DNA of 64,000 bases from Minisyncoccia bacterium. Lineage in GTDB: Bacteria > Patescibacteriota > Minisyncoccia > Phycocordibacterales > DATDWN01. Within the stretch, counting starts at the first letter, position 1; the number at the start of each line of letters is the position of its first letter. The notes beneath the pieces were generated by a model that was not told where the DNA came from, searched no databases, and saw only the letters and a program-made list of their open reading frames with translations. The position numbers and the translations under genes were made by a program. The stretch spans positions 1,939-65,938 of the forward strand of contig JBAQTF010000012.1 in assembly GCA_049296855.1 (NCBI GenBank), read 5' to 3'. Positions 1 through 64,000 of this stretch are shown here, piece after piece.

Positions 1-366
1 AGTACCACATACTGCAATTTCTGGGTAACTATCCATAAACTTTACCTGTTCCTCCAGTCGTGTAGATAAACTAATATCATCACTATCCATACGTGCTACA
101 TATTCTCCCTGTGCTTTACTTAGACCGAGATTTAGACAGTACGTGTGCCCCATATTCTTTTCATTTTTTATGAATTTAATACGTGGATCAGCATACGATT
201 TTATAATATACGGGCTTTTATCCGTTGATCCATCATCAATGATTATAAACTCAAAATTAGGGTAAGTTTGGCCCAAAATGCTATCCATTGACTCTTGAAG
301 GTATTTTTCACTGTTATAACAGGCCATCAAGACCGTAATTCTCGGTTTTTCTATAGTTTTGTCCAT
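1..366 (-). CDS. Glycosyltransferase family 2, N-terminal portion; gene runs off the window start
   Basis: Manual reverse-strand translation from the ATG at 366 gives MDKTIEKPRITVLMACYNSEKYLQESMDSILGQTYPNFEFIIIDDGSTDKS...ARMDSDDISLSTRLEEQVKFMDSYPEIAVCGT. These are typical GT2 DxD/DSDD motifs. The frame stays open to position 1. Confidence 0.8.
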   Translation of the reverse strand, partial: MDKTIEKPRITVLMACYNSEKYLQESMDSILGQTYPNFEFIIIDDGSTDKSPYIIKSYADPRIKFIKNEKNMGHTYCLNLGLSKAQGEYVARMDSDDISLSTRLEEQVKFMDSYPEIAVCGT

Positions 367-1202
367 GCTAGGGGGATTATATCACTTTTGTCATTTTCGG
401 TGCCTGTGAACCATTTTTGAGGCGAAATCACTACTTTTTTAGGATTACTATTAAGCCAAGCCCCCCACCAGCTAAATGTACTGTTTGCAATAATATTGTG
501 TTTACAAAGACTCATCAGTATAAGTTCTTCGTAGTCTGGAATTATAGTATCAGAAACGAAAATAATCGGATATTTTTTAGGGAAGTTCTCTTTTACCCAT
601 TCTATATCGTCGGAGAATACAAAAAACGTAGTTTTGGGAAATTTTTCATCAATTTTGATCATCCCATTTTCGTAGTATGAAATTGGTAAAATCCCATGTT
701 TATCAGAGATTTTTTTTATGGATACATAATCTCCACGTCGAATATGTATGCTTGTTGAATTTGGTAAAGAAATAATTTGCTTCATAACTTCTTGAGAGGC
801 TTTCCCTAATGGTCTTTTTAGCTTGAAATCATTTCTAATCGTATTTTCATTAGCTTTAAAATATTTTTCGTTGTTCCAGTGACCAATGAAATATCCATTA
901 TTTTGTGACAGAATATTTGGGTCAAAAGCAGATGATTTTTCTATAATTTTCTTGCTCTTTAAACCAAGTTTATTTAGGACTTTTTGAAAAGGGGAGTTGT
1001 AGGAAGCAACCTCTTTGTCTGATGCTTCTTCCAATTCCATTACAAAATTATTTATTCTTAGAGATCTTTGACTTTGGTTAGCCTTTTCTAAGTACGACGA
1101 ATCTATTTTTAAACTAGTTTTATGAATCAATGATAAATTACGCCCCAATGCATATTGAAACATTTGATTACCCAGACCGCCCTCTAATTTTATTATGATC
1201 AT
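351..1202 (-). CDS. Alpha-1,2-fucosyltransferase (GT11 family)
   Basis: The protein has the GGLGNQMFQYA, HIRRGDYV and IANSTFSWWGAWL motifs of FutC-like GT11 enzymes. The ORF-track start at 1229 is a TTG. The ATG at 1202 forms a TAATG stop/start overlap with the upstream gene and restores the typical MIIIKLEGGLGNQ N-terminus. Confidence 0.85.
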   Translation of the reverse strand: MIIIKLEGGLGNQMFQYALGRNLSLIHKTSLKIDSSYLEKANQSQRSLRINNFVMELEEASDKEVASYNSPFQKVLNKLGLKSKKIIEKSSAFDPNILSQNNGYFIGHWNNEKYFKANENTIRNDFKLKRPLGKASQEVMKQIISLPNSTSIHIRRGDYVSIKKISDKHGILPISYYENGMIKIDEKFPKTTFFVFSDDIEWVKENFPKKYPIIFVSDTIIPDYEELILMSLCKHNIIANSTFSWWGAWLNSNPKKVVISPQKWFTGTENDKSDIIPLAWTKL

Positions 1203-2848
1203 TAATTGACTATCCAATAACTCAGACAAGCTTTATTTGTAACTGGATTATTGCTCGATTTTATAGTGAAACTTGTACCGGATGTTCTGGCGTTTATAAC
1301 ATAATTTCGTCCTGTGCCTGTATTGCAAGTAATACCAAGTCTTGTGCCAAGAGATGAGTCTTCCATAATAAATATCTGACTATTAGCTGTTACTGCAGTC
1401 GTGTTAACTACTAGAGTACTACCTCCTGTCGGCATAGCAACACTACCAGCTGGAGCAGAGCCACAAGTAGAAGGCGTTGTAGTAGAATTACAATTTGAAA
1501 CTGTACCTAAGTTTGTGATATTTAACAGTCCTTTCACTGTAGTTGTAGCATTTGTCCGTCCAATGTTAATTGATGTTGCTGTTGTTGAACCAAAAGAAAG
1601 AAGTCCTGCAGAATCTGTATCAAAGCCTAATCCATTCGCTAGAACATTTATGAAATTTCCGAAGATGTCACCATTTACATGAAGAGTTGCTGTGGGCGTA
1701 CTTGTTGCGATTCCAACCTTACTATTTATTATCATGTTTTGGCCAGAACGACCGAATGTCATAGTTGTTGCATTCATTGTGCCAAAATTTAGTATTCCAC
1801 TTGTCACAGAATCAAACAGTGATCCAACTGGCATAAAGAAATTTCCAGAAGTAAGCATAGTATCTGAACCGTCGTCAGAAAGAAGAGCATTACCTATAGT
1901 TGTACTTGCTGTAAACTTTACCAGTCTGTTAATTATTCCTGAACCTGTTATTGATTGATTACTACTTGTATAACTTATTATTACTATTCCTGATCCACCT
2001 GATCCACCAGTATTAGTGTTGCCACCTCCACCTCCACCTCCAGTATTTGGATCTCCATTACCAGGAGTTGAACCACTGTCACTTCCATTTCCTCCACCTC
2101 CTATTCCACCTGAACCGGGTGTAATAGCATCTGTCGCGCCACCCCCTCCGCCAGCATAAGTTACATTAGTTCCAGAAATTGAATTTGCGAGGCCAGCTCC
2201 TCCGTCACTTCCATCTGTATGTCCACCAGCCAGATCTTCTCCTGCTGTAGAAGCACCTCCACCCCCCGCACCTCCATTTCCTGACCCACCCCATATTTGA
2301 TTACCCCCTCTATTTCCTTGTCCTCCATTTCCTGACCCACCATTTGAATCATCTCCAAGCCCAGCCGCGCCACCACCAGAACCACCATCTGCGCCAGTAG
2401 CTGTCGTTGTAGAAAAACTTGAGCCACCTCCTCCACCACCTGTAGAAGTAATAGTACTAAATATTGAATCACCCCCATTAGTTCCTTTACTTGTATATAC
2501 TGTTGCACCACCTCCACCACTGCCAACTGTTACAGAATACGACTGACTTGTAATACTAAAATTAGAATCATATTGATAACCACCCGCACCACCTCCACCA
2601 CCATTATATTGATTAGTTGTACCTCCTCCACCACCACCTCCACCAGCTACAACAAGAGCTTGAACAGTACCCCCACCAGTACCAGTGCAATCTAAAGTTC
2701 CACTGGTTGTAAAAGTGTGAATTGTATTTCCACCCGATTGGATAATAGTTCCTCCAGTACAATCTGATGAGAATGCAAAAACAGTTAAAGGAGAGGCTGT
2801 CAAAGTGATTGCTAAGAATAATGATAAGAATGTTACGATTTTTTTCAT
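1202..2848 (-). CDS. Glycine-rich secreted protein (signal peptide, long Gly/Ser/Thr low-complexity region, structured C-terminal domain)
   Basis: N-terminal signal peptide MKKIVTFLSLFLAITLTASPLTVFA. Poly-Gly tracts include GGGGGGGG and GSGNGGQGNRGGN. The C-terminal roughly 200 aa are non-repetitive. No family recognised. Confidence 0.6.
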   Translation of the reverse strand: MKKIVTFLSLFLAITLTASPLTVFAFSSDCTGGTIIQSGGNTIHTFTTSGTLDCTGTGGGTVQALVVAGGGGGGGGTTNQYNGGGGGAGGYQYDSNFSITSQSYSVTVGSGGGGATVYTSKGTNGGDSIFSTITSTGGGGGGSSFSTTTATGADGGSGGGAAGLGDDSNGGSGNGGQGNRGGNQIWGGSGNGGAGGGGASTAGEDLAGGHTDGSDGGAGLANSISGTNVTYAGGGGGATDAITPGSGGIGGGGNGSDSGSTPGNGDPNTGGGGGGGNTNTGGSGGSGIVIISYTSSNQSITGSGIINRLVKFTASTTIGNALLSDDGSDTMLTSGNFFMPVGSLFDSVTSGILNFGTMNATTMTFGRSGQNMIINSKVGIATSTPTATLHVNGDIFGNFINVLANGLGFDTDSAGLLSFGSTTATSINIGRTNATTTVKGLLNITNLGTVSNCNSTTTPSTCGSAPAGSVAMPTGGSTLVVNTTAVTANSQIFIMEDSSLGTRLGITCNTGTGRNYVINARTSGTSFTIKSSNNPVTNKACLSYWIVN

Positions 2849-2941
2849 AAATTATTGATTAGTAAAGATCATTATTAAATATATACAAACAAATTATATA
2901 TCATATATATGATTATGCCTATGTAGTTAAGAACTAAATTA

Positions 2942-3619
2942 TCAATTTTGTTTCCATAACTCCCAAATAAATTCATATTGATAAACAGGATTGTGAGAAT
3001 TTTTCAGTTTATCTTTGATTTCTTGCATTTCCTTTTTTGCTTCTGGAAAGAAATTATGGAACTGAACAAGAACATAGTTAATATTTTTCATATATCCATA
3101 GTCAATGAGTCTGTTTAATAGAGCATACTCTCCACCTTCAATATTTATTTTAATCAAGTCAATCTTCCGTATATTGTTTTGCTTAATGTATTCAATTACA
3201 TCAACTAATTTAATATCAATTTTCTCTTCACTAATTTTTTTTATTGTTGATGAGCCGTCTCCACCTACACTTATTTTTTTAGTCTCAGTTTTGTCAGATA
3301 AGCCGAATTTATTTACTTTTATTTTTTTATTTTTTTCGAACCTGTGCTGTATTTCTACAGAAAAATTTGGTACTGGCTCAAATATATGGATGTTTGAATT
3401 ATACTTTCCATAAATATTACTTGCCCACTGTCCTTCATATCCTCCAACATCAAAAACTACCGAATTTTCATCAAGAAAAGATAATTTATTTGTGGAATCA
3501 CCGATGTCTTTTCTGAATAATGTTTTCTGGTCTCCAAAGGGGGATATATAAACTTTGTTACTAACATAATTAAATAGACTACCGATTTTTGAGAGTATTT
3601 TACTTAGCGAATTTCTCAT
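2942..3619 (-). CDS. FkbM-family methyltransferase
   Basis: VFDVGGYEGQW ... IKINIEGGEY motifs typical of the FkbM methyltransferase family. Confidence 0.7.
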   Translation of the reverse strand: MRNSLSKILSKIGSLFNYVSNKVYISPFGDQKTLFRKDIGDSTNKLSFLDENSVVFDVGGYEGQWASNIYGKYNSNIHIFEPVPNFSVEIQHRFEKNKKIKVNKFGLSDKTETKKISVGGDGSSTIKKISEEKIDIKLVDVIEYIKQNNIRKIDLIKINIEGGEYALLNRLIDYGYMKNINYVLVQFHNFFPEAKKEMQEIKDKLKNSHNPVYQYEFIWELWKQN

Positions 3620-3622
3620 GAT

Positions 3623-4540
3623 TTATTTTATTAGTTTTCTTAAAAAAGCTTTAATTTTATATACAATTTTACTATTTTTTTCGAGCTTAATTATTCTACT
3701 CGTATTCTCAGAAATTTTTTCACCTCTTAATCTAATCGGTTTAGTTTTTAAATTATCAAACCATGTAAATCTTCCTTCCTTACTGAGCATATAGTCAATA
3801 TCCTCATCAATAATTTTATCTAGGAACGGCATAACTGCTATTAAGGCTGACATAGTCACATTTCCCTTTTTGTTTTCTCTTACCCAATGTGAATTAATTC
3901 CTGCTCTATGTAGGTAGTATGTATTTTCTAGAGTAATCATTTTTGAGCCACTAAATAGTTGTCTAATTCCAAATGTCCAAGAATCCAATGTTTGGTTAAC
4001 AATTGTCGGCTCAAAATATGTTCCTGCTTTTTTCCAGCTTGATTTGGTAAATAGATAATTTCCAGTAGGACAAGGAGTGATATGTCCTGCCAAACAATTC
4101 TGTGCGGTTATCTCCTTTTGGAATAACCATTTTTGTGTAATATTATTTATATCGTTCTTAAAGAACCATAATTCACTAAAGGCAACAGCATCAGCATTAT
4201 TTAGAAGTAAATACTCTTTAAGTTTTTTAATGCTTCCTGAAATAAGGATATTATCTGAATCTAGTGTAAAAAGTAAATCATTTTTTGAAATCTGTATGGC
4301 AGTGTTTCTCCCAGCTGCTGCTGTGCCTTTATTGATTTGATGTCTAAAAGAGATAACTTGAGAGTACTTCTTCTTTAGCCTTGTAATTATTTTTGAAGTA
4401 TCATCAGTCGACGCATCATCTACTATGATAACTTCATCACCATCCTCAAAATTCCCATTAAAAATTGAGTCAACAGATTCTTCTATTGTATCGTCACAGT
4501 TATAAGCAGGAATAATAAAACTTATGTTTGATTTATTCAT
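3623..4540 (-). CDS. Glycosyltransferase family 2
   Basis: N-terminus ISFIIPAYNCDDTIEESVDSI...VIIVDDASTDDT...LDSDN is a GT2 Rossmann-like fold with DxD. Confidence 0.8.
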   Translation of the reverse strand: MNKSNISFIIPAYNCDDTIEESVDSIFNGNFEDGDEVIIVDDASTDDTSKIITRLKKKYSQVISFRHQINKGTAAAGRNTAIQISKNDLLFTLDSDNILISGSIKKLKEYLLLNNADAVAFSELWFFKNDINNITQKWLFQKEITAQNCLAGHITPCPTGNYLFTKSSWKKAGTYFEPTIVNQTLDSWTFGIRQLFSGSKMITLENTYYLHRAGINSHWVRENKKGNVTMSALIAVMPFLDKIIDEDIDYMLSKEGRFTWFDNLKTKPIRLRGEKISENTSRIIKLEKNSKIVYKIKAFLRKLIK

Positions 4541-5453
4541 TTTTTTTAAATACCACTATAATACTATGTCCAATGATATGTTCAGAAATGGATGATATCC
4601 CCAAAAAAGCAAGACGATTAGCCATATTTTTTAGTATAAAAGAAAAAGGTCCAAGCTTTTCATTTAATTTTTTCTCAACCACTTTTTCAGCGATTTCGTT
4701 CGCAAATCCCAGATGATATTTTTGTAGGGGTTCAAGATAAATTGATTCTAGCTTCATATTGAAATTATACTGTAATTTAATTAGTGAGTTCATATTCCAC
4801 ATGCCCATATGATGTGGGGGCATATTTAAAGTTGCATCATTTGATTTCATTATTAAGCAGTCATTGTTCGGGATACTTATAACCATTTTACCTCCGGGTT
4901 TTAGGACTGATAAAGAAGAATTGATGAAATTTTTTATATCGTATACATGCTCCATTACCTGAAAAGAACAAACCGTATCGTAGTAGTTTTTTTTATTTTT
5001 AGAAAACTGCTCTATTGTTTCAGGGTAGACAGACAGATCTTTTTCTTTACACTCTTTTACTGCATCAGAGTTTAATTCCAGTCCTTCAACTACTGCTCCA
5101 TTTTCTTTCATTTTTTTAATAAAAGTTCCCCGAGCGCAACCGATCTCTAAGACTTTGTCATTTTTTTTCACTAAGCCGTAAGCTATTTCATGCTCCCATT
5201 TCCAATCCATATAGTACCAAGGGAATTTCTCTAGTTTTTGATAGAAAGAGTCATCACCGGAAATATTTAAAGGATAATAAAATCTGTATCCAGTATCTAG
5301 ACACTTGTATATAGAGACAATTTTTATATTTTTAAAAAACTTTGAAACGTCCATATCCAGCTCTTTTTTATAGCGTTCGATTATGTACGAAGAGGGGATT
5401 TCTCTTTCAGGAACGACATTATTTGATCCTGTAACTGGACTTTTTATTTCCAT
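4533..5453 (-). CDS. Class I SAM-dependent methyltransferase
   Basis: VLEIGCARGTF ... LKPGGKMVISIPN motifs. Confidence 0.7.
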   Translation of the reverse strand: MEIKSPVTGSNNVVPEREIPSSYIIERYKKELDMDVSKFFKNIKIVSIYKCLDTGYRFYYPLNISGDDSFYQKLEKFPWYYMDWKWEHEIAYGLVKKNDKVLEIGCARGTFIKKMKENGAVVEGLELNSDAVKECKEKDLSVYPETIEQFSKNKKNYYDTVCSFQVMEHVYDIKNFINSSLSVLKPGGKMVISIPNNDCLIMKSNDATLNMPPHHMGMWNMNSLIKLQYNFNMKLESIYLEPLQKYHLGFANEIAEKVVEKKLNEKLGPFSFILKNMANRLAFLGISSISEHIIGHSIIVVFKKNE

Positions 5454-6325
5454 ATTTTTTTTATGACATTAGCTCCATTTTTTATAGGCAACTCAAACGA
5501 TTTTGGTGTAATTTTTATTATCTTTTCTAAAGTAAGAGTTCGAATTTTCCCACCGAAAACATGACGATAAGTGTAAAAGTCAGCCAAAACATCCCTTTTA
5601 ATTTTCTTTGGGTGTACTAATGGGAAGACCATTTTGTGAGATTTCATATTAGAAAACTCCGTAATCTCTGTTGTGTGAGTTGCATCTTCTCCAGATCCGA
5701 TATTTGAGACCAGGTTTACATTCGGGATAACGGCGAGCCCACCTCGTCTTTTAACTGAATTGAGCCATTGTTTATCCCAGATGTGTTTTCTTTGTTCAGG
5801 ACTTATCATATTATGGTCATAGTATTTCCAAGCTCTCGCCCATGTTGCCCAACCCCAATTATGAGTATATTCTGAAAAATAGTAAGAACCATTTCCTCTT
5901 TTTTTACCATCTTGAAAATTATTTCCACTTATGTGCATTATTTTCGGATTATCTTTATACTTTTCCAAAAGTTCCTGACAGAAATAGTAAAAGCTAGGGT
6001 GGGGAAGGCAATCATCGTCCATTATAATACCTCGATCTACGTGCTCAAACATCCATTTTATTCCTGTAACAGATCCTGTTCCACAACCTAAATTTTCTTT
6101 TTGAAACAACGTTTTGACTTTGCAAGGCCAATCGACTCTATTTGCTATTTCTCGAGCCTTTTCGCATTTTGCAACATCATCTGGCCTGTCTTTTCTTGGA
6201 CCGTCAGCACAGATAAAAAATTGTTTTGGTTTCATTTTCCTCACCACCTCAAAAGATTTGTCAGATATTTCTGGACGGTTAAAAATCATAAGAAGTATTG
6301 GTGTATCGAGTTGTTTATTGTCCAT
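5444..6325 (-). CDS. Nucleotide-diphospho-sugar transferase (HlpA / GNT-I-like glycosyltransferase)
   Basis: PILLMIFNRPE...FICADGPR...DDDCLPHPSFYYFC pattern seen in HlpA-like GT-A glycosyltransferases. Confidence 0.55.
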   Translation of the reverse strand: MDNKQLDTPILLMIFNRPEISDKSFEVVRKMKPKQFFICADGPRKDRPDDVAKCEKAREIANRVDWPCKVKTLFQKENLGCGTGSVTGIKWMFEHVDRGIIMDDDCLPHPSFYYFCQELLEKYKDNPKIMHISGNNFQDGKKRGNGSYYFSEYTHNWGWATWARAWKYYDHNMISPEQRKHIWDKQWLNSVKRRGGLAVIPNVNLVSNIGSGEDATHTTEITEFSNMKSHKMVFPLVHPKKIKRDVLADFYTYRHVFGGKIRTLTLEKIIKITPKSFELPIKNGANVIKKIWK

Positions 6326-6339
6326 AGTTCCTAATAAGA

Positions 6340-8370
6340 CTATGCTAAATAGTGTTTAATTTCAAGCTCAATTTCTTTTGCTATTTTTACACTATTTACA
6401 ATCTTACCGCCTAGAATTGACCAGCATCCAAAACCATAGTATGTCGTATCAGATGGTCTAGCATCATCGTGTTCTCTATAGGCATTTACTGCTCTATGAA
6501 CGTATCTAACATCAACGATTTCTGCCTTTTCTAAGATAGGTATCCATTCTTTACTTTTATTTAGTGTTTCTTTTATCATTGTCTTTGTTCTTTTTCGGCC
6601 ATGGGGGATTCCATTTTTGGGGACATATCTTTCTAGCATTGACTCTTTTATATGGACAAGAGTAAAAAGACCATCTTTACTTGTTGGTACCAGATTTGTA
6701 AACGGTCCGTCCATAATAGCGATAGATATTTTAGGTAGAGGTAATTTAACTATGAGTGTTTCTACAAGGTCAATACGGACAGGTTTTATAGGGAAATCAA
6801 ACCAATGAGAAAATTTATTGTGTCTTGCATATGTAGCGTTTATAACATAATCAAACTCTTTTGAGTTTTTGTTACCTTTTGAGTCGATAAATGTTAAGAC
6901 TTTCTTTCCATCAGGGTTGATTTTTCCAGAAACAACCTCAGAATTAAATTTTATTTTAAGATTGTGTGATTTTTGTATGCGTGCTTCTACAAGTTTCTTT
7001 AAGCGATCATAGTTATATATTGGCTCAAATGTTTTTAAAGATAATGATATTTTATTTCGATTTAAGAATTTTTCATTCGGATATTCTATTGTAAAAGGCA
7101 GATTGTGTTTACGACAGAATTTAAGATAGTCCTCTGGGGTTGTTTTTGACTTTGATTTTGCGACAGAATAATAAGTAGGGAATTCATAGACAATAGCCTC
7201 ACTATATAGATCTTCAAAAGCTTCTATAGCTTCACGGATATCCTCCACTGTTTTATCGCTCCTCGGATAGTGATATCCCCAGTGATGGCGATATTGATTG
7301 ATATAAGAGGCTTCAAGCATGATATCTTGGTTTTTTTCAAAGACGGTAACATCAGTGAATTTGGCCAATTCTAATGCACAATTTATTCCAAAAATTCCAC
7401 TACCTATAACAGCCACTTTTGGTTTCGCTAGATTAACAACATTTTTCTCCTTTGATTCTATTTCTTCTGCAATAGAGACGATACGTGTTCCTACGTCTAA
7501 ATCTGGGTATTTAACCTTTTTTCCTTTCAATAATTTTAAAAATACCACCAGTTCTTCTTCGAGAGGTGATTTTTCAGAAGTGCATTTTACTATCTTTACA
7601 GAACCGCTTTCTAAATTTTTGATCGAAATTATATTTTCTAGAAAGTCACATTTTATTTCCTTTTTGGAGAATATAAAATCTATTGTCCGAATTTTTTTAT
7701 CACCAGACCACCCAAGTTTAAATGTGGCATGTTTATTTTTAGCGTATTTTACCTCTACCGTTCGAGTTCTTTTAGATATTTTTGTAGAGATAGTTCCCGG
7801 ACTCATTCCAATAATAAAATCTACTATATCGAATAGGTGAAGTAGTTCAAAGGCTATAGGTCTTCCGTTGTCAGTATCTTTCTGGTTGGTAAAACTACCA
7901 TTTATGATGACAGGTTCTTTTTTGAATGGTTCTAGTATAGACCTAAGCTTTTTTATAGAAGGGTTATATCTAAAAATATGTCCAACCATAAAAGTTCTTC
8001 GATATTTCTTAGCTTCTGTAGTTATTCTCTTTGCTTCCAGGGTGTTCATCGCTAGAGGTTTTTCGATAAACACATCAGTCACAGGTAAGCATTTCATAGC
8101 AATTTCGTAATGAGTCTCAGGAGGCGTTACAATATCAACTGCATCTACACTTTTGAGTACGTCGTCTGTTATTTTAGTCCACACTTTTACATTATATTTT
8201 TTAGTTATATTTTTCTGCGACTCTTGAGATTTAACTACGACTCCAAATACAGAAATTACCCCTTTTTTCTCCAAAGAAAGAAGAGTTTCAAGATGTTTTT
8301 CTCCAAATCGTCCAGCTCCGATGAGTAGAATTGACGGTCTTTTATTCTTTTTTTTCTCAGTGAGTTTCAT
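6340..8370 (-). CDS. Fusion oxidoreductase: N-terminal Gfo/Idh/MocA NAD(P)-binding domain plus C-terminal FAD/NAD(P)-binding oxidoreductase domain
   Basis: N-terminus ILLIGAGRFGEKHLETL is a Gfo/Idh/MocA Rossmann fold. A second dinucleotide-binding motif VAVIGSGIFGINCALELAK occurs near residue 320. Confidence 0.6.
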   Translation of the reverse strand: MKLTEKKKNKRPSILLIGAGRFGEKHLETLLSLEKKGVISVFGVVVKSQESQKNITKKYNVKVWTKITDDVLKSVDAVDIVTPPETHYEIAMKCLPVTDVFIEKPLAMNTLEAKRITTEAKKYRRTFMVGHIFRYNPSIKKLRSILEPFKKEPVIINGSFTNQKDTDNGRPIAFELLHLFDIVDFIIGMSPGTISTKISKRTRTVEVKYAKNKHATFKLGWSGDKKIRTIDFIFSKKEIKCDFLENIISIKNLESGSVKIVKCTSEKSPLEEELVVFLKLLKGKKVKYPDLDVGTRIVSIAEEIESKEKNVVNLAKPKVAVIGSGIFGINCALELAKFTDVTVFEKNQDIMLEASYINQYRHHWGYHYPRSDKTVEDIREAIEAFEDLYSEAIVYEFPTYYSVAKSKSKTTPEDYLKFCRKHNLPFTIEYPNEKFLNRNKISLSLKTFEPIYNYDRLKKLVEARIQKSHNLKIKFNSEVVSGKINPDGKKVLTFIDSKGNKNSKEFDYVINATYARHNKFSHWFDFPIKPVRIDLVETLIVKLPLPKISIAIMDGPFTNLVPTSKDGLFTLVHIKESMLERYVPKNGIPHGRKRTKTMIKETLNKSKEWIPILEKAEIVDVRYVHRAVNAYREHDDARPSDTTYYGFGCWSILGGKIVNSVKIAKEIELEIKHYLA

Positions 8371-9196
8371 TGAATATACTGTCGCTTTTTAGCTCTGGAT
8401 AGTCAAGTGGGGTGTTTGAGCAAATGATTCCGTTCGGACGTCCTGTCCTGTTATTTATTCGATAATAAAAGAAAATTTTATCCCATTTTATTTTTCCCGA
8501 ATTAAATAGTTTTTTAATATCACTCAAATAATCATGATTTTTCATTGCCTCCATCAATATTACGTATTTTTTCGACATTGCAAAAAGATTTTCTAGTGCT
8601 ATTAGGTGTAATTCATCTGTACGAATGTGCATTATTACTGCTTGAGTATAGGTCAGATCGCATTGTTCGAAAGGGAGTTTGGTAAAAAGTGTGGTTGCAT
8701 CAGACTGTGATATATTATTTTTTAAATGGGGATATGTCTTCTCTAGACTTTTTAGTTGTTTGTCTGAGAGGTCTATGCCACAGATTCTTTTGTTTGGAAG
8801 TAATACAGAAAGATTATGAAGGTGCATACCTGTTCCGCACCCCATCTCAAAAATAGAATCTGGATTCAGTTGAAGTATAGTTTCGTATAAAAATTCATGA
8901 GATTCATGGAGGGGTTTGATTTCTTGGTTGTTTTTAATTAATTTCCCATTCTTAAGAACGTAATCGTTCTTTTTTAGTGATTGAGTGTAGTATTTTGATA
9001 CTTTCTTTAGTTCACCTAAGTAGTGAAGATGATAAAGTGTCCAGTCAAACATGTCTTTGTCATTATTCTTTGGATTGGAAAAGTGGAGTTTTACAGCAAC
9101 TTTTCTTATAGATTTTAAAAAATGATACCCGAATATCTCAATGTTCGGATAATACTCATCTTTATTTGTAATAAATTTTTTTATTTTCTTCAGCAT
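8357..9196 (-). CDS. Class I SAM-dependent methyltransferase
   Basis: EMGCGTGMHLHNL motif. Confidence 0.65.
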   Translation of the reverse strand: MLKKIKKFITNKDEYYPNIEIFGYHFLKSIRKVAVKLHFSNPKNNDKDMFDWTLYHLHYLGELKKVSKYYTQSLKKNDYVLKNGKLIKNNQEIKPLHESHEFLYETILQLNPDSIFEMGCGTGMHLHNLSVLLPNKRICGIDLSDKQLKSLEKTYPHLKNNISQSDATTLFTKLPFEQCDLTYTQAVIMHIRTDELHLIALENLFAMSKKYVILMEAMKNHDYLSDIKKLFNSGKIKWDKIFFYYRINNRTGRPNGIICSNTPLDYPELKSDSIFNETH

Positions 9197-9197
9197 A

Positions 9198-10295
9198 CTA
9201 TATGATGTGTTTTAGTTTTAAGATTTCTATAACACGATTGCAAAAACTTTTTGGAAGGAATTGAATATATTTATCACTTGTCAGGTAGCGTTTACCAGCG
9301 AGGATGTATTTATTGTACTCGCCCTCTTTCATCTTAATAAGGTATTTTGCTAATTCTGTATTATTATTGAATTTTCGGCGGTCAATAAATGTATCAGAAT
9401 CAATATAGTCTGTTATATTTGGAGCGCCCCAATATACAGGAACTGTCCCGGCTTGAAGTGAGTCAAATATTTTCTCTGTTATATATCCATTTGTTCCAGA
9501 TAGATTTTCGTAACAAATATTGAATTTGTATTTTGATAATGTTTCTATCTTGTCTTTTGAATGCCCACGGTATGTTTTATATTTTTTTATAAACCAAGGA
9601 AATATTCTTTGCAATCTAGTGATAGGTATGTTCCACCTTACTCCATATAGATCAAAATTGTCAGGGAAGTTCGAGTCAAAATATTCAATAGATTTTCTTC
9701 TTTCTGAGTATAACTCATTTTTCTCTCTCGAGTACTTATTAAAAGATATATTCACTAACAGTTTTTTTTGACTAAACGGAACAACTGTTCCTAATGGTTT
9801 ACGGTCTGGTATAGGTAGACGAAATTTGAAGAACTTTTTATTGTCCACCAATTCATCATTCCAGGTCAAGATAGTGGAAAATTTATCGTGTAATGATTTT
9901 ACGTAGTTGTATGGTTTAACTGATTTACCTTCCCATAAAACCAAAACCATTTTATCCTTTAATCCGTGGTGGAGGCATTCCTGATATAACTTTCTTTTTG
10001 GCTCAGGTTTTTTCTTTAAAGTTTCTTTTCGCAGAAAGGGAATATTACTTAATGGGTATTTTAGTTTCTCGCCCAAACTACTTCCGTCCATGAAAATCAC
10101 ACAGGTGCAGTTATCCAGACTATTTTGATCAATAGTTTTAAAGGTGTATCCAAGTTCTAAAAACCTGTCTCTTAAGAATTTCCACGGATCATTCATGTTG
10201 TTTATGTCATCCTTGAACATGGCATTATTCGCCAGAGCGGGGCTATCAAAGTTTATGAATATATCTTTCATGTTTTTATAAAGGTTTCCAAACAA
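9198..10295 (-). CDS. Alpha-1,3(/4)-fucosyltransferase (GT10 family)
   Basis: YKFNICYENLSGTNGYITEKIFDSLQAGTVPVYWGAPN matches the GT10 FucT signature (compare Helicobacter FutA/B, YKFNLCFENS...YVTEK...IPIYWG). Confidence 0.85.
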   Translation of the reverse strand: MFGNLYKNMKDIFINFDSPALANNAMFKDDINNMNDPWKFLRDRFLELGYTFKTIDQNSLDNCTCVIFMDGSSLGEKLKYPLSNIPFLRKETLKKKPEPKRKLYQECLHHGLKDKMVLVLWEGKSVKPYNYVKSLHDKFSTILTWNDELVDNKKFFKFRLPIPDRKPLGTVVPFSQKKLLVNISFNKYSREKNELYSERRKSIEYFDSNFPDNFDLYGVRWNIPITRLQRIFPWFIKKYKTYRGHSKDKIETLSKYKFNICYENLSGTNGYITEKIFDSLQAGTVPVYWGAPNITDYIDSDTFIDRRKFNNNTELAKYLIKMKEGEYNKYILAGKRYLTSDKYIQFLPKSFCNRVIEILKLKHII

Positions 10296-11211
10296 TTAGT
10301 GAATGACCATCTACAAACATACTACCAGAGTTAGTTCTTTTTGCCTCTATTATTTTCACACTGCCTTTTGATTCTAGTTCTCTGAGATAATTTAAAAAAC
10401 CATTTATGTATTTTCTCTTTTTGAAATATTCTATTGATAGGTAATCCGGTAGTCTGTTTGGGTCTAGAATTTCGGCTATCGGTTCAATATTGACGACCAC
10501 TTCTGGTTTGTTTTTCAAAATATAGTCAACGAATTTTTTATAATCTTCACCAGTTTGTTCCAGAGAAGCAAAAGTAAATACTGCTGATTTTGGTGCGATT
10601 TTGAAACTAGAATCTGGATTGAAGTAGTCAAATTTTTTACCAAAAAGTTTTTTATCTCCGAGATTTTTTGCAATCTGCTCTATTCCTTTCTGACTTGATT
10701 CTACCCAGTCCATTCCCCAGATAGTTGCCGCTCTGTTTATTTCACGCATTTTTAAGAGGTTATGTCCTGGTCCACAGCCAAATTCATAGAGATTTTCATA
10801 TTTTCGGAAGTATTTGTCTAAAACATAGTACGTGAGTGTATTTACAATATTTATCTCAAAATCTTTTGAAACCGCTTTTACGAACTCTCCATTGATTCTC
10901 AGGATGTCGTATTTTCCGTAGTATTTTGGAATAAGAAATTTCTCATCCATATTTTCTTTGTATGCGTCCGCGTTTTCTTTCCAACCTTTTTGCCATTGTT
11001 CAAGCCTATGTTTTCCTGAAAAAGGGATTGAATCATCCAGTAAGACAGAGATTATTTTAAGTATTACTTCGTCTCTTTCTTTTGTGCTCAGAGTATTATA
11101 TTTTAGTTTATAACTTTTTATTTTTTTTGCGAGAAAAGGTGAAACTTTGTCATTTATCATTTTCTCATAGTCTTTTTCATTTATACTCTTTTGCATATTA
11201 TTTAGTTTCAA
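10276..11211 (-). CDS. Class I SAM-dependent methyltransferase
   Basis: YEFGCGPGHNLLKM motif. Confidence 0.65.
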   Translation of the reverse strand: MKLNNMQKSINEKDYEKMINDKVSPFLAKKIKSYKLKYNTLSTKERDEVILKIISVLLDDSIPFSGKHRLEQWQKGWKENADAYKENMDEKFLIPKYYGKYDILRINGEFVKAVSKDFEINIVNTLTYYVLDKYFRKYENLYEFGCGPGHNLLKMREINRAATIWGMDWVESSQKGIEQIAKNLGDKKLFGKKFDYFNPDSSFKIAPKSAVFTFASLEQTGEDYKKFVDYILKNKPEVVVNIEPIAEILDPNRLPDYLSIEYFKKRKYINGFLNYLRELESKGSVKIIEAKRTNSGSMFVDGHSLIVWKPL

Positions 11212-12247
11212 GTGGCCCAGGTTCTTGTCTGGTTAGTTTTTTCCACAGATCTAAAGACATATTAAGTATTCCGACGAAATTATTCTTTTCTATCTCCACC
11301 AAGTTTTCGCTTAGCCATTTTTCTATCGTCTTTATCGTATTTTCTAGACTATATTTTGGTTTCCAATTAAAGTCTTTTTCAAACGCTTTTGATGTAATTT
11401 GTAAATTACGAAGGTCTCCTAAGTCTCCCATCTGACCAATTTTGCATTTCACAACTTTTTGTATAGCCTCGCCGAATTGTTCTTTTGAAAGATTGTGACT
11501 GCCTATATTATATATAAGTTTTGGCCACCTATCTTTAGACATAATAGAAAAGTAACCACTTGTCATGTCTCTCACATCTATAGCTGCTCTATAGGCATTT
11601 AATTCAGATATTCTGATTAGACCTTGAGCTACAGCACAGTATGTAAAGTGATTTGGTAATAATTCGATTCTCATCCTAGGAGCAACACCGCAAACCGTTG
11701 CTGGACGGAGCATAATGATTTTAAATTTTGGATTTTTCTTAACTTTAGTTTTTATGTATTTCTCCATCTCTAATTTATATTTGCAGTAGTTATCCGTTGG
11801 TTCTGGTAGGGGAGCCTTCTCATCTAAAAGTTTCATTTCTTTTTGATTACCATAAAGACTTGATGTCGAGTTGTATATGATGGGGACTTTTAACTTTTCC
11901 GCCAGGTCAATAACTTTTTTTGAAGATTCATAGTTTAAATCTTTTGTGTAGTTTGGGTTATGATTTGCCGCCCAAACAGAAGAAAGCTCAGCAAAGTGAA
12001 AAATAAAATCCGGTTTAAAATCAACAATAGATTTTTTAAGAAGTTCTATGTTTCTAGTGTCTCCAATAACGTAACTTAGTTTTGTTTTAACTTTTTTCTC
12101 TTCCCCGATTTCCTTTAATATTTTTTTGTAATCCTGTTCGTAAATAAGTGAGTCATACAGGCAAACATCAAAGTCTTTTTTTAGCGCTTCTTTTGCTAAT
12201 TGTGAACCAAGGTAACCCAATCCTCCTGTAATAAAGATTTTTTGCAT
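11198..12247 (-). CDS. NAD-dependent epimerase/dehydratase (SDR family)
   Basis: N-terminus IFITGGLGYLGSQLAKE is a Rossmann fold. Extended SDR. Confidence 0.75.
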   Translation of the reverse strand: MQKIFITGGLGYLGSQLAKEALKKDFDVCLYDSLIYEQDYKKILKEIGEEKKVKTKLSYVIGDTRNIELLKKSIVDFKPDFIFHFAELSSVWAANHNPNYTKDLNYESSKKVIDLAEKLKVPIIYNSTSSLYGNQKEMKLLDEKAPLPEPTDNYCKYKLEMEKYIKTKVKKNPKFKIIMLRPATVCGVAPRMRIELLPNHFTYCAVAQGLIRISELNAYRAAIDVRDMTSGYFSIMSKDRWPKLIYNIGSHNLSKEQFGEAIQKVVKCKIGQMGDLGDLRNLQITSKAFEKDFNWKPKYSLENTIKTIEKWLSENLVEIEKNNFVGILNMSLDLWKKLTRQEPGPLETK

Positions 12248-12296
12248 TTCCTTAAGTTATCATAATTTTAACCTTGTGTCCAAAACTTTTTATACG

Positions 12297-12325
12297 TAAA
12301 AAAGCGTGGGACTTGCGTCCCACGC
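12297..12325 (-). terminator. Intrinsic terminator at the 3' end of the GC-rich HD gene
   Basis: On the minus strand: GCGTGGGAC-GCAA-GTCCCACGC followed by TTTTTT. It sits 26 nt downstream of the HD gene stop. Confidence 0.75.
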
Positions 12326-12350
12326 CTAATCTGTTTCCGATTGTTCGCCT

Positions 12351-13049
12351 CTACTCTTCCGGGAAGGGGTAAAGTCCGACGCTTTGCATCTCCTCGACGC
12401 ACCGCGACATGAAGTCGCGATAGTAGTCGAAGTATGGCTTACCCATCTCCTTGGCTTTCGGGAGGCGCAACATGTCCTCCCACTCAAGGTTGAACCAGAT
12501 CGCGTCGTAACACGACTGGATATTTCGGAACGTCGTTTGCGGATGTTTCCTACCGAGGTATTTCGGGATGCATGCCGGAATGTTGGGTCGGTGTTGTCCA
12601 CCCCGAATGAGGTTGAGTGCTCCCATGTTCGACAATCGATCTGCATCCTTGAGGGTCACTGTGACAGGGTTGTCCGCGTCACTGTTGCGCATTGAATGCT
12701 CCATCAATGCTTCACGCATGAACATGAGCTCGTCGTTTCTGAACTCCCCAACAGGCAGTAGCCCAAAGTATCGGTCCAACACTTCGCTTGTTTCACTGCC
12801 GAAGTGACGGTCGGTCGAGTGCATGAGTCCAACGACCCAGGTCATCTCGCCGACTCGCGGGGTTTCCGCGATGAGTGCGCTGGTCTGAGCGACCCGAAGG
12901 TCGTGGTCCCAGCCGTGCCCCATGGTTGTCTTTCCTGACGCGACGATGTCCTCGTGAGTCTTCTTCACCGCATCGTATAGAGCTTTGTATTTCGCTCTCA
13001 TTACCACGAATGTGTTGTACAGATACTGCTTTTTAGTCTCTGTTGCCAT
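12351..13049 (-). CDS. HD-domain protein (predicted metal-dependent phosphohydrolase), encoded in a GC-rich island
   Basis: H...HD...H...D pattern (GHGWDHDLRV, GLMHSTDRH, LKDADRL). Local GC is about 55-60% against about 35% in flanking genes. Purine-rich Shine-Dalgarno sequence AAAGGGGGG upstream. Confidence 0.7.
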   Translation of the reverse strand: MATETKKQYLYNTFVVMRAKYKALYDAVKKTHEDIVASGKTTMGHGWDHDLRVAQTSALIAETPRVGEMTWVVGLMHSTDRHFGSETSEVLDRYFGLLPVGEFRNDELMFMREALMEHSMRNSDADNPVTVTLKDADRLSNMGALNLIRGGQHRPNIPACIPKYLGRKHPQTTFRNIQSCYDAIWFNLEWEDMLRLPKAKEMGKPYFDYYRDFMSRCVEEMQSVGLYPFPEE

Positions 13050-13132
13050 CTCGACCCCCCTTTGAAAAAGGTTTTTACCTAGGAAAAGTTCTGTCTGGAC
13101 TCTATCACATTATTATAAAAAAGTCAAATATA

Positions 13133-14143
13133 TTATTTATACAACACTTTCTGCCACTCAATAGTTTTCTTTACCCCAACTTCTAGAGAAACGAAATCTT
13201 TTTTACCAAATTCGTTTTTAACTTTATCCAAATTTAAACTAACGTCTTCTGGTGCTCCAACCAGAGCTTGTTTTTCAGATTTAGGAATATTCACAGGCAC
13301 TTTTAAGTTTTTTCCAATAAGTTTAGCTAAATCAGCAATTGTCGTTCTGGAAATTCCTCCAACGTTATAGATATTGTCTTTTCCTTCTAAAAGTATTTTC
13401 CACATCATCCAGACTGCATCAGTAATATAACAGTATGTGCGGAGAGCCGAGCCGTCGTCCATCATGTTTATTTTCTTCTCTGTTAGAGCGCGGCCGATAA
13501 AAGAATTTAAAACACGCTTATCGTCTTTTTTTGTTCCGGGACCATAAGCTAAAGAAAGCCGCACAGATTTCGCATCTACTCCACTACTACGGAGGGTGGA
13601 GACAATAGCTTCACCACAGCGTTTGGCTTCTATGTAACATGAGCGTGGATGGTCTGTGTTTGTTGTACCGATTTCTGTCTCTTTGAAAGGTGGTTTCGAG
13701 AGTCCACTGTAGACTTCGCTTGTGCTCATGAATAAAAACTTTCCGCTATTATTTAATTTATCAAATAATTTCAAAGTGACAGCCGTGTTCATCTTTATGG
13801 TTTTTAGAGGGTTTTCCATAAATTTCCCTGGCTGACCATATCCTCCCGCATGAATAATAATGTCGGCTTTTGGTAATTTATTTACAAAATCATCATCGCA
13901 TAAGTCTCCCCCTATTACAGTAGCGTTTGCACCCTTAGATATTTCTTCCCAGTATTTTTCTGGTTTACTTTGGCAAACAGCATAAACTTTTACTCCGGTT
14001 TTTAAGAGTCCAGCTAGAAGATATGTTCCGACGAGTCCAGATGCTCCAGTAATCAAAACATTTTTGTTTTTTAATTGTGAAAAATCCACTCCTTTGATTG
14101 AACTTTTTGCGTCATCTATTATTATTTGGGCTAATTTATCCAT
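13133..14143 (-). CDS. NAD-dependent epimerase/dehydratase (SDR family)
   Basis: VLITGASGLVGTYLLAGLL Rossmann motif. Confidence 0.75.
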   Translation of the reverse strand: MDKLAQIIIDDAKSSIKGVDFSQLKNKNVLITGASGLVGTYLLAGLLKTGVKVYAVCQSKPEKYWEEISKGANATVIGGDLCDDDFVNKLPKADIIIHAGGYGQPGKFMENPLKTIKMNTAVTLKLFDKLNNSGKFLFMSTSEVYSGLSKPPFKETEIGTTNTDHPRSCYIEAKRCGEAIVSTLRSSGVDAKSVRLSLAYGPGTKKDDKRVLNSFIGRALTEKKINMMDDGSALRTYCYITDAVWMMWKILLEGKDNIYNVGGISRTTIADLAKLIGKNLKVPVNIPKSEKQALVGAPEDVSLNLDKVKNEFGKKDFVSLEVGVKKTIEWQKVLYK

Positions 14144-15017
14144 TGATTAGTTTCTTTAGTTTTTTATTTATTGCGTTAGGTGTCATTCCTAAATCCTTGT
14201 CGTGTTCTTCTGCTTTACCATATTTTGTCAGAAATCTTTTAGGCATACCAGCATGAACGATTTCAATAGCTTTTCCGGGAAAAGTATTTATCACGTCGGT
14301 GTCTAGTGCTCCTTCATAATAAGGTTCGCATATCAATATTTTATTTCCAGCGAGATTATTTTTTAGTGTCTTCGAGTCAAAAGGGAACAAGGTCGTGTAG
14401 TAAAGTATCGTTACATCTTCTTTTTCTGTCGCCTCTAGGACGGTTTTCAGCATTGGGCCAACAGCTATGACAGTAGCTTTTTTACCTTTTTTCACAACAT
14501 TCGCTTTACCGAATTTAACTTTTTTACTGTTTTCGTTCCCTCTCTCACTCAAACGAAAATAGGTTGGATTACCATCGGCGTAAGATTGTTTAAAAAGAGT
14601 GTCAAATTCCTCTGCTGTTCCCGGGACGATGATTTCCATTCCTGGGATATTTTTTAATATCGCAATGTCAGACGGACAGTGATGCGTTGCGCCAAGTGCT
14701 GCATAGTCATATGATGCACCGACACTGACAAAGTTTCCTCCGAGTTTCTGAAAAGCAAAATCTACTTTAATTTGCTCTAGTCCTCGTTCAACTATAAATG
14801 GGGTAATAGTGTGAACAACTGGTATTAAATTTGTTTTGGCCAGTCCTGCAGCTAGACTGATTGTTGCTTGTTCTAAGATCCCAATGTTATAAACTCGGGT
14901 GGGGTGTTTAGCGAAAGCATTTCTGAATCCAAATACACCAATATCTCCAAGTATCAAAACGAGTTTTTTGTCTTTATCTAGCACCTTCTCTAAAGTTTTT
15001 ACGAATTGTTTTCTCAT
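14136..15017 (-). CDS. Transketolase, C-terminal (pyrimidine-binding) subunit
   Basis: Transketolase Pyr domain and C-terminal domain. The gene is split from the upstream TPP-binding subunit. Confidence 0.75.
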   Translation of the reverse strand: MRKQFVKTLEKVLDKDKKLVLILGDIGVFGFRNAFAKHPTRVYNIGILEQATISLAAGLAKTNLIPVVHTITPFIVERGLEQIKVDFAFQKLGGNFVSVGASYDYAALGATHHCPSDIAILKNIPGMEIIVPGTAEEFDTLFKQSYADGNPTYFRLSERGNENSKKVKFGKANVVKKGKKATVIAVGPMLKTVLEATEKEDVTILYYTTLFPFDSKTLKNNLAGNKILICEPYYEGALDTDVINTFPGKAIEIVHAGMPKRFLTKYGKAEEHDKDLGMTPNAINKKLKKLING

Positions 15018-15030
15018 TATGTCTTTATAT

Positions 15031-15807
15031 CTAACTACTCAGTTCTTTCACAAGATTCTCGTACTCTTCTTTTGTTGGTGCTTTGTGGTGCCAAGCAGGA
15101 TTACCTTCCATAGTTTTACTTCCATAGCCTTTTATAGTTTCAGCTATTATGGCCAGTGGTTGTCCTATGTGAGGAGTTTTCAGTGCTTGATAAATCTCCT
15201 CTTGATTGTGACCACTAACTTTAATCACAACCCAATCAAATGACTTAAACTTTGATGCGATGTCACTCACAGACACAGCTCGGTCTGTCGAGTGGTTGTG
15301 ATCAACTATACAGATTAAGTTGTCTAATTTGTGATGACTGGCTAAAAGTGCTCCCTCCCAGACTGTACCCTCGTTACTTTCACCGTCGCCTATTATTGCA
15401 TAGACATTCGCTTTGTTTAGAGTGATTCGCATCCCTATAGCCATACCTACAGCAGTAGGGAAGCCATGACCAAGTGATCCAGTAGAAACTTCAACCCCAG
15501 GAACTTTTAGTGAATCTGGATGTCCACCAAGAATCCCTTCGAATTTTCCAAACGATTTCAAATGTTTTTTATGAAAAAATCCTTTGTCTGCGAGAATAGC
15601 ATACAAACCAAGAGAACCATGACCTTTGCTCAAAACGAATCTATCCCTTTTTGGATCGATTGGATTTTTCGGATTAAATTTTAAAACCTTGTCATATAGT
15701 ACGACCAATATATCCAAAATAGAAAAAGCACTAGGAATATGACCTTCTCCAGAGTTGTATGAAGCTTCAACTATTGAAATCTTTAGTTGGTTTATTCTAT
15801 CTTTCAT
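15031..15807 (-). CDS. Transketolase, N-terminal (thiamine-diphosphate-binding) subunit
   Basis: GHIPSAFS...GSLGHGFPTAVGMA...GDGESNEG is the TPP-binding transketolase signature. Confidence 0.8.
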   Translation of the reverse strand: MKDRINQLKISIVEASYNSGEGHIPSAFSILDILVVLYDKVLKFNPKNPIDPKRDRFVLSKGHGSLGLYAILADKGFFHKKHLKSFGKFEGILGGHPDSLKVPGVEVSTGSLGHGFPTAVGMAIGMRITLNKANVYAIIGDGESNEGTVWEGALLASHHKLDNLICIVDHNHSTDRAVSVSDIASKFKSFDWVVIKVSGHNQEEIYQALKTPHIGQPLAIIAETIKGYGSKTMEGNPAWHHKAPTKEEYENLVKELSS

Positions 15808-15812
15808 ATTTT

Positions 15813-17084
15813 CTATGAAATTTTTTCTGTTTTGTAATCCAATATGTTAGATACCTTACCCCAATATGCATCACCTTGTACAGGTTGTCTTGAGTTATTT
15901 TCGTTTGTTATTTCAATACTGATATCTTTTACTGTATCAACGCTACCTCTACCATCACTCAAATGTTTTAACCCAATATTTAGGAAAAGTACTCCGATTT
16001 GGAATAAATATGCTGGTATTTCAACACGAGTCCTGTATTTACCAGGTTCATAGTTCCTGTATCTACCTTCAATATCTCCTTCAGTAGAAAATAAAAGTAA
16101 TTCTCCTTGATAAAAGAAATATAAGAAAAGAAGTTTTTTTTCAAGTGGTTTACGTACTTCATAGTCAATCTCAATGGAGAATTTTTCTCCGATGGGTATT
16201 TGTGCTTGAGGTTTACCATCTTGACTTAAAATAGTTACTTTTTTAATTTGGCCTTCCAAAGTTTCTTTAGCCGGGTATTCTACGATTGAATTTAAAGTTC
16301 TTTCTACGTTAAGGTAGTAGTTCACTACTTCTGAGGTCTCGCCAAATTTAATCAACTCACCGTGTTTAAGCAAGATTGTCTTTGTACACAATCTTTCTAT
16401 AGCATCCAGATTGTGACTAACGAATATAATAGTTCTACCACCAGCCTTAGTAATATCGTCCATTTTCCCTAAACATTTTTTCTGAAATTCTGCGTCACCA
16501 ACAGCTAAAACCTCGTCGACAATTAAAATATCTGGTTCCATATGAGCTGCGACAGAGAAAGCAAGACGGACATACATTCCACTAGAATAATATTTAACTG
16601 GAGTATCAAGGAACTTTCTGACGCCAGAAAACTCGACTATTTCTTCAAACTTACCCGCCACTTCTTTTTTGGTCATTCCAAGAATAGCGCCGTTAAGAAA
16701 AATGTTTTCTCTTCCAGTTAATTCTGGATGGAAACCAGTGCCGACTTCAAGTAGTGAACCAACACGCCCACGGATTTTTATTTCTCCTGTGGTTGGTGGT
16801 GTGATTTGAGATAAAATTTTAAGTAAAGTAGATTTACCTGCACCATTTGGGCCTATAACTCCTATAATTTCTCCTTTTTTAATTGTAAGATTTAAACCTT
16901 TTACCGCCCAAAACTCTTCCTTTTTTTCAAATCCTATAATTGATATAGCTTTAACTTTCAGGAATTTTAATGGGGATTTTAGTATTGTCATTATGACATC
17001 TCGCAAGGCAACATAACCGCCACGCTCCCGTGTGATATCGTATTTTTTTCCTAAGTTTTTTATTTCAATTACATTGCCTTTCAT
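15813..17084 (-). CDS. ABC transporter ATP-binding protein, polysaccharide export (Wzt/TagH-like) with C-terminal extension
   Basis: Walker A motif GPNGAGKSTLLKIL plus ABC signature. There is a roughly 170-aa C-terminal extra domain, as in Wzt. Confidence 0.8.
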   Translation of the reverse strand: MKGNVIEIKNLGKKYDITRERGGYVALRDVIMTILKSPLKFLKVKAISIIGFEKKEEFWAVKGLNLTIKKGEIIGVIGPNGAGKSTLLKILSQITPPTTGEIKIRGRVGSLLEVGTGFHPELTGRENIFLNGAILGMTKKEVAGKFEEIVEFSGVRKFLDTPVKYYSSGMYVRLAFSVAAHMEPDILIVDEVLAVGDAEFQKKCLGKMDDITKAGGRTIIFVSHNLDAIERLCTKTILLKHGELIKFGETSEVVNYYLNVERTLNSIVEYPAKETLEGQIKKVTILSQDGKPQAQIPIGEKFSIEIDYEVRKPLEKKLLFLYFFYQGELLLFSTEGDIEGRYRNYEPGKYRTRVEIPAYLFQIGVLFLNIGLKHLSDGRGSVDTVKDISIEITNENNSRQPVQGDAYWGKVSNILDYKTEKIS

Positions 17085-17101
17085 ATTTTTCTTTAATATT
17101 T

Positions 17102-17998
17102 TTACAGGACATCAGCAAAATATCTCTCAGTCTTTTTAAAAACATATACACCAAAGATCATTAACACAGTTGTACCAGCAAGAGAAATTGATATAAGAAT
17201 CCAATTTATAGGAGCTGTCCCTAGGATGGCCGCTCGGGCACTTTGTATCACCCCCATCATTGGGTTAAGAGCTAAAATCCAAGAATATTTTCCCGCGATA
17301 CTTGCTGGATAAATAACTGGAGTTAAAAACATTAATATTTGAATAAAAAATGGCAAAACATATCGAACATCTCTGTATTTTACATTGATTGCTGATAAGA
17401 ATAATCCACTACCAACAGATGCCATAAAAGTAATTATTAATAGAAGGGGTAGAATCAATAGACCAGATAGGTGAGGAACATATCCATAATAAAACATAAG
17501 TCCGATTAGAATAATGGTAGCAACAGCAAAATCAATTAACTTTGTGATTACCGAGGAAACTGGCAAAATCAGTCTAGGAAAATATACTTTAGTTATTATG
17601 GCCTGGTTACTTGTTAGTGCACTACTAGTATCTCCAAGAGCACTGGAGAAAAATTGCCAAAACAGAAGACCGACATAAACAAAAATAGGATAGGGGACCC
17701 CATCCGATGGCATTTTAGCTAGGCCTCCGAAAAACACAGAAAAAACCACCATTGTTATAAAGGGTTGGAAGATAGCCCAAGCAACACCTATAAATGTTTG
17801 TTTATATCGTACTTTAAGATCTCTCCATGTAAAAAAATATAGGAGCTCTTTATAACGCCAAATTTCTCGGAAATCCTCTAGACTGAAGGTTTTCTTAGGT
17901 TTTATGACAGTTTCTCTAAGGGTATTGGGTTGAGTCATATTTTGAGCAGTATAACAGAAAAACCACTTTTTTTCTATTTTTTCTAAAAGTAGAATCAA
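17102..17998 (-). CDS. ABC-2 type polysaccharide exporter permease (Wzm/TagG-like)
   Basis: Six predicted TM helices and an ABC-2 family pattern. The true start may be the internal MTQPNTL. Confidence 0.75.
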   Translation of the reverse strand: MILLLEKIEKKWFFCYTAQNMTQPNTLRETVIKPKKTFSLEDFREIWRYKELLYFFTWRDLKVRYKQTFIGVAWAIFQPFITMVVFSVFFGGLAKMPSDGVPYPIFVYVGLLFWQFFSSALGDTSSALTSNQAIITKVYFPRLILPVSSVITKLIDFAVATIILIGLMFYYGYVPHLSGLLILPLLLIITFMASVGSGLFLSAINVKYRDVRYVLPFFIQILMFLTPVIYPASIAGKYSWILALNPMMGVIQSARAAILGTAPINWILISISLAGTTVLMIFGVYVFKKTERYFADVL

Positions 17999-18960
17999 TT
18001 CAAATTTTTTGAATGATTATTGATATACCAGTTAATTGTCTTCCTTAATCCTGTTTCAAAGTCTATTTTTGAGACAAATCCAAACTCTTTTTTAGCTTTA
18101 CTTACATCAAGTTTTCGTCTTGGCTGACCATCTGGTTTCGTCTTGTCCCAAACTACTTTTCCATTAAACCCCACAATTTTTGAAATAATTTTTACCAAAT
18201 CTTTTATTTTTATTTCAAAATTACTCCCAATATTTATTGGACGAGAGTCATTATGTTTTATGGTTGCTAGAACGATAGCTCTCGCTGCATCATCTACATA
18301 TAAAAATTCTCGACTGGCTTTTCCTGTGCCCCACACAACGACTTCAGATTTATTTTGTCCCTTTGCTTCGACAAAGCGTTTAATCAGAGCTGGTATTACA
18401 TGTGAATGATCGGGATGAAAATTGTCTCCAGGTCCATAAAGGTTTACACATACTGGATTTATACCATTAAAGCCATATTGTTGTCTGTATGCTTCTAACT
18501 GAACAACGAGCATTTTTTTCGCCAATCCATAAGGAGCGTTGGTTTCTTCTGGATAACCTATCCAAATGTCTTCTTCTCTAAATGGTATTCTAATCGGTAT
18601 TTTGGGGTAAGCGCAAACGGTTCCAACTTGAACAAATTTTTTCACCTTTGCTTTTCGAGCTTCTTCTATCAAATGGATTCCCATCACTGCATTATCATAA
18701 AACAATGTCCCAGGAAATTTTTTATTGAAACCAATACCTCCAACTGTCGCCGCCAAATGGATGATAATATCTTTTTCTTTCACTGCTTTTTCACAATTTT
18801 TTTGAATTCTCAAATCTAGTTCTTTACTTCGCGGACGAAAAATATTTTTTTCTTTTGCTCCATTACGAATCAATTCATTAAAAACAGTTTGACCAAGAAA
18901 GCCGTGACCACCAGTTAGTAGTATTTTTGAGTTTTTTAAATCTATTTCATCTTTTTTCAT
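17995..18960 (-). CDS. fcl: GDP-L-fucose synthase (GDP-4-keto-6-deoxy-D-mannose 3,5-epimerase-4-reductase)
   Basis: [12 protein letters not shown]...HLAATVGGI...GTVCAYPK motifs of Fcl/WcaG. Confidence 0.85.
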
Positions 18961-19990
18961 CTTTTTCTTTTTCTAGATCAGCTTCAGTCATTATTTTTAC
19001 TAATTCTTTAAATTTGACTTTAGGTTTCCATCCAAGATTTTTTCGAGCTTTGCTATAGTCTCCTAGCAATAAATCTACTTCAGCTGGACGAAAATACAAT
19101 GGATCAATCTCCACGATAATTTTTCCTGTTTTTTTATCTATGCCTTTTTCTTTTACACCCTTTCCCTTCCATATAATATCCATGCCCAATATTTTTGCAG
19201 ACTCTTCGACGAACTCTCTTACAGAGTGGGTTTCATTTGTTGCTAATATATAGTCTCCAGGTTTTTTTGCTTGAAGCATAAGCCACATACCATAAACGTA
19301 ATCTTTTGCGTAACCCCAATCTCTTTTTGCATCGAGATTCCCTAAATATAATTTTTCGTCAATACCTAACTTTACCCTAGATAAACCCCTTGTAATTTTT
19401 CTGGTGACAAATGTTTCTCCACGTCTAGGAGATTCATGATTAAACAAGATTCCGTTTACTGCAAACATGTTGTAACTTTCTCTGTAGTTTTTTGTTATCC
19501 AATATGCGTAAACTTTTGCTACTCCATATGGTGAGCGTGGATGGAACATGCTAGTTTCCTTGAGTGGTATCTCTGCCGCTTGACCAAACATTTCACTCGA
19601 AGAAGCTTGGTAGAATCTTGTTTTGTCCAATCCAACTTGTCTCATAGTATCAAGAATTCTAAGAGTCCCAAGTCCCGTAACACCTCCTGTATATTCTGGA
19701 AGATCAAAACTAACTTTAACATGGCTTTGGGCTCCAAGATGATAGATTTCGTCCGGTTTAACTTTTGCAAGTATTCTAGTGAGGCTATTCCCATCAGATA
19801 AGTCTCCGTAATGGAGATGTAGTCGACTTCTCCTCTCGTGCGGGTCTTTATATATGTGGTTTATTCTAGCAGTGTTAAAAGAACTAGATCGACGAATAAT
19901 ACCATGTACCTCGTAACCTTTGTCTAAAAGTAATTCAGTCAGATAAGAGCCATCTTGACCAGTGATACCTGTAATTAAGGCTTTTTTCAT
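18947..19990 (-). CDS. gmd: GDP-mannose 4,6-dehydratase
   Basis: N-terminus [43 protein letters not shown] is highly characteristic of Gmd. Confidence 0.9.
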
Positions 19991-20075
19991 AATGTAGGGA
20001 ATAATAGCAGATTAGCCTATTTTTTTCTAGCCTAATTTTTATTTTTACTAGCGTTTAAAAACTTGATTTGGTATA

Positions 20076-22259
20076 GTGTCTATCATGAATTTAAAAAATA
20101 TTTTTAAGTATGCAGTAATTGGGGGTTTGTTTCTAACTCCGTTCATAGCTTTCATTGTGCCTAGTGCGATGTTTTTTCCTTTCATATCTGGAAAGGGATT
20201 TACTTTTAGGATTTTATCAGAGATTCTATTCGGTTTATTCGTTATCCTGGCTTTTATAGATGTGGAGTATAGACCAAAACTTTCTTGGATCACCAAAGCC
20301 GTTTTGAGTTTTGTTTTTATAATGTTAATTGCTGATCTTCTAGGGGTTAATCCTTACAAGAGTCTTTGGAGTAATTATGAACGAATGGAAGGTTTTGTTT
20401 TACTGATTCACCTAGCTATGTATTATATAGTGCTGTCTTCGGTGTTAAAAACTAAATCACTTTGGAACTATTTTTTCAATACCTCAATTCTGGCAAGTGT
20501 TCTCATGTCTATATACGGAGTCTTCCAACTTTTAGGTAAGGCTACTATTAACCAAGGAGGTGTTCGAGTTGATGCCACTTTTGGTAACGCTTCTTATCTG
20601 GCTATATATCTTGTTTTTCATATTTTTCTCTGTTTGTATTTATTAGTGGATGAATCTTGTAAAAAATGGTTGAAATGGACTTATGGAGTAATTATTTTAT
20701 TAGAGACTGTTATATTGTATTTTACTGCTACCAGAGGTGCTATTCTCGGTCTTATCGGAGGACTACTTCTCACAGGACTACTTCTTGCATGGAAGGAAAG
20801 AGAAAATAAAACATTGCGAAAGGTTGCTTTTGGAGTTGTTGGGGGAGTAGCAGTTTTCATTTTTGGATTTATTCTTCTACGCAACACATCAGTTGTTCAA
20901 AGTAGCCCAGTTTTGTCTAGATTTTCAAATCTTGGGTTTTCGGAGTTTAAAACTCAAGGAAGATATTTTGTTTGGCCAATGGCTATATCGGGTATAAAAG
21001 AGCATCCGATACTTGGTTGGGGACAGGAAAATTTTAACTTCGTTTTTAATAAATACTACAATCCTGGAATTTTTGGTCAGGAAGAGTGGTTTGATCGAAC
21101 ACATGATTTAGTGTTGGATTGGCTTATTGCTGGAGGTATTTTAGGATTTATTTTTTACGTCGGGATTTATGTCGCTCTGTTCTATTATATATGGAGAAGG
21201 AAGAATGTCATGAAAATCTCTGAAAAGGGAATTCTAACTGGAATGGTTTTGGCTTACGTCTTCCATAATCTATTCGTTTTCGATAACCTTATCAGCTATA
21301 TAATATTTTTCTCTATTATTTCTTATGTACATTGGTATAGTACTGCGGATAATAAGACAGTAGGTAATTATTACACAAAAACGTTTTCTGATGAAGTCAC
21401 AAATTATGTTATTTTACCTATCGTGACAGTTCTCACTATTGGTATGGTCTACTTTGTGAATATTCCTGCTTTAAGTGCAAATCAAACTCTTATACAGGCT
21501 ATTTCTCCACAAAAAGAAGGAGTAGAAAAAAACCTGAGCTTATTTAACCAAACTTTCAGTTATGACTCATTTGGTTCAACAGAAGCAATCGAACAGTTAG
21601 TTACAGTGACAAATCAAATTATGTCGTCACAGTTTCCCGCTGAAATAAAACAAAAATTCATTGATTTAACAAAAAAGAAAATTGAAGAAAAAGTAGCTCA
21701 AGTACCAAAAGACGCTCGCTACCTAGTTTTTGCTGGTAGTTTTTTCAATCGTCTTGGACAATATGATGAAGCAATAAAATATTTGGAACGTGCTTTGGTT
21801 GAATCACCAAAGAAGCAAACAATTTATTTTGAGTTGGGTACTTCTTATATGGTTAAAGGCGATTATAAAAAAATGATGGAGTTATTTAAGACAGCATATG
21901 ACTTTAAGCCAGGAGCTCAGGATGCACAGGTGATGTACGCAGTTGGCGCGATTTATGCAAAAGACAACACAGTTTTAACTGAACTCTTGCCAAAAATAAA
22001 TCAAGAAGTAGTGATCTCTGATAATAGATTTTTAAAAGCATATGCTGATACCGGTAGTTATAACTCTGTTATAACCATTCTTTCTCTTAGATTACAAAAA
22101 GATCCGACGAACACTCAAAATAAACTATCTCTCGCCTCTACGTATGCCACAATAGGTCAGAAACAAAAGGCTATAGATATTCTTCGTGAGATGATTGCTG
22201 CCGATCCGAAATTCAAAGACCAAGGCGAACAATATATAAAGGAGGTGGAAAAGAGTTAA
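20076..22259 (+). CDS. Polytopic membrane protein of the O-antigen ligase/polymerase (Wzy_C-like) family with C-terminal TPR repeats
   Basis: About 12 TM helices, with a large loop FVWPMAISGIKEHPILGWGQENF typical of the O-antigen ligase family. C-terminal TPR-like repeats. Confidence 0.6.
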   Translation: MSIMNLKNIFKYAVIGGLFLTPFIAFIVPSAMFFPFISGKGFTFRILSEILFGLFVILAFIDVEYRPKLSWITKAVLSFVFIMLIADLLGVNPYKSLWSNYERMEGFVLLIHLAMYYIVLSSVLKTKSLWNYFFNTSILASVLMSIYGVFQLLGKATINQGGVRVDATFGNASYLAIYLVFHIFLCLYLLVDESCKKWLKWTYGVIILLETVILYFTATRGAILGLIGGLLLTGLLLAWKERENKTLRKVAFGVVGGVAVFIFGFILLRNTSVVQSSPVLSRFSNLGFSEFKTQGRYFVWPMAISGIKEHPILGWGQENFNFVFNKYYNPGIFGQEEWFDRTHDLVLDWLIAGGILGFIFYVGIYVALFYYIWRRKNVMKISEKGILTGMVLAYVFHNLFVFDNLISYIIFFSIISYVHWYSTADNKTVGNYYTKTFSDEVTNYVILPIVTVLTIGMVYFVNIPALSANQTLIQAISPQKEGVEKNLSLFNQTFSYDSFGSTEAIEQLVTVTNQIMSSQFPAEIKQKFIDLTKKKIEEKVAQVPKDARYLVFAGSFFNRLGQYDEAIKYLERALVESPKKQTIYFELGTSYMVKGDYKKMMELFKTAYDFKPGAQDAQVMYAVGAIYAKDNTVLTELLPKINQEVVISDNRFLKAYADTGSYNSVITILSLRLQKDPTNTQNKLSLASTYATIGQKQKAIDILREMIAADPKFKDQGEQYIKEVEKS

Positions 22260-22261
22260 TT

Positions 22262-22384
22262 TGCATTAACTCTGTATATGTGGTACCATATGTGCGTGAG
22301 TGCGCAATGCAGGACGGCTCAGCTGGAATGCAGGTAAGCTCACGAACGAATGTATTACAAGGCCGCCTTCGGGCGGTTTTGTAT
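22262..22384 (+). ncRNA. Candidate structured small RNA or structured 3' UTR ending in a rho-independent terminator
   Basis: A locally GC-rich segment in an AT-rich gap. Duplicated AATGCAGG motifs at 22306-22313 and 22327-22334. Terminal hairpin GCCGCC-UUCG-GGCGG followed by UUUU at 22361-22384. Confidence 0.4.
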
Positions 22385-22572
22385 AAAAACTTCCAGATTT
22401 GGCCAATCTCACCGTCTAAAATTCTCACAAAATTCTCACTGTACGACTTGTACGCCTCGGATTCTGATTCGAATTCTATACGCGACCTTGTCTAAAATCT
22501 GAAAGTTTTTGTAGTTTTCCATATCATTGAGATTTTTTCACATATTAAGTATTATTAATACAATCTTTTGTT

Positions 22573-22643
22573 CCGATAGATGGTTAGCGGTTCGCACTCA
22601 CGTATACATTCGTTGGAGTAAGCCATCGCTAACCATCTATCGG
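22573..22643. repeat. Perfect 17-bp inverted repeat (CCGATAGATGGTTAGCG / CGCTAACCATCTATCGG) enclosing a 37-nt GC-rich loop
   Basis: Read directly from the sequence. Loop segments at 22593-22602 and 22604-22614 are exact reverse complements of 22295-22304 and 22345-22355. Confidence 0.7.
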
Positions 22644-22929
22644 CGCAATTCTCAGTAATAAAAAATTTAAATTTTATTGAACACATTTTTTTGGAGGCTC
22701 TCGGACTGTGACGGTGTAAGAGTGGGTAAAATTTTCTCAAAAAATTTATACGTGCTCAAAAAAATAAATGTTGAGAAAAAATTTAAATTTTAAAAAGTTA
22801 TCCACACTTTTCTCAAAAAAATATTTATTTTATTCTTTTCTGTACTATAATCAATCTAGGTCGCAATAACCAATTTAAAAATAATTTTAATTTAATTATT
22901 TATCACAGAATAATTAACTAATAAACATT

Positions 22930-22992
22930 ATGGCAAAAAAGAAAAAAGCAAAGAAAGCAAAAAAAGCAAAGAAAACAAAGAAACGAGCATAG
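22930..22992 (+). CDS. Possible 20-aa lysine-rich micro-ORF (MAKKKKAKKAKKAKKTKKRA)
   Basis: ATG...TAG ORF over an (AAAGCAAAGAA)n-like simple repeat. No ribosome-binding site, though host genes generally lack one. Confidence 0.2.
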   Translation: MAKKKKAKKAKKAKKTKKRA

Positions 22993-23068
22993 TCTCACTT
23001 TGTTTCGAAAAAATCACAATAAAATTATTGGTTGATTTCAAAAATCTATTTAATATAGGTTTTTGTTT

Positions 23069-23082
23069 TTTTATGCTATAAT
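23069..23082 (+). promoter_or_regulatory. Extended -10 promoter (TGcTATAAT) for secA
   Basis: TGCTATAAT lies 14 nt upstream of the proposed secA ATG at 23096. Confidence 0.45.
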
Positions 23083-23095
23083 CCTGTTTATATTT

Positions 23096-25618
23096 ATGTC
23101 GATTTTTTCTTCATTATTTGGTTCTGAATCTGGTAAAATTTTGAAAGAAATAGAACCTATAGTTTCAAAAATAAACTCTCTAGAGAGCGGCATTTCTTCG
23201 TTATCTGACGAAGAATTAAAAGGGAAGACAATTGAGTTCAAAAAACGTTTAGCAGAAGATGAAACACTAGATTCGATTTTACCAGAAGCGTTTGCAGTTG
23301 TGAGGGAAGCTTCGAAAAGATGTCACAATGAACGTCATTTTGATGTTCAACTTATGGGGGCAATTTTATTACATCGAGGAAGTATTTCTGAAATGAGAAC
23401 TGGGGAAGGTAAAACTCTTGTCGCTACTTTACCAGCATACCTCAATAGTTTAACAGGGCTTGGTGTTCACATTGTTACTGTTAACGACTATCTTTCAAAA
23501 CGTGATGCGGTTTGGATGGGAGAGATTTATTCTTTTTTAGGAGTTTCAGTTGGTGTCATAAATCATGAAGAGTCATTTATATATGATCCGACGCATACGA
23601 AAGAATATGAGCAACTGGATAAAAAAAGAGATGAGGTAGGTTCGTTTAAAGTTGTAAACGAATTTCTTCGATCTGTAACGCGCCGTGAGGCATACCATGC
23701 TGATATTACTTATGGTACGAACAATGAGTTTGGCTTTGATTATTTGAGAGACAATATTGAATATGAGGAAGCTAGGTTGCGACAACGCGAACCAAACTAC
23801 GCTATTGTTGACGAGATTGACTCCATTTTGATTGACGAGGCCAGAACTCCGCTTATTATTTCTGCACCTACGACTGATTCTGACGAGTTGTACGTAAAAT
23901 TTGCTGAAATATCCAAGAAACTAGAAAAAGGTGAGCATTATACGATAGATGAGAAATTTAGAACGATTGCTTTAACTGATTCTGGAATAAGTTATGCCGA
24001 GGAGATACTTAATGTTGGGAATATTTATACGGAAAAAGGTATAAAATACGTCCATCATCTAGAAACGGCGATAAGAGCGACTGCTTTATTTAGTAAAGAT
24101 AAAGATTACGTCGTAAAAGACGGTGAAATCATTATCGTCGACGAGTTTACTGGACGACTCCAGCCTGGACGAAGGTGGTCAGAGGGTCTACATCAGGCAA
24201 TCGAAGCAAAAGAGCATGTACCAATCCAAAAAGAATCAAAAACATTTGCTTCAATCACTTTCCAAAACTATTTTAGACTTTATAAAAAACTTGCCGGTAT
24301 GACTGGTACTGCAGCCACGTCATCTGAGGAGTTTTACAAGGTTTATGGTCTGCATGTGATTTCTATTCCAACAAATAAACCTATAAATCGTAAAGATCAC
24401 AACGATCTTATTTTCCAAACCGAAGTCGGTAAATTTAAAGCTATAGCAAAAGAAGTCAAAGAGCGTCATAAAAATGGACAGCCTGTGCTTATTGGTACGG
24501 TTTCAATCGAGAAGAATGAAATGCTTTCAGAATTTTTACGTACAGAAGGTATTCCACATGAAATTCTTAACGCAAAAAATCACGGAAGGGAAGGTGAGAT
24601 AATTGCTCAAGCAGGAAGGGTTGGTGCAGTAACTATCGCAACAAACATGGCTGGTCGTGGAGTGGATGTAAGGCTCGGGGGTAATCCTGGAACGAAAGAG
24701 TTGTACGAAGAGGTAAAATCTCGAGGAGGTTTGTTTGTTTTAGGCACGGAGCGTCATGATGCACGCAGGATAGACAATCAGCTCCGAGGTAGATCTGGAA
24801 GACAGGGCGATCCAGGTGGGACTCAGTTTTTCGTTTCTCTTGATGATCATCTGATGCGAGTCTTTGGAGGGGATTCTATTAAAAACATGATGGGTAAACT
24901 CGGTATAAAAGAGGATGAACCTATTGAGAATCGCCTTATTACTAAATCCCTGGAAAGCGCACAGGAAAAAATAGAAGGATTTAATTTTGACGCCAGAAAA
25001 CATGTCTTAGAGTTCGACGACGTTTTGAATTATCAGAGAAAAATATTCTATGGAAGGAGACGAGATGTGTTGTTGGGTGATGATAGTGTTTTGAAGGCTT
25101 ATATAGAAGAATTATTAACTGAAAGTAATGATTCTGAAAGGGCAAAAATTCAAGATAGACTCTCTAAGTCTGATAAAGATTATCTGGAAACTCTTCGTCG
25201 AGTAATACTACAAGCTATGGATATGTACTGGGTCGAACATTTGGAAGTAATGGATTACATGAGAGCTTCTGTAAATCTACGTGCTTATGGCCAGAGGGAT
25301 CCATTGGTTGAATATAAACGTGAAGGGTTAAAGTTGTTTAAAAACATGGAAATGTCTATCGGACAGGAGATTTTGAAACTTATTCCTCAAGTACAATCAG
25401 GAGCATTGTATGTTGATGCACCGGTTAAACTGACTCTAGGTATGCAAGATTCTGAAAAGATAAATGCAGGAGCTCCTAAAAGTATTGTAGTGGATCGTAC
25501 TGCGGGTGGAGAGAAAATGGGTAGAAACGATCCATGTTTCTGTGGTTCTGGTAAAAAATACAAGAAATGTGGAGAGATTAATAGCGAAGAGCATCAAAAA
25601 ATGATGCAAAGTAAGTAA
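23096..25618 (+). CDS. secA: Preprotein translocase ATPase SecA
   Basis: SecA DEAD-motor motifs and a C-terminal zinc-binding CFCGSGKKYKKC tail. The ORF-track start at 23063 is a TTG upstream of the putative promoter. The ATG at 23096 is preferred. Confidence 0.9.
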   Translation: MSIFSSLFGSESGKILKEIEPIVSKINSLESGISSLSDEELKGKTIEFKKRLAEDETLDSILPEAFAVVREASKRCHNERHFDVQLMGAILLHRGSISEMRTGEGKTLVATLPAYLNSLTGLGVHIVTVNDYLSKRDAVWMGEIYSFLGVSVGVINHEESFIYDPTHTKEYEQLDKKRDEVGSFKVVNEFLRSVTRREAYHADITYGTNNEFGFDYLRDNIEYEEARLRQREPNYAIVDEIDSILIDEARTPLIISAPTTDSDELYVKFAEISKKLEKGEHYTIDEKFRTIALTDSGISYAEEILNVGNIYTEKGIKYVHHLETAIRATALFSKDKDYVVKDGEIIIVDEFTGRLQPGRRWSEGLHQAIEAKEHVPIQKESKTFASITFQNYFRLYKKLAGMTGTAATSSEEFYKVYGLHVISIPTNKPINRKDHNDLIFQTEVGKFKAIAKEVKERHKNGQPVLIGTVSIEKNEMLSEFLRTEGIPHEILNAKNHGREGEIIAQAGRVGAVTIATNMAGRGVDVRLGGNPGTKELYEEVKSRGGLFVLGTERHDARRIDNQLRGRSGRQGDPGGTQFFVSLDDHLMRVFGGDSIKNMMGKLGIKEDEPIENRLITKSLESAQEKIEGFNFDARKHVLEFDDVLNYQRKIFYGRRRDVLLGDDSVLKAYIEELLTESNDSERAKIQDRLSKSDKDYLETLRRVILQAMDMYWVEHLEVMDYMRASVNLRAYGQRDPLVEYKREGLKLFKNMEMSIGQEILKLIPQVQSGALYVDAPVKLTLGMQDSEKINAGAPKSIVVDRTAGGEKMGRNDPCFCGSGKKYKKCGEINSEEHQKMMQSK

Positions 25619-25656
25619 TTTATGATATTATCTTCGTTATATAATCTTTTAAACAA

Positions 25657-26040
25657 ATGAAAAAATATCTTTATATTATCGCGATTTTAATAGTAATATC
25701 TGGTGTTGTTTGGTTAATAATGACTCCTGGTAAACCAGGTAAATTGGATGCTTTTGCTCAGTGTATAAAGGACAAAGGAGCGATATTTTATGGCGCTTTC
25801 TGGTGTCCACATTGTCAGGCACAAAAGGCTCGTTTTGGTAAATCTGCTAAATTACTTCCATATGTAGAGTGCTCGACTCCAGACGGTAAAGATCAACTAC
25901 AGGTTTGTAAGGATTTGAGCATAAATACTTATCCGACATGGTATTTTGCAAGTAGTACTTCCGACAAGAAAGATGTCGTTACTGGAGAAATAGAGCTAGT
26001 AGATCTAGCTCTAAAAACAAGCTGTCCTTTGGTACAATAA
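25657..26040 (+). CDS. Membrane-anchored thioredoxin-fold protein (DsbA-like, CPHC active site)
   Basis: N-terminal TM segment followed by FYGAFWCPHCQAQK ... YPTWYF. Confidence 0.65.
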   Translation: MKKYLYIIAILIVISGVVWLIMTPGKPGKLDAFAQCIKDKGAIFYGAFWCPHCQAQKARFGKSAKLLPYVECSTPDGKDQLQVCKDLSINTYPTWYFASSTSDKKDVVTGEIELVDLALKTSCPLVQ

Positions 26041-26052
26041 GACCGTAATAGT

Positions 26053-26616
26053 ATGACGTCTTTTATTCAAACAAACACCACTTATATTATTGGATTTTTA
26101 ACTTTAATATCCAATATTATTTTTGTCGTAGTTTTGATGATTATTCTTATTCATGCAGATTCTCGAAAACATCTGTATAATTTTGTGCACAAATATATTT
26201 TGGAGCTACTCTTTTGGGGTATTTTGTCAGCTGTAGTCGGAAGTTTGATTTACTCAGACATTGTTGGTTTTCCACCATGTGATTTATGTTGGTATCAGAG
26301 AATATGCATGTATCCACAACTGATAATAGTGTTAATGGCTATGTATAAAAAAGACAAGACAGTAATCGACTATCTCGTTCCGTTTTCTGTTATCGGTGCA
26401 ATTATTGCTTTATATCAATCATTTATCCAATGGGGATTTTCTTTCGGTCTAACAGGAGGTTGTGTTGCTCTTGGTGGTGAATGTGCAAAGGTCTACTTTA
26501 CCGAGTATTCCTATATCACCATACCTTTTATGTCTTTCACAGTCTTTGTCTATATCATAACTCTTAAATTAGTCTATTATCATAAAGATTGGAAATTAAA
26601 AAATGGGAGAGAATAA
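26053..26616 (+). CDS. Disulfide bond formation protein B (DsbB/BdbC family)
   Basis: Four TM helices. PPCDLCWYQRICMYP matches the BdbC/DsbB signature. Confidence 0.75.
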   Translation: MTSFIQTNTTYIIGFLTLISNIIFVVVLMIILIHADSRKHLYNFVHKYILELLFWGILSAVVGSLIYSDIVGFPPCDLCWYQRICMYPQLIIVLMAMYKKDKTVIDYLVPFSVIGAIIALYQSFIQWGFSFGLTGGCVALGGECAKVYFTEYSYITIPFMSFTVFVYIITLKLVYYHKDWKLKNGRE

Positions 26617-27502
26617 AGTAAAAATCGTAACTCATAATGCTAATTTCCACGCAGATGATATTTTTGCTGTCGCTACACTTTCTTTGGTTTTAGAAAATGA
26701 AGAAAAGGAATTTTCTATAACTCGTTCTCGTGATATGGATGTGATAGAAAAAGGTGATTACGTTGTAGACGTTGGTGGTATCCACGATCCAAATACTAAC
26801 CGTTTCGACCATCATCAGGAAGGCGGAGCGGGAAAAAGGGATAATACAGTTCCGTATGCTTCCTTCGGATTAGTTTGGAAGAAGTTTGGGGAAAAGCTTT
26901 GTGGAAGTTCTGAAATTTCTCAAAAAATTGATCAAATTCTTATACAGTGGATTGATGCCACAGACAATGGTGTTCAAGTTGTTGAAACAAAGATTCCTGG
27001 TATTTATCCTTATGACATCGGTCTTTTCTTCAATGCTTTTACCCCGGACTGGAAAGAAGGCAAGGATAATATTGATAGTGTTTTTATGGAAACAGTTTCA
27101 ATAGCCAAGGTGGTTTTAGGGAGAGAAATATTAAAAAGAAAAAATTTATTCGAAGCTTCTAGTATTGTTGAAGAGATATACAAGAATAGCGTTGATAAGA
27201 GGCTTGTTATTTTCGATAGGTATTATCCATCAACGGAATTTTTAGCCAAATTCCCAGAGCCACTTTTTACAGTTTTTCCCAGAGATGATGGCACTTGGGC
27301 TATTAAAGTAATAAGAAATGATGACCATTCATTTGTTTCGCGTAAAAATCTACCAGAAAGTTGGGCAGGTAAGGTTGGAGTAGAATTAGAAAAGGCAACT
27401 GAAGTCCCGGGTTCAGTTTTCTGTCATTCCGGTAGATTTATGGTTGTAGCTAAAACAAAAGAAGCAATACTCAAATTAGCTGAGATAGCTTTAAATTCTT
27501 AG
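26603..27502 (+). CDS. MYG1/UPF0160 family metal-dependent hydrolase
   Basis: THNANFHADD...VDVGG...DHHQ motifs. Confidence 0.7.
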   Translation: MGENKVKIVTHNANFHADDIFAVATLSLVLENEEKEFSITRSRDMDVIEKGDYVVDVGGIHDPNTNRFDHHQEGGAGKRDNTVPYASFGLVWKKFGEKLCGSSEISQKIDQILIQWIDATDNGVQVVETKIPGIYPYDIGLFFNAFTPDWKEGKDNIDSVFMETVSIAKVVLGREILKRKNLFEASSIVEEIYKNSVDKRLVIFDRYYPSTEFLAKFPEPLFTVFPRDDGTWAIKVIRNDDHSFVSRKNLPESWAGKVGVELEKATEVPGSVFCHSGRFMVVAKTKEAILKLAEIALNS

Positions 27503-27617
27503 CTAAAGAGGCCTGGGAGATACAGGAGAATCATACTGATAATCATTAGCACAGATATAACTGTCCAAATCATCTGAAAAGTTTTTTTGTTCTTTTTCTG
27601 GAATAGCATACTATTTA

Positions 27618-28016
27618 TTGTGTATAATGAATATAATGCTTGATTTTCACCAAAAACGCAAGGTTCGTAGTGTAATGTATCATCGAGTTACAGTTGTCAT
27701 ACTTTCTGTAATTACTTTGATTGTGCTACATTCTACTTGGCTTGTTTATAATAAGAAAATAGAAAGTGCTGAGATGAAAGATGTTGCACTACGGGGTGTT
27801 GAAGAACTCCGGATACGGGATAGTGATCTACTGGCTAAAATCGATAGGTTGAGTACTACTCCTGGGGTGGAAGAAGAGGTTAGGTCAAAGTTTAGTGTTG
27901 CGAAAGATGGAGAAAATGCGGTTGTTATAGTTGAGGATGAGGAGACAAAGGTTTCGACTACAAGTCAAAAGATTAGTTTTTGGACAAAACTAAAGAACTT
28001 TTTTATTAATAATTAA
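27618..28016 (+). CDS. Septum formation initiator family protein (FtsB/DivIC-like)
   Basis: TM helix, coiled coil, then PGVEEEVRSKFSVAKDGENAVVIV. The true start may be the internal MYHRV. Confidence 0.5.
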   Translation: MCIMNIMLDFHQKRKVRSVMYHRVTVVILSVITLIVLHSTWLVYNKKIESAEMKDVALRGVEELRIRDSDLLAKIDRLSTTPGVEEEVRSKFSVAKDGENAVVIVEDEETKVSTTSQKISFWTKLKNFFINN

Positions 28017-28095
28017 AGACACTTGTTGCTTGTGGATTTTTCAGATATACTATTTGGACATTAAATATTTGTAATTATTAATTAGTCATGAAAAA

Positions 28096-28359
28096 ATGAA
28101 AAAAGTCACAATATACTCAACACCGACATGTCACTTCTGCAATATGGCGAAGGACTACTTCAAACTAAACAATGTGGAGTTCGAGGCTTTTGATGTGGCT
28201 TCTGATGCGAATAAGAGAAAAGAAATGATGGAAAAGTCAGGACAGCTCGGTGTGCCAGTAATACTTATTGATGATAGTATAGTTATTGGATTTAACAAAC
28301 CCAAACTAGCTCAACTGCTCGGCATACCCAACACTCCAAACACAACTCAAGTGGTTTAG
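28096..28359 (+). CDS. Glutaredoxin-like protein
   Basis: VTIYSTPTCHFCNMAKDYF...GVPVILIDD is a thioredoxin fold with a CxxC motif. Confidence 0.65.
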   Translation: MKKVTIYSTPTCHFCNMAKDYFKLNNVEFEAFDVASDANKRKEMMEKSGQLGVPVILIDDSIVIGFNKPKLAQLLGIPNTPNTTQVV

Positions 28360-28364
28360 GTTTT

Positions 28365-28436
28365 GCCGGCGTAGTTCAATGGATAGAACAGTCCCGTCCT
28401 AAGGGATAGATGCACGTTCGATTCGTACCGCTGGCA
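28365..28436 (+). tRNA. tRNA-Arg (anticodon CCT)
   Basis: Cloverleaf folded by hand. Acceptor stem GCCGGCG/CGCTGGC, anticodon loop GU-CCU-AA, T-loop GTTCGATTC. No CCA end encoded. Confidence 0.8.
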
Positions 28437-28493
28437 CAAAAAATAGTGAAACGATTAATTTTGATTTTTCATTGATTTTGCTATACTATACTC

Positions 28494-28751
28494 ATGTCAC
28501 CAGAGGAAAAAGAGCTCTTTAAACGAAGTATCGAACTCGCAGAACAAAATAACGCTATATTACTCTATATGCAGAGGTCTATGCGCTGGGCTCATGTTAT
28601 GAGCATCCTGTACTGGGTGTTTATAATAGGCTCTGCAGTTGGTGCATATTATCTGATACAGCCATACGTAGAAGCAATAGGTGGTAAATTCAATGGTGCA
28701 ACTAGTAATTTAAACGGGATTCTTGATGGAATTAAAGGTTTGGCTCAGTAG
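28494..28751 (+). CDS. Hypothetical small membrane protein
   Basis: 85-aa ORF between two tRNAs with one predicted TM helix. No family recognised. Confidence 0.4.
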   Translation: MSPEEKELFKRSIELAEQNNAILLYMQRSMRWAHVMSILYWVFIIGSAVGAYYLIQPYVEAIGGKFNGATSNLNGILDGIKGLAQ

Positions 28752-28760
28752 TTAGATCAT

Positions 28761-28836
28761 GCCTAGGTAACTCAGTTGGTAGAGTGCTTCCCTGAAGAGG
28801 AAGAAGTCGCCAGTTCAAATCTGGCCCTAGGCACCA
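28761..28836 (+). tRNA. tRNA-Phe (anticodon GAA), CCA end encoded
   Basis: Acceptor stem GCCTAGG/CCTAGGC, anticodon loop CU-GAA-GA, T-loop GTTCAAATC, 3' CCA present. Confidence 0.85.
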
Positions 28837-28840
28837 AATC

Positions 28841-28869
28841 AAAAAATCACTCAATTGAGTGATTTTTTG
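28841..28869. terminator. Bidirectional intrinsic terminator
   Basis: AAAAA-ATCACTCAATTGAGTGAT-TTTTTT is a perfect 18-nt palindrome flanked by A and T runs. It lies between tRNA-Phe (+) and the Hsp20 gene (-). Confidence 0.75.
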
Positions 28870-28876
28870 GTTTTTT

Positions 28877-29338
28877 CTAACCTTTTACTCGTAGGCGAGT
28901 CTGTCGGTTTTTATCTAACTTAGGCATTCGGATAATAAGTAATCCGTGTTTTTCTATTGCTTCTGATTCTTCAACGTCTACTTCAGCAGGGAGCATAATA
29001 ATTCTCGAGAACGAGCCCCAATAAAGTTCTTGATGAAAATAATCATCTTCTTTGACAAATTTTTCTGTCTCACGTTTACCTTTTATAGTAACCATATCGC
29101 GGGTTATGGCGATATCTAAATCTTCTGGTTTTACACCAGCGACCATACTTTTTATAATTATTTCAGTTGGAGTTTGGTACATGTCTACAGTCAGCTGACC
29201 CTCTTCGTCATTTTCCTCATATAGGTCTGGACTAACGCTGTCCTTACTCGGCAGTTTACTCGCCACCTCTTCTGTGCCAGTGTCGTCGATCCGTACACTG
29301 CCCGTTAGTTTTTCAAAGAATGATCTAGTATCTTTCAT
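28877..29338 (-). CDS. Hsp20/alpha-crystallin family small heat-shock protein
   Basis: Alpha-crystallin domain pattern ...VDMYQT...ITRDMVTIKGKRE...GLLIIRMPK. Confidence 0.75.
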   Translation of the reverse strand: MKDTRSFFEKLTGSVRIDDTGTEEVASKLPSKDSVSPDLYEENDEEGQLTVDMYQTPTEIIIKSMVAGVKPEDLDIAITRDMVTIKGKRETEKFVKEDDYFHQELYWGSFSRIIMLPAEVDVEESEAIEKHGLLIIRMPKLDKNRQTRLRVKG

Positions 29339-29353
29339 ATGTTATTTTAAAAA

Positions 29354-30076
29354 TTAATTTTGAGAACTATTATAGACTTTCATTTTATTAAGGTGTTTTA
29401 CTTTCTCAAACAACAGTAGTAGTGCGATGATTCCAATCCATACTGCTCCGAATACAAAGAAAATATTTCCCTCGGCACGGTTAATTATAAATAAATTGAA
29501 CGAAGTATGCAATACTATAGCAATGATAAGTCCGGATAGTATGTACAGTCTTCTTTCGGCGAGTGGTTTGTAAAAGGAAAGTCCCATACATATACCGATA
29601 GTTGCTGATGATATGGTATGTAGTAAACTAGCTCCTATAAATCGTAGATTACTGCTGATGATTGTTTCAAATATGTTTCCGTTGTGTATTGAGGGTATGA
29701 GAAATAGAGCATTTTCCAAAGTTACGAATCCTAACGCAGAGACTATAAGGTATATTATATCGTCTACAGGTTCGTTCGTTACCTTGTTTTTTAAGGCAAT
29801 AAAGTAAACAAAGACGAATTTTGACACTTCTTCAATAGTTGCCCATAGGGTAAAAGACAGTACTTCTTGGTTTTTTATGTAATGGTAAACGAGTTCCTGA
29901 AGTTTTAATGAAACAAGTACAGCCAACATCCCACCTAGGAAAGATAGAGTGAGCATTTTTGCAGGTTCAGGGTGAGAATCTTCTTTTAACCAAAACCACA
30001 TCCAGACAAGAGCTGGTATAAGACCAAGAAGAAAGGCAAGAATAAATGGATATTCTTCTAAAAATGTTAAGAACAT
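29354..30076 (-). CDS. PrsW-family intramembrane metalloprotease
   Basis: Polytopic membrane protein with the EEVSKF (EExxK) and LLHTISSA (FxxxH-type) motifs. Confidence 0.65.
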   Translation of the reverse strand: MFLTFLEEYPFILAFLLGLIPALVWMWFWLKEDSHPEPAKMLTLSFLGGMLAVLVSLKLQELVYHYIKNQEVLSFTLWATIEEVSKFVFVYFIALKNKVTNEPVDDIIYLIVSALGFVTLENALFLIPSIHNGNIFETIISSNLRFIGASLLHTISSATIGICMGLSFYKPLAERRLYILSGLIIAIVLHTSFNLFIINRAEGNIFFVFGAVWIGIIALLLLFEKVKHLNKMKVYNSSQN

Positions 30077-30093
30077 ATGTTACTCTTATTTTA

Positions 30094-32232
30094 TCACGGT
30101 TTCGGCCACTTTGTTACCATGAGGAACTCAGGTGAATCTTTGTTGGAGATATTTGACCAAATTTCTTCTGTTATGAAAGGCATAAATGGGTGGAGTAGCT
30201 TCAGGCAAGTTTCCAGTATATGATTTAAGGTATATTGTGCTGATTTGACTGTATTCTCATCACTGCTTTTTAGTTTTTCTTTCGATTCTTCTATTATTTT
30301 GTCAGCAAAAGTGTGCCAGACATAGTGATAAATCTTCTCGGCAGCTAAGTAGAATCTATAACTATCCATATCTTTTGTAATATCTGTCGTAAGTTCATTA
30401 AGATTGGAGATACTGACTGAATCAATTTCTGTCAGCTTATCTGGTTTCTGCCTATCCCAGTTTTCTGAGACAGATAAAACAAATCGAGTAATGTTCCAGA
30501 TTTTATTCGCAAAAAGCTTATAGGCTTTTATCCTATCTTCTGATAAAGCCAGGGAAGTACCAGGTGTGTTTCCTATCACTAAACCCATCCTAAAAGCATC
30601 AGTACCAAATTTTTCAGTTAGCACCATTGGATCAATTACATTTCCTTTACTTTTACTCATTTTCAATCCTTTTTTATCCAAGACGAGTCCATGGAGGTAT
30701 ACTGCTTTAAAAGGAATCTCTCCAGTCATATATACACCTAACATAATCATCCTTGTGACCCAAAAAAATATGATCTCTCCTGCAGTCTCCATGATGTCGG
30801 TTGGGTAGAATGTTTTGAAATCTTTTGAATCAGGATATCCCAACGTCGCAAACGGCCACTGACTGGATGAAAACCATGTGTCAAAAGTATCTTGGTCTTG
30901 AACGACACCACTTCCACATTTTTCGCATTTTGATATTTTGTCCTCCAAATCAACCATGCCGTGACCACATTTAGTACAAATTTTGGCTGGAATTGGTATT
31001 CCCCAAACGATTTGTCTAGATATATTCCAGTCCATTATGTTTTGTAACCAATGCATGGTTATTTTTTTGTAATGTTCAGGTATGTATTTTACTTCATCAT
31101 TCTCTATTTTTTCTAAAGCTTTTAGAGCCAGAGGTTTCATTTTAACAAACCACTGGTTTCTTATTTGAGGTTCTATTATAGTCCCACATTTATAGCATGT
31201 ACGAACAATATGTTTATAATTTTCATCAACTTTTTCGACTAAACCTTTACTTCGGAGTTTTTCTATTATCAGAGGTCTAGCTTTTTTCCAATATTGACCA
31301 GCAAATTCTCCGGCAATTGGCAGAAGTTTTCCATTGTCATCAATAATCTGCTCTTTATCTAGGTTGTGCCTCTCTGCTATTTCAAAGTCAGTAGTATCAT
31401 GCCATGGAGTAATAGTCATTACTCCAGTACCAAATTCCATATCAATCGCTTTGTCCTTTATAATGGTCGCCTCAATCGGTCCATTTATCCATTCAAGTTT
31501 TATTTTCTGGCCATCTTTATAGTCAATATATCTTTTATCGTCTGGATGCATCACTACATACTTGTCACCAAATTTTGTTTCTGGTCTGGAAGTGGCGATA
31601 ATGAATGGTCCGTACTTTAAATAATAAAAACTATCAATTTTTTCTTCATCCTCAATTTCAAGGTCTGAGAAAGAAGTTTGGTGTTTTGTACACCAACTAA
31701 CGATTCTATTTCCTCTGTATATCAATTTATCATCAGATAGTTTTTTGAATGTTTGATATACAGTTTCCACGATATTTGAGTCCAGAGTAAATTTTTCACG
31801 AGACCAATCACAGGATGCCCCCATTTTTCTTATTTGTGATTTTATATTTAAAGAATTATTCAAGGTGAAATCAAAAATTTCTTTATATAGTTGTTTTGGT
31901 TCAATTTCAAACCTTGTCCGACCTTCCTTTTCTAGTTTTTTTTCATAAACAACTTGAGTTTCAAATCCAGCATGATCTAATCCAGGAAGCCATAAAGTTT
32001 TGAATCCCTGCATTCTTTTATAGCGAATCATAATGTCTTCAATAGTCATGACTAGACCGTGTCCGGCGTGTAGGGAACCGTTAGCATTAGTTGGGGGCAT
32101 GATTAATGTAAATGGTATTGCATTTGGGTCAGTATTTTTATCAGGATTAAAAAAACCACTTTCTTCCCAAAGTTTATAGATCTTATCTTCGGTTTCTAAA
32201 GGTTTATATGGGGACAAGAATATCTCTTTCAT
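30094..32232 (-). CDS. valS: Valine--tRNA ligase (compact form)
   Basis: Class I synthetase motifs PPTNANGSLHAGHG and KMSKSKGN. DTFDTWFSSSQWPFATLGYPD is typical of ValRS. Confidence 0.8.
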   Translation of the reverse strand: MKEIFLSPYKPLETEDKIYKLWEESGFFNPDKNTDPNAIPFTLIMPPTNANGSLHAGHGLVMTIEDIMIRYKRMQGFKTLWLPGLDHAGFETQVVYEKKLEKEGRTRFEIEPKQLYKEIFDFTLNNSLNIKSQIRKMGASCDWSREKFTLDSNIVETVYQTFKKLSDDKLIYRGNRIVSWCTKHQTSFSDLEIEDEEKIDSFYYLKYGPFIIATSRPETKFGDKYVVMHPDDKRYIDYKDGQKIKLEWINGPIEATIIKDKAIDMEFGTGVMTITPWHDTTDFEIAERHNLDKEQIIDDNGKLLPIAGEFAGQYWKKARPLIIEKLRSKGLVEKVDENYKHIVRTCYKCGTIIEPQIRNQWFVKMKPLALKALEKIENDEVKYIPEHYKKITMHWLQNIMDWNISRQIVWGIPIPAKICTKCGHGMVDLEDKISKCEKCGSGVVQDQDTFDTWFSSSQWPFATLGYPDSKDFKTFYPTDIMETAGEIIFFWVTRMIMLGVYMTGEIPFKAVYLHGLVLDKKGLKMSKSKGNVIDPMVLTEKFGTDAFRMGLVIGNTPGTSLALSEDRIKAYKLFANKIWNITRFVLSVSENWDRQKPDKLTEIDSVSISNLNELTTDITKDMDSYRFYLAAEKIYHYVWHTFADKIIEESKEKLKSSDENTVKSAQYTLNHILETCLKLLHPFMPFITEEIWSNISNKDSPEFLMVTKWPKP

Positions 32233-32481
32233 TTGTACAGATTATCATATTATAGCTATAAACGGTAGATAATCAGTATTAAGTGTAATTAGTAGTTAAT
32301 TTAGCGGGATCTCTTGTCTCTTATAGCGTGTGGTAGGTGTCCTTTATATGTAAATTATAAACTACTTTGGGTTTTGAAGGTATATTAGAATATAAAAGAC
32401 ATAAATTTAATTATAAAGGACATTAGTACTGAAATTGGCCTAAAATAAGGTTTGTTTAAATTTGTTACTAATTAAAGTATA

Positions 32482-32510
32482 TTGACAACATATGAAAGAG
32501 GGAGTATACA
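32482..32510 (+). promoter_or_regulatory. Sigma70-type promoter TTGACA-N17-TATACA for the surface-protein gene
   Basis: Read directly from the sequence. It overlaps the first ATG at 32492, which argues for the downstream start at 32534. Confidence 0.5.
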
Positions 32511-32533
32511 TTTGTCTAATTGTGAACAGAATC

Positions 32534-34807
32534 ATGAATAAAAAATCTCATTTCTCGTTTTTAAATATAATAGGAAAAACAGCAGTTTTTGTCTTAATTT
32601 TCCTCTACATTTTTAATGTTACAGTTGTCTTTGCTAACGGAGATTCTCATTCTGAGAGAGTTCACGATGAATCTTCATATGAGAGTGAACCAAATCATGA
32701 TAATCATGATGAACACTCAAATCCATGCGGTGGGGAAGAAAATGGTCACACAAATACAGCGCCTGTCATAACTCTTTTAGGAAGTAATCCTGTAACAATA
32801 ACTGTCGGAGCTATCTACACTGATCTAGGTGCAACAGCACAAGATACTGAAGATGGAGATATTACGGCAAACATTACTGCGACTAGTACAGTCAACACTA
32901 TGATTGTTGGGATTTACTCGATAACTTACAATGTTACTGATTCAGGAAATCTTTCTGCAACACCAGTTGTAAGAACAGTAAATGTGATTTTATCCATTCC
33001 TAGTATTAACAATCCTCCAGTCATAACTTTGGTTGGGAGTACTCCTATGATTTTTAATATCGGAGCTTCTTTTATTGATCCAGGGGCAACAGCTATAGAT
33101 ATTGAAGATGGAAATATTACGGCAAACATAACTTCAACGAGTACGGTTAATACACTTGCCGTTGGTACTTATTCAATCGAGTACGGTGTTACAGATTCAG
33201 GAGGTCTTAGAGCTACAACGACAAGAGCAGTGATTGTCAACCCTATTCCAGAATGTGCCTTTCCACAAATAAACTCTTTTTTGGCTACAAGTACGACAGT
33301 TGGACAAACATTTAGTTATACACTCACTGCGACGACTAGTTTTGCAACGACAACCTCAATCGTTTTCAATGTTGCGACAACTAGTCTTCCATCCGGACTT
33401 TCCTTTTCTACAACAACTAATGTAATAACCGGCACCTCAACACAAGTTGGAGTTTTCAATATCAACATAACAGTTACTAACAGCTGTGGTCAAGACTCAA
33501 GGACATTTGTTCTAACAGTTAACGATGTTGTTCCAGATGGTGATGGAGGAAATGGTGGTGGAAATCCTTCTCCAAGTTCTAATATTGCCGTTACGAAAAC
33601 TGTAGATAAACCTACAGCAAGTGTAGGGGATACTGTTACATACAGTATTTCTGTAGTTAATAATGGTCCAGATAATGCCACCGGGGTATCTATAAAGGAC
33701 ATTTTACCAAACAGTTTGGATTTTGTTTCAGCATCTTCCTCGATTGGAACATATAGTACAACAACTAGTACTTGGACTGTTGGTGATTTAGCCAATGGAT
33801 CATCAACAGCGTTGATACTCGTATCGACTATACACGCAGGTTTTGAAGGACAAAAAATAACTAACACTGCAACTGCATCTTCGACACAATCAGACACTGA
33901 CTCATCTAACAACATTACAAATGCAGATGTTAATGTTAACCCTGTAATTTCTACAGCTTGTACTTCAAACTGTGGGGGAGGATCATCTGGAGGAAATGGT
34001 GGTGGAGGAGGCGGAGGAGGCAACGGACCAATCGTTGGTTCATATGGAATTGTAAATAGTTCTAACGGAAGCGGTTCACAAATAGGGGCTTCTACTGTAA
34101 AAGGTTGTTACTATTTATTTGATTATCTTCGTGCTGATTTTAAAAACAATCCTATTGAAGTAACAAAGCTACAAGTTTTCTTACGAGACTTGGAAGGTTT
34201 CAAGGACATAAAAATTACTGGAGTGTATGACGAACAAACTATTGTTGCAGTGGATGCTTTTCAGGCGAGATATGCCTCTGATATTTTGACTCCATGGGGT
34301 CATGATAAACCTACTGGTTACACATATATTCTTACAAAGAAAAAAGTAAACGAAATATATTGCAAGACTGCTTTCCCCATAACACCTCTACAGCAAACGG
34401 AAATAGATAACTATAGAGATTTCTTACTTGGACTAAAAGACGCTGGTATTGTTCTTCCTAAAACAAACAGTCAAGAAATTGATAAAACTAATTCTACAGG
34501 ACCAGTTCCGGTTGAGCTAACTCCCGAGATTCCAAATAGTGTAGTAGGTAAAAAATCGACGACAAATACTGAACAGGGAACTCTTTCTAGTATTTCAACC
34601 ACAACTAAAAATATTATATCTAATTTTACTGCAAATGTGATTGGAGCAGGAAAGAACATTGCAGGTTTTTATAGTAACACAGGACTTACAGGTTGGATTA
34701 ATCTCCTTCTTATCGCTACTACTTTAGTTGTTACTTATCTTTGGTATCGAGAGAGGAGAAGAAATAAGAAATTAGAAATTATTAATAAAGAAATTGATTT
34801 AAGTTAA
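32534..34807 (+). CDS. Cell-surface protein: signal/TM segment, two tandem Ig-like (DUF5011-type) repeats, DUF11-type domain, Gly-rich linker, C-terminal TM anchor
   Basis: Two roughly 90-aa tandem repeats begin (N)APVITLLGSNPVTITVGA...DGDITANITATSTVNT and (N)PPVITLVGSTPMIFNIGA...DGNITANITSTSTVNT. DUF11-like TKTVDKPTASVGDTVTYSISVVNNGPDNATGV. C-terminal hydrophobic helix followed by RERRRNKK. Confidence 0.65.
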   Translation: MNKKSHFSFLNIIGKTAVFVLIFLYIFNVTVVFANGDSHSERVHDESSYESEPNHDNHDEHSNPCGGEENGHTNTAPVITLLGSNPVTITVGAIYTDLGATAQDTEDGDITANITATSTVNTMIVGIYSITYNVTDSGNLSATPVVRTVNVILSIPSINNPPVITLVGSTPMIFNIGASFIDPGATAIDIEDGNITANITSTSTVNTLAVGTYSIEYGVTDSGGLRATTTRAVIVNPIPECAFPQINSFLATSTTVGQTFSYTLTATTSFATTTSIVFNVATTSLPSGLSFSTTTNVITGTSTQVGVFNINITVTNSCGQDSRTFVLTVNDVVPDGDGGNGGGNPSPSSNIAVTKTVDKPTASVGDTVTYSISVVNNGPDNATGVSIKDILPNSLDFVSASSSIGTYSTTTSTWTVGDLANGSSTALILVSTIHAGFEGQKITNTATASSTQSDTDSSNNITNADVNVNPVISTACTSNCGGGSSGGNGGGGGGGGNGPIVGSYGIVNSSNGSGSQIGASTVKGCYYLFDYLRADFKNNPIEVTKLQVFLRDLEGFKDIKITGVYDEQTIVAVDAFQARYASDILTPWGHDKPTGYTYILTKKKVNEIYCKTAFPITPLQQTEIDNYRDFLLGLKDAGIVLPKTNSQEIDKTNSTGPVPVELTPEIPNSVVGKKSTTNTEQGTLSSISTTTKNIISNFTANVIGAGKNIAGFYSNTGLTGWINLLLIATTLVVTYLWYRERRRNKKLEIINKEIDLS

Positions 34808-34880
34808 AAAAGAAAGAACCAACGTTATGTTAGTTCTTTCTTTTTTTGTACTTCCTTTACTATTCTACAACACTTCAGCT

Positions 34881-36080
34881 TTATTTCAACGTTGCTATCC
34901 CCAGTTTTATGTTTCCTTTCGCTATTATCTGCTTTTTTAGAGAAAGTAGCTCTGGATATAGGTTAATATTGAGATAAGTAGCACAAGCTATCATCAGAGC
35001 GTTGTCAGTGGAGAGTTCTTTTGTCGGTATTTTTACCACTAAACCATTATATTTATTTTCGAGCTTCATAAATATCTCTCGGATTTTTTTATTTGCAATG
35101 ACTCCTCCTGCGACTATTAAAGTTTTTGCGCTAGAATTGTTTAAAGCCAACTCCATTTTATTTAACAGGACTTCAACTACAGCATCTTCGAACTCTCTTG
35201 CGATATCAGATTTGTCTGTGACTGATAACACTCCATTTTTTTCTACAAAGTTATCTCGTATGTAGTACAGTACTGCAGTTTTTAGTCCAGAAAATGAAAA
35301 GTTTAGATTGTTGGAATAAATCATTGGTCGTGGTAGTTTTGCTACAGGAACCAGTTTTTCTATCCGTGCTTTTTCCGCTAACTTAGAAACCTCTGGTCCA
35401 CCAGGGTAGGGGAGCTCTAACATTCGAGCCACTTTATCAAACGCTTCTCCCACAGCATCATCCAAAGTTTCTCCTATAACGGAGTATTTACCCCAACTTT
35501 CTATCTCTACTATTTCTGTGTGACCACCAGATATAAGTAATGCTAGAGCGGGGAATTTTACTTTTCGGTTGTCTGAGTTTTCAATTAGTATCGAAGCAAT
35601 GTGTCCTTCCATATGGTTTGTGCCGATGACAGGAATGTTCCAAAGTTTTCCAAGAGCCTCTGCAAAACTTATTCCGACCCACAAAGCTGGTTCTAATCCC
35701 GGACCAGAAGTAACAGCAATAACATCAATATCGGGTTTCTCTATATTTTCAAATATTTTTCTAAAACCCAAGTACAAACCTTCTTCTCGTTCTAATATTT
35801 TTTCTAGTTCACTCCATATTTTTTCAGAGTGTTTAGTTTTTGATTCATTAAAAAGTGATGCATCAGTCAGAGCCTTTTTCAAAATAGGTGAAAGGTTTTT
35901 TGCATGTTCACGTTTAGCCAGCATGGGGAAAACCCCACCGTATTCTTTGTGTATGGCTATTTGTGAAAATAGTGCATTTCCTAGTACAATAAAAGTTGGA
36001 TTTTCCGATCCTCCAGTAGCTTCCACAATACTCACTGCTGTCTCATCACAAGATGTTTCTATACTTAAAATTTTCATCAT
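34881..36080 (-). CDS. tsaD: tRNA N6-adenosine threonylcarbamoyltransferase TsaD (Kae1/YgjD family) with internal insertion
   Basis: MKILSIETSCDETAVSIV...GTNHMEGHI...LISGGHTE motifs. At 399 aa it is about 45 aa longer than typical TsaD because of an insertion after residue 60. Confidence 0.8.
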   Translation of the reverse strand: MMKILSIETSCDETAVSIVEATGGSENPTFIVLGNALFSQIAIHKEYGGVFPMLAKREHAKNLSPILKKALTDASLFNESKTKHSEKIWSELEKILEREEGLYLGFRKIFENIEKPDIDVIAVTSGPGLEPALWVGISFAEALGKLWNIPVIGTNHMEGHIASILIENSDNRKVKFPALALLISGGHTEIVEIESWGKYSVIGETLDDAVGEAFDKVARMLELPYPGGPEVSKLAEKARIEKLVPVAKLPRPMIYSNNLNFSFSGLKTAVLYYIRDNFVEKNGVLSVTDKSDIAREFEDAVVEVLLNKMELALNNSSAKTLIVAGGVIANKKIREIFMKLENKYNGLVVKIPTKELSTDNALMIACATYLNINLYPELLSLKKQIIAKGNIKLGIATLK

Positions 36081-36081
36081 G

Positions 36082-36154
36082 TGCGCGATAGAGGGCTCGA
36101 ACCTCTGACCTTCTCAACGTCAATGAGACGCTCTACCAACTGAGCTAACCGCGC
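36082..36154 (-). tRNA. tRNA-Val (anticodon GAC)
   Basis: The reverse complement folds as a cloverleaf. Acceptor stem GCGCGGT/ATCGCGC, anticodon loop TT-GAC-GT, T-loop GGTTCGAGC. It lies immediately upstream of tsaD. Confidence 0.8.
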
Positions 36155-36226
36155 AATATTTAACTTCATAAAACTAACATATTTTTGCTTTTTAGACAAA
36201 AAATGCTATAGTTTTCTTGTTAATTT

Positions 36227-36298
36227 GGCCCTATCGTCTAACGGTTAGGACACGGCCTTTTCAAGGCTTAAATCCGGGTTCGATTCCCGGTAGGGTCA
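36227..36298 (+). tRNA. tRNA-Glu (anticodon TTC)
   Basis: Acceptor stem GGCCCTA/TAGGGTC, anticodon loop TT-TTC-AA, T-arm CCGGGTTCGATTCCCGG. Confidence 0.8.
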
Positions 36299-36312
36299 CA
36301 ATTTGAAACTGA

Positions 36313-36660
36313 ATGAGAAAATTAACCAATTCATTTTTATCTGCGTTTCAAGGTCTTCTTACTACGTGGAAAGAAGAGAGAAACTTTCGTATCGAAATTA
36401 TCGCTTCTATTTTTGTTACTGTGTGTGTGATTTATTATGAATTTTCTTTTGTTGAGTCAGTTTTTTGCGTCATCGCGATTACTTTTGTCCTTTGTGCAGA
36501 AATAATAAATACAGCTATTGAAGATTTATGTAATAAAATCGAATCAAATCACGATCCAATGATAGGAAAGATAAAAGATATTTCAAGTGCTTTTGTTTTA
36601 GTCAGTGCAAGTGGTGCTTTGATTGTGGGTTTACTAGTTTTTTATAATCATTTTTTCTAA
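36313..36660 (+). CDS. Diacylglycerol kinase (DgkA) family protein / undecaprenol kinase-like
   Basis: Small three-TM protein with EIINTAIEDLCNKI...KDISSAFVLVSASGALIVG DgkA motifs. Confidence 0.65.
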   Translation: MRKLTNSFLSAFQGLLTTWKEERNFRIEIIASIFVTVCVIYYEFSFVESVFCVIAITFVLCAEIINTAIEDLCNKIESNHDPMIGKIKDISSAFVLVSASGALIVGLLVFYNHFF

Positions 36661-36666
36661 TTTTAA

Positions 36667-37368
36667 ATGAAGTATTCGGAAGTTATTTTGGCAATGCAGA
36701 AAAAGTCGAGTCCAAAAAAAGCCAAAGCTTCTGCATGGTTTTTTAAAACAGGTAAGGGGCAATATGGTGAAGGTGATATTTTTATTGGTCTGACCGTTCC
36801 AGAACAAAGAATTATTGCAAAAAAATTCAGTGATTTACCTGTAAACGAAATAGAGAAACTTTTAAAGTCAAAAATCCACGAGCATAGATTTACAGCTCTG
36901 ATTATTCTCGATTTACTTTATCAAAAAAGCGATAAAAAGATTCGGTCAAAAATTGTCGATTTTTATCTATCTCATACAAAATATATAAATAACTGGGACT
37001 TAGTTGACACTTCCGCTAGTTATATATTAGGAGAACATTTATTCAAGAAAAAAAGAGAAATCTTGTATAAGTTAGCAAGATCAAAAAATTTGTGGGAGAG
37101 AAGAATCGCTATTATTTCCACAGGTTATTTTATATCCAAAAATGATTTCAAAGACACGATAGAGATTTCGAAGTTATTGCTCTCCGACAAACAGGACTTG
37201 ATTCACAAAGCTGTTGGCTGGATGCTTCGTGAAGTGGGGAAGAGAGATGAAAAAGTTCTGGTAAAATTTCTCGACAATTTTATAAAGAAGATGTCACGAA
37301 CTACTTTGCGCTATGCAATAGAAAGATTTCCCAAAAAGAAAAGATTATATTATTTAAATATTAAATAA
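36667..37368 (+). CDS. DNA alkylation repair protein (AlkD-like HEAT-repeat glycosylase family)
   Basis: ASAWFFKTGKGQYGEGDIFIGLTVPEQR...NNWDLVDTSA...LWERRIAI...AVGWMLREVGKRD pattern. Confidence 0.65.
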   Translation: MKYSEVILAMQKKSSPKKAKASAWFFKTGKGQYGEGDIFIGLTVPEQRIIAKKFSDLPVNEIEKLLKSKIHEHRFTALIILDLLYQKSDKKIRSKIVDFYLSHTKYINNWDLVDTSASYILGEHLFKKKREILYKLARSKNLWERRIAIISTGYFISKNDFKDTIEISKLLLSDKQDLIHKAVGWMLREVGKRDEKVLVKFLDNFIKKMSRTTLRYAIERFPKKKRLYYLNIK

Positions 37369-37376
37369 TATAAAAA

Positions 37377-37414
37377 GGGCTGGGTACGTTGTTTGGAAAC
37401 GTACGAACCAGCCC
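37377..37414 (-). terminator. Hairpin terminator at the 3' end of GC-island 2 (minus-strand orientation)
   Basis: GGGCTGGGTACGT...ACGTACGAACCAGCCC stem (7+6 bp), followed on the minus strand by TTTTT. Confidence 0.6.
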
Positions 37415-37434
37415 TTGTGGTGGACGACGCTCGG

Positions 37435-37656
37435 TCATGACGCCTTCCTCTCCTGCGTTTTGTGACGAATGATGAGGCGCGCAACCTCAGTCACCATTTC
37501 TGACTTCTCGGGTTCTTTGATGAACCCCGCGGATTCGACCGCTGCATTCAAGATCTTGTTGTATCTTGGAGCAAAGAGTCGACCCTCAGTGGTCAGGACT
37601 TTTTCACATTCCCTGATCACTTTCAAAGCGATTTCACCAGCGTTCAAAATAATCAC
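37435..37656 (-). CDS. Small hypothetical protein (about 70 aa) in GC-island 2
   Basis: GC-rich ORF with an AGGAGGTG Shine-Dalgarno sequence. The track start at 37656 is a GTG that overlaps that sequence. A TTG at 37647 gives 8-nt spacing. No family recognised. Confidence 0.45.
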   Translation of the reverse strand: MIILNAGEIALKVIRECEKVLTTEGRLFAPRYNKILNAAVESAGFIKEPEKSEMVTEVARLIIRHKTQERKAS

Positions 37657-37720
37657 CTCCTTTTACTCTGGCTAGAGTTTACCATTCTAAATTTTTTTGT
37701 AAAGAGCTTATAAAAAGGAA

Positions 37721-37743
37721 GGCTCGTCGTATTACGACGAGCC
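37721..37743 (-). terminator. Perfect 10-bp hairpin between the two island-2 genes (possible internal terminator/attenuator)
   Basis: GGCTCGTCGT-ATT-ACGACGAGCC, followed on the minus strand by TTCCTTTTTAT. A second small hairpin CCTAGC-GATG-GCTAGG is adjacent. Confidence 0.5.
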
Positions 37744-37759
37744 TTTGACCTAGCGATGG

Positions 37760-37966
37760 CTAGGTAACTTCTTGTTCAGGGCCCTTGCGAGAAGCATTTC
37801 TCCTCGCGTTTGCTGCCCGAGAGAGGGTTGACATCGCCTGGTATACGTTTTCGTTTCTCCCAGCGTATCTCTTTACTACCTCGAGCATGAGGTTCCTATA
37901 GTCTCTGTCTGGGTACCTTTGACGCAAGTCTCGGAGCTCGTTCAACATCCGGTCTGTAATGACCAT
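37760..37966 (-). CDS. Small hypothetical protein (68 aa) in GC-island 2
   Basis: ATG start preceded by AAGGAGGG at 6-nt spacing. GC-rich. No family recognised. Arg-rich C-terminus. Confidence 0.5.
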   Translation of the reverse strand: MVITDRMLNELRDLRQRYPDRDYRNLMLEVVKRYAGRNENVYQAMSTLSRAANARRNASRKGPEQEVT

Positions 37967-37991
37967 AGCGGAGCCCTCCTTCTAGGGAATA

Positions 37992-38021
37992 ATTATACTA
38001 CATTAACAGGGCTTTTGTCAA
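37992..38021 (-). promoter_or_regulatory. Consensus sigma70 promoter TTGACA-N18-TATAAT driving the island-2 genes
   Basis: Minus-strand TTGACA at 38021-38016 and TATAAT at 37997-37992, about 25 nt upstream of the ribosome-binding site. Confidence 0.6.
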
Positions 38022-38056
38022 CTACTTAATCCACAGGCAATTCACATCTTATCCCA

Positions 38057-38512
38057 CTATTTCAATAGCTCATCAACTATACTTTTTACTATATCTCCAT
38101 CAGCTTTACCTTTCAGTTCCTTCATAAGTATGCCTATAAGCTGACCTGCTTTTGATTTGTCAGTTACTCCCAACTCTTCCATTTTTGCTTTTGCAATTTT
38201 CATTACTTCTCCGCGGGGCATCTGGGTTGGTAGGTAAGTTTCAAGTATCACAAGTTCAGTCCTTTCACTTTCAGCAAGTTCTGGTCGTCCACCTTTCGTA
38301 AATTGATCAATAGAATCTTTTCTTTGTTTTACCGCTCGTCGAATTACATTCAAAACTTCTTCATCAGTTAGTTCATCAGTCGGCATCTTTTTCATCGCCA
38401 CGAGTTCGTTTGTGAAGGCAGAAACGAGTCCTCGGACGACTCCAAGTTTTACAGCATCTTTTGCTTTCATAGCTTCCTTCATTTGATCTCTAATTTGTGT
38501 TTGTAGTGACAT
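38057..38512 (-). CDS. GatB/YqeY domain-containing protein
   Basis: Full-length YqeY-like pattern: MSLQTQIRDQMKEAMKAKD...LGVVRGLVSAF... Confidence 0.75.
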   Translation of the reverse strand: MSLQTQIRDQMKEAMKAKDAVKLGVVRGLVSAFTNELVAMKKMPTDELTDEEVLNVIRRAVKQRKDSIDQFTKGGRPELAESERTELVILETYLPTQMPRGEVMKIAKAKMEELGVTDKSKAGQLIGILMKELKGKADGDIVKSIVDELLK

Positions 38513-38572
38513 ATTTATTTTTGTTATTTTGCTATATTATCATGATTTTAAGATTTTTGGTAGAATGTTCAT

Positions 38573-39628
38573 ATGGATATAACTATAGTTCTAAGTATTC
38601 TTGGTGCATTTATTATAGGTGCCGTTTTAGTTTATTTCTTGCGTCCAAAATCTGGAAGTGACGAAACGGGACTTAATTTGATCTTACAGCAAATAAATGA
38701 GCTCAATCGTGTAATGGATTCTAAAATAGGTGAGAGTACTCGTTCCATGAATGAGTCTGTACGGAGTCAGTTGGGTGAGTCAGCAAACCTAATACGTGAA
38801 GTGACAAAAGGACTTACGAAACTGGATGAGACGAATCGTCAGGTAGTTTCTTTTGCAGATCAACTTCAAAATCTTCAAGATATTTTGAAAAATCCAAAAC
38901 AAAGAGGGATTTTGGGTGAGTATTATCTCGAAACGCTTCTAAAAAATGTCCTCGCGCCAAGTCAGTATCAAATGCAATATGCTTTTAAAAATGGTGAGAT
39001 TGTGGATGCTGTTGTCTTTGTAAAAGACAAAATTATTCCTGTTGATTCAAAGTTTTCTCTTGAGAATTACAACCGCATGATTGAGACGAGTGACGCAACC
39101 GAAAAAATCCGCCTCGAAAGACTTTTTGTAAATGACTTGAAGCTTCGTATCACAGAAGCAGCAAAATACATCAGACCAGAAGAAGGGACTATGGAGTTTG
39201 CTTTCATGTTTATTCCTCATGAAGCTATTTATTATGATCTTTTAATAAACAAAATAGGTGCGCAAATGGGAAACACAGCGGAGGACACTGAAAATCTTAT
39301 TCAACGAGCAGCAGGAAAATACAAAGTTATTATTGTTTCCCCGACGTCATTTCTAGCGTATCTCCAAACGGTTCTTCAAGGTCTTAAAGCAATGCAGATA
39401 GAAGAAAAAACGAAAGAAATTCAAAAAAATGTTTCAAACCTTATGACACATCTAAAAAGTTACGAGGAATATCATAATAAACTCGGTTCATCACTCAGTA
39501 CGGTTGTAAACCACTACAACAACGGAAGCAAAGAGTTCAAAAAAATTGATAAAGACATGATTCGCATTACAGGGGAATCAAATGGTTTTGAATCAGTTTT
39601 AATAGATAAGCCAGAGAATGAGGAATAA
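38573..39628 (+). CDS. rmuC: DNA recombination protein RmuC
   Basis: N-terminal TM segment, coiled coil, and C-terminal RmuC nuclease-like domain (GEYYLETLL...VDAVVFVKDKIIPVDSKF). Confidence 0.75.
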   Translation: MDITIVLSILGAFIIGAVLVYFLRPKSGSDETGLNLILQQINELNRVMDSKIGESTRSMNESVRSQLGESANLIREVTKGLTKLDETNRQVVSFADQLQNLQDILKNPKQRGILGEYYLETLLKNVLAPSQYQMQYAFKNGEIVDAVVFVKDKIIPVDSKFSLENYNRMIETSDATEKIRLERLFVNDLKLRITEAAKYIRPEEGTMEFAFMFIPHEAIYYDLLINKIGAQMGNTAEDTENLIQRAAGKYKVIIVSPTSFLAYLQTVLQGLKAMQIEEKTKEIQKNVSNLMTHLKSYEEYHNKLGSSLSTVVNHYNNGSKEFKKIDKDMIRITGESNGFESVLIDKPENEE

Positions 39629-39683
39629 TTATAAATGGCTAAATACTTGCAATTTTTGGGATTTTTGGTAGGATAGTTGGACT

Positions 39684-40001
39684 ATGGAATTCGCAGTAAT
39701 AGCTACAGGTGGAAAACAATACAAAGTCTCAAAAGGGACTATTTTAAAAATTGAAAAAATCAAAGGTGATTTTAAGGTGGGAGACAAGATTGTCTTTGAT
39801 AAAGTTCTGCTCGTAGAAGCGGGTTCTGACACTACAATAGGCACCCCCTACATAACCAAAGCTTCTGTTGAATCAACACTTGAGGAAGTTGGACGAAACA
39901 AGACAGTTGAAGTGGTAAAATACAAACAAAAATCTCGATATTATAAAAAGAATGGGCATAGACAACCTTGGTTCAAAGTGAGGATTAGTGGTATCAAATA
40001 A
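39684..40001 (+). CDS. rplU: 50S ribosomal protein L21
   Basis: MEFAVIATGGKQYKVSKGTILKIEKI... bL21 signature. Confidence 0.9.
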   Translation: MEFAVIATGGKQYKVSKGTILKIEKIKGDFKVGDKIVFDKVLLVEAGSDTTIGTPYITKASVESTLEEVGRNKTVEVVKYKQKSRYYKKNGHRQPWFKVRISGIK

Positions 40002-40019
40002 CAGCTCAAGTCTTACATC

Positions 40020-40649
40020 TTATTGTCTATTTTTCAAGGCATTTTTTATAGTGTCTGAGTCAGAGTATTCGAGTTCAGTTCCAGTTGAGAGTCCGCGGCC
40101 AAGAGTTGAGATTTTTATATTATTTTTGTCAGCAGGAGGTTTTAAAATCTGGGATAGATATGAGAGAGTATTTTCGCCCTCAGGATTGTAATTCAAGGCG
40201 ATAATAATCTCCTCTAAACCATTCTTCGTTTTTTTCTCAACTTGAGAGATCAGATCTTTTTGACGGATCCTTTTTTCTGGGGTTTTTTCAAGTATAGGAA
40301 CTGTTCCACCGAGAATAAAGTAGTATCCGTTATAAAATCTCGTTTTCTCTATATTTTCAAAATCTACATCATGAGAGACAATCATAAGCAGATTACTGTC
40401 ACGATTGCTGTCGCGGCAAATAGGACAGGTCGTTGTGGTTGCGTTTGGGAAAAATCTGAAACATGTGTCGCATGAGTGAACTGTCGAACGAACATCACTT
40501 ATAAGTTTCGCTAAATCATTTGCATACGACGGATTTCTGTTAAGTAAAAAATAAACAAACCTTTTTGCCTGGCGCGGTCCGATTCCCGGAAACTCCTTAA
40601 AGAGTTCTATCAATTTCTGCGTATTGTCCATAGTTTTATACTCATCCAT
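40020..40649 (-). CDS. recR: Recombination protein RecR
   Basis: N-terminal HhH, C4 zinc finger (CDTC...CPIC), Toprim domain. Confidence 0.85.
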   Translation of the reverse strand: MDEYKTMDNTQKLIELFKEFPGIGPRQAKRFVYFLLNRNPSYANDLAKLISDVRSTVHSCDTCFRFFPNATTTTCPICRDSNRDSNLLMIVSHDVDFENIEKTRFYNGYYFILGGTVPILEKTPEKRIRQKDLISQVEKKTKNGLEEIIIALNYNPEGENTLSYLSQILKPPADKNNIKISTLGRGLSTGTELEYSDSDTIKNALKNRQ

Positions 40650-40687
40650 TTTAGCAAATATCTATGATGATAAGAAGTTTTTTGGAT

Positions 40688-40716
40688 TTGACACGTTAGG
40701 TATTCGTTGTTAGTTT
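40688..40716 (+). promoter_or_regulatory. Promoter TTGACA-N17-TAGTTT for the island-3 gene
   Basis: Read directly from the sequence. It is followed by the Shine-Dalgarno sequence AAGGAGG at 40726-40732. Confidence 0.45.
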
Positions 40717-40739
40717 GTGTTGAGAAAAGGAGGTTGTAC

Positions 40740-41201
40740 ATGGGACATCCGAATCTGTCGGACGGGTTGAATAGATTGATTGATGCCACAGATATACCTG
40801 GAGCTACTTTGGAACTTCGAGAAGTCAAGGTCGGCCAGATCATCAAGGTCGTTTTCGGTGACGAGGGAAAGAAAACTTCTCTCACAATTCGCATCGACAA
40901 GCCAGCTGGTAAAGGGTGGGGTGAGGATTCAGCACTCGGGACCATTCTCGCAGTTGAACTTCAACCAGACAAAGTGGAGTCATTTCGGAAAGTTGATCTT
41001 CCTATTCCACCTATTGGTGAGAAATGTGCGCTTTTCTGTGCTTGTACACGAAACCCTGGGGCTCCATTTGGTATGACGATGTTACACGTTCATCATCTTA
41101 CCAAAGGGAGGCACTTCAGTTGGACAACCCGTCCAAATACCAACAATGAAATCGGGTGGCTTTTTCCAGAAACAGTCTCTGGCTGGTCAGTGCATGGCTA
41201 G
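40740..41201 (+). CDS. Hypothetical protein (153 aa) in GC-island 3
   Basis: ATG at 40740 with a perfect AAGGAGG Shine-Dalgarno sequence at 7-nt spacing. GC about 48-50%. No family recognised (contains CALFCAC...HVHH). Confidence 0.55.
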   Translation: MGHPNLSDGLNRLIDATDIPGATLELREVKVGQIIKVVFGDEGKKTSLTIRIDKPAGKGWGEDSALGTILAVELQPDKVESFRKVDLPIPPIGEKCALFCACTRNPGAPFGMTMLHVHHLTKGRHFSWTTRPNTNNEIGWLFPETVSGWSVHG

Positions 41202-41218
41202 TACGAGACGCGCGAATT

Positions 41219-41274
41219 GGTCGGAGGAATTGGCCTCCGACCATGAGGCACACTTAGTGTGCTTTTTTGTTTTT
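41219..41274 (+). terminator. Tandem hairpins terminating the island-3 gene
   Basis: GGTCGGAGG-AATTGG-CCTCCGACC, then GCACAC-TTA-GTGTGC followed by TTTTTTGTTTTT. Confidence 0.7.
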
Positions 41275-42655
41275 AAAACGAGTTAAAATCTTTGTCGGCG
41301 TGTTGTTTATCTATACTCTGAAAAGTAGCTTTCTTTTCGTTGAAAAATAGTTCCACTTTTCCGGTCTCACCATTTCTATGTTTTTCAATTAAAATTTCTG
41401 CGATGTTTGTCTTTTCTGCTTCTTCTTTGTATTTATCTTCACGGTGGATGAACATTACTACATCTGCATCCTGTTCGATTGATCCAGAATCTCGAAGGTC
41501 AGATAGGCGAGGACGACCACCACGGGCTTCAACAGCTCGAGATAGCTGTGATAGAGCTAGGACAGGGACATCGAGTTCACGAGCCAGGTTTTTTAAAGCA
41601 TGAGATATTTCTGTAGTTTGCTGTACTAGGTTGTCGTTTTTGGTTTGTGTTGGGACCATCAGTTGTAAGTAGTCCACAACAATAAGTCCGAGACCTTTTT
41701 CACTTTTCAGACGACGGGCGATTGAGCGCATCTTCAAAATATTATTTCCGGGTTGGTCGTCGATATAAATAGGTGCCTTACTTAGCTTATCAAGTGAGCT
41801 TTTGATTGCGTCAAAGTCACCTTGACGAGAAAGTTTTCCTGTTCGTAGTTTCCAAGCGTCAACGTTTGATTGTGCAGCGAGCATACGATCAACCAATTGT
41901 TGGGAAGACATTTCTAGAGAGAAAATACCGACAGGAATATTATGGTTGACAGCAGCCTGACGAGCAATATCGAGGGCTAGGGAAGTCTTTCCTGTACTAG
42001 GTCTTCCAGCAAGTATAATTAAATCTGATTTTTGTAAACCAGAAAGTTTGTTATCAATGTCCGTAAATCCAGTCGGTATTCCTCGCATACCATTACCGTC
42101 TGTGTGTAGTCTATCAAGCCTTTCCCACGCTTCAGCCAGTTCATCTTTGATAGGAACGAATTTATGTGAAGTGTTGAAGTTAGTAACATCAAAAAGTTTT
42201 TTCTCAGCATTATCAAGCATTTCTTCGAGTTCTTTATTTTCATCATAACCAATTTGAGAAATGTGATCTGAGGCCTCTATGAGACGCCTCATCATGTGTT
42301 TTTTTTGGACGATAAGAGCATAGTACCCGATGTTTGAAGAAGAAGGAACAATATTTACAATCTCTGTTAGATAGGTATTGCCTCCGACTTGGTCAAGCCA
42401 GCCTTTCTCTGACAATCTCGAAGAAACAGAGAGTAAATCAATCGGTGAACGCTTTGTAAAAAGTTCCATCATCGTTTCATAAATGATGTGATGTTTTTCG
42501 GAATAAAAAGAATCATGAGCAACTATTTCTGTAATATCATAAAGTGCTTCTGGACGAAGCATTATAGAACCAAGTAGCGCCATCTCTGCCTCCAAGTTTT
42601 GTGGAGGTATTCGCATTCTATTCTGTACCATCTGAGTTATTACAGTTTGAACCAT
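41273..42655 (-). CDS. dnaB: Replicative DNA helicase DnaB
   Basis: DnaB N-terminal domain plus RecA-like domain with Walker A motif GRPSTGKTSLALD. Confidence 0.9.
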   Translation of the reverse strand: MVQTVITQMVQNRMRIPPQNLEAEMALLGSIMLRPEALYDITEIVAHDSFYSEKHHIIYETMMELFTKRSPIDLLSVSSRLSEKGWLDQVGGNTYLTEIVNIVPSSSNIGYYALIVQKKHMMRRLIEASDHISQIGYDENKELEEMLDNAEKKLFDVTNFNTSHKFVPIKDELAEAWERLDRLHTDGNGMRGIPTGFTDIDNKLSGLQKSDLIILAGRPSTGKTSLALDIARQAAVNHNIPVGIFSLEMSSQQLVDRMLAAQSNVDAWKLRTGKLSRQGDFDAIKSSLDKLSKAPIYIDDQPGNNILKMRSIARRLKSEKGLGLIVVDYLQLMVPTQTKNDNLVQQTTEISHALKNLARELDVPVLALSQLSRAVEARGGRPRLSDLRDSGSIEQDADVVMFIHREDKYKEEAEKTNIAEILIEKHRNGETGKVELFFNEKKATFQSIDKQHADKDFNSF

Positions 42656-42725
42656 ATAAAGATATTACCACACAGAGGTTTTTTGCGTCATTCTGTAAAG
42701 TGGGGAATGTGTGGGAAAGCTGTGA

Positions 42726-44075
42726 CTAACGAGGGGTGACCAACGTGCCCAAAGGAGTATCCTTCACCTTAAAGCCAAAAGACTCGATTTTCTCTCGAAT
42801 TTCGTCACTTTTTGTGAAATTTTTATTATTTCTAGCTTCATCTCGCTCTTTTATGAGATTTTTAACGTTTTCTGGAATTTCAAACTCTACTTTTTCATTA
42901 AGTTTTAAGCCAAGTACTCGGTCAAAATCTAGCACTAGTTCTTTTCTAGTTCCTTCTCCCAGTTCCTCATCTCTTAGGACTTGCCAGACTAAAGCCAAGG
43001 TTTTCGGCATATCCAAATCATTATTTATACCATCTTCAAATTCAGTTTTATATTTTTCCGCCAAACTTTGACCCAATTTTCCATCTCCTAGACTTTGAAA
43101 TTTTTCTCGCAGTCTTCGTAGTGCAGTCTCACTACCCTCAAGTGCTTCCCAAGTGAAGTTTAAAAGAGTTGAATAGTGTGAACCTAAAACAAAATATCGA
43201 TATGCTAGAGGACTAATTTTTTTATTTTTAATATCTTTCAGAGTAAAAACATTTCCAAGAGATTTGGACATTTTTTTCCCGTCGATAGTAATAAATCCTC
43301 CGTGAATCCAATAATGTACAAAAAGTTTTCCAGTTACTGCTTCTGACTGAGCAATCTCATTTGTATGGTGGGGAAATATAAGGTCAGACCCACCAGTGTG
43401 TATGTCCAGAGTTTCTCCCAAATTAGTCATGGACATTGCAGAACACTCAATGTGCCAACCAGGCCTACCTTTTCCGAACGGTGCGTCGTAAACTACATTA
43501 CCATCTTCCGGTGTGTAGAATTTCCACAATGAAAAATCTCTCGGATTGGTCTTGTCATAATCGTCGTTTACAATACGTTCTTTCGTAGTGTTTTCTAAAT
43601 TAAGATTTGCTAGTTTCCCGTATCCTTTTGATTTTCCAATATCAAAATAAATACCATCAGAGCTTTTGTATGCAGTCCCGTTCATTAACATTTTCTCAAT
43701 CAGAGAAATCATATCCGCTATACTCTCTGTTGCTCTTGGAGTTTTGTTTGCATTTTTGATATTTAATGATTTCAAATCTTCAAAAAACAAATCCTCGTAT
43801 TTTCTAGTCAGACTCTTCAAATCAATTTTTTCTTCCTGACTCCGCCTTATAGTTTTGTCATCAACATCCGTGATGTTCGTCACACTGTTTACTTTATATT
43901 TATTGTATTCAAACATCCTTCTCAATATGTCAGATAGAATAAACGTGCGAAAATTTCCTATATGAGCATAGTCATAGACTGTTGGTCCACAGTTGTACAT
44001 GCTAACTTGCCCCTCTATCAAAGGTACGAATTTCTCCTTATTCCCTGACATCGTGTTGTGTAAGTAAATATCCAT
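42726..44075 (-). CDS. cysS: Cysteine--tRNA ligase
   Basis: MYNCGPTVYDYAHIGN (HIGH-like motif) and KMSKSLGN. Confidence 0.9.
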   Translation of the reverse strand: MDIYLHNTMSGNKEKFVPLIEGQVSMYNCGPTVYDYAHIGNFRTFILSDILRRMFEYNKYKVNSVTNITDVDDKTIRRSQEEKIDLKSLTRKYEDLFFEDLKSLNIKNANKTPRATESIADMISLIEKMLMNGTAYKSSDGIYFDIGKSKGYGKLANLNLENTTKERIVNDDYDKTNPRDFSLWKFYTPEDGNVVYDAPFGKGRPGWHIECSAMSMTNLGETLDIHTGGSDLIFPHHTNEIAQSEAVTGKLFVHYWIHGGFITIDGKKMSKSLGNVFTLKDIKNKKISPLAYRYFVLGSHYSTLLNFTWEALEGSETALRRLREKFQSLGDGKLGQSLAEKYKTEFEDGINNDLDMPKTLALVWQVLRDEELGEGTRKELVLDFDRVLGLKLNEKVEFEIPENVKNLIKERDEARNNKNFTKSDEIREKIESFGFKVKDTPLGTLVTPR

Positions 44076-44087
44076 GTGTGTCGCGAT

Positions 44088-45008
44088 TTACAGCCACTTT
44101 TTGTGTTTTGCGTATGAAATAGATATAAGTGCTGATATTAGCATTATACAAATAACAACCCAGAAGGCGTTTGAGTCTTTGATTATAGGCATACCCTCCG
44201 TACGCATTGCAAATATAACAGCAATAAGATTTAAAGGTAAAACAATTGAACCAACAACAGTTAGGTTTTTAACAGTTTCGTTTTGTTTCGATGTTAATAA
44301 TGAATTGTTAGTATCACGTAGTTCATGTAAAACTTCCAAATTGGATTTTATCGTAGTATTTATTTTTAGATAATCAATGATGATAGTTTCGACTTCGTAC
44401 CCGAAGTTTGATCCAAATATTTCTTCACCTCTGTGTCTGAGGGACTCAAGTATTTCATAATGAAGATCAGTTATCCTTTTAAAATCCAAAAGAGTTCTAG
44501 TAACCTCGGAAATTGATATAACCATTTCTTTCTCTTTCCCATGAAAGATTTGACTAGTGATTTCCTCTGTTGTGTCTTCTATTGATTCAAGTTCTTCGAA
44601 AAGCGAAGCATAAAGATCACGCAACATGTTAATAAATATAAAGTGAGTATGTTTGTGTTTACGGTCGCCGTTTTTATCTAATATCTCGTCAACTTCAATG
44701 TCTTTTGCAAATTTATGCAGTGCATCTATGGTGTCATATCTTGCTGTGATGATAGTGTCTTTTCCAATAATAAAATCTACCTCCTGACTTTTACCTTCAA
44801 CATGTGTGTGCTTCCGAACAGGGAAGTGAAGGATACAATATATGTATTGATCGTGGAATTCAATACGTGGTTTTGGATTTTCCGAATTTAGTTCTTTTGC
44901 TACAAAAGGATGGATATTGTATTTATTCATCATCTCGTGGATTTCTTCTGTGGTACCGCGATCAATATCAATCCACGTTTCGCTATTGTATTTGTACGTG
45001 TTAATCAT
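44088..45008 (-). CDS. CorA-family divalent-cation transporter (variant GMN region)
   Basis: Cytoplasmic N-domain plus two C-terminal TM helices. LTVVGSIVLPLNLIAVIFAMRTEGMPI aligns with CorA LT..S.IFLPLTFIAGIYGMNF, but the GMN motif reads AMR. Confidence 0.55.
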   Translation of the reverse strand: MINTYKYNSETWIDIDRGTTEEIHEMMNKYNIHPFVAKELNSENPKPRIEFHDQYIYCILHFPVRKHTHVEGKSQEVDFIIGKDTIITARYDTIDALHKFAKDIEVDEILDKNGDRKHKHTHFIFINMLRDLYASLFEELESIEDTTEEITSQIFHGKEKEMVISISEVTRTLLDFKRITDLHYEILESLRHRGEEIFGSNFGYEVETIIIDYLKINTTIKSNLEVLHELRDTNNSLLTSKQNETVKNLTVVGSIVLPLNLIAVIFAMRTEGMPIIKDSNAFWVVICIMLISALISISYAKHKKWL

Positions 45009-45073
45009 TTGGTTATATTATATCTGAATACTAATTTGACCACAATATAATTTCTTGCGATAATTAAACATCA

Positions 45074-46303
45074 ATGGGTAATAACTTCTTTAAATACCGT
45101 ACCTACGTCCTAATATCCCTCCTTGTTCTCGGAGGTGTATTTTTTTCTGGCTATTATTTTGGGAAGAGCAACAGTTCTGACCAAGATAAAGTTTTTACAT
45201 TAATAAATAAAACTGCTACTACGACTGGGGAGGTGGACTTTTCTCCGTTCTGGAAAGCATGGAATGTTATTGATGATAAATATGTTCCGTCAAGCACCAC
45301 AGCAAAAGAAATAAGTAGCCAAACACGAGTTTACGGTGCTATCGAAGGAATGGTCAAATCTCTTGGAGATCCGTACACTATTTTTTTTCCACCAGTTGAG
45401 TCAAAAAGTTTTAGTGAAGAAATAAAAGGTCAGATAGAGGGTGTTGGTATGGAAGTTGATATTCGAGAGGGGGTTCTGACTGTTATTGCTCCGGTCAAAG
45501 ATACACCGGCATACAGAGCTGGTATAAAATCTGGTGATAAGATTTTTAAGATTGGTAGTAAATCTACTGAGAATCTAAATACACAAGAAGCCATAGCTCT
45601 TATTCGTGGTCCTAAGGGGACTTCGGTCACTCTTACAATATTTAGAAAAGATATAAAGGAGCCATTTGAGTTAAGTATGATTCGTGACGTTATAAATATT
45701 CCTACCGTTGATACTGAAACAAAAGGTGATGTGTTTATCATACATTTGTATAGTTTCTCTTCCATTTCTCCAAACCTTTTCCGTAACGCTCTTCGGGAGT
45801 TTGTTGAATCCGGTAAATATAAAATGATTATTGATCTGCGGGGTAATCCTGGCGGTTACCTCGAGGCTGCACAAGATATGGCTTCATGGTTTCTACCTAC
45901 TGGTAAAGTGGTTGTTAGTGAGGATTTTCGAGATAAAAGTAAAAACGAAATTTTCCGAAGCAAAGGTTACAACATTTTCAATGATAAACTTAAACTCGTA
46001 GTCCTTATTGATGGTGGTTCAGCAAGTGCTTCAGAAATTTTGGCTGGAGCTTTGCATGACCACGGAGTAGCAACTCTTGTTGGTGTTCAGTCGTTTGGTA
46101 AGGGTTCTGTGCAGGAACTCATTGATATTACTTATGATACATCACTCAAAGTAACTGTCGCAAAATGGTTAACTCCAAATGGAATTTCAATCTCTCATCA
46201 AGGACTAACCCCAGATATTATTGTAAAACTTGATGAGGAGAAGTTTAAAAAAGATAGGACAGATACACAAATGTTGAAGGCATTGGAGATTCTTTCAAAA
46301 TAG
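45074..46303 (+). CDS. S41-family C-terminal processing peptidase (CtpA-like) with PDZ domain
   Basis: PDZ (GDKIFKIGSKST) and catalytic GNPGGYL...SASASEILAGAL. Confidence 0.85.
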   Translation: MGNNFFKYRTYVLISLLVLGGVFFSGYYFGKSNSSDQDKVFTLINKTATTTGEVDFSPFWKAWNVIDDKYVPSSTTAKEISSQTRVYGAIEGMVKSLGDPYTIFFPPVESKSFSEEIKGQIEGVGMEVDIREGVLTVIAPVKDTPAYRAGIKSGDKIFKIGSKSTENLNTQEAIALIRGPKGTSVTLTIFRKDIKEPFELSMIRDVINIPTVDTETKGDVFIIHLYSFSSISPNLFRNALREFVESGKYKMIIDLRGNPGGYLEAAQDMASWFLPTGKVVVSEDFRDKSKNEIFRSKGYNIFNDKLKLVVLIDGGSASASEILAGALHDHGVATLVGVQSFGKGSVQELIDITYDTSLKVTVAKWLTPNGISISHQGLTPDIIVKLDEEKFKKDRTDTQMLKALEILSK

Positions 46304-46307
46304 GTTA

Positions 46308-46346
46308 GTCGGGTGAGTATCTCCAGTCTGGAGACACTCACCCGAC
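46308..46346 (+). terminator. GC-rich hairpin downstream of ctpA
   Basis: GTCGGGTGAGT...ACTCACCCGAC is an 11-bp stem with an internal CTCCAG-TC-TGGAG mini-palindrome. No clean U-tract follows. Confidence 0.45.
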
Positions 46347-46375
46347 CCCCACAAATTTTGTGTTAAGATATAAAT

Positions 46376-46819
46376 ATGAAAATAATATTACTTAAAGATA
46401 TTGCTAAGGTTGGACGAAAGTATGATATAAAAGATGTCGCTGAAGGTTTCGCTTTAAACATGCTTATCCCACGTGGAGTAGCACAGATTGCGACACCGGG
46501 AGCCATAAAGAAAGTCGAGGAGATGAAATCTCGTGACATGACAGATAGAAAAATCCAGGAGGAGCTTTTGTTGAAAAATCTTGAGGTCATAAAAAATCTG
46601 AAAATAAATCTCAAAGAAAAAGCTAGTGATAAGGGTCACTTGTTTGCCGGAATTACAAAAGAAATGCTTGTTTCGGAAATTTTAAAGTCAACCAGACTGA
46701 ATCTTGATCCAGAATCAATTAAGTTAGCTAAGCCAATAAAAGAAGTTGGGGAACATTTCATTGCTGTTGAAGCCTTAGGTAAAAAAGCAGAATTTACTCT
46801 CAAAATCGAAGCAGAATAA
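46376..46819 (+). CDS. rplI: 50S ribosomal protein L9
   Basis: MKIILLKDIAKVGRKYDIKDVAEGFALNMLIPRGVA is the bL9 N-domain. Confidence 0.9.
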   Translation: MKIILLKDIAKVGRKYDIKDVAEGFALNMLIPRGVAQIATPGAIKKVEEMKSRDMTDRKIQEELLLKNLEVIKNLKINLKEKASDKGHLFAGITKEMLVSEILKSTRLNLDPESIKLAKPIKEVGEHFIAVEALGKKAEFTLKIEAE

Positions 46820-46820
46820 A

Positions 46821-46866
46821 ACACCCAACACAAACTCTTCCCGGAGGTTTGTTTTGTGTTGGGTGT
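46821..46866 (-). terminator. Hairpin terminator (14-bp stem) at the 3' end of the island-4 gene
   Basis: ACACCCAACACAAA ... TTTGTGTTGGGTGT. On the minus strand it is followed by TTTTATT. It overlaps the rplI 3' flank. Confidence 0.6.
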
Positions 46867-47066
46867 CACGTTCTTGCTTTTAGGTGAGATGGGGTTGAGA
46901 GTTCTCGAAGTCTTCGACATTTCTCACAACCCTTGTCCGTCGGTTCACCCGGGCAAGGTTTTCCGTGAGGACAGTTGTGTTTTATGGCATTTGTCCCGTG
47001 GCTTTTTGTGTTGCGGACTTGAGATCCGCAACCCAAACATGTGACGTAGGTCTCAGGTCTTCCCAT
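46866..47066 (-). CDS. Small Cys-rich zinc-ribbon-like protein (66 aa) in GC-island 4
   Basis: MGRPETYVTCLGCGS...HNCPHGKPC...KGCEKCRR carries two CxxC pairs plus C/H residues. The ATG is preceded by AAGGAG at 7-nt spacing. GC-rich. Confidence 0.5.
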   Translation of the reverse strand: MGRPETYVTCLGCGSQVRNTKSHGTNAIKHNCPHGKPCPGEPTDKGCEKCRRLRELSTPSHLKART

Positions 47067-47090
47067 GGCTGATCTCCTTTTCTCAAAACA

Positions 47091-47112
47091 AAATAGCACT
47101 GAAGTGCTATTT
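47091..47112 (-). terminator. Terminator hairpin downstream of rpmA
   Basis: AAATAGCAC-TGAA-GTGCTATTT. On the minus strand it is followed by a T-rich tract. Confidence 0.6.
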
Positions 47113-47137
47113 TGTAAAATCATGATTCCAATTATTT

Positions 47138-47410
47138 CTAAACTACATTTATTACTTTTTTGATGCCTACTTTATTATCGAAATGCATTTTTCTTTTTAT
47201 TCCAAATTTTACTGTTCCGGAAGTCAGTGCAAATAGAGTATGATCTTTTCCCATAGATACGTTTTTCCCAGCGAGTGTCTCAGTGCCTCTTTGTCGTATA
47301 AGGATTGAGCCAGCCTGCGCCAAATCTCCCTCGGTAATTTTAACCCCGAGGTATTTTGGATTTGAATCCCGACCGTTTTTAGTTGTTCCTGCGGACTTTT
47401 TATGTGCCAT
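47138..47410 (-). CDS. rpmA: 50S ribosomal protein L27
   Basis: [24 protein letters not shown] is the bL27 signature. Confidence 0.9.
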
Positions 47411-47448
47411 CTGGTTTTATATATAGAATCTGTTAATATCCCACTAAT

Positions 47449-47850
47449 ATGATTAGTTATACGAGTATAAAGGAAACCTTGGAAAAAATCAAGCCTTTTT
47501 ATAGTCTTATTTTGGTGGTTATTACGGCGAGTATTTTCTTTGCTTTAGGACGACTTTATAACTTAGAGCGACAAAAAACTCCTATAAAGATCGAGTATTC
47601 TAACGCTATTCAAACCAGTACTGTGGTTTCAGCTGTTTCGACAACCAGTAGCTCCAACTCATTGGTTAATGTTCCAATTCAGGTAACCGACGGTCCTGTT
47701 ATCGGCTCAAAAAGTGGTAAAAAGTACTATTTCCCATGGTGTGGAACGGTGAAAAGAATCCTTCTGCAAAACCAAGTCTATTTTGCAACAATCGCTGAGG
47801 CTCGTAAGGCCGGTTTTGTTCCTGGTGGAAACTGTAAAGGTCTGAAATAA
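47449..47850 (+). CDS. Hypothetical membrane-anchored protein with conserved C-terminal motif (YFPWCG...AGFVPGGNC)
   Basis: N-terminal TM helix and an S/T-rich linker. The C-terminal motif is loosely reminiscent of Ada-type F-x-P-x-C...AGF-x-P-C metal-binding motifs. Confidence 0.4.
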   Translation: MISYTSIKETLEKIKPFYSLILVVITASIFFALGRLYNLERQKTPIKIEYSNAIQTSTVVSAVSTTSSSNSLVNVPIQVTDGPVIGSKSGKKYYFPWCGTVKRILLQNQVYFATIAEARKAGFVPGGNCKGLK

Positions 47851-47871
47851 TTTTCCATTTCTGTTTGTTTT

Positions 47872-49491
47872 TTGTTAAAAATATGTTATAAACAATGTAT
47901 GAAGTATTCCACAATCATTACCTACGCAAAAACTTTTTTTACTAAAAAAAGGATTATTTGGACAGTTGTTATTGCTATTATTTTGTTTGCAGTGTGGTTC
48001 TTTTTTATTAGAAAATCTGGAGTCAGTAATATACAAACTGCCATAGTTAAACGACAAGATGTAGAGAAGACGGTTCTTACCACTGGTCAGGTTGTTAGCG
48101 CAACAGATCTTAGTTTGAGCTTTCAGACGAGCGGATTTGTTCGAAGAATAAACGTAAAAGAGGGAGATGTTGTAAAGACTGGCCAGGTTTTAGCGGTTTT
48201 GGATCAAGGCGTATCTTCCGCTACGCTTGAAAGTGCAAAGGGGACTCTGGCACAAGCTGAGGCAAATTATGAAAAAATACGTTCCGCTGCAACAGCACAA
48301 GATGTTGCAGTAAGTCAGACGGCTGTAGGCTCAGCTGAGATCAGTTTGGAAAATGCCAAACAAGATTTGATTCATGAACTTTCTAATGCATATAGCGACG
48401 CGAATACAGCTGTTTTGTCTTACACAAATATTTTATTTTTAAATTCACAGTCTGGTTCACCCCAGTTTAGTGTTTCTGGAACTGTTCAGACAAATTCACA
48501 AGCCGTAATTAATGCAAACTCTGATCGTTTGGCTATTAACACACTTCTACCTTCTTGGCAGAACGAAATAGCAAATATTAACACTAATGATTTAGATAAA
48601 GTCATAAATGATTCTTTAAAAAATCTTTATACTGTTAGTAATTATCTAAACAACATTGTCAACCTACTGACGACATATACTCAAATATCATCCGGAGGTA
48701 GCCAAACTACTCTAACTACTTATGCGACAGGAGTAGCCACAGCAAAGGCGACAGTAGATGGATTAATAACTTCTATAATTAGCTATAGACAAGCGGTGAA
48801 AAGTGCTGGAGCAGCTCTTTCTCAAGCGCAAGCATCATTAAGTTTTAAACAATCCCCAGCAAGACCTGAGGATATTAACATTGCCCTCGCCCAAGTCCTC
48901 TCAGCGGAAGGACAAGTGCACTCAGCAGAGTCAACACTGAACAACACAGTAATCACAGCTCCGGCAAACGGTACAATCACTCTAGTTGACATTAAACTCG
49001 GAGAACTTGCTACTGCCGGAAAAGAAGTATTCAAACTTCTTGACGTCGGTTCACTTCATACAGAGGCCGATGTTAGTGAAGCTGACATCGCCTCTGTGGT
49101 TGTCGGCCAGACAATAGATAATACTTTTGATGCACTAGGACCAGATAAACATTTTCAGAGCAAAGTTCTGGTAATTAACCCAGCATCAACTGTTGTCTCA
49201 GGTGTAGTGAATTATAAAGTTACAGGAAGTTTAGAAAATATTAAAGATATAAAACCTGGCATGACGGCAAATATGACTATTCTTGTTAATAAAAAAACAG
49301 ATATTCTCGTCGCACCATCTGGAGCAATAATGAACAAAGATGGAAAGAGATTTGTTAGGGTTATAGACGACATAAAGAAAAAGACATATCACGAGGTGGA
49401 AATAAAAACAGATTTAGAAGGTGACGGTGGACTTGTAGAAATAGTTTCGGGTTTGAGAGAGGGGCAGGAGATAGTGACTTACATAAAATAG
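47872..49491 (+). CDS. Efflux transporter periplasmic adaptor (HlyD/MacA-like membrane fusion protein)
   Basis: TM anchor, biotinyl/lipoyl-like hairpin (VKEGDVVKTGQVLAVLD), long coiled coil and beta-barrel domains. The start may be the internal MKYSTII at 47899. Confidence 0.75.
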   Translation: MLKICYKQCMKYSTIITYAKTFFTKKRIIWTVVIAIILFAVWFFFIRKSGVSNIQTAIVKRQDVEKTVLTTGQVVSATDLSLSFQTSGFVRRINVKEGDVVKTGQVLAVLDQGVSSATLESAKGTLAQAEANYEKIRSAATAQDVAVSQTAVGSAEISLENAKQDLIHELSNAYSDANTAVLSYTNILFLNSQSGSPQFSVSGTVQTNSQAVINANSDRLAINTLLPSWQNEIANINTNDLDKVINDSLKNLYTVSNYLNNIVNLLTTYTQISSGGSQTTLTTYATGVATAKATVDGLITSIISYRQAVKSAGAALSQAQASLSFKQSPARPEDINIALAQVLSAEGQVHSAESTLNNTVITAPANGTITLVDIKLGELATAGKEVFKLLDVGSLHTEADVSEADIASVVVGQTIDNTFDALGPDKHFQSKVLVINPASTVVSGVVNYKVTGSLENIKDIKPGMTANMTILVNKKTDILVAPSGAIMNKDGKRFVRVIDDIKKKTYHEVEIKTDLEGDGGLVEIVSGLREGQEIVTYIK

Positions 49492-49507
49492 TAGAGAAGT
49501 AACTCTT

Positions 49508-50224
49508 ATGCTACTCATTCATACTGAAAATCTAAAAAAAGACTACTTAAATGAAGGAGTTACAACTCCGGTTTTACACGGTGTAAATTTTGATATGGAA
49601 AAAGGTGAGTTCGTTGCGATTATGGGACCGTCTGGCTCTGGTAAATCAACTTTGATGCATATTCTGGGTTTTCTCGACCGATCGACTGGAGGCACTTATG
49701 AATTTGAAGGAGTTGACACAAAAAATTTCAGTAAGGATTATCTAGCTGAACTTCGTAACGAACGGATTGGTTTTGTTTTCCAGTCGTTCAATCTTCTTCC
49801 ACGTACTACAGTTCTCGATAATGTTAAATTACCTCTTATATATAGTAAAAAGAAAAACCATGATGACTTAGCAAAGAAAGCCCTATCTGATGTTGGACTA
49901 TCACATCGTTTGGATTTTTATACAAACCAGATTTCTGGTGGAGAGAAACAACGTGTGGCTATCGCTCGAGCATTGGTTTGTGATCCAGCAGTCATATTTG
50001 CTGATGAACCGACAGGAAATCTCGACTCCAAATCTGGTAATGCAGTTCTCGGTATTTTACAGGAGTTAAATAATAAAGGTCACACTATTATTCTAGTTAC
50101 TCACGAAATGGACACAGCCAACCACGCAAAAAGAATTATTCGCATTAAAGACGGAATGATTGTTGGAGACGAAAAAATAAAAAATAGGACTATTGCGTCT
50201 ACTGACGGAGATTTGAGGAAATAG
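49508..50224 (+). CDS. ABC transporter ATP-binding protein (MacB/LolD-like)
   Basis: Walker A motif [10 protein letters not shown], signature [15 protein letters not shown], Walker B motif [11 protein letters not shown]. Confidence 0.9.
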
Positions 50225-50252
50225 GATTAATCCCGTTAGAGTTAATAAAGTT

Positions 50253-50513
50253 ATGTTTTACACATATATATTAAAAAGCAATAAAAATGGTAGATTATAT
50301 ACTGGTAGTACAAATGATTTACGGAAACGTCTTAAGCTCCATAATGACGGTAAGTCGAATTATACAAAAAAACATACACCGTATGAACTTATATATTATG
50401 AAGCTTGTTTAAATGATCATGATGCTAGAGTAAAAGAGATATATTTGAAAAGTGGTATGGGTAAGAGGTATATTAATAATCGCTTGAAGAGTTTCCTAAC
50501 TCTAACGGGATGA
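50253..50513 (+). CDS. GIY-YIG nuclease-domain protein (UPF0213/YhbQ-like)
   Basis: FYTYILKS...GRLYTGSTNDLRKRLKLHN shows the GIY..YIG motifs plus the conserved Arg. An 86-aa stand-alone domain. Confidence 0.75.
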   Translation: MFYTYILKSNKNGRLYTGSTNDLRKRLKLHNDGKSNYTKKHTPYELIYYEACLNDHDARVKEIYLKSGMGKRYINNRLKSFLTLTG

Positions 50514-51793
50514 ATTTTATTTCAACTATAAGAATGACTGTCCGCAATTTACTTGCAAGAAAAGGCAGGTCGTTTTTGACCATGCTCGGAATTGTTATAG
50601 GTGTAGCAGGTGTGATTATTATTATTTCTCTCGGTGCTGGTGCGCAGAGTCTTGTTCTTGGTCAAATCAACAAACTCGGGAGCAATCTTCTCAGTGTCCA
50701 ACCAGGAAAAAGTGATACAAACGGACCACCAGCTCAAGCTTTTGGTGTTATCGTTACGACACTAATAAACGAAGATGCTATTGCTATACGTAACTCATCT
50801 GGGGCTCAACACATCATAGCTGTGAACGCAAACGTTCGTGGTACAGCAACAGTCACATGGCAAAACAGAACAATTGATACAAATTTTCTAGGCACAGATT
50901 CTGGATATGAAGATGGAGTTAATTTTACAATCAGAGAAGGTCAATTCATGGACAAGCCAAGTTTGGATGGTGGAGCAAATGTTGTGGTACTAGGTTCGAC
51001 AGTTGCTGACCTGCTTTTTAAAGACTCTGGTGTTAATCCGATTGGTCAAGTTATAAAAGTAAAAAGTGCTGCACTCTCTAACTCATCCTCAAAATCTTTA
51101 GGGGTACCTCTTCGAGTTATGGGAGTCATTGACCCTCGTGGCAGTGCTTTTTTCCAAGATCAAGATGATCAGATATTTATTCCACTTTCGATTGGGCAGG
51201 GCCAACTTCTCGGTATTCATTACTTGCAGATGATTGGAATAAAAGTTGACTCAGCCGACAACGTACAGCAAACCATAGACGATATCACAACTATTTTGAG
51301 ACAAAGACATCATATTGTGAGTGATAGTGATATTGATTTTACCGTACGCAATCAAGCAACAGCCGCTGGGATTTTGACAACAATCACAAACGCTCTGAGT
51401 CTGTTTCTAACTTCGATGGCTGCAGTCGCACTTGTTGTTGGAGGTATTGGTATTTTAAACATCATGTTAGTTACTGTTGCTGAAAGAACTCGTGAAATCG
51501 GTTTACGTAAAGCAGTCGGGGCAACAAATGGAAATATCATGAAACAGTTTTTACTTGAAGCAGGAACTCTGACATCAATTGGTGGAGTTATCGGTATTGT
51601 TGTTGGAGTATTTCTCTCATATCTCATGGCCCTTCTTATGAGGTATCTTGGATATGATTGGGATTTTGTAATTTCAATTACGTCAGTCGTTCTTGCAATA
51701 GGAGTTTCAATTTTGACAGGAGTAATATTTGGACTTTACCCATCATGGAAAGCCAGCAAATTAAATCCAATAGATGCACTTCGATATGAATAG
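50510..51793 (+). CDS. ABC transporter permease (FtsX/MacB-like, large periplasmic domain)
   Basis: N-terminal TM helix, periplasmic domain and C-terminal 3-TM FtsX domain (GIGILNIMLVTVAERTREIGLRKAVGA). Confidence 0.85.
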   Translation: MNFISTIRMTVRNLLARKGRSFLTMLGIVIGVAGVIIIISLGAGAQSLVLGQINKLGSNLLSVQPGKSDTNGPPAQAFGVIVTTLINEDAIAIRNSSGAQHIIAVNANVRGTATVTWQNRTIDTNFLGTDSGYEDGVNFTIREGQFMDKPSLDGGANVVVLGSTVADLLFKDSGVNPIGQVIKVKSAALSNSSSKSLGVPLRVMGVIDPRGSAFFQDQDDQIFIPLSIGQGQLLGIHYLQMIGIKVDSADNVQQTIDDITTILRQRHHIVSDSDIDFTVRNQATAAGILTTITNALSLFLTSMAAVALVVGGIGILNIMLVTVAERTREIGLRKAVGATNGNIMKQFLLEAGTLTSIGGVIGIVVGVFLSYLMALLMRYLGYDWDFVISITSVVLAIGVSILTGVIFGLYPSWKASKLNPIDALRYE

Positions 51794-51798
51794 AAAAT

Positions 51799-53043
51799 AT
51801 GCTTAAGCTAATAAAACAATCAATCAAAGCTCTCTCTGCGAATAAAGCTCGTACCTTACTTACCATGCTCGGTATTGTCATAGGTATTGCAACTGTAGTT
51901 ATGGTTCTCTCGGCTGGTGCAGGTTTCCGAAGTCTTATTGATTCGCAAATAGCGACGCTAGGGAGTAACACTCTTTTTATTCAAGTGCGCATTCCACCAA
52001 CAACTAAAAATCGTGCAGCTAACTCCCAAGGTCCAGGAGCTGCTTTTTCTGGTGTTACAATATCAAGTTTTAAACAGCGAGATTTAGACGATATAAAAAA
52101 ACTAGAAAACGTCGTGGGGGCGTATGGAATTGTCTCTGGACAAGCATCGGCTAGTTATAGAGCAAATAAAAAAACAGCTATTTATTATGGAGCGGGTGCA
52201 GAAAGATTTAGTATTGATAAAACAAAACTGTCTTCTGGAAGGTTCTACTCACAAAGTGAAGATAACTCAGGTAGCCAAGTCGTTATTTTGGGAAGTAAAA
52301 TAGCTACCGATTTATTTGGTCAAGACGACCCGATTGGTAAGCTTCTTCGTATCGGCACATTGAACTTTCAAGTTATTGGTATACATGAACCACAAGGAGC
52401 AATAGGTGAAAACGATAATTTATTGTTTATTCCACTTATCACCGCACAGAAAAAACTATTAGGTGTAGACTATTTTTCGATTGGGGTCGTTGCTTTACAA
52501 GATATAAATGCTGGAGATAGTACAGCCGAGCAGATAAAAATACTAATGCGTAGTAACCACTCTATTACAAATCCTGACAAAGATGATTTTACTGTTAAAA
52601 CTCAAGCTGAGGCACTTGAAACATTCAACACAATTTTCAGTGGCTTAACATATTTGCTTATCGCAATCGCAGCTATTTCTCTAGTTGTTGGGGGAGTTGG
52701 AATTATGAATATTATGTATGTTGTTGTTACAGAACGTACTGCCGAAATAGGTTTGAAAAAAGCAGTTGGTGCAAAAGAATCTGATATTTTAAATGAATTT
52801 TTGCTTGAAGCCATTCTAGTCACTGTTTTCGGGGGTATTATAGGTATCGTTTTCGGCTCATTACTTGGTTACATCGTTTCACTTATTGCTGCTTCACAAA
52901 ACTTAGCTTGGACTTTCATAGTCCCGATTTACGCAATGGTTTTGGCGTTTGGAGTTTCGGCAGCTATTGGTATTTTCTTTGGAGTTTTTCCAGCTCGTTC
53001 GGCTTCGAAAATGGATCCTATCGAAGCATTGAGGTATGAATAA
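51799..53043 (+). CDS. ABC transporter permease (FtsX/MacB-like), paralogue
   Basis: Same architecture as the preceding permease (GVGIMNIMYVVVTERTAEIGLKKAVGA). Confidence 0.85.
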   Translation: MLKLIKQSIKALSANKARTLLTMLGIVIGIATVVMVLSAGAGFRSLIDSQIATLGSNTLFIQVRIPPTTKNRAANSQGPGAAFSGVTISSFKQRDLDDIKKLENVVGAYGIVSGQASASYRANKKTAIYYGAGAERFSIDKTKLSSGRFYSQSEDNSGSQVVILGSKIATDLFGQDDPIGKLLRIGTLNFQVIGIHEPQGAIGENDNLLFIPLITAQKKLLGVDYFSIGVVALQDINAGDSTAEQIKILMRSNHSITNPDKDDFTVKTQAEALETFNTIFSGLTYLLIAIAAISLVVGGVGIMNIMYVVVTERTAEIGLKKAVGAKESDILNEFLLEAILVTVFGGIIGIVFGSLLGYIVSLIAASQNLAWTFIVPIYAMVLAFGVSAAIGIFFGVFPARSASKMDPIEALRYE

Positions 53044-53051
53044 AAAAGAGA

Positions 53052-53069
53052 CCACCCGGTTAAGGGTGG
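53052..53069. terminator. Hairpin CCACCC-GGTTAA-GGGTGG shared by the permease operon (+) and the island-5 gene (-)
   Basis: A-run upstream and T-rich downstream on the plus strand. T-run on the minus strand. It overlaps the last codons of the island-5 ORF. Confidence 0.6.
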
Positions 53070-53335
53070 CCTTTGTCTGATGGTTTTTTAAACCACTTGC
53101 TATTGGTGCGAAGATCTTCCACGACCGCCGAGTCCATTCCGAGCAGTTCGTAGGCGGTTCGTGCTTCTGCGTCCCCGATCTCTTTTTTTGTCCAACAGTA
53201 GTCGATTGCTCCTAGAACACAAGCTTGAGCCGATCTGAGCCGACCTTCTTCAAGGAAGATGTCTACACAGAGTTTACCTTCCTCGTTGAGGTATACCTCG
53301 GCCAGCTGTTTAATGGTCGCTTTATCTGCATTCAT
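53060..53335 (-). CDS. Hypothetical protein (91 aa) in GC-island 5
   Basis: ATG preceded by GGAGGTG. GC about 50%. No family recognised (LCVDIFLEEGRLRSAQACVLGAIDYCW). Confidence 0.5.
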   Translation of the reverse strand: MNADKATIKQLAEVYLNEEGKLCVDIFLEEGRLRSAQACVLGAIDYCWTKKEIGDAEARTAYELLGMDSAVVEDLRTNSKWFKKPSDKGHP

Positions 53336-53353
53336 AAACCCACCTCCATTAGT

Positions 53354-53382
53354 GTTATATCTTATATTAACATGATTGTCAA
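53354..53382 (-). promoter_or_regulatory. Near-consensus promoter TTGACA-N17-TATAAC for the island-5 gene
   Basis: Minus-strand TTGACA at 53382-53377 and TATAAC at 53359-53354, about 20 nt upstream of the ribosome-binding site. Confidence 0.55.
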
Positions 53383-53424
53383 ATACAGCTAAACATTTTA
53401 GTAGTTTTGTGATATGTTTTCATT

Positions 53425-54333
53425 ATGAACCAAGAGAGTATACAGCATACAATCATACTTTTTTATAAATACGTAGAAATAGATAACCCAGAAAAGCTGA
53501 GAGATAGACAGCGTTCTCTGTGTGAAAAACTCGGACTAAAAGGACGGGTGATTGTTGCAAAAGAGGGAATTAACGCGACACTCGAAGGGACGACAAAGAA
53601 CATAAATGAATATCTAAAAGAATATCTTTCCGATTTGCGATTTTCAGATACTCACATAAAGAAAAGTACTGGTGATGGAGATTCATTCCCAAGACTTTCT
53701 GTCAAAGTGCGAAAAGAAATAGTCACTCTTGGTTTGGAAGATGATATCAATCCAAATGAAATCACAGGAAAACATCTCAAACCTGAGGAGTTGAAACAGT
53801 GGTATAAGTCCGGCAAAGATTTTGTCATCGTTGATATGAGAAATGATTATGAGTTCAAAGTCGGTCGCTTTAAAAATTCAATAATGCCGAGATTGCAGAA
53901 TTTTAGAGATGTCCCAAAAGCTCTAGGAGACGTTGAAAAACTTCGTGACAAAACCGTCCTAACTGTTTGTACGGGCGGAGTACGTTGCGAAAAAGCTTCA
54001 GGACTTCTTGTTCGAGAAGGATTTAAAGATGTTTACCAGCTCGACGGTGGTATTGTCAGCTATATGGAAAAATTTCCAGCACAAGAGTTCCAAGGTTCTC
54101 TCTACGTTTTTGACAAAAGAATCATCATGGATTTTGATTCTGTTAATAATCTTGGAGATAAACACGTCGTAATAGGGAAGTGTGACAAGTGTGGATTATC
54201 GAACGAACGATATGTAAACTGCAAACGACCAGAGTGTAACAAACACTTCATCTGTTGCGAATCTTGTTCTGAACCCGACGGTCGTTCCTTCTGCTCCATT
54301 GAGTGTCGCGAAAAAATGATGATAACTTCATAA
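53425..54333 (+). CDS. trhO: tRNA uridine(34) hydroxylase / rhodanese-domain protein TrhO (YceA, UPF0176)
   Basis: UPF0176 N-domain, rhodanese domain with CTGGVRCEKAS, and a Cys-rich C-terminal tail. Confidence 0.75.
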   Translation: MNQESIQHTIILFYKYVEIDNPEKLRDRQRSLCEKLGLKGRVIVAKEGINATLEGTTKNINEYLKEYLSDLRFSDTHIKKSTGDGDSFPRLSVKVRKEIVTLGLEDDINPNEITGKHLKPEELKQWYKSGKDFVIVDMRNDYEFKVGRFKNSIMPRLQNFRDVPKALGDVEKLRDKTVLTVCTGGVRCEKASGLLVREGFKDVYQLDGGIVSYMEKFPAQEFQGSLYVFDKRIIMDFDSVNNLGDKHVVIGKCDKCGLSNERYVNCKRPECNKHFICCESCSEPDGRSFCSIECREKMMITS

Positions 54334-54358
54334 GCATGATCTTTCATATAAAATTTAC

Positions 54359-54850
54359 ATGCAAATAAAATCACAATTCACAGACCCTGATGGGAAAACC
54401 GCCTACGTGACGTATCAAGACGCAGATTCCTTTGACCATCTTTTAGATAAGAAAGTTACCCAAGCATATGGAGTTTGTCTGCTTAATGATAAAATAGTCA
54501 TTGTCTATAGTGGAAAAAGAAAGCATTGGATTTTGCCAGGCGGAAGTATCGAAGAAGGAGAAACATTTGAAGATTGTTTAAAACGGGAGATTAAAGAGGA
54601 ATCAAATATGAAAGTAATTTCTTTTACACCGATCGGTTATCAAGAGGTGCATTTTGACGGAAGAATATTCAATCAACTTCGTTACGTTTGTATAGTAGAA
54701 CCATACGGAGATTTTGTCTCAGACCCTGATGGAAGTATAACAGAAATAAAATTTATTGATCATAAGGACTACAGACAATATTTTGACTGGGGTGATATCG
54801 GTGAAAGAATCATAAAAAGAGCGTTGGAAATTAAGGATAGGGATAAATGA
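54359..54850 (+). CDS. NUDIX hydrolase
   Basis: Nudix box GGSIEEGETFEDCLKREIKEESN. Confidence 0.8.
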   Translation: MQIKSQFTDPDGKTAYVTYQDADSFDHLLDKKVTQAYGVCLLNDKIVIVYSGKRKHWILPGGSIEEGETFEDCLKREIKEESNMKVISFTPIGYQEVHFDGRIFNQLRYVCIVEPYGDFVSDPDGSITEIKFIDHKDYRQYFDWGDIGERIIKRALEIKDRDK

Positions 54851-54884
54851 TAAAAGCATATTTATTTTTTAATATAAATAAATT

Positions 54885-56201
54885 TTAAAATATTCTGTGA
54901 ATAAACTTTATATCTTTTGGGTCAATAAGGTTTTTAGGTAAATCATTTATTTCATGCCATTTCCATTCTTTGAATTTATCATGCTCTATTAATTTAGGCT
55001 CTTCATTAATTTCACACTGAATAAAATAAACTTTATCTCCACTTTTCACCCCATCTTTCTGACCAATCACTCTTAAAAAGTTAACATTACTGACACCTAT
55101 TTCCTCAAGTATTTCGCGTTTAATTGATTCAATCATAGTTTCACCTTCAATTGCGCGACCACCAGGGTATGTCCATACAGGAGCTCCTTTTCTATATTCA
55201 CGTAAGCCCATAAGTATTTTATTATCTTTTTTGATAAGAGCAAAAAAACAAAGTTGATCATAATTAATTTTAAATTTTGAAATGAGATATTTTATGTTTA
55301 GTTGGTTCGAAAGCATTTCTATACTGGGCAATCTATCTGGTCTTTTTCTCTCATAACCGTAGAGTGTTCCGAATTTAGATTGTAAGATACCAATATAATA
55401 TTTCAAACTAGTTTTAAAAAGGTTTGCTGTTTTGTGAGAATCATTGAAATTAAGGAAGATTTTTCCACTCTGGTTGTCTATGTTTTCATTGTAAAAGATG
55501 TCCGTCCAATTTTTCATATAGGCTCTTTTATGCACCCCTTTTTCATTACTGTTTTTCTGTCTAACGTTCATTGTCGCAAAATGAAAATGTTCGACAAACG
55601 CAGTTTTACAATCAATAATTATATAATTAGAATCCCATAATTTGAGAGATAAATTTCCGTCACCATAATAAAATGGGTATTTATCTTCTTCGCAGAATCC
55701 TATGTCAATAAGAGCTGATTTTAAATACATGCCGTGGTTGATTGATAGCTTATGTCCCAAAGTTTGACGAACATAGTACATTTTCTCGTGTGGGAGATTT
55801 CTCCAATAAAATGCTATTCCACCAATTTTTTTACCAGAATTTATCTGATTTTCAAACAAATAATAAGCATTCATTATTGATTCAGGAACTATAAGGCAAT
55901 CATCGGAAATCATGACCACATATTTACCATGGGTTGCTTGAAAAGCGATATTCATATAGTATCCCCAGTTTCTTTTTTCTATTTCCACCCCTTTCCACAA
56001 ACCATTATTATGTTGAATTATAGTGATAATATCTTTTTGAGAAGTCAGCCAAGAGATACTTCCGTCACTAGATCCGCCATCAATCACGATGATTTCGTAC
56101 GGTAGTGATATACCATTTTCTCGTAAGGTTTTTATCGTTTTTTTAAGGAATGGTTTTCTATTATAACTCCCTAAAATGATGGAAATTATTGGCTTAGACA
56201 T
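54885..56201 (-). CDS. Bifunctional protein: N-terminal GT2 glycosyltransferase fused to C-terminal NUDIX hydrolase domain
   Basis: N-terminus ISIILGSYNRKPFLKKTI...VIDGGSSDGS (GT2). C-terminus PGGRAIEGETMIESIKREILEEIGV (Nudix box). Confidence 0.7.
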   Translation of the reverse strand: MSKPIISIILGSYNRKPFLKKTIKTLRENGISLPYEIIVIDGGSSDGSISWLTSQKDIITIIQHNNGLWKGVEIEKRNWGYYMNIAFQATHGKYVVMISDDCLIVPESIMNAYYLFENQINSGKKIGGIAFYWRNLPHEKMYYVRQTLGHKLSINHGMYLKSALIDIGFCEEDKYPFYYGDGNLSLKLWDSNYIIIDCKTAFVEHFHFATMNVRQKNSNEKGVHKRAYMKNWTDIFYNENIDNQSGKIFLNFNDSHKTANLFKTSLKYYIGILQSKFGTLYGYERKRPDRLPSIEMLSNQLNIKYLISKFKINYDQLCFFALIKKDNKILMGLREYRKGAPVWTYPGGRAIEGETMIESIKREILEEIGVSNVNFLRVIGQKDGVKSGDKVYFIQCEINEEPKLIEHDKFKEWKWHEINDLPKNLIDPKDIKFIHRIF

Positions 56202-56293
56202 AAGTTTTATATTAGGGCAAGAATTGTACCACTATAACACGATATTGATATTTTTCAATATCTGTTGTATTCTATTATTAGAAAGGGGGTCCT

Positions 56294-57106
56294 ATGAGAC
56301 TCATTGAAAAATTAGATACTTGTAGGTGTTCTCCTGATGAAGTTGTCGTGCTAGTTCGCCACGGCGTTGATCTTCCTGTTCTTTCTAAAGAACTTAATCA
56401 ACCTCTCACTGAGGAAACAAAATCCGATATAAGGATTCTCGGAGGTGAGATGATCGAGCTCTGTGGAAGACTTGCAGTTAAGAACGTTTACATTTGTCAT
56501 AGTAATCGTCTTAGAGCAATTCAGACAGGAATAATTATGACAGAAGCATTTCATTCTGCGAATATTCCTGTAGAGATAGTTGAGGCCGTTGGGATTCGAG
56601 AAATTTATCAAGGGGATTTTCTTATCAAAGATCATTCACAAGGATCTGAGTATAAGCCACTTGTAGATGCATGGCGGGTGTGGCAACGAAAACTTGATGA
56701 ATCTGAACTACTCTATAGATTCGGGGATCCAATCCTAGATGAGGATGGAAAAGCTCAACATCCTGAATTAACGGGTTGGTTTAAAGAATTTGGTGAGCAT
56801 CAAGGAGAATTCTCTCTACGTCTATATCTGCTGTTGAAAGAAATGTTTGATGATAATAAGGAACACCTACAAATTATCATCGGACATCAAGCCTCTTCAT
56901 CTAGGATTCAGCGAATCTTTGATGCTGTATCTAAGATACAGAGTCCTGACGAGTTCGTACCTGGTGAATTTGTTAGATTTATAGAAAAAAGAGGTTCACG
57001 AATACCTATCGATCCAGCATGTGGAGTGGTTCTAAAAAAGCCAGATCGAGGTCTTGTCACGCGGGTACTTCAAAAGGAGATTGACTATCTAAAAAGCATT
57101 GTATAG
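56294..57106 (+). CDS. Histidine phosphatase superfamily protein (phosphoglycerate-mutase-like)
   Basis: VVLVRHGV (RHG catalytic motif) ... IIGHQAS. Confidence 0.65.
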   Translation: MRLIEKLDTCRCSPDEVVVLVRHGVDLPVLSKELNQPLTEETKSDIRILGGEMIELCGRLAVKNVYICHSNRLRAIQTGIIMTEAFHSANIPVEIVEAVGIREIYQGDFLIKDHSQGSEYKPLVDAWRVWQRKLDESELLYRFGDPILDEDGKAQHPELTGWFKEFGEHQGEFSLRLYLLLKEMFDDNKEHLQIIIGHQASSSRIQRIFDAVSKIQSPDEFVPGEFVRFIEKRGSRIPIDPACGVVLKKPDRGLVTRVLQKEIDYLKSIV

Positions 57107-57128
57107 GGTCCCGTGTAAAAGCGGGACT
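57107..57128 (+). terminator. Hairpin GGTCCCG-TGTAAAAG-CGGGACT downstream of the phosphatase gene
   Basis: Read directly from the sequence. It overlaps the TTG-initiated 5' extension of the next ORF, which argues for that ORF starting at 57150. Confidence 0.5.
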
Positions 57129-57149
57129 CTATTTGTTATACTTAAAACC

Positions 57150-57674
57150 ATGGAACAATACAGACTTACAGAAATAAAAGAAAAAGATGGAGTTAAGGTT
57201 ACCTATATCTGGCACCCAGGAGTAATACCCGAAGGTATTCCTGTACAACAAGTTTACGGTTTTTGTAACACTGTAGATAATCTCGTCGTACTTGTTCGCG
57301 AAAAAGGAGATGACAGGTTTACTCCACCTGGCGGTGGTACAGAAAAAAATGAAACTGCTCTAGAGACTTTATACAGGGAATTTAATGAGGAAGTCCAATT
57401 CATTCCAGAAGACGTCAAGTTATTGGGTTCATTAGAGGTAATAAACCCTGGGGCTGAAGATGAAATTCAAAAACATAATTTACAGGTTAGATTTGTTTGT
57501 AGAATTGGAAAAATGGAAAACTTTATTCCATTGCATGATAATGAAACTGAGCAAAGAATCTTTATCTATTATAAGGATCTTCCTGAATACATAGGATTTA
57601 TAAAAAAATACAGTAGCGGCATGATTCAGTACAATATGTATTGTGATTATGTTGATGGCAAAATTGACCTATGA
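57150..57674 (+). CDS. NUDIX hydrolase
   Basis: Nudix box PGGGTEKNETALETLYREFNEEV. Start moved to the first ATG (MEQYRL). The track start at 57099 is a TTG inside the hairpin. Confidence 0.7.
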   Translation: MEQYRLTEIKEKDGVKVTYIWHPGVIPEGIPVQQVYGFCNTVDNLVVLVREKGDDRFTPPGGGTEKNETALETLYREFNEEVQFIPEDVKLLGSLEVINPGAEDEIQKHNLQVRFVCRIGKMENFIPLHDNETEQRIFIYYKDLPEYIGFIKKYSSGMIQYNMYCDYVDGKIDL

Positions 57675-58804
57675 AAATAGCTATTATTCAGCCACGTACG
57701 CCGTATCACGTAGCAGGGTCTGAGAAAGTATCGACAAAACATGCTGAGTTTCTCTCTAAACTTGGTCATCAGATATATTACTATACTTCGGTTGTAAAAA
57801 ATAAAGGCGAAACTTTTTTATTCAAAGAATTTATTGCTAAAAAATTACCGAATGTACATATTATAAGGTCGGATATTTCAGGATATATTGAGGGTTTATA
57901 TGATACTGTACCAGACAGTGATCATGTACGTTGGGTCACTGAATCCCTTGCGTTTAGTGAGAATATATACAATAGGCTTAAAGATAATAAGCCAGATGTT
58001 ATTCTTACTTATTATCTTCCAGATAGCTTGTTTAAGCCAACAGGTATTCCGAATGTAATCTATCTTTCTGGTTATCCTTCGAAGAAAATTTTATGGTATC
58101 AAGCGTTTATAAAATTTTGTCATGCAACTATTTCAATAAGTTCTATTGTTTCAGAAAAATGGAAAGAAGAAATTAGCCAGGTTACTTTAAATTATTCTTT
58201 GGGTACTGGTGTCGATCATCCAATTTATAAAGAAGATATTTTACCGAAAGCAAAGTCTAACTTAGTTTATGTCGGTAGGCTTATAGAAAGGAAGGGGGTC
58301 TTAACGCTATTAGAAGCTTTTATTAAAATTTTAGAAAACAATCATGACATACATCTTTGGATTGTCGGAGAGGGGGAATTTATAGATAGACTGAATCAGA
58401 TAATTATAAAGAATAATCTTAAGGATAAAATTACTCTTACTGGATTAGTAAAAAATCCATATGATTACTTTAAGATGGCTGATATTTGCGTTTTTCCTTC
58501 GCACAGAGGTGATGGTTTAATGGGGACGGTTTTGGAATCTATGGCGTCTGGCAAGCCAGTCATTTCTACAATCGAAAGTGGAAGTGAGGATGTAATTATA
58601 AATGGGGAAAATGGAGTCCTTGTGGAGCCGGAGAATATTGTAGAATTGGTAGATGCAATAGTCAATCTACTCCACGATAAACCTAAAAGAATAAGTATGG
58701 GTGAAAAAGCTAAGAAATTTATTATCGAAAATGTAATTTGGGAAAAAAATTGTAAGAAACTTGAAGGGATTCTTGAAGATGTGGTAAGAAAAACGACAAG
58801 ATAG
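57671..58804 (+). CDS. Glycosyltransferase family 4
   Basis: GT-B C-terminal domain with VGEGEF...FPSHRGDGLMGTVLESMASGKPVI. Confidence 0.8.
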   Translation: MKIAIIQPRTPYHVAGSEKVSTKHAEFLSKLGHQIYYYTSVVKNKGETFLFKEFIAKKLPNVHIIRSDISGYIEGLYDTVPDSDHVRWVTESLAFSENIYNRLKDNKPDVILTYYLPDSLFKPTGIPNVIYLSGYPSKKILWYQAFIKFCHATISISSIVSEKWKEEISQVTLNYSLGTGVDHPIYKEDILPKAKSNLVYVGRLIERKGVLTLLEAFIKILENNHDIHLWIVGEGEFIDRLNQIIIKNNLKDKITLTGLVKNPYDYFKMADICVFPSHRGDGLMGTVLESMASGKPVISTIESGSEDVIINGENGVLVEPENIVELVDAIVNLLHDKPKRISMGEKAKKFIIENVIWEKNCKKLEGILEDVVRKTTR

Positions 58805-58854
58805 TTTTTGTTAATTCCGGAAAGGCTATATTTTAATACTCGCTTTTTATTTTC

Positions 58855-58950
58855 ATCTGTTGCGAATCCTGTTCTGAATCAGATGGTAAATCTTTTTGTG
58901 GTGTTGAGTGTAAAGAAAAAATTGAAAAACTTGTCTCTGTGGATAACTAA
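58855..58950 (+). pseudogene. Remnant of a second trhO-like gene (C-terminal about 31 codons only)
   Basis: It translates to ICCESCSESDGKSFCGVECKEKIEKLVSVDN*, against the TrhO tail ICCESCSEPDGRSFCSIECREKMMITS* at 54250-54333. Nucleotide identity is high over the first roughly 45 nt. No upstream ORF or start. Confidence 0.6.
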
Positions 58951-59053
58951 CCTCCATTTTCTTTCATTATAAATTCTTTTGCCGTACAATAAAATTACAC
59001 AGAGAATTTCTGTAAATTTATTCCAAAGATAATTTAAAATAATTCTAAATAAA

Positions 59054-59665
59054 ATGAAAGAAGTAAATAAAATTCAAACAGAAAAAACAGTGCAAAAAGG
59101 AGAAGATTTAAAAGTTGAAGAAGAAGAAGGTCCCGCACGTAACCTAATTGGTAACAGAATTCCAAAGGATTATTTCTGGACTTCTGGACAGGGTGAAAGT
59201 GATATTGCCATTCACGCTGGTTCTTACCATTTAGCACTTCGTCAGGCGGGTATAGAGATGTGCAACATAATGAGTTACTCATCTATAATGCCGGAAATAG
59301 CTAAACAGGTCTATAGACCAAAAAACCTGATTCATGGCTCTGTAATGGAGAGTATTATTGCTGTTGCGGACGCTGGGAAAGGTGAGAGAGCTACGGCTGG
59401 AATAATCTACGGCTGGTTGCATGACAAAGAGACTGGTCAGAGGCACGGCGGACTTGTTTGTGAATATAATGGTAATGACAAAGAAGTCCATGCCCGTGAA
59501 CAACTCAAGCTTAGTCTAAACGAGCTTTACACAAATGGTTATAACGACAAATATGACTTAAAAAATCTGAAAATGACCACACGTAGTTTTGTCCCAAAGA
59601 AAAAACATGGTACAGCGTTAGTTGCTATTTGTTTTTTGAATTACGTTTACCCAATTATTGGCTAG
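59054..59665 (+). CDS. pdaD: Pyruvoyl-dependent arginine decarboxylase (PdaD/AaxB family)
   Basis: IPKDYFWTSGQGESD...SYSSIMP region matches the PdaD family, including the Ser in the cleavage/pyruvoyl-forming motif. Confidence 0.65.
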   Translation: MKEVNKIQTEKTVQKGEDLKVEEEEGPARNLIGNRIPKDYFWTSGQGESDIAIHAGSYHLALRQAGIEMCNIMSYSSIMPEIAKQVYRPKNLIHGSVMESIIAVADAGKGERATAGIIYGWLHDKETGQRHGGLVCEYNGNDKEVHAREQLKLSLNELYTNGYNDKYDLKNLKMTTRSFVPKKKHGTALVAICFLNYVYPIIG

Positions 59666-59754
59666 TGGTGGGAATCTCCTGATGGCCATCTTGAAGAAAA
59701 TGAGGATGTAGAGCAGACTCTTTTTCGGAAGACGTTAGTGATATAATACTCGAC

Positions 59755-60681
59755 ATGACTGTCTCAGTTTTTCTTATCGCAATAGGGGCACCATTTTTGT
59801 GGGCTCTTGTTAATCATGCAGACAAATTTCTTATTGATAAATTTTTTGGGACAAAAGTCGGTGGTGGAGTCGGTGGTTTAATGATTTTTTCTACCCTTTT
59901 TTCTGTTTTTTTGTTACCAATTATAATTTGGATGGACCCCAATATTTTTGATATCACAGTGACTGGGGCTTTAATCCTCATGTCTGCTGGTGCTATTAAT
60001 GCGATTTCAATTTTATTGTATCTTTATGCGCTTAATGAAGGTGAGGCTACTGTTGTGGTGCCGTTCATGCAACTTATTCCAGTCTTCTCTTTTATTTTTG
60101 GCTATTATTTGTTGGGGGAAACTGTAACTTGGATGCAAGTAGTTGGGGGAATGATTATAATTCTTGGATCAGGTTTTCTTGCACTGGGTGGAATATATAA
60201 AGGACAGAAATTGTATTTTAAGACAAAAATTGTCGTTCTTATGACATTACATAGTATTGGATTTGGTTTGTATGGTATTTTATTTAAATTGATTAGTATA
60301 AAAGAAGGTTTTTGGTCGGGAGCTTTTTGGGAAGCAATAGGTCTGATACTTACTGGGTGTATTTTGTTTTGCATACCATCTTATCGCAATGATTTTCTCC
60401 GGATTATTAGAGGAAATTCAAAGACTATTATTGGAATTAATCTAATTAGTGAACTGTTTACTATATTAGGCAATTGGTTAACTGCTTTTGCGAGTCTTAT
60501 GTCTAAAGTAGTTCTTGTGACTCTAATAGCTGGATTCCAACCAGTTTTTGTTCTCGTACTTGGAGTTTTGACTACAATGTTTTTTCCATATATTATGGAA
60601 GAAGATATTTCCAGAAGAGCTTTAACCCAAAAAATATTTGCAGTCGTCCTAATTGGAATCGGTACTTATCTACTTTATTGA
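59755..60681 (+). CDS. EamA/DMT-family transporter
   Basis: Ten TM helices with a duplicated EamA-like organisation. Confidence 0.7.
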   Translation: MTVSVFLIAIGAPFLWALVNHADKFLIDKFFGTKVGGGVGGLMIFSTLFSVFLLPIIIWMDPNIFDITVTGALILMSAGAINAISILLYLYALNEGEATVVVPFMQLIPVFSFIFGYYLLGETVTWMQVVGGMIIILGSGFLALGGIYKGQKLYFKTKIVVLMTLHSIGFGLYGILFKLISIKEGFWSGAFWEAIGLILTGCILFCIPSYRNDFLRIIRGNSKTIIGINLISELFTILGNWLTAFASLMSKVVLVTLIAGFQPVFVLVLGVLTTMFFPYIMEEDISRRALTQKIFAVVLIGIGTYLLY

Positions 60682-60706
60682 CCTTAATTTTGGTATAATA
60701 GATGGT

Positions 60707-61039
60707 ATGTTAAAAGGCAAGTTACCTAATTTAAATACTATTTTGACCATCCTATTTTTCGTTTCTTTCGTCATGGCAATTGGTGCTAGTTACTATAAGT
60801 ATTACTATACAAAAAACTACGACTATTTAGTTGAGGCAAAATGTGATCCTGAAGCCGAGAAATGTAATTTTAGGGATTGTGAAAATAGTCCAGATGACTG
60901 TCCACCAAATGGTCTGTCGTACTATAAAGAGTATTATGTTAAGGCTTATGATTTTCCAAAATGTTCCGATAACTCCTGTGAAAAAGAATGCACGAACGGA
61001 ACAATACAGTGTGAGCTTATTCCACCGATAGAGAACTAG
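60707..61039 (+). CDS. Hypothetical small Cys-rich membrane-anchored protein
   Basis: One TM helix followed by a Cys-rich ectodomain (8 Cys). The start is chosen at the internal Met MLKGKLPN. The track start at 60653 overlaps the EamA gene. Confidence 0.4.
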   Translation: MLKGKLPNLNTILTILFFVSFVMAIGASYYKYYYTKNYDYLVEAKCDPEAEKCNFRDCENSPDDCPPNGLSYYKEYYVKAYDFPKCSDNSCEKECTNGTIQCELIPPIEN

Positions 61040-61058
61040 TTAGTTTATAAATACACAA

Positions 61059-61898
61059 ATGCTGAAAGATATTGATATAGATGAACTGGTGAAAGATAGA
61101 AAGGCTTTTAATAAGTTTGTTTATACACCGTTTGATGAAGCAATAAAAGAGATTGGTAAAAGAAAATCAGATAAATCAATTCATGACCTTAATTTTGTTC
61201 CAGGAATATTAAAAAAAGCTCCAAGGGCCATAATGTTTAGACAACTTGTCACTCCAAATTATGAAATAAGTAGATTTGTCAGTATATCAGAACTTTGTGG
61301 TCTAGAGCCGTTATTTTTTGAATACTATAATGACAAGTTTACATCAAATAATGTGTGGAAACATTCTTTGGGTAAGATGTTTTTTTGTAAAGGGAGGAGT
61401 AAGGATGGTCAGGCGAGAGTTGAAACTTTAAATGTAATTGATTTTAATAGGTCAAATGGAAAAAGTATTTCGTCTGTAAAAACTTTATGGGGGCAATCTC
61501 TTGTCAATTTTCATCACGAGTTATTTATAAGAAGGTTTAAGAATTTTAAAGATATTTTCTTTGATGCATCTAATTGGTTTCATGATAATGGTGGTAATGC
61601 ATCAGGATATTATAAGCAATTTCTGTCTCTATTTATAAAAGATGCAATACTTTTTGATAATTTTCTTTTGGATGATAAAGAGCTAACCTTTACCAAAGAA
61701 GTATTTTTGCTTGCATTTATATCTATAATTAAAGAAACGGGGGTAAAGCCTCTCATTGTTGCTTTAGAGCCTACAGAAATAGAAGAAGATAGATTCTGGA
61801 TGTGTCATCCATATGAAGATATAAAGTTTGTTCATTATAAACTATCAAGTATACCTAATAAAATCTGGATAAAGTTGAAGGAATTGTTTATACTTTAG
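61059..61898 (+). CDS. Hypothetical protein
   Basis: 279-aa ORF. No family recognised. Confidence 0.45.
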   Translation: MLKDIDIDELVKDRKAFNKFVYTPFDEAIKEIGKRKSDKSIHDLNFVPGILKKAPRAIMFRQLVTPNYEISRFVSISELCGLEPLFFEYYNDKFTSNNVWKHSLGKMFFCKGRSKDGQARVETLNVIDFNRSNGKSISSVKTLWGQSLVNFHHELFIRRFKNFKDIFFDASNWFHDNGGNASGYYKQFLSLFIKDAILFDNFLLDDKELTFTKEVFLLAFISIIKETGVKPLIVALEPTEIEEDRFWMCHPYEDIKFVHYKLSSIPNKIWIKLKELFIL

Positions 61899-61901
61899 TG
61901 T

Positions 61902-63527
61902 ATGGATATAAACACCTGTCTGGAGACCACGCTTCCATATCATACTATTGCCTATTATTCTCATTTGATACCAGTATTCATCACAGTTATACTGAGTGTT
62001 TTTGCATTAGTTAAATCAAGATATTCATTATTATCTAAAATATTTTCCTTGTTTACATTTGGTTTCTGTTTATGGCTTATCGGGGACGTAGTTCTTTGGA
62101 CACAGAATGATTATAATCTCATTAACTTCTTATGGGCACCGTTAGACTATATAAATATACTATTTTATATTCTAGGCACATATTTTTTTATGGTGGTTGT
62201 GAATGAGAGAGATATTTCAGTTTGGCAAAAGATCGGTTTCATATCTTTGACTTTACCGGCCTGGTGGATAACCATAACTAACCAATCTATAACAGCTTTT
62301 AATCAACCTGTTTGTGAGGCTTTCAATAACGAATTTTTGACTCAGTATAAATTAGGAGTTGAGATATTTGTTGTTGTTTTTATAATCGTCTTTGCAATTA
62401 TGAGATGGAGACAATCTCTTAGAGATAAAAGAAAACAAATCATTATTGTCTCAACTGCTCTTATACTGTTTTTTGGGGTTTTCAGTGTGACAGAATACAT
62501 ATCAAGTCAGACAGGTGTTTATGAGATAAATCTTTATAGTTTATTTGTATTGCCGGTATTTCTTTTCATGATGATATATTCCATCGCGAACTTAAAGGTC
62601 TTTAATCTCCGGTTGATAGGGACCCAACTAATTGTTTACGTCATGATCATTATGGTCGGATCACAGTTTTTCTTTCTTGAGAATACGACGAATCAAATCC
62701 TGACTATTTTAACTTTTGTCCTATCACTTTCTTTTGGAGTCCTCCTTATTAGAGATGGAAAAAAGGAGATAGAGCAACGAGAACGAATCGAAAAACTTGC
62801 AGTGAGTTTGGATCAGACAAATGTGAAGTTAAAAGAGGCTAATCTGGGTCAGGCGAACTTGATGCATTTTATGAATCACCAGGTGAAGGGGAGACTCGGT
62901 ATTGCTAAAAATATTTTTGCGGAGCTTTTGACGACTGACTATGGCATTATACCAGCGGAGGCAAAACCTTTGGTTGAGAAAGGACTGGAGGAGGTTAATC
63001 TCGGTGTAAACTACGTTCAGAGTATTTTGAGAGGTGCTTCGGCTGAGAGTGGGGTATTGCCGTATGATATGAGACCGATGGATTTCAAGACTGATGTGGA
63101 AGGAGTAGTGGAGAGTCAAAAACTTCGTGCTGAGAATAAAGGTCTAAAGTTTATGTTCACTGTCGATTCTGGTGATTATAAAATGAAAGGTGACGCGATG
63201 CTTCTCGGTGAAGCTGTAAAAAATCTTATCGATAACTCAATAAATTATACGCCGTATGGAGGCATTGATGTTAGTTTGAAAAATACAGGAAAATTTATGC
63301 AGTTAATAGTAAAAGATACTGGGATAGGTATTACAAACGAAGATAAACCAAAACTTTTCAAATCCGGTGGTCGCGGAACAGACTCAATCAAAACCAATGT
63401 GGATTCCACAGGTTATGGACTGGTCTTCGTCAAAAAAGTTATAGAAGCTCACAAAGGTACTGTCTCCGTCGACTCGGAAGGTAAGGGTAAAGGTTCTACA
63501 TTTACTATTGATTTACCAAAAAATTAG
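61902..63527 (+). CDS. Sensor histidine kinase with N-terminal polytopic (about 7 TM) sensor domain
   Basis: Multiple TM helices, coiled coil, an H-box-like HFMNHQVKGRLG, and a C-terminal HATPase_c (GYGLVFVKKVIEAHKGTVSV...GKGSTFTIDLP). Confidence 0.75.
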   Translation: MDINTCLETTLPYHTIAYYSHLIPVFITVILSVFALVKSRYSLLSKIFSLFTFGFCLWLIGDVVLWTQNDYNLINFLWAPLDYINILFYILGTYFFMVVVNERDISVWQKIGFISLTLPAWWITITNQSITAFNQPVCEAFNNEFLTQYKLGVEIFVVVFIIVFAIMRWRQSLRDKRKQIIIVSTALILFFGVFSVTEYISSQTGVYEINLYSLFVLPVFLFMMIYSIANLKVFNLRLIGTQLIVYVMIIMVGSQFFFLENTTNQILTILTFVLSLSFGVLLIRDGKKEIEQRERIEKLAVSLDQTNVKLKEANLGQANLMHFMNHQVKGRLGIAKNIFAELLTTDYGIIPAEAKPLVEKGLEEVNLGVNYVQSILRGASAESGVLPYDMRPMDFKTDVEGVVESQKLRAENKGLKFMFTVDSGDYKMKGDAMLLGEAVKNLIDNSINYTPYGGIDVSLKNTGKFMQLIVKDTGIGITNEDKPKLFKSGGRGTDSIKTNVDSTGYGLVFVKKVIEAHKGTVSVDSEGKGKGSTFTIDLPKN

Positions 63528-63551
63528 AAAAATGATCACGTAACATAATTA

Positions 63552-63583
63552 ACATTCCAACATTCTGCAGAATGTTGGAATGT
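63552..63583. repeat. Perfect 32-bp palindrome ACATTCCAACATTCTGCAGAATGTTGGAATGT
   Basis: Read directly from the sequence. It lies 25 bp downstream of the histidine-kinase stop and 47 bp upstream of the next gene. Confidence 0.8.
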
Positions 63584-63629
63584 CTTATGTGTGGTATGGT
63601 TTTAGTTATGGTTTTTAACTTATAAATAT

Positions 63630-64000
63630 ATGGCGCAGGAAAATGTTTGGGATAGGGAGTATAGGAAATCAAAACTTTTAACAAAGGATAATAAGCCACA
63701 GGCAGATGTGGTGCGTTTTGTGAAATACTTAAAAAAAGAAGGGTGTGTTAATTTGCTGGGCACGACCATGCTTGATCTCGGTTCTGGGATAGGAAGAAAC
63801 AGTTTTTATTTTGCAGAGCAGGGGAGTCAGGTTATCGGATTTGAGATTTCTAAAACCGCAAACGAAATAGCTCAAAAAAACTTAAACCAAGCAAATATGT
63901 CAAGGATTCTCCTAACCGATTCTTCAAGGTCGAACCTTGAAGAAGGATACAACACGTCAAGGATTCCCCTTGACATTAAGTATGTAAAACGAAGTATCGG
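63630..64000 (+). CDS. Class I SAM-dependent methyltransferase (N-terminal part; runs off the window end)
   Basis: Manual translation gives MAQENVWDREYRKS...TMLDLGSGIGRNSFYFAEQGSQVIGFEIS, a SAM-binding motif I. No stop before 64000. Confidence 0.6.
   Translation, partial: MAQENVWDREYRKSKLLTKDNKPQADVVRFVKYLKKEGCVNLLGTTMLDLGSGIGRNSFYFAEQGSQVIGFEISKTANEIAQKNLNQANMSRILLTDSSRSNLEEGYNTSRIPLDIKYVKRSI

What the first reader, a model, noticed from the sequence alone, without database searches (positions are those of the whole stretch)
1..19990. Lewis-antigen-like fucosylation locus: GDP-fucose synthesis plus both alpha-1,2 (GT11) and alpha-1,3 (GT10) fucosyltransferases with an ABC exporter
gmd and fcl make GDP-L-fucose. 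The same operon also encodes a FutC-like GT11 and a FutA-like GT10 enzyme, which together build the H/Lewis-Y type difucosylated motif in Helicobacter and mammals.

The operon further carries four SAM methyltransferases, several GT2 enzymes, a Wzm/Wzt exporter whose Wzt has a C-terminal extension, and a glycine-rich secreted protein. In an SD-less, low-GC, CPR-like genome, this suggests a methylated and fucosylated surface glycan. It could be host-mimicking or involved in partner recognition, and it may be exported by the ABC-dependent pathway.
Basis: partly seen in the sequence, partly recalled or inferred. Interest (0 to 1): 0.6.

Follow-up and report, generated by a model that had tools for sequence, protein, structure and literature searches.

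The report
Fucosylated surface-glycan locus of CPR bacterium
A 20-gene operon in an uncultured ultra-small (Patescibacteria) bacterium makes GDP-fucose, probably builds a fucose-containing, methylated sugar chain and exports it through an ABC transporter; this locus type recurs in the group and is already annotated, shows no evidence of Lewis-antigen mimicry, and carries an uncharacterised thiamine-enzyme cassette that may make an unusual sugar.

Summary
The gene inventory is real. One minus-strand operon (window 19990 to 1, running about 650 bp past the window start) encodes:
- Gmd and a catalytically intact Fcl
- Wzm and a Wzt with a carbohydrate-binding C-terminal domain
- a GT10 and a GT11 enzyme, both with fucosyltransferase signature motifs
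- three clear SAM methyltransferases plus one likely, and GT2 enzymes
- a secreted glycine-rich protein

The source is an NCBI MAG named Minisyncoccia bacterium (Patescibacteria). PGAP already names these genes.

The Lewis-Y / host-mimicry reading is not supported. GT10 resembles Helicobacter FucT only in the roughly 85-residue GDP-fucose motif region. No LacNAc-building enzymes were found. The same architecture (Wzy_C/TPR, gmd-fcl-wzm-wzt-GT10, often GT11) recurs in many environmental Patescibacteria.

The main ones form a cassette between wzt and GT10: a split transketolase, a UXS-like SDR, an HD-domain protein, a second SDR and a methyltransferase-like protein. This cassette recurs across phyla. 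Its transketolase acceptor-site motif is altered, and that altered motif is conserved. In one locus an acetolactate-synthase/YerE-like enzyme takes its place. It probably makes a C-branched or otherwise modified sugar.

Verdict: an ordinary ABC-transporter-dependent glycan locus; the only less ordinary part is the cassette.

The parts
20085..22259 (+). Divergently transcribed membrane protein with a Wzy_C (O-antigen ligase / O-oligosaccharyltransferase family) domain plus C-terminal TPR repeats. Candidate enzyme that attaches the exported glycan to its final acceptor.
   Evidence: PF04932 74.2 bits plus many TPR families. The PGAP start gives 724 aa. Homologues at 34-41% identity sit divergently next to gmd or wzm in L016, L019, L023 and L025.
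18947..19990 (-). gmd, GDP-mannose 4,6-dehydratase. First gene of the operon.
   Evidence: TIGR01472 577.7 bits (cutoff 415) and PF16363 507.7 bits.
17995..18960 (-). fcl, GDP-L-fucose synthase (3,5-epimerase / 4-reductase).
   Evidence: NF047922 275.7 bits, full length but below the cutoff of 500. The top PDB hits are all GDP-fucose synthases (1BWS, E=4e-61). [15 protein letters not shown] and HSHVIPAL align with the E. coli catalytic S107/C109, Y136/K140 and H179 (residue numbers from memory). PGAP name: GDP-L-fucose synthase.
17102..17938 (-). wzm, ABC-2 type polysaccharide export permease.
   Evidence: PF01061 64.3 bits; NF050109 galactan Wzm/RfbD 75 bits. PGAP product of 278 aa.
15813..17084 (-). 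wzt, polysaccharide ABC transporter ATPase with a C-terminal carbohydrate-binding domain (about aa 262-423).
   Evidence: Best PDB hit is full-length Aquifex aeolicus Wzt (8DKU, E=5e-69), with the alignment running into its CBD. Wzt_C PF14524 E=6.4e-7, 29.9 against 30.4 bits. The C-terminal profile A3 hits the CBD-only structures 8DKY and 6O14 at E=2.7e-5 and 4.7e-5.
15031..15807 (-). Split transketolase, N-terminal (ThDP / PP-domain) subunit.
   Evidence: PF00456 156.8 bits; NF004559 235 bits, below cutoff. The ThDP motif GDGESNEG...N is visible in the sequence.
14136..15017 (-). Split transketolase, C-terminal (Pyr plus C domain) subunit, with an altered acceptor-site motif.
   Evidence: PF02779 and PF02780. 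Best PDB hit is the C-chain of the split transketolase of Carboxydothermus (6YAJ, E=4e-22). SVGASYDYAALG(A/C/P)(T/S)HH(C/A)P(G/A/S/D)D replaces the canonical motif and is conserved in the 14 orthologues whose matched segment covers the region.
13133..14143 (-). SDR of the UDP-glucuronate decarboxylase (UXS/ArnA-like) type. Candidate generator of an NDP-4-keto sugar. Always follows the transketolase pair.
   Evidence: Best PDB hits are human UXS1 2B69 and 4GLL (E about 3e-28). STSEVY, the Y..K pair (CYIEAKR) and LRTY align with the corresponding UXS1 segments. The trio tkN-tkC-SDR is conserved in at least 11 other loci.
12351..13049 (-). HD-domain protein (232 aa). A high-GC island with its own Shine-Dalgarno-like sequence. 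Accessory member of the transketolase cassette.
   Evidence: GC 0.54 and GC3 0.69 against 0.29-0.42 for its neighbours. No Pfam or NCBIfam hit. PGAP name 'HD domain-containing protein'; the family has only 23 clusters. Homologues lie beside tkN-tkC-SDR in L013, L088, L089 and L091.
12302..12327 (-). GC-rich hairpin plus T-run (terminator-like) directly after the HD gene.
   Evidence: 11-bp stem with 7 G-C pairs and a TTTT tail; the strongest terminator-like site in 1-20000.
11198..12247 (-). Second SDR (GalE-like NAD(P)-dependent epimerase / reductase) of the cassette.
   Evidence: PF01370 101.5 bits; galE model 96.9 bits, below cutoff. Orthologues at 49-79% identity sit just upstream of GT10 in L009, L010, L020 and L042.
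10276..11196 (-). Methyltransferase-like protein (306 aa) immediately upstream of GT10.
   Evidence: Only sub-threshold Methyltransf_23/31 hits. The class-I SAM motif YEFGCGPG is present in the sequence. Orthologues at 38-65% identity hold the same position in L010, L011, L013, L018, L020, L033 and L042.
9198..10271 (-). GT10-family (alpha-1,3/4-fucosyltransferase family) glycosyltransferase, 357 aa.
   Evidence: PF00852 61.5 bits. YKFNICYEN...GYITEK...VPVYWG aligns with H. pylori FucT 2NZW residues 221-298. AlphaFold model pLDDT 90. Foldseek top hits are HpFucT (E=6e-11) and FUT9. More than 120 full-length relatives at 46% identity or more; those that carry a taxon name (about 15 of the 120 listed) are Patescibacteria.
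8357..9196 (-). Class I SAM methyltransferase (279 aa) immediately downstream of GT10.
   Evidence: Methyltransf_25/11/12. Orthologues lie next to GT10 in L008, L018, L029 and L031.
6340..8370 (-). Fusion of a GFO/IDH/MocA sugar dehydrogenase (N-terminal) and an FAD-dependent oxidoreductase (C-terminal).
   Evidence: PF01408 76.3 bits and PF01266 49.6 bits. The N-terminus resembles UDP-GlcNAc 3-dehydrogenase (NF040723, 99 bits, below cutoff). An orthologue at 51% identity sits in the same block in L025.
5444..6325 (-). GT-A-like protein (293 aa), a doubtful GT2.
   Evidence: PF00535 22 bits, below the cutoff of 23.3. PGAP calls it hypothetical. Orthologues at 57-58% identity occur in L008, L017 and L025.
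4533..5453 (-). Class I SAM methyltransferase (306 aa).
   Evidence: Methyltransf_23 66.5 bits. The mt306-GT2 pair is conserved in L017, L022, L024 and L025.
3623..4540 (-). GT2 glycosyltransferase (305 aa).
   Evidence: PF00535 95.4 bits.
2942..3619 (-). FkbM-family methyltransferase.
   Evidence: PF05050 43.5 bits; TIGR01444 61.4 bits (cutoff 37.7).
1202..2848 (-). Secreted glycine-rich protein. Lineage-specific insertion between fkbM and GT11.
   Evidence: Gly_rich_2 71.5 bits; K1-lyase_C 27.2 bits. Phage family phrog_2295, E=4e-52. No homologue in the 80 related loci. In L006, fkbM-GT11-GT2 are contiguous. A 93-bp gap lies upstream.
351..1202 (-). GT11-family (alpha-1,2-fucosyltransferase family) glycosyltransferase, 283 aa.
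   Evidence: PF01531 104.8 bits, covering profile positions 30-294 of 298. GGLGNQ.FQY, HxRRGDY (153-159), SDD and ANS(T)FSWWGAWL are invariant or nearly invariant across 20 homologues. PGAP name: alpha-1,2-fucosyltransferase.
1..366 (-). N-terminal third of the last gene of the operon, a GT2 (336 aa in the full contig), cut by the window edge.
   Evidence: Translation MDKTIEKPRITVLMACYNSEKYL...IIIDDGSTD. Full gene with PF00535 in L003 10837-11847.

Best explanation
This is an ABC-transporter-dependent cell-surface glycan biosynthesis operon of a Minisyncoccia (Patescibacteria/CPR) bacterium.

Shown by sequence evidence:
- Gmd and Fcl convert GDP-mannose to GDP-L-fucose.
- A GT10 and a GT11 enzyme carry the GDP-fucose-binding signatures of the two inverting fucosyltransferase families.
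- Wzm/Wzt is an O-polysaccharide/teichoic-acid type exporter, and its ATPase carries a carbohydrate-binding domain.

Inferred from the known logic of this pathway:
- The whole chain is assembled on a polyprenyl carrier at the cytoplasmic face by GT10, GT11 and the GT2 enzymes.
- It is decorated by three or four SAM methyltransferases.
- It is recognised by the Wzt CBD, probably through a non-reducing-end cap, and exported in one piece.
- It is then attached to its acceptor by the divergently encoded Wzy_C/TPR protein. This organism probably has no LPS, so the acceptor would be a surface protein or wall/membrane anchor.

GT10 is the glycosyltransferase encoded nearest downstream of wzt, either adjacent or separated only by the cassette. 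Methyltransferase genes flank it. It is therefore the best candidate for adding a terminal, possibly O-methylated, fucose. This is speculative.

A separable cassette lies between wzt and GT10: split transketolase, UXS-like SDR, HD protein, second SDR and a methyltransferase-like protein. By analogy with YerE-type and proposed split-transketolase sugar branching, it most likely makes a modified sugar. The SDR would generate an NDP-4-keto sugar, the ThDP enzyme would add a two-carbon unit, and the second SDR and the methyltransferase would tailor the product.

The glycan is thus fucose-containing and methylated but structurally unknown. Nothing indicates a Lewis/H-type epitope.
For: - Gene identities.
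- Fcl catalytic residues and GDP-fucose-synthase best hits.
- GT10 motif, fold and invariant residues.
- GT11 motifs.
- Wzt similarity to Aquifex Wzt, including the CBD.
- Operon structure: overlapping or 1-17-bp-spaced genes, except around the HD gene and the glycine-rich gene.
- Recurrence: 19 of 22 loci whose GT10 is at least 44% identical and of Patescibacteria type have wzt upstream of GT10, either adjacent or separated only by the cassette. L019 has the same overall order: Wzy_C/TPR divergent, then gmd-fcl-wzm-wzt-TK-GT10.
- At least 13 contigs other than the source contig appear to carry top hits of both GT10 and GT11. This is judged from equal longest-contig lengths, a proxy.
- Cassette: tkN-tkC-SDR is conserved in Patescibacteria, in a MAG labelled Eubacteriales (L033) and in a Bacteroidota MAG (L042). 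It is also conserved in loci found independently through the HD protein (L088, L089, L091).
- In L009 an acetolactate-synthase/YerE-like ThDP enzyme plus a UXS-like SDR occupy the same place.
- The cassette's altered active-site motif is conserved.
- Precedent for ThDP-dependent sugar branching, including the proposed split-gene transketolases: PMC12247030.
Against: - No biochemical data exist for any of these proteins.
- Fcl scores below the NCBIfam equivalog cutoff.
- The GT10 N-terminal domain and its catalytic base could not be aligned to characterised enzymes.
- No initiating phosphoglycosyltransferase, manB/manC or ugd lies in the window or the flanks examined. Precursor supply and the lipid carrier are therefore assumed.
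- The Wzt_C Pfam hit is marginally below gathering, and the PDB hits to CBD structures are weak (E about 1e-5).
- No WbdD-like terminator is present, so the cap idea rests only on gene order.
- The Wzy_C protein could be a polymerase or have an unrelated role.
- The cassette's substrate and product are entirely inferred.
Confidence: 0.7

Rival explanations
1. First reader's reading. GT11 and GT10 together build an H / Lewis-Y type difucosylated LacNAc epitope, as in Helicobacter pylori and mammals, used for host mimicry or partner recognition.
For: Both fucosyltransferase families and GDP-fucose synthesis are encoded in one operon. The GT10 donor-site motif matches H. pylori FucT and human FUT9.
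Against: - Similarity to Helicobacter and human enzymes is limited to about 85 residues around the nucleotide-sugar site. The acceptor domain is clade-specific.
- No Pfam or NCBIfam match to GT25 or GT31 families, which hold the known LacNAc-building enzymes, was found. There is no GalE equivalog either.
- The protein is 357 aa and has no room for the C-terminal heptad-repeat region that, from memory, full-length H. pylori FucT carries.
- The same gene combination is common in free-living-habitat Patescibacteria and other environmental phyla.
- The locus also encodes six other sugar-modifying enzymes that have no role in Lewis synthesis.
Confidence: 0.04
2. GT10 (and possibly GT11) does not transfer plain L-fucose. 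It transfers the modified, possibly branched, deoxy sugar made by the transketolase/SDR cassette that sits directly upstream of it.
For: - The cassette is inserted immediately upstream of GT10 in the window and in about 10 other loci, including a Wzx-type locus found independently through the HD protein (L091).
- From memory, at least one GT11 member (E. coli O55 WbgN) uses GDP-colitose. Donor drift within these families therefore has precedent.
Against: - About half of the closest GT10 orthologues lack the cassette and sit in minimal gmd-fcl-wzm-wzt-GT10 loci.
- In an NJ tree, cassette-positive and cassette-negative loci are intermixed, for example L021/L022 and L020/L026. GT10 specificity therefore does not track the cassette.
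- L089 has the cassette with GT11 but no GT10 within 8 kb.
- The UXS-like SDR suggests a UDP-linked rather than a GDP-linked intermediate.
Confidence: 0.1
3. The split transketolase is simply the organism's housekeeping pentose-phosphate transketolase. It happens to lie in this operon, and it plays no role in the glycan.
For: Split transketolases exist as normal metabolic enzymes, for example Carboxydothermus 6YAJ. Patescibacteria have reduced genomes with mixed operons. The N subunit keeps the ThDP motif and, by my reading of the sequence against remembered E. coli residue positions, the donor-site histidines.
Against: - The pair is always followed by the same UXS-like SDR inside glycan loci. 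This includes phyla that normally have a single-chain transketolase: L042 (Bacteroidota) and L033 (labelled Eubacteriales).
- Orthologues are 55-81% identical across these loci. By contrast, the best match to a canonical split transketolase is only E=4e-22 over 218 residues.
- The canonical THDS...GEDGPTHQ acceptor/phosphate-binding motif (recalled from E. coli transketolase) is replaced by a conserved SVGASYDYAALG.THHCP.
- In L009 the same slot is filled by a non-homologous ThDP carboligase of the AHAS/YerE type.
Confidence: 0.1
4. The exported glycan is not a wall or lipid polymer but the donor for protein O-glycosylation. It would modify a surface-layer protein, a pilin or the co-encoded glycine-rich protein, and the Wzy_C/TPR protein would act as an O-oligosaccharyltransferase. 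This would parallel Geobacillus S-layer glycan loci.
For: - A Wzy_C-domain protein is encoded divergently next to gmd here and in four related loci.
- From established knowledge, Wzy_C is the catalytic domain of the PglL/PilO/WsaB O-oligosaccharyltransferases, and Geobacillus slg loci use Wzm/Wzt with methyl-capped chains.
- A secreted Ser/Thr/Gly-rich protein lies in the operon.
- A large surface protein lies 12 kb away, at 32492-34807.
Against: - The Wzy_C domain cannot distinguish ligase, polymerase and oligosaccharyltransferase roles by sequence.
- The glycine-rich gene is a lineage-specific insertion, absent from all related loci.
- No acceptor has been identified.
Confidence: 0.3

Closest known systems
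ABC-transporter-dependent O-polysaccharide systems with a Wzt carbohydrate-binding domain (E. coli O9a/O8, Klebsiella O12/Raoultella, Aquifex aeolicus WzmWzt)
   Same: - Wzm plus a Wzt whose C-terminal domain is homologous to the Aquifex CBD.
- All glycosyltransferases are predicted soluble and cytoplasmic.
- From memory, in O9a and O12 the gene next to wzt encodes the chain terminator. Here it is GT10 or the cassette.
- Methyltransferases are present that could form a methyl cap.
   Different: - The organism is a Patescibacterium, presumably without lipid A or an outer membrane. The final acceptor therefore cannot be the lipid A core.
- There is no WbdD-like kinase/methyltransferase with a coiled coil.
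- The candidate terminal enzyme is a GT10 family member, which to my knowledge has not been described as a terminator.
S-layer glycan (slg) loci of Geobacillus stearothermophilus / Aneurinibacillus thermoaerophilus (from memory, not tested here)
   Same: - Monoderm context and Wzm/Wzt export.
- GDP- or dTDP-6-deoxyhexose pathway genes.
- O-methyl caps.
- A Wzy_C-family transferase (WsaB) encoded with the cluster.
   Different: - Those glycans are rhamnans or heptans made by rhamnosyl/mannosyl-type transferases.
- They have no GT10/GT11 pair and no ThDP cassette.
- The acceptor protein is known there and unknown here.
Helicobacter pylori Lewis-antigen system (FutA/FutB GT10, FutC GT11)
   Same: Presence of one GT10 and one GT11 enzyme and a GDP-fucose supply. 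The GT10 donor-site motif is conserved.
   Different: - No LacNAc backbone enzymes.
- The GT10 acceptor domain is not alignable by sequence or profile, and there are no heptad repeats.
- The genes are clustered in one operon with an ABC exporter, whereas the H. pylori genes are scattered and their O-antigen export route is different (from memory).
- The source is environmental rather than an animal-host organism.
Enterobacterial O-antigen clusters with gmd-fcl plus a GT11 fucosyltransferase (E. coli O86 WbnK, O128 WbsJ, O127 WbiQ, O126 WbgL; from memory)
   Same: gmd and fcl are adjacent in the cluster. The GT11 enzyme has the HxRRGDY motif and is embedded among other glycosyltransferases.
   Different: - Those clusters are Wzx/Wzy-dependent and make blood-group-like repeat units on LPS.
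- This locus is Wzm/Wzt-dependent.
- It additionally has GT10, many methyltransferases and the ThDP cassette.
ThDP-dependent sugar C-branching: YerE-like lyases in O-antigens (yersiniose, erwiniose, caryophyllose) and the proposed split-gene transketolases of miharamycin/amipurimycin (PMC12247030)
   Same: - A ThDP carboligase is encoded next to an SDR able to generate or reduce an NDP-keto sugar.
- A YerE/AHAS-like enzyme substitutes for the transketolase pair in the related locus L009.
- The split-gene transketolase format matches the format proposed for miharamycin and amipurimycin.
   Different: - According to the review, the 13 predicted sugar-branching transketolases are all from Streptomycetes secondary-metabolite clusters, and none has been characterised.
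- Here the split transketolase sits in cell-surface glycan loci of Patescibacteria, Bacteroidota and a Eubacteriales-labelled MAG. It is accompanied by a UXS-like SDR and a small HD-protein family.
- No product is known.

Membership tests
GT10 (alpha-1,3/4-fucosyltransferase family) | Match to the family profile above the curated threshold | tested here: met
   PF00852 61.5 bits against 23.9. The match covers only aa 243-339 of the 365-aa ORF, which is profile positions 45-144 of 182. PGAP name: 'glycosyltransferase family 10'.
GT10 (alpha-1,3/4-fucosyltransferase family) | Conserved alpha-1,3-FucT donor motif (F/Y-x-x-x-F/Y-E-N ... Y-x-T-E-K) that binds GDP-fucose | tested here: met
   YKFNICYENLSGTNGYITEKIFD aligns with H. 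pylori YKFNLCFENTQG-YGYVTEKIID. Y254, E255 and N256 are invariant and E266 and K267 nearly invariant in 32 homologues.
GT10 (alpha-1,3/4-fucosyltransferase family) | GT-B fold most similar to solved GT10 structures | tested here: met
   The AlphaFold model has pLDDT 90.1. The Foldseek top hits are HpFucT 2NZX/2NZW (E=6e-11, TM 0.52-0.55) and FUT9 8D0O. SenB and GT4 GT-B enzymes score similarly on TM.
GT10 (alpha-1,3/4-fucosyltransferase family) | Catalytic base Glu in the N-terminal domain (E95 in HpFucT) and the donor-binding Arg (R195) | tested here: inconclusive
   Invariant E114 (after strand 108-112, LVLWEGK) and invariant R191 (start of helix 188-201) are positional candidates.
GT10 (alpha-1,3/4-fucosyltransferase family) | Transfers L-fucose in alpha-1,3/4 linkage to GlcNAc/Glc of a LacNAc-type acceptor | not testable with these tools
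   Requires an enzyme assay. The acceptor domain is not alignable to characterised members.
GT11 (alpha-1,2-fucosyltransferase family) | Near-full-length match to the family profile above threshold | tested here: met
   PF01531 104.8 bits against 23.9, covering profile positions 30-294 of 298.
GT11 (alpha-1,2-fucosyltransferase family) | Signature motifs (HxRRGDY motif I; FSDD; SxFSWW.A.L motif IV) | tested here: met
   HIRRGDY, FSDD and ANSTFSWWGAWL are present. H153, R155, R156, G157, D158, Y159, S197, D198, D199, W245 and W246 are invariant in 20 homologues. Motif definitions are from memory of the GT11 literature.
GT11 (alpha-1,2-fucosyltransferase family) | Alpha-1,2-fucosylation of a terminal galactose | not testable with these tools
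   No solved GT11 structure matched by sequence at E<=1. An assay is needed.
De novo GDP-L-fucose pathway (Gmd + Fcl/WcaG) | Gmd equivalog | tested here: met
   TIGR01472 577.7 bits against 415.
De novo GDP-L-fucose pathway (Gmd + Fcl/WcaG) | Fcl with the Ser/Thr-Tyr-Lys triad plus the Cys/His epimerisation pair | tested here: met
   T, C, Y, K and H align with E. coli S107, C109, Y136, K140 and H179 in the 1BWS alignment. The 18 best PDB hits are all GDP-fucose synthases. Caveat: NF047922 gives 275.7 bits, below its cutoff of 500. Residue numbering is from memory.
ABC-transporter-dependent (Wzm/Wzt) glycan export with a CBD-bearing Wzt | ABC-2 permease plus a Wzt-type nucleotide-binding domain | tested here: met
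   PF01061 and PF00005. The best solved relative is Aquifex Wzt (E=5e-69), followed by TarH/TagH and mycobacterial RfbE.
ABC-transporter-dependent (Wzm/Wzt) glycan export with a CBD-bearing Wzt | C-terminal carbohydrate-binding domain homologous to known Wzt CBDs | tested here: met
   Wzt_C E=6.4e-7, 29.9 against 30.4 bits. Profile A3 hits the CBD-only chains 8DKY and 6O14 at E=2.7e-5 and 4.7e-5 over 115 residues. The match is weak but specific.
ABC-transporter-dependent (Wzm/Wzt) glycan export with a CBD-bearing Wzt | Dedicated chain terminator that creates the cap read by the CBD | tested here: inconclusive
   No WbdD- or WbbB-like protein is present. Candidates are GT10 with its flanking methyltransferases, by gene order only.
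ABC-transporter-dependent (Wzm/Wzt) glycan export with a CBD-bearing Wzt | Initiating polyprenyl-phosphate glycosyl-1-phosphate transferase | tested here: not met
   None was found in the operon, in window positions 20000-46300, or in the 10 kb beyond the window start. One may lie elsewhere in the genome.
Lewis-antigen (H. pylori-type) molecular mimicry system | Enzymes that build the Gal-beta-1,4-GlcNAc (LacNAc) backbone | tested here: not met
   Pfam and NCBIfam scans of all 19 complete operon proteins show only generic GT2 enzymes and no GT25 or GT31 hits.
Lewis-antigen (H. pylori-type) molecular mimicry system | FucT orthologous to FutA/B, including the acceptor domain and the C-terminal heptad repeats | tested here: not met
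   Only about 85 residues align. The protein ends at residue 357 with no repeat region. That FutA/B carry heptad repeats is from memory.
ThDP-dependent sugar C-branching module (YerE-like / split transketolase) | Intact ThDP enzyme (GDG...N motif; cofactor-activating Glu) | tested here: met
   IGDGESNEG...DHN in the N subunit and GILEQ in the C subunit.
ThDP-dependent sugar C-branching module (YerE-like / split transketolase) | Genetic coupling to an enzyme that produces an NDP-keto sugar | tested here: met
   A UXS-like SDR directly follows the transketolase pair in the window and in at least 11 loci. gmd also lies in the operon.
ThDP-dependent sugar C-branching module (YerE-like / split transketolase) | Carboligation onto a keto sugar, giving a tertiary alcohol branch | not testable with these tools
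   According to PMC12247030 section 2.3, no split transketolase has been shown to do this in vitro.

The most novel reading that the evidence does not exclude
The conserved cassette (split transketolase, UXS-like SDR, then variably an HD protein, a second SDR / Fcl-like reductase and a methyltransferase-like protein) is a previously undescribed route to a C-branched (hydroxyacetyl-type) or otherwise chain-extended sugar for cell-surface glycans.

If so, it would be the first split-transketolase sugar-branching system outside Streptomyces nucleoside-antibiotic clusters. It spreads as a module among Patescibacteria, Bacteroidota and a Eubacteriales-labelled MAG, and it is functionally interchangeable with YerE/AHAS-like enzymes.

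A further speculative point is that GT10 adds a terminal, methylated fucose that serves as the export signal read by the Wzt carbohydrate-binding domain.
Probability: 0.3. Interest if true: 0.6.

Novelty: new member of a known kind. Interest (0 to 1): 0.33.

Why it matters
Lewis-type mimicry in a CPR bacterium would be striking, but the evidence does not support it.

**What remains useful.**
1. A well-defined, recurrent glycan-locus architecture of Parcubacteria-type Patescibacteria: Wzy_C/TPR divergent from gmd-fcl-wzm-wzt(CBD)-GT10, followed by GT11-GT2. The surface glycans of these organisms are essentially unstudied and are plausible mediators of attachment to host cells.
2. A testable candidate for an uncharacterised ThDP-dependent sugar-modifying module. 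A recent review (PMC12247030) lists split-gene transketolases acting on keto sugars as unproven and known only from Streptomycetes. A widespread surface-glycan version would extend that enzymology. It would also offer more sequences to try in vitro.

Tried and rejected
- **Exact look-up of the 365-aa GT10 ORF** found nothing. The annotated start is 8 codons downstream; this was resolved through the gmd and GT11 look-ups.
- **GT11 against PDB sequences:** no hit at E<=1, so no structural check was possible.
The register around R195 was unreliable, so the catalytic-base assignment stays inconclusive.
It was replaced by a profile search of the C-terminal domain against the PDB.
- **Literature searches:** 'transketolase' plus 'O-antigen gene cluster', and 'fucosyltransferase' plus 'Patescibacteria', returned nothing relevant.
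- **GT10 as the dedicated transferase of the cassette sugar:** considered and largely rejected, because cassette-positive and cassette-negative loci are intermixed in the GT10 tree.
- **The HD gene as a random foreign insertion:** considered and rejected. Four of five homologues examined in other contigs lie beside the transketolase-SDR trio. Its high GC remains unexplained.
- **Promoter/terminator scan:** promoter-like sites were not above the shuffled expectation (61 against 70 ± 9), so it says nothing about promoters.

Full report
**1. What is in the sequence**

Window positions 19990 down to 1 hold one tightly packed run of minus-strand genes. Neighbouring genes overlap or lie 1-17 bp apart. 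There are three exceptions: gaps of 83 and 103 bp on either side of ORF 12351-13049, and a gap of 93 bp upstream of ORF 1202-2848.

Exact-sequence look-ups place the window on NCBI contig JBAQUU010000002.1 (151 kb) of assembly GCA_049297715.1. NCBI names the organism 'MAG: Minisyncoccia bacterium'. That class belongs to phylum Minisyncoccota, which to my knowledge is the formal name for Patescibacteria/CPR.

On that contig the operon ends about 650 bp beyond window position 1, with a 336-aa GT2. A second, convergent glycan operon follows. It encodes a methyltransferase, a GT2, an SDR, a protein with Methyltransf_13/14 domains (C-methyltransferase type), a GT4 and an MBOAT. On the other side, the gene after gmd is a divergent Wzy_C/TPR membrane protein, followed by SecA and housekeeping genes.

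**2. Check of the listed genes**

- **Gmd** passes its equivalog threshold (577.7 bits against 415).
- **Fcl candidate.** It scores below the NCBIfam cutoff (275.7 against 500). Its 18 best solved relatives are nevertheless all GDP-L-fucose synthases (E. coli GFS, E=4e-61). In the printed alignment [15 protein letters not shown] and HSHVIPAL match the E. coli segments that hold S107/C109, Y136/K140 and H179. The residue numbers are from my memory of the GFS literature. I accept it as Fcl, and PGAP does too.
- **Wzm** is an ABC-2 permease.
- **Wzt.** It is closest to full-length Aquifex aeolicus Wzt (8DKU, E=5e-69), and the alignment continues into that protein's carbohydrate-binding domain. 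Pfam Wzt_C falls just under gathering (29.9 against 30.4 bits, E=6.4e-7). A profile of the C-terminal 160 residues, built from 12 orthologues, hits the two CBD-only Aquifex structures (8DKY at 2.7e-5, 6O14 at 4.7e-5).
- **GT11.** The 283-aa protein matches PF01531 over nearly the whole profile (104.8 bits). It has GGLGNQMFQY, HIRRGDY, FSDD and ANSTFSWWGAWL. These motifs are invariant or nearly invariant in 20 homologues down to 46% identity.
- **GT10.** The 357-aa protein matches PF00852 (61.5 bits). It aligns with H. pylori FucT and human FUT9 across YKFxxCYEN...GYITEK...PxYWG. An AlphaFold model (pLDDT 90) is most similar to HpFucT and FUT9.
- **Methyltransferases.** Three are clear. A fourth (10276-11196) is sub-threshold but has a class-I SAM motif.
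- **Glycine-rich protein.** It has a signal peptide and a Gly_rich_2 domain.

**3.

Six further genes belong to the operon:
- a split transketolase (N subunit 15031-15807, C subunit 14136-15017);
- an SDR whose best solved relatives are UDP-glucuronate decarboxylases (13133-14143; E about 3e-28, with STSEVY, the Y..K pair and LRTY aligned to UXS1);
- a 232-aa HD-domain protein (12351-13049);
- a GalE-like SDR (11198-12247);
- a fusion of a GFO/IDH/MocA sugar dehydrogenase with an FAD oxidoreductase (6340-8370).

**4. Comparison with related loci**

GT10 has more than 120 full-length relatives at 46% identity or more. All those that carry a taxon name, about 15 of the 120 listed, are Patescibacteria. 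GT11 shows the same pattern.

At least 13 contigs other than the source contig appear in both top-120 lists, judged by equal longest-contig length. That criterion is a proxy, not proof of co-location.

I fetched 80 genome loci carrying GT10 relatives and mapped all window proteins onto them.
- In 19 of the 22 loci whose GT10 is at least 44% identical and of Patescibacteria type, wzt lies upstream of GT10. It is either directly adjacent or separated only by the cassette described below.
- Within 10 kb of GT10, gmd appears in 21 of 80 loci, an Fcl-like gene in 33 of 80, and GT11 in 17 of 80.
- L019 has the same overall order as the window: Wzy_C/TPR divergent, then gmd-fcl-wzm-wzt-TK-GT10.
- L006 has the same operon end: fkbM-GT11-GT2, then a convergent gene of unknown function.

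This is a recurrent, modular locus type and not a singular feature of this genome.

More distant GT10 relatives occur in Omnitrophota, Bacteroidota, Chloroflexia-labelled MAGs, DPANN-type archaea (Woesearchaeota, Micrarchaeota), Altiarchaeia, Chlamydiae and Dependentiae. Many of these match only from about residue 100 onward. Similarity to Helicobacter is confined to the donor-site region.

**5. The cassette**

In the window and in about ten of the related loci, a block tkN-tkC-SDR(UXS-like)-(SDR or Fcl-like)-(methyltransferase-like 306 aa) lies between wzt and GT10. The block also occurs, upstream of GT10, in a MAG labelled Eubacteriales (L033) and in a Bacteroidota MAG (L042).

The HD protein belongs to a family of only 23 clusters. 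Of five homologues examined in other contigs, four lie beside a tkN-tkC-SDR trio: L013, L088, L089 and L091. The fifth sits at a truncated contig end next to an integrase. L091 is a locus with a Polysacc_synt (Wzx-type flippase) gene. Its order, TK-TK-SDR-SDR-HD-MT-307aa-MT-GT10, closely matches the window.

In L009 the slot is filled by a 617-aa acetolactate-synthase-like ThDP enzyme (417 bits, below the equivalog cutoff). That is the superfamily of YerE. A UXS-like SDR follows it.

Fourteen cassette tkC orthologues, 59-81% identical to the window protein, conserve SVGASYDYAALG.THHCP (one has A for C) and GDIGVFGFR. At these positions the canonical split transketolase of Carboxydothermus has ATHAGLTVGEDGASHQ and DADLSKST. 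From memory of E. coli transketolase, the replaced residues correspond to H461, D469 and S385, which bind the sugar-phosphate substrate.

A 2025 review states that YerE-like enzymes branch 4-keto sugars for O-antigens. It also states that split-gene transketolases are only proposed to do so (miharamycin, amipurimycin). It lists 13 predicted cases, all from Streptomycetes, none characterised (PMC12247030).

My inference is as follows. The SDR makes an NDP-4-keto sugar, the ThDP enzyme adds a C2 unit, and the other genes tailor the product. This is inference only.

An NJ tree of GT10 proteins shows cassette-positive and cassette-negative loci intermixed. The cassette is therefore a mobile module, and GT10 is probably not its dedicated transferase.

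**6. Mechanism proposed**

*Shown:*
- enzymes for GDP-L-fucose synthesis;
- two enzymes with the donor-site signatures of the inverting fucosyltransferase families;
- a Wzm/Wzt exporter with a CBD.

*Inferred from the established logic of ABC-transporter-dependent glycan assembly:*
- complete cytoplasmic assembly on a polyprenyl carrier;
- methylation;
- recognition by the Wzt CBD, probably of a non-reducing-end cap;
- export in one piece;
- attachment by the Wzy_C/TPR protein to a protein or wall/membrane acceptor.

*Speculative:* GT10, which follows wzt and is flanked by methyltransferase genes, makes a methyl-fucose cap. The position of terminator genes in O9a and O12 loci is the analogy, and it is from memory.

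**7. Why 'Lewis-like' fails**

- No LacNAc-building enzymes were detected.
- The GT10 acceptor domain is not alignable to characterised Lewis enzymes.
- The 357-aa protein has no heptad-repeat tail.
- The architecture is common in environmental Patescibacteria.
- Many additional sugar-modifying genes point to a different and more elaborate glycan.

Co-occurrence of GT10 and GT11 shows only that two fucose (or fucose-like) residues may be added. It does not show that they go onto one LacNAc unit.

**8. Novelty and score**

All genes already carry sensible PGAP names. The locus is a new member of a known kind, an ABC-transporter-dependent glycan cluster.

The more novel element is the split-transketolase cassette with its HD partner. 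I give about 0.3 probability that it is a genuine new sugar-branching route in surface glycans. Overall interest is 0.33.

Noticed in passing
window 12302-13049 (-): The HD-domain gene is a sharply bounded high-GC island (GC 0.54, GC3 0.69) in an operon of GC 0.29-0.42. It has the only G-rich Shine-Dalgarno-like leader (AAAGGGGGGTCGAG-ATG) and a strong terminator-like hairpin directly after its stop, in the middle of the operon. Its homologue in L013 is also GC-enriched (0.48 against 0.39). Why a gene that travels with the transketolase cassette keeps a foreign-looking composition is unexplained.
   Followed up: partly
window 1202-2848 (-): The secreted glycine-rich protein matches phage protein family phrog_2295 (E=4e-52) and, weakly, a tail-fibre-assembly family and K1-lyase_C. 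It is absent from all 80 related loci and interrupts the otherwise contiguous fkbM-GT11-GT2 block seen in L006. It therefore looks like a lineage-specific insertion of a phage-like fibre protein gene into the glycan operon.
   Followed up: partly
L003 11825-20852 (same contig, beyond window position 1): A second, convergent glycan operon lies beyond the window start. It encodes a 572-aa protein with no Pfam hit, a methyltransferase, a 239-aa GT2, an SDR, a protein with Methyltransf_13/14 domains (C-methyltransferase type), a GT4, a 327-aa protein of unknown function and an MBOAT acyltransferase. The glycan region is therefore at least 31 kb long.
   Followed up: no
L009 4889-7742 (uncultured bacterium CAIOTC010000018.1): In this close relative (GT10 58% identical, sdrB 79% identical) the split transketolase is replaced by an acetolactate-synthase/YerE-like ThDP enzyme plus a UXS-like SDR. 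Two DegT-type aminotransferase genes accompany them. This looks like a non-homologous replacement at the same locus position.
   Followed up: partly
L007 5524-5910 (Parcubacteria JAPLYL010000003.1): A PemK-family toxin gene is inserted between wzm and wzt of the orthologous locus.
   Followed up: no
L006 3612-5297 and 16376-17872: Two B12-binding radical-SAM enzymes lie within the orthologous glycan locus. One sits between wzt and the transketolase pair. This suggests further unusual sugar chemistry, possibly radical methylation, in relatives.
   Followed up: no
loci L011, L013-L019, L021, L022, L024, L026, L037: The Fcl-like gene next to gmd or wzm in most other Patescibacteria loci is only about 40% identical to the window Fcl, although wzm is 52-82% identical. 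Fcl in L025, L029, L033, L043, L050 and L068 is 56-59% identical. Several cassette-bearing loci carry a second Fcl-like gene (37-38% identical) in place of the GalE-like SDR. There may be functionally different 4-keto-6-deoxyhexose reductases in this clade.
   Followed up: no
window 32492-34807 (+): A 771-aa predicted surface protein has Bact_surface_Ig-like, He_PIG, DUF11 and peptidoglycan-binding domains. It lies 12 kb from the glycan locus and is a possible glycosylation target or adhesin.
   Followed up: no

Follow-up and report, generated by a model that had tools for sequence, protein, structure and literature searches.

A handful of short, GC-rich genes lies scattered among AT-rich genes that almost entirely lack Shine-Dalgarno (SD) sequences, and this locus raises the question of where these genes came from and whether they share one history. 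The window analysed here is the whole stretch of 64,000 nucleotides taken from contig JBAQTF010000012.1 (GenBank assembly GCA_049296855.1). An initial annotation had interpreted five segments of it as one recently acquired set. The interpretation that we favour, and that we consider reasonably probable, is that they are self-contained accessory modules of mixed ages, drawn from a flexible pool of genes that probably lies within the Patescibacteria. Each module would be monocistronic, with a sigma-70-type promoter, a short leader carrying a canonical SD, a GC-rich ORF and, at its end, an intrinsic terminator, within a genome of AT-rich, SD-less bulk genes. The modules do not have one common history. 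Their source would most likely be an accessory pool that is probably exchanged among Patescibacteria whose GC contents differ, rather than phages, plasmids or one remote high-GC organism, and their integration would have left no recognisable mobility signature.

Composition and expression signals of the cassettes

The overall GC content of the window is 0.360 (36%), and a GC scan with a sliding frame of 120 nt (mean 0.360, sd 0.062) revealed exactly five intergenic GC-rich blocks of 47-53% GC, containing six ORFs in total (Table 1). These blocks agree in their coordinates with the five segments of the initial annotation. There is also a sixth GC-rich stretch (1978-2746), located within a native Gly-rich ORF (GC2 0.61, GC3 0.18), which was rejected as an island because its GC content is driven by its amino-acid content.

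The island proteins are enriched in Gly, Ala, Arg and Pro and have a high Arg/Lys ratio. When amino-acid composition was controlled, the expected GC3 of the island ORFs was 0.25-0.32, and all of them stood above this native expectation (z=3-13), which bears out the claim that their codon usage is unlike that of the host. The z-scores of the native genes have an sd of 1.26 and a maximum of 3.05, and therefore the codon signal of I4 is borderline. The GC3 values (0.42-0.68) and the C3/G3 patterns vary widely among the cassettes, which argues for several sources or ages.

A strong SD precedes all six island ORFs but, among native ORFs 60 aa or longer, only 1 of 63 (Fisher p=5.8e-8). The motif has a background of 2.4% per 17-nt window. 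SD-led islands amid SD-less native genes were thus confirmed. Sigma-70-like hexamers and GC-stem/T-tract hairpins were found for every cassette, in agreement with the promoters and terminators initially credited to them, and their description as distinct, self-contained SD-led units in intergenic gaps can be upheld. Comparable promoters and terminators are also found on native genes, and therefore these signals are not foreign per se.

Table 1. GC-rich blocks, cassettes and their predicted expression signals (coordinates of the window).
Feature	Coordinates	Strand	Details
I1 block	12267-13062		53% GC
I1 cassette	12296..13127	-	HD-superfamily phosphohydrolase
I1 ORF	12351-13049	-	232 aa; GC3 0.68, z=13.0
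I1 promoter	13127-13099	-	TTGACT-17-TAGAGT with TG
I1 SD	13056-13061	-	GGGGGG
I1 terminator hairpin	12302-12327	-	followed by T-tract
I2 block	37357-38027		47% GC
I2a cassette	37377..37703	-	
I2a ORF	37435-37647	-	70 aa, TTG start; GC3 0.58, z=6.2
I2a alternative start	37656	-	GTG
I2a promoter	37703-37676	-	TTTACA-16-TAAACT with TG
I2a SD		-	AAGGAGGTG
I2a terminator hairpin	37377-37414	-	
I2b cassette	37719..38021	-	
I2b ORF	37760-37966	-	68 aa, Arg-rich; GC3 0.58, z=5.1
I2b promoter	38021-37992	-	perfect consensus TTGACA-18-TATAAT
I2b SD		-	AGGAGGG
I2b terminator hairpin	37719-37745	-	
I3 block	40716-41308		47% GC
I3 cassette	40688..41274	+	
I3 ORF	40740-41201	+	153 aa; GC3 0.42, z=4.0
I3 promoter	40688-40693 (-35)	+	TTGACA, 17 nt, then TG-extended TAGTTT
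I3 leader	40714-40732	+	TTTGTGTTGAGAAAAGGAG
I3 terminal hairpins	41218-41241, 41245-41265	+	followed by T-tract
I4 block	46819-47115		47% GC
I4 cassette	46821..47118	-	
I4 ORF	46866-47066	-	66 aa, Cys/His-rich; GC3 0.42, z=3.0
I4 promoter	47118-47090	-	TTTACA-17-TATTTT
I4 palindrome	47088-47115		perfect 13-bp, operator-like; overlaps promoter
I4 leader	47092-47074	-	TTTGTTTTGAGAAAAGGAG
I4 hairpin	46821-46866		common to convergent rplI (L9) gene
I5 block	53013-53355		48% GC
I5 cassette	53049..53382	-	
I5 ORF	53060-53335	-	91 aa; GC3 0.49, z=4.4
I5 promoter	53382-53354	-	TTGACA-17-TATAAC
I5 SD	53347-53340	-	GGAGGTGG
I5 terminator hairpin	53049-53072	-	also terminates upstream MacB-like gene

An HD phosphohydrolase in a glycan cluster

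The I1 product can be assigned by motif, profile and predicted fold to the HD-superfamily phosphohydrolases, as first proposed, and among them to the YpgQ/SE1688/YedJ type. Residues H45, H49, H77, D80, H118, D135 and D137 are invariant in the I1 family, and D50 is present in at least 90% of the sequences. The AF2 model (pLDDT 93) gave 2qgs, 5dqv, 2pjq and 3gw7 as best Foldseek matches, and the family profile recovered 2qgs (E=8e-10) and 5dqv (E=3e-7) from the PDB; searches of Pfam, PHROG, NCBIfam and PADLOC gave no match. I1 shares with the YpgQ/SE1688/YedJ enzymes (PDB 5dqv, 2qgs, 3gw7) the H..HD..H..H..D ligand pattern, an all-helical fold and a size of about 210-230 aa, with profile E-values from 8e-10 to 1e-2. 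However, it differs from them in an identity of only about 15% (TM 0.44-0.48) and in the ties of its family to a nucleotide-sugar/glycan cluster, and it did not match the Pfam HD model at E<=0.1.

The family comprises 23 plus 17 relatives, and most of the loci with readable flanks adjoin epimerase/Gmd-type glycan genes, often a split transketolase pair. The divergence of I1 is congruent with that of its flanks (r=0.97, 10 genome pairs), a correlation that can hardly tell vertical descent apart from same-clade replacement. Homologues with an equal GC excess are syntenic in related genomes, next to the split-transketolase and epimerase genes, a finding that the initial annotation had itself counted against acquisition, and the recent import proposed for I1 was not sustained. 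I1 would instead be a long-standing, independently transcribed member of the cluster, which contains a split transketolase-like pair and NDP-sugar epimerase/dehydratases, and its substrate is probably a phosphorylated intermediate or a nucleotide of this pathway.

The smaller cassettes

The I3 product belongs to an uncharacterised family of about 30 relatives with the motifs HPNLSP and GACTKNP..G.TM..H.IT.GR. The four contexts read (L021, L022, L040 and L041) all differ, and each provides a promoter, an SD and a terminator. The presence of the family as a stand-alone unit in unrelated contexts points to horizontal mobility. An identical 19-nt leader is common to I3 and I4 (2 matches vs 0.02 expected), and therefore both cassettes are linked by origin or regulation. 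The proposal of one linked set thus stands for this pair, but not for I1, which co-diverges with its glycan neighbours.

The I4 ORF was called by no gene caller. The zinc-ribbon identity suggested for its product had the Cys/His spacing as its sole basis and is not retained. I2b forms a cluster with no other member; it was called in Logan assemblies only and is not called in the deposited MAG annotation. Neither I2a nor I2b matched family libraries, PDB or viral sets, and no I4 homologue was found; the searches for these three covered family libraries, PDB sequences, viral contigs and the compared loci. For I5, no relative was found in 5.8e9 proteins by a word-indexed search, a method that missed the I3 family, and no match in phage, viral and PDB sets. 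Because I2a and I2b are adjacent and have equal GC3, they probably arrived together.

The closest syntenic relative (locus L018) is collinear with the window from DnaB to the rhodanese gene, with protein identities of 49-88%. Its L9/L27 gap measures 62 nt, vs 318 nt in the window, and its MacB2/rhodanese gap 57 nt, vs 381 nt, so that both the I4 and the I5 sites are empty. Since I4 and I5 are missing at the same sites, they are, as judged from this alignment, lineage-specific additions; the empty sites could in principle be deletions in L018 instead of gains in the window. Acquisition, as initially claimed, is supported for I4 and I5 and for the non-syntenic I3 family, but not for the syntenic I1.

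Origin of the cassettes and related systems

Over host GC contents of 0.31-0.53, the I1 homologues exceed their flanks in GC content in 19 of 22 backgrounds; in none do they fall below them. The excess persists even in the GC-richest backgrounds seen (0.53), and thus pure horizontal transfer plus amelioration would need an unsampled reservoir with a GC3 of 0.84 or more. The excess could have arisen because orthologues from GC-richer relatives replaced the gene repeatedly, or because selection acts on its composition. Synonymous sites are saturated in most I1-family pairs; in the pair formed by the window and L023, residual synonymous identity is found in I1 only (z=3.4; flanks -0.7 to 1.2), which is compatible with a subsequent exchange involving a GC-richer relative.

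This excess, maintained despite flank-congruent divergence and mostly saturated synonymous sites, would suit a native class kept by selection: a GC-rich, SD-led, monocistronic minority under a separate expression regime, for example SD initiation on structured stable mRNAs or a ribosome subpopulation with accessible anti-SD, its GC excess being no trace of foreign origin. We regard this explanation as possible, although rather doubtful. It gains from the SD being kept, strong or moderate, at 13 of 19 I1 loci, where nearby genes are almost never SD-led, but the other six homologues have none. The same signature is borne by a second GC-rich, SD-led family common to L007 and L023 and by three cassettes of L036 (35% GC) with anatomy identical to those of the window, and at other loci the GC3 offset is slightly higher in SD-led than in non-SD ORFs (Mann-Whitney p=0.002, with a noisy classifier). 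However, I3 relatives show little GC excess within their own genomes, the closest syntenic relative lacks I4 and I5, and no relatives of I2a, I2b, I4 and I5 were detected in the resources searched, which is odd for a conserved functional class. Moreover, the I1 family conserves no overlapping reading frame, the I1 leader of ~50 nt is unstructured (z=+0.8; RNA structure not significant), and we know of no mechanism selecting for +0.2 to +0.4 in GC3.

The initial proposal, a single recent set from one high-GC, SD-using donor (host, partner or phage) that would make up a scattered toolkit for accessory, defence or anti-defence roles, appears unlikely. The raised GC content and strong SD of all six ORFs, the leader common to I3 and I4, and the absence of I4 and I5 from L018 are in its favour, but it conflicts with the synteny and co-divergence of I1 in many genomes and with the disparate GC3 and C3/G3 of the cassettes. 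No donor, whether high in GC or not, was found for any of them, and the known relatives of I1 and I3 sit on contigs of 31-53% GC that are themselves mostly SD-less. No phage relatives were found in IMG/VR, INPHARED and BFVD, no plasmid relatives were found, and the PADLOC search for defence systems gave no match; neither the phage source nor the toolkit was substantiated. Direct repeats, terminal inverted repeats, integrases and tRNA junctions were not found at the islands.

GC-rich intergenic regions in AT-rich genomes are the classic signature of structured RNAs, and some of I2a, I2b, I4 and I5 might be non-coding RNA genes with incidental ORFs, which would agree with their lack of homologues and with the borderline, uncalled I4 ORF. 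This is very improbable, since each of these ORFs has a strong SD 6-9 nt ahead of its start and a terminator immediately after its end, no Rfam match was obtained even at E<=1, I5 has a coding-like GC1>GC2, and I1 and I3, of the same anatomy, are proven protein families.

Finally, an artefact (chimeric assembly, GC-richer contaminant reads or engineered insertion), to which the sharp GC boundaries and textbook signals such as the I2b promoter (12/12 to consensus) might point, is effectively refuted, because all ten island junctions are spanned at 100% identity in an NCBI MAG contig (GCA_049297715.1, Minisyncoccia MAG; 151 kb) and, independently, in the Logan assemblies of the runs SRR28011841, SRR28011690 and SRR28011830, and matching anatomy is found in unrelated public contigs of other studies (L036, L004, L007, L010, L011, L023). 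The cassettes are genuine chromosomal sequence in the genome of an uncultured groundwater bacterium of the Minisyncoccia (Parcubacteria, CPR), and the engineered or chimeric insertion once suggested is excluded.

Regarding the favoured pool of accessory modules, most of the detectable horizontal transfer into Patescibacteria has other members of the phylum as its source (PMC12455944). The contigs with I1 and I3 relatives are probably patescibacterial too, to judge by the genes they carry, their paucity of SDs and their resemblance to the window.

Among known systems, phage morons (Juhala/Hendrix) are reportedly extra genes of atypical composition, with their own promoter and terminator, between conserved prophage genes. 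The cassettes resemble them in combining one or two small ORFs with a promoter and a terminator, in a composition unlike their flanks, in an intergenic placement that leaves the neighbours undisturbed, and in the absence of I4 and I5 at the equivalent site of a related genome. In contrast to morons, they are flanked by cellular housekeeping and glycan genes (rplI/rpmA, dnaB/recR, MacB, gmd) and not by prophage, no phage relatives of them were found, and I1 keeps its position in many genomes. Acquired genomic islets and ORFans also have atypical composition and codon usage, short, uncharacterised proteins and a patchy distribution, here that of I3, I4 and I5. However, the cassettes are single genes with complete expression signals, without the integrase, tRNA or direct-repeat hallmarks of islets; ORFans are usually AT-rich whereas the cassettes are GC-rich, and the I1 family co-diverges with its neighbours and yet stays compositionally atypical in almost all genomes.

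The Bacteroidia are SD-poor, yet their rpsU keeps a strong SD. The window is similar to them and to SD-poor Parcubacteria in that its bulk genes have no SD and a small minority is strongly SD-led; unlike rpsU, this minority is accessory, GC-rich and partly lineage-specific, and has no known tie to ribosomal-protein autoregulation. Only 48% of the 16S genes of Parcubacteria were found to have the anti-SD motif (PMC9297842). If this lineage belongs to the approximately half of Parcubacteria without it (PMC9297842), the SDs of the cassettes would not function as assumed. On the signals described here, each cassette would be independently transcribed and translated by SD-dependent initiation, unlike the adjoining genes.

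Anatomy and composition of the cassettes

The overall GC content of the window is 36.0%, and a scan with a 120-nt sliding window (mean 0.360, sd 0.062) recovered five intergenic GC-rich blocks, named islands I1 to I5 (see table), at coordinates matching the five segments singled out by the initial annotation. An additional GC-rich stretch, not listed there, lies within a native 548-aa ORF whose product contains a Gly_rich_2 domain and a K1-capsule-lyase C-terminal domain (K1-lyase_C). The GC-richness of this stretch comes from the amino acids of the encoded protein (GC2 0.61 vs GC3 0.18), and the gene carries about 19 GGAGG motifs on its own strand.

Location of the cassettes and of other features discussed in the text (block limits and GC contents of I1 to I5 from the sliding scan)
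Feature	Position	Strand	Product or length	GC
I1 block	12267-13062			53%
I1 ORF	12351-13049	-	232 aa
I2 block	37357-38027			47%
I2a ORF	37435-37647	-	70 aa
Terminator hairpin between I2a and I2b	37719-37745
I2b ORF	37760-37966	-	68 aa
I3 block	40716-41308			47%
I3 leader	40714-40732	+	19 nt
I3 ORF	40740-41201	+	153 aa
I4 block	46819-47115			47%
I4 ORF	46866-47066	-	66 aa
I4 leader	47074-47092	-	19 nt
I4 promoter inverted repeat	47088-47115
I5 block	53013-53355			48%
I5 ORF	53060-53335	-	91 aa
Glycine-rich native ORF	1202-2848	-	548 aa
GC-rich stretch in the glycine-rich ORF	1978-2746
Small RNA gene candidate	22286-22384	+	~99 nt
Hairpin near the small RNA candidate	22560-22660
Mini-ORF upstream of secA	22931-22993	+	20 codons
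CysS gene	42726-44075	-
Match to Rickettsia sRNA47	45998-46108	-
Hairpin 3' of the CtpB-like gene	46307-46347
GIY-YIG ORF	50253-50513	+	86 aa	0.30
L036, cassettes	5940-7210 and 8960-9590		three cassettes
L007, second family	5423-6193	-		0.64
L023, second family	10009-10848	-		0.61

Sequence reading and a consensus scan located a TTGACA-like -35 and a TAnnnT -10 hexamer in every block (a perfect 12/12 for I2b), and in every block a GGAGG-type Shine-Dalgarno (SD) sequence lies in the leader, 6-9 nt 5' of the start codon. Each unit consists of one ORF followed by a GC-stem/T-tract hairpin, the block at 37.4-38.0 kb being two tandem units (I2a and I2b) with a terminator in between. Thus, the proposal that the cassettes bring their own promoters and terminators agrees with predicted, consensus-level hexamers and hairpins for 6/6 ORFs. 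The strong ribosome-binding sites were also confirmed, a strong SD being present in 6/6 island ORFs vs 1/63 native ORFs (Fisher p=5.8e-8; background motif frequency 2.4% per window). Hairpin terminators are not restricted to the islands: the native CtpB-like peptidase gene is directly followed by a 19-bp perfect GC-rich hairpin, which makes a strong terminator.

The codon usage of the islands was examined by comparing the observed GC3 with an expectation from simulations in which the island proteins were encoded with the codon preferences of native genes. Island GC3 exceeded it by 3.0 to 13.0 sd, while the native genes showed an sd of 1.26 and a maximum of 3.05. Hence the island ORFs differ from native genes when amino acids are controlled, I4 being borderline. 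Their proteins are rich in Gly, Ala, Arg and Pro and poor in Phe, Tyr, Met, Ile, Asn and Lys, with a high Arg/Lys ratio. C3 and G3 are both elevated in I1, I2a and I2b, which rules out translational selection for NNC over NNU as the cause of their GC content; in I4 and I5 it is chiefly C3 that rises.

The islands are not an assembly artifact. The exact I1, I2b, I3 and I5 proteins are present on NCBI contig JBAQUU010000002.1 (GCA_049297715.1, 'Minisyncoccia bacterium', 151 kb) and recur in Logan assemblies made independently from SRR28011841, SRR28011690 and SRR28011830. These contigs match the window at 100% identity and between them cover both junctions of 5/5 islands, leaving no support for the engineered or chimeric insertion that had been considered. 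I2a, I2b and I4 lack a gene call in the deposited MAG annotation; the Logan gene calls include I2a (in a 73-aa GTG form) and I2b, and I4 was never called.

The I1 family and its neighbourhood

The single I1 sequence had no match in Pfam or NCBIfam at E<=0.1, and NCBI names its product 'HD domain-containing protein'. We found 23 relatives with 40-74% identity. Residues H45, H49, H77, D80, H118, D135 and D137 are invariant across 20 I1 homologues, and D50 is conserved in at least 90%, a pattern that agrees with the HD metal-ligand motif (H...HD...D). The family profile matched solved HD hydrolases, among them SE1688 (2qgs, E=8e-10), YpgQ (5dqv, 3e-7), Lin1889, BH2835 and YedJ; the PDB entries 3b57 and 2pq7 were matched at 5e-7 and 7e-7. 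The confident AF2 model (pLDDT 93.2) contains ten helices, and its best Foldseek matches in the PDB are HD proteins that the profile also finds, with a probability of 1.00 but a TM of only 0.44-0.48 (E=3e-3). Motif, profile and predicted fold therefore bear out the HD phosphohydrolase assignment at the superfamily level.

In most loci with readable flanks, I1 relatives adjoin genes of the NDP-sugar epimerase/GDP-mannose-dehydratase type, and a split transketolase-like pair is also present at several of them, including the window. This conserved neighbourhood suggests a connection of I1 to a glycan pathway. At every locus the I1 gene forms a unit apart from its neighbours, with promoter-like hexamers and a terminator of its own.

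Five genomes with common transketolase/epimerase genes allowed the divergence of I1 to be compared with that of its flanks in 10 pairs. Between the window and locus L023 the three flanking proteins share 75/78/70% identity and I1 74%; the corresponding values are 78/81/69% and 70% for L004, 61/61/52% and 56% for L010, and 56/61/52% and 48% for L011. Overall, the identity of I1 follows that of its flanks (Pearson r 0.97, 10 pairs). Homologues of the same GC content are thus syntenic in related genomes, which the initial annotation itself had regarded as a sign of ancestral genes, and its claim of recent acquisition does not hold for I1. A simple recent insertion does not describe I1.

In spite of this congruence, the composition of I1 departs from its surroundings in nearly all backgrounds. 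In the five genomes its GC3 (0.61-0.83) is higher than that of the flanks (0.29-0.65), and considering all loci, I1 is GC-richer than the flanks in 19 of 22 backgrounds, equal in three and poorer in none, over a host GC range of 0.31 to 0.53. Among 19 distinct I1 loci the SD is strong in 10, moderate in three and missing in six, while an SD is almost never found on neighbouring genes in the contigs carrying I1 relatives.

Several explanations for this GC content were considered. Since I1 relatives exceed their flanks even in the GC-richest hosts encountered (0.53), pure transfer and amelioration would need an unsampled reservoir with a GC3 of at least 0.84, and selection on composition is a live alternative. 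An excess of synonymous conservation in I1 was seen with a pooled-composition null and mostly disappeared with a null that permutes codons within families. The exception under the permutation null is the window-L023 pair (I1 z=3.4 vs -0.7 to 1.2 for the flanks), which hints that the I1 gene of the window split from an L023-like, GC-richer lineage more recently than the genes around it. This signal points to orthologous replacement of I1 within the clade, a process that would likewise produce a congruent identity ranking. None of the alternative frames stays open consistently among family members, which makes an overlapping gene unlikely, and a riboswitch-like leader is ruled out, the leader being unstructured (z=+0.8).

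The same anatomy was found in other contigs. L036, an unrelated contig of 35% GC that stems from a different study, encodes a 32%-identical I1 relative and contains three sharply bounded cassettes, each with promoter, SD and terminator, that harbor the I1 homologue (62% GC), a 99-aa Dabb-domain protein (Pfam E=2e-10; 54% GC) and a 177-aa ORF (53% GC). Another family that is GC-rich and SD-led is common to L007 and L023 (67% mutual identity; GC3 0.82 and 0.78, respectively; flanks 0.52 GC); at both loci it is encoded on the strand opposite to the I1 homologue, at a distance of about 4 kb, and it has no match in Pfam. On these layouts, the cassette phenomenon is general beyond the window.

The I2 to I5 cassettes and their sites

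The analysis of I4 and I5 was helped by L018 (Candidatus Paceibacterota SMAG_U8125, 42% GC), found by scanning GTDB genomes with CysS (three loci). It is collinear with the window at 41.3-54.3 kb and covers the sites of I4 and I5, those of I2 and I3 falling outside the comparison. The shared proteins are DnaB (86% identity), CysS (49%), CorA (69%), CtpB (68%), L9 (66%), L27 (88%), p133 (55%), HlyD (65%), ABC (86%), MacB1 (78%), MacB2 (80%) and rhodanese (70%). Across the shared 12.8 kb L018 has no GC-rich block. The gap between the convergent L9 and L27 genes measures 62 nt in L018, with one bidirectional hairpin, vs 318 nt in the window, where it holds I4. Similarly, the MacB2/rhodanese gap measures 57 nt in L018 vs 381 nt in the window, where it holds I5. 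Since the equivalent sites are empty, the recent acquisition of I4 and I5 is upheld; the parsimonious reading is that both were gained in the window lineage, loss in L018 being the alternative.

Two further genes of this region also deserve mention. A stand-alone GIY-YIG ORF (Pfam E=4e-15) of native GC content separates the gene of the ABC ATPase from that of the first MacB-like permease, and these two genes abut in L018. This missing counterpart marks the ORF as a separate, presumed insertion of native-like composition. CysS shares less identity with its L018 counterpart than all neighbouring proteins do (49% vs 55-88%) and may have been replaced by a xenologue in one lineage.

I2a, I2b, I4 and I5 had no relatives in the resources searched. 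A word-indexed search returned no relatives for I3 and I5, a false negative in the case of I3, for which exhaustive HMMER found about 30, and because this family had been missed, the 'ORFan' status of I2a, I2b, I4 and I5 is provisional. The four contexts read for I3 relatives are all different: one adjoins a glycoside hydrolase, one a Mu Gam gene and one dapB/dapA, and one has no recognisable neighbour. Each has promoter, SD and terminator, and its GC content hardly exceeds, if at all, that of the 40-55% GC genome around it. The differing contexts and the low GC excess fit an accessory gene that is mobile and reached the window genome (36% GC) from a mid-GC source. Recent acquisition is plausible for I2 and I3.

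I3 and I4 have an identical 19-nt leader, TTTGTNTTGAGAAAAGGAG, a pattern picked post hoc that gives 2 matches vs 0.02 expected by chance, suggesting that these cassettes are linked by origin or regulation. Between the -35 and -10 boxes of the I4 promoter there is a perfect 13-bp inverted repeat (ACAAAATAGCACT..AGTGCTATTTTGT) that looks like an operator. I2a and I2b were considered as a type II toxin-antitoxin pair, which was rejected given the terminator hairpin and the separate promoter between the two ORFs; no toxin or antitoxin family matched them in Pfam, PHROG, NCBIfam, PADLOC or the PDB.

In a search against Rfam 15 only four tRNAs reached the gathering score, and the islands were empty even at E<=1. 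The sub-threshold match to Rickettsia sRNA47 (35 bits vs a gathering score of 60, E=6e-6), located inside the CtpB-like coding region, is probably spurious. A GC-richer intergenic segment, containing a long hairpin and a GC-stem/T-tract terminator (MFE -45.1 kcal/mol, z=-4.7), had no Rfam match even at E<=1 and is a candidate small RNA gene. Nearby lies a near-perfect hairpin (z=-9.0 and -7.0 on the + and - strands, respectively) whose stem measures 17-19 bp. Its loop (CGCACUCACGUAUACAUUCGUU) is, by eye, reverse-complementary to two stretches of this candidate, and the hairpin could be an antisense partner of it or a partial duplicate in inverted orientation. A lysine-rich mini-ORF (MAKKKKAKKAKKAKKTKKRA) is found upstream of secA, in a gap of 800 nt.

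Origin and biological meaning of the cassettes

Among bacteria, the Patescibacteria (CPR) form a large uncultured share of the diversity; their genomes are reduced and their ribosomes unusual. The cassettes are probably a heterogeneous set of accessory genes, each in a self-contained module, that come from a flexible gene pool within this group. Of the acquired-cassette reading first proposed, the predicted autonomy and the foreign-looking composition stand, and so does recent arrival for I4 and I5, but not for I1. In 125 aquifer Patescibacteria most detectable transfers came from other Patescibacteria (PMC12455944), in agreement with the cassette relatives found. The anti-SD motif was detected in only 48% of Parcubacteria 16S genes, and SD helices have been suggested not to form in that subgroup (Tsurumaki et al. 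2022, PMC9297842), which would account for the SD-less native genes and makes the strong SDs of the cassettes noteworthy. GGAGG occurs in native coding sequence at a ratio of 0.82-0.84 (z about -2), a test of SD avoidance that is an indirect proxy for an active anti-SD. A check for 'leaderless' mRNAs revealed -10-like boxes just 5' of some native start codons, with no clear positional peak.

A different view is that Parcubacteria with SD-less, possibly anti-SD-less, translation keep a class of accessory genes set apart by being monocistronic, GC-rich and SD-led, whose composition and SD would be held by selection or biased exchange rather than being a transient foreign trace. The I1 family would be its exemplar, being GC-richer in 19/22 backgrounds while co-diverging with its neighbours. 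We consider this view unlikely.

Turning back to acquired modules, a close known element is the phage moron, which, like the predicted cassette units, has its own promoter and terminator around few ORFs. A moron also differs in composition from its flanks and is absent from the same site in related genomes; of these two traits, the distinct composition is seen in all cassettes and the absence in I4 and I5, I1 being syntenic instead. However, a moron sits between phage genes, whereas the cassettes are flanked by cellular genes (rplI/rpmA, recR/dnaB, MacB/rhodanese, DNA-alkylation/YqeY and glycan enzymes). The phage source initially suggested is not supported, since IMG/VR (scanned with family alignments for I1 and I3 and with the four small proteins), INPHARED (tblastn with I3 and I5) and BFVD (fold search with I3) yielded no relatives. 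Among PLSDB plasmids, I1 found only a remote 26%-identity HD protein and I3 nothing. A single high-GC, SD-using donor also lacks support, the C3/G3 patterns differing enough among the cassettes to speak against one source. Integron cassettes are promoterless ORFs with an attC site, arrayed by intI/attI; here the units are dispersed, each with its own promoter, and their 3' hairpins, unlike attC, are T-tract terminators of unrelated sequence. Classical genomic islands have an integrase, a tRNA junction and direct repeats, which the cassettes lack: there is no integrase near them or within the window, none abuts a tRNA gene (the four tRNAs lie at 28.4, 28.8 and 36.1-36.3 kb), and no flanking direct or terminal inverted repeats exceed chance-level AT-rich matches. 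Transposon-like ends or target-site duplications were also sought, none being convincing. No significant match was obtained for any of the six island proteins in Pfam, PHROG or NCBIfam, and the dispersed defence toolkit once envisaged is not supported, with 0 PADLOC families at E<=0.1 for all six.

These results provide candidate accessory genes, including a new HD-hydrolase family with a putative link to a glycan pathway and a protein family whose confidently predicted fold has no match among solved or viral structures. The cassettes also offer a natural test of whether SD-dependent initiation persists in SD-less lineages. Moreover, they pose an evolutionary puzzle, i.e., one gene family that is GC-richer than its surroundings across hosts of 31 to 53% GC. 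If this is due to repeated transfer from GC-richer relatives, it would be an ordinary, though tidy, case of single-gene horizontal transfer; if not, it would point to compositional selection or to a separate expression regime. Should a maintained gene class exist after all, two translation-initiation regimes would operate side by side in reduced genomes, and a force not described so far would hold specific genes 10-25 GC points above their genome.

What the first reader, a model, noticed from the sequence alone, without database searches (positions are those of the whole stretch)
12297..13130. GC-rich HD-domain gene with its own terminator inserted inside the 20 kb fucosyl-glycan operon
A 232-aa HD-motif protein (H...HD...H...D) lies between two sugar epimerase genes. 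The segment has 55-60% GC, a purine-rich ribosome-binding site and a possible TTGACT-N17-TAGAGT promoter. A perfect intrinsic terminator (GCGTGGGAC-GCAA-GTCCCACGC-UUUUUU) follows immediately.

That terminator would cut transcription of the roughly 11 kb of downstream glycan genes unless there is read-through or a re-initiating promoter. An HD phosphohydrolase has no obvious role in a glycan pathway. Stand-alone HD proteins are frequent in defence and nucleotide-signalling contexts.
Basis: partly seen in the sequence, partly recalled or inferred. Interest (0 to 1): 0.7.

Follow-up and report, generated by a model that had tools for sequence, protein, structure and literature searches.

The report
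Imported variant HD hydrolase in glycan operon
A GC-rich, self-contained gene inside a sugar-coat operon of a tiny uncultured (CPR) bacterium encodes an unusual HD-fold enzyme that always travels with sugar-nucleotide genes; it is a horizontally acquired accessory gene of the glycan pathway and shows no sign of being a defence gene.

Summary
A 232-aa ORF (12351-13049, minus strand) has 54% GC and GC3 0.69, against GC3 0.28±0.03 for its neighbours. It has its own TTGACT-N17-TAGAGT promoter, an AAAGGGGGG ribosome-binding site and a strong hairpin plus U-tract terminator. It interrupts an otherwise tightly packed ~17 kb minus-strand glycan operon in a Minisyncoccia (CPR) genome.

- **Context:** it has no defence-library match. 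All relatives that could be placed lie in CPR genomes, inside nucleotide-sugar or glycan clusters. Close orthologues sit beside the same split transketolase and SDR genes.
- **Accessory status:** most such modules lack the gene, including the syntenic low-GC cluster L032/L033.
- **Transcription unit:** orthologues nearly always carry their own promoter and terminator, in either orientation.
- **Origin:** recent horizontal acquisition is well supported here. The gene lies 3.1 sd above the family's GC3 trend.

The biochemical role is inferred, not shown: probably a nucleotide-directed hydrolase serving the sugar-nucleotide pathway.

The parts
12351..13049 (-). 232-aa ORF encoding a variant HD-fold protein of the YpgQ/YedJ type, with motif GH45-x3-H49 ... 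H77-S78-x-D80-R81 ... H118 ... D135-A-D137-R-L ... R149
13099..13127 (-). Sigma-70-like promoter TTGACT-N17-TAGAGT (TG-extended), starting 5 nt after the stop of the upstream SDR gene, in AT-rich DNA
   Evidence: A perfect TTGAC[AT] hexamer lies 60-100 nt upstream of the ATG in 8 of 9 distinct orthologous loci (sequences).
13055..13063 (-). Ribosome-binding site AAAGGGGGG, 5 nt before the ATG
   Evidence: Read directly from the sequence.
12296..12327 (-). Intrinsic terminator: 11-bp GC-rich stem, GCAA loop, U6 tract, beginning about 23 nt after the stop codon
   Evidence: dG -22.6, z -4.8; unique in window. 8 of 9 distinct orthologous loci have an equivalent hairpin plus T-run.
12304..13060 (.). 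GC island (~54% GC in a ~34% GC neighbourhood) covering the ribosome-binding site, ORF and terminator stem; the likely imported segment
13133..14143 (-). Upstream SDR gene (SDR_up), UDP-glucuronate-decarboxylase-like. It is part of the conserved TK_N-TK_C-SDR module that accompanies close HD orthologues.
14136..15807 (-). Split transketolase: C-terminal subunit 14136-15017 and N-terminal subunit 15031-15807
11198..12247 (-). Downstream SDR gene (SDR_dn; best PDB match 6vo6). It starts 103 nt after the HD stop and has no consensus promoter in between.

Best explanation
**What it is.** The gene encodes an intact member of an uncharacterised subfamily of YpgQ/YedJ-type HD-fold proteins. As far as sampled, the subfamily is restricted to CPR bacteria.

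**Active site.** The subfamily keeps the residues that in YpgQ bind the phosphate (H45), the metal (H49, H77, D137) and the ribose (R149). The Asp of the HD pair is replaced by Ser or Asn, and H118 and D80 are (near-)invariant.

**Where it occurs.** It is an optional, accessory gene of nucleotide-sugar and glycan clusters. Close orthologues accompany a split-transketolase + SDR module.

**How it is expressed.** In nearly every genome it is an autonomous unit with a strong promoter, a strong ribosome-binding site, one ORF and a strong terminator. It occurs in either orientation.

**Origin here.** This copy was acquired horizontally from a GC-richer CPR donor of the Kaiserbacteria-like clade. 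It now sits between two co-oriented SDR genes of a 17-kb operon.

**Likely mechanism (inferred, not shown).** A metal-dependent hydrolase that binds a nucleotide moiety and acts on a nucleotide or NDP-sugar species generated by the pathway. This could be clean-up or recycling of NDP or aberrant NDP-keto-sugars, or release of a pathway intermediate. It would be expressed independently of, and probably more strongly than, the surrounding operon.

Expression of the downstream glycan genes must then rely on terminator read-through or on a non-consensus promoter.
For: **Fold and family**
- Profile A1 hits 2qgs (8e-10), YpgQ 5dqv (3e-7) and YedJ.
- Profile A2 hits 2pq7 (2.9e-15) and seven further YedJ/YpgQ-type chains over the full length.
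- 45 of 74 family members individually match PF01966 at E<=0.01.

**Residue mapping to YpgQ**
- H25, H29, H58, D59, D124 and R136 in YpgQ correspond to H45, H49, H77, S78, D137 and R149 here. This comes from the alignment and the roles given in PMC8177086.
- The pair position is S in 89, N in 64 and D in 2 of 160 representatives. H49, H118 and D137 are invariant.

**Genomic context**
- Searches show TK_N/TK_C/SDR_up next to the orthologues in L004, L010, L011, L013, L014 and L015 (47-74% identity), with DUF311 and GT10 nearby in several of them. L012 (55%) has a diverged E1/transketolase pair plus SDR_up, SDR_dn and DUF311.
- Relatives at 28-42% identity are flanked by GDP-mannose-dehydratase-type SDRs, sugar C-methyltransferases, DegT, a formyltransferase, UDP-glucose dehydrogenase and glycosyltransferases.

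**Taxonomy**
- All 19 genome loci are CPR. The named cluster members are Paceibacterota.

**Accessory status**
- A sensitive HMM finds no family member in 21 of 22 SDR_up-anchored loci (L032-L053).

**Autonomous unit**
- Promoter, 5' UTR and terminator are present in 8 of 9 distinct orthologous loci.

**Horizontal transfer**
- GC3 is 0.69 against 0.28 for neighbours (z=14).
- Four-fold-site composition matches genes of the 54%-GC contig L004, not this genome.
- Ribosomal protein L21 in the same window has GC3 0.30.
- The gene lies +0.34 (3.1 sd) above the family's host-tracking GC3 regression.
- The nearest relative is 74% identical, in a 54%-GC Kaiserbacteria MAG.

**Precedent**
- PenF is a YpgQ-like HD phosphatase embedded in a biosynthetic cluster (PMC11592144).
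Against: - No activity, metal or substrate is known for any family member. Loss of the metal-binding Asp of the HD pair could mean altered chemistry or loss of catalysis.
- The gene is absent from most otherwise similar clusters, so it is not a core biosynthetic step.
- Pairwise identities of the HD gene track those of TK_N, TK_C and SDR_up across seven loci (r=0.80). The window, L004 and L013 form one clade in all four genes. That is what co-inheritance would give, yet only the HD gene is GC-rich here. The transfer must therefore have come from an unsampled member of the same clade, or something else keeps its GC high.
- No donor above 74% identity was found.
- No integrase, transposase or convincing terminal repeats mark an insertion mechanism.
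- Whether the terminator works in this organism is untested.
Confidence: 0.55

Rival explanations
1. The protein is not a phosphohydrolase. The re-modelled site (H, H, S/N, D, H, D) could support different chemistry on NDP-4-keto sugars, such as hydration/dehydration or redox as in the HD-fold enzymes Ddi2, MIOX and PhnZ. Alternatively it is a catalytically dead nucleotide-sugar-binding regulator, like degenerate HDOD domains.
For: - The Asp of the HD pair is replaced in 153 of 160 representatives, while an extra His (H118) is invariant.
- 2 of 74 members touch the HDOD model.
- The independent promoter and terminator would suit a regulator.
Against: - The best sequence and fold matches are YpgQ/YedJ-type hydrolases over the full length.
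- The phosphate-binding His and ribose-binding Arg of YpgQ are conserved.
- The dinuclear oxygenase motif H..HD..H..H..D is not present.
- There is no DNA-binding or signalling domain.
Confidence: 0.2
2. The gene was not transferred recently. It was inherited together with the TK_N-TK_C-SDR_up block, and its high GC3 is held up by selection (very high expression, mRNA structure) or by GC-biased gene conversion.
For: - HD identities parallel those of the neighbouring module genes (r=0.80).
- L013 shares the direct SDR_up-HD adjacency, and L004 has the same order with one aldo-keto reductase gene in between.
- Across 25 loci the HD gene's GC3 exceeds its neighbours' in 20 (Wilcoxon p=0.001). By comparison of its GC3 with the highest neighbour GC3, it is the top ORF in 14 loci, where 2.3 are expected by chance.
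- C-ending two-fold codons are enriched in every orthologue.
- The mRNA is more structured than synonymous-codon shuffles in the window (z -3.8), L013 (-3.4) and L011 (-3.0).
Against: - An excess of 0.41 in GC3 is far beyond the family offset of ~0.1 and lies 3.1 sd off the host-tracking trend.
- G-ending and four-fold sites are also GC-rich, which is a mutational signature rather than a translational one.
- The ribosomal protein in the same window has GC3 0.30.
- The structure excess is absent in four of seven orthologues.
- Neighbours with equal protein divergence have fully host-like GC3.
Confidence: 0.12
3. One reading: a stand-alone defence or nucleotide-signalling HD nuclease/phosphodiesterase that landed by chance in the glycan operon.
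For: It is compositionally foreign, has its own promoter and terminator, and many stand-alone HD proteins are defence-related (general knowledge).
Against: - No PADLOC or PHROG match.
- No phage or viral relative. The single plasmid hit is a remote generic HD protein at 26% identity.
- No defence partner genes.
- Every relative examined is inside a sugar-nucleotide cluster, and close orthologues are next to the same transketolase/SDR module.
Confidence: 0.04

Closest known systems
YpgQ (Bacillus subtilis, PDB 5DQV): Mn-dependent (d)NTP pyrophosphohydrolase of the HD superfamily
   Same: - GH-x3-H motif, DADRL motif and the Arg 12 residues after the last Asp.
- Equivalents of H25, H29, H58, D124 and R136 are conserved.
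   Different: - About 15-16% identity.
- The metal-binding Asp59 of the HD pair is Ser (Ser or Asn family-wide).
- H118 is invariant here but absent in YpgQ.
- The base-stacking residues H158 and F140 are not conserved.
- Found only in CPR sugar-nucleotide clusters.
- Activity is unknown.
YedJ-type structural-genomics HD proteins (2PQ7, 2QGS, 3DTO, 3DJB, 2PJQ, 3B57, 3GW7)
   Different: All of them keep the canonical HD pair. None is functionally characterised, and none is known from glycan clusters.
PenF (Streptomyces antibioticus): YpgQ-like HD arabinoside-5'-monophosphatase encoded in the pentostatin/vidarabine cluster
   Same: It is a precedent for a YpgQ-like HD hydrolase serving as a pathway-embedded, nucleotide-directed accessory enzyme (PMC11592144).
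   Different: PenF has the canonical H..HD..D motif and belongs to a nucleoside-antibiotic pathway, not a glycan pathway. No direct comparison was run here.
Defence and signalling HD proteins (Cas3 HD, SAMHD1/dGTPase, HD-GYP, small alarmone hydrolases)
   Different: There is no PADLOC match, no partner domains and no defence neighbourhood. The motif set and the genomic context are different.

Membership tests
HD-domain superfamily (Pfam PF01966) | HD helical fold | tested here: met
   [not shown]
HD-domain superfamily (Pfam PF01966) | Sequence match above the curated Pfam threshold | tested here: not met
   This protein gives no Pfam hit even at E<=1. However, 45 of 74 family members hit PF01966 at E<=0.01, and some pass the 22-bit cutoff (P0024 23.8, P0050 32.2, P0063 27.9).
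HD-domain superfamily (Pfam PF01966) | Metal-binding motif H...HD...D | tested here: inconclusive
   The first His (H49), the His of the pair (H77) and the last Asp (D137) are invariant or nearly so. The Asp of the pair is Ser78 (S 89, N 64, D 2 of 160). D80 and H118 could compensate, but metal binding was not tested.
YpgQ/YedJ clade of HD phosphohydrolases | GH-x3-H, HD-x2-D and DADRL-x8-R signature with full-length similarity | tested here: met
   Alignments. H45, H49, D80, D135, D137 and R149 are all present. Only the Asp of the pair differs.
YpgQ/YedJ clade of HD phosphohydrolases | Metal-dependent nucleotide (pyro)phosphohydrolase activity | not testable with these tools
   Requires biochemistry.
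Anti-phage defence HD proteins | Match to a defence-system model or a defence-island neighbourhood | tested here: not met
   No PADLOC hit. Neighbours are sugar-nucleotide enzymes in every locus examined.
Rho-independent (intrinsic) terminator | GC-rich hairpin immediately followed by a U-tract downstream of a stop codon | tested here: met
   11-bp stem, GCAA loop, U6; dG -22.6, z -4.8. Termination in vivo was not tested.
Horizontally acquired gene island | Composition and codon usage foreign to the host, and absence from a syntenic relative | tested here: met
   GC3 z=14. Top outlier of 60 ORFs. L032/L033 have the same gene order without it.
Horizontally acquired gene island | Hallmarks of a mobile element (integrase, transposase, terminal repeats, target duplication) | tested here: not met
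   No such gene is adjacent. The 22-nt flanking inverted repeat is marginal (p~0.04), and no comparable flanking repeat at the unit's boundaries is seen in the seven other loci tested.

The most novel reading that the evidence does not exclude
The family is a CPR-specific HD-fold enzyme whose rebuilt metal site (H...H-[S/N]-x-D...H...D) carries out a step not yet described on NDP-keto sugars or their nucleotide carriers. It would spread between glycan loci as a self-sufficient promoter-to-terminator gene cassette, without any recognisable mobility gene. Its persistent GC3 excess and, in some copies, excess mRNA structure would reflect selection on the transcript itself.
Probability: 0.15. Interest if true: 0.7.

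Novelty: new variant of a known kind. Interest (0 to 1): 0.4.

Why it matters
CPR bacteria have tiny genomes, cannot make nucleotides de novo, and depend on cell-surface glycans for their episymbiotic lifestyle.

This is an uncharacterised HD-fold family with at least 138 clusters at 50% identity (E<1e-30). It is tied specifically to their sugar-nucleotide clusters, so it is a concrete candidate for an unknown step in CPR glycan metabolism, such as nucleotide recycling or quality control.

The family also gives a natural experiment on what an HD site does without its Asp.

The locus is a clean example of single-gene horizontal import into a glycan operon, with a built-in terminator. That makes operon read-through in CPR directly testable by RNA-seq.

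Tried and rejected
- **Defence or phage origin.** PADLOC, PHROGs, the phage and plasmid collections, IMG/VR and BFVD gave nothing relevant.
- **Mobile-element boundaries.** A 22-nt imperfect inverted repeat flanks the unit. It is marginal against shuffles (p~0.04), and no comparable boundary repeat appears in seven orthologous loci. Treated as chance.
- **Translation-coupled anti-terminator.** A 14-nt coding segment (12372-12385) resembles one terminator arm (I3). Duplex energies between the CDS end and the terminator are no better than shuffles in any of 8 loci (z >= -0.7). Rejected.
- **Structured RNA in the region.** No Rfam family matches there.
- **Fusion partner as a functional clue.** The 400-aa relative P0073 has an N-terminal 180 aa that looks like a mis-called, low-complexity extension and has no domain.
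- **Re-initiating promoter.** None was found by consensus in 12248-12302, nor in the L032 spacer.
- **Assembly chimera.** Rejected, because two other assemblies reproduce the junctions.
- **GC spike at 2001-2500.** This is a glycine-rich repeat protein, not a second island.
- **AFDB fold libraries.** Unavailable.
- **Literature.** Searches found no description of this family or of the transketolase-SDR-HD module.

Full report
**1. What is in the sequence**

The window is part of a Minisyncoccia (CPR/Patescibacteria) MAG, GCA_049297715.1, contig JBAQUU010000002.1.

The ORF at 12351..13049 on the minus strand encodes 232 aa.
- Its GC is 0.54 and its GC3 is 0.69. Seventeen neighbouring ORFs have GC3 0.28±0.03, giving z=14.
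- It is the most extreme of the 60 ORFs in the 64-kb window. The median GC3 is 0.29, and ribosomal protein L21 has 0.30.
- The GC island is sharp, about 12304-13060.

The transcription and translation signals are all present.
- TTGACT-N17-TAGAGT lies at 13127..13099.
- AAAGGGGGG lies 5 nt before the ATG.
- About 23 nt after the stop there is an 11-bp GC-rich hairpin followed by U6. Its dG is -22.6 kcal/mol, z=-4.8, and none of 200 shuffles is as stable. The hairpin is unique in the window.

The minus-strand cluster from 19990 to 2942 (~17 kb) is otherwise tightly packed. Genes overlap or are separated by at most 17 nt. The only real gaps inside it are the 83 and 103 nt flanking this gene.

Two Logan contigs from other sequencing runs reproduce both junctions exactly, so this is not a chimera.

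**2. What the protein is**

On its own the protein matches nothing in Pfam, NCBIfam, PHROGs or PADLOC. NCBI calls it 'HD domain-containing protein'.

Profile and structure evidence places it firmly in the HD superfamily.
- A profile of 20 homologues hits YedJ/YpgQ-type HD proteins in the PDB: 2qgs 8e-10, YpgQ 5dqv 3e-7.
- A 74-sequence profile hits eight such chains over the full length, with 2pq7 at 2.9e-15.
- 45 of 74 family members individually match PF01966 at E<=0.01.

The YpgQ alignment combined with published residue roles (PMC8177086) gives this mapping:

| This protein | YpgQ | Role in YpgQ |
|---|---|---|
| H45 | H25 | phosphate contact |
| H49 | H29 | metal ligand |
| H77 | H58 | metal ligand |
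| S78 | D59 | metal ligand |
| D137 | D124 | metal ligand |
| R149 | R136 | ribose contact |

Across 160 family representatives the position of the Asp in the HD pair is Ser in 89, Asn in 64 and Asp in 2. H49, H118 and D137 are invariant, and H45, H77, D80 and R149 nearly so.

The domain call is therefore right. The family is defined by H-[S/N]-x-D in place of the canonical pair.

An exhaustive profile search finds 138 clusters (at 50% identity) with E<1e-30 and 831 with E<1e-3.

**3. Where relatives live**

All 19 loci recovered from species-representative genomes are CPR: Kaiser-, Nomura-, Taylor-, Falkow-, Lipton- and Harrisonbacteria, Saccharibacteria and Paceibacterota. The named cluster members are Paceibacterota.

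Close orthologues (47-74% identity) sit next to the same split transketolase (TK_N, TK_C) and SDR_up gene. This holds in L004, L010, L011, L013, L014 and L015. L012 has a diverged E1/transketolase pair plus SDR_up, SDR_dn and DUF311. L007 has an epimerase-DegT-epimerase set instead. The methyltransferase-like 311-aa gene and the GT10 glycosyltransferase that follow in the window are often present too.

Relatives at 28-42% identity are flanked by GDP-mannose-dehydratase-type SDRs, sugar C-methyltransferases, DegT aminotransferase, a formyltransferase, UDP-glucose dehydrogenase and glycosyltransferases.

The common denominator is sugar-nucleotide chemistry. The enzyme types present are ones that typically act on 4-keto sugar intermediates, though that last point is my inference. 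This contradicts 'no obvious role in a glycan pathway' and the defence suggestion. The phage, plasmid and viral searches also found nothing relevant.

**4. It is accessory and autonomous**

I anchored a metagenome scan on SDR_up. Of its hits, 22 loci at 40% identity or more (L032-L053) were analysed, many of them with the transketolase pair. A sensitive family HMM finds the HD gene in only one of them (L051), plus one short contig outside that set (L072).

The syntenic low-GC cluster L032/L033 has the order ABC-TK_N-TK_C-SDR_up-SDR_dn-DUF311-GT10. SDR_up and SDR_dn are separated by 150 nt of AT-rich spacer. In L036 and L047 the two SDR genes abut.

Where the HD gene is present, its position and orientation vary: after SDR_up, after SDR_dn, or next to DUF311, and on either strand.

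In 8 of 9 distinct orthologous loci the gene carries:
- a perfect TTGAC[AT] -35 hexamer 60-100 nt upstream of the ATG;
- a long 5' UTR;
- a strong hairpin plus T-run terminator.

**5. Origin of the GC anomaly**

Across 25 loci the HD gene's GC3 tracks the host's (r=0.75, slope 1.1) with a general positive offset.
- It exceeds its neighbours in 20 of 25 loci (Wilcoxon p=0.001).
- Comparing its GC3 with the highest neighbour GC3, it is the top ORF in 14 loci. Chance would give 2.3.

C-ending two-fold codons are enriched in every copy. Together with the consensus promoters this suggests high expression, though that is an inference.

The window's copy lies a further +0.34 (3.1 sd) above that trend. 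G-ending and four-fold sites are also GC-rich, with a composition like genes of the 54%-GC contig L004. Recent import from a GC-richer CPR donor is the best reading. The nearest relatives are a 54%-GC Kaiserbacteria MAG (L013, 74% aa and 73% nt identity) and L004 (70%).

One observation does not fit neatly. Pairwise identities of the HD gene parallel those of TK_N, TK_C and SDR_up (r=0.80), and the window, L004 and L013 form one clade in all four genes. Yet the three neighbours have fully host-like composition.
- Either the donor was an unsampled member of that same clade, giving a xenologous replacement or addition.
- Or something retards amelioration of this gene.

The cluster is in any case a mosaic. 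TK_N and TK_C are closest to the Kaiserbacteria type. ABC, DUF311 and GT10 are closest to L032.

No integrase, transposase or convincing terminal repeats mark the mechanism.

**6. How it most likely works**

*Shown:* the fold, the conserved nucleotide- and metal-site residues, the conserved sugar-nucleotide context, accessory distribution, autonomous expression signals and foreign composition.

*Inferred:*
- The protein binds a nucleotide moiety (H45, R149) and a metal (H49, H77, D137, perhaps H118 and D80).
- It hydrolyses a phosphoanhydride or phosphoester in a nucleotide or NDP-sugar arising from the pathway.
- This would be clean-up or recycling, which would be valuable to CPR cells that must salvage nucleotides. 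That last point rests on general knowledge of CPR metabolism.
- PenF shows that YpgQ-like HD enzymes can be pathway-embedded.

I put about 0.4 on the hydrolase step itself and 0.55 on the overall statement.

The main rival is different chemistry, or a non-catalytic nucleotide-sugar sensor, because the Asp of the pair is lost.

**7. The terminator puzzle**

No consensus promoter lies between the terminator and SDR_dn. An anti-terminator idea failed its test.

The same arrangement, with the gene co-oriented with its neighbours and carrying its own terminator, recurs in L004, L011 and L013. It is evidently tolerated. Read-through or a non-consensus promoter must serve the ten co-oriented genes downstream within the operon. 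Only transcript data can settle this.

**8. Verdict**

The defence interpretation is not supported. Recent insertion is supported for this genome.

The gene belongs to the glycan-cluster gene pool as an optional member. It represents an uncharacterised, apparently CPR-restricted variant of the YpgQ/YedJ HD family. Literature searches found no prior description.

Interest is moderate. It offers a testable new enzyme family and a clean model for operon read-through, but not a new kind of system.

Noticed in passing
window 53048-53335 (-): A 91-aa ORF (53060..53335) has GC 0.49 and GC3 0.49, the second-highest of 60 ORFs. It has no Pfam hit. Its own GC-rich hairpin terminator (53073-53048) overlaps the stop. 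It may be a second small imported gene.
   Followed up: partly
window 37435-37966 (-): A patch of 0.47 GC holds two small ORFs (73 and 68 aa) and a strong 13-bp GC-rich terminator at 37746-37718. Their function and origin are unknown.
   Followed up: no
window 1202-2848 (-): The GC spike at 2001-2500 comes from a 548-aa glycine-rich repeat protein (Gly_rich_2). This is an amino-acid composition effect, not foreign DNA.
   Followed up: yes
window 12351-13049 (-); L013 7396-8100; L011 8001-8690: The HD mRNA folds more stably than synonymous-codon shuffles in three of seven orthologues (z -3.8, -3.4, -3.0). The neighbouring TK_C and SDR genes and four other HD orthologues do not show this. Unexplained.
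   Followed up: partly
25 loci L001-L031: There is a family-wide GC3 excess of the HD gene over its neighbours. It is higher in 20 of 25 loci and the top ORF in 14, where 2.3 are expected. C-ending codons are strongly preferred. This suggests high expression or frequent transfer, and the cause is not resolved.
   Followed up: partly
L025 9225-11632 (Liptonbacteria MAG JACQKU010000008.1): Three tandem paralogues of the HD family lie side by side (HMM E 1e-51 to 2e-73).
   Followed up: no
L007 88-2105: An rve-family transposase gene lies immediately upstream of the HD orthologue in this contig. This is the only locus with a mobility gene next to it.
   Followed up: no
L012 1460-3132; L004 6889-8705: An aldo-keto reductase gene is adjacent to the HD gene in two loci. 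In L012 it overlaps the HD stop by 13 nt and there is no terminator, so the two are probably co-translated partners.
   Followed up: no
window 8357-17084 versus L004/L013 and L032: The glycan cluster is a mosaic. TK_N and TK_C are 72-81% identical to the 54%-GC Kaiserbacteria-type loci but only 59-66% identical to the syntenic low-GC L032. ABC-ATPase, DUF311 and GT10 are closest to L032.
   Followed up: partly
window 12281-12302 and 13072-13093: A 22-nt, 82% complementary inverted repeat brackets the HD unit. It is marginal against shuffles (p~0.04), and no comparable boundary repeat is seen in seven orthologous loci. Probably chance.
   Followed up: yes
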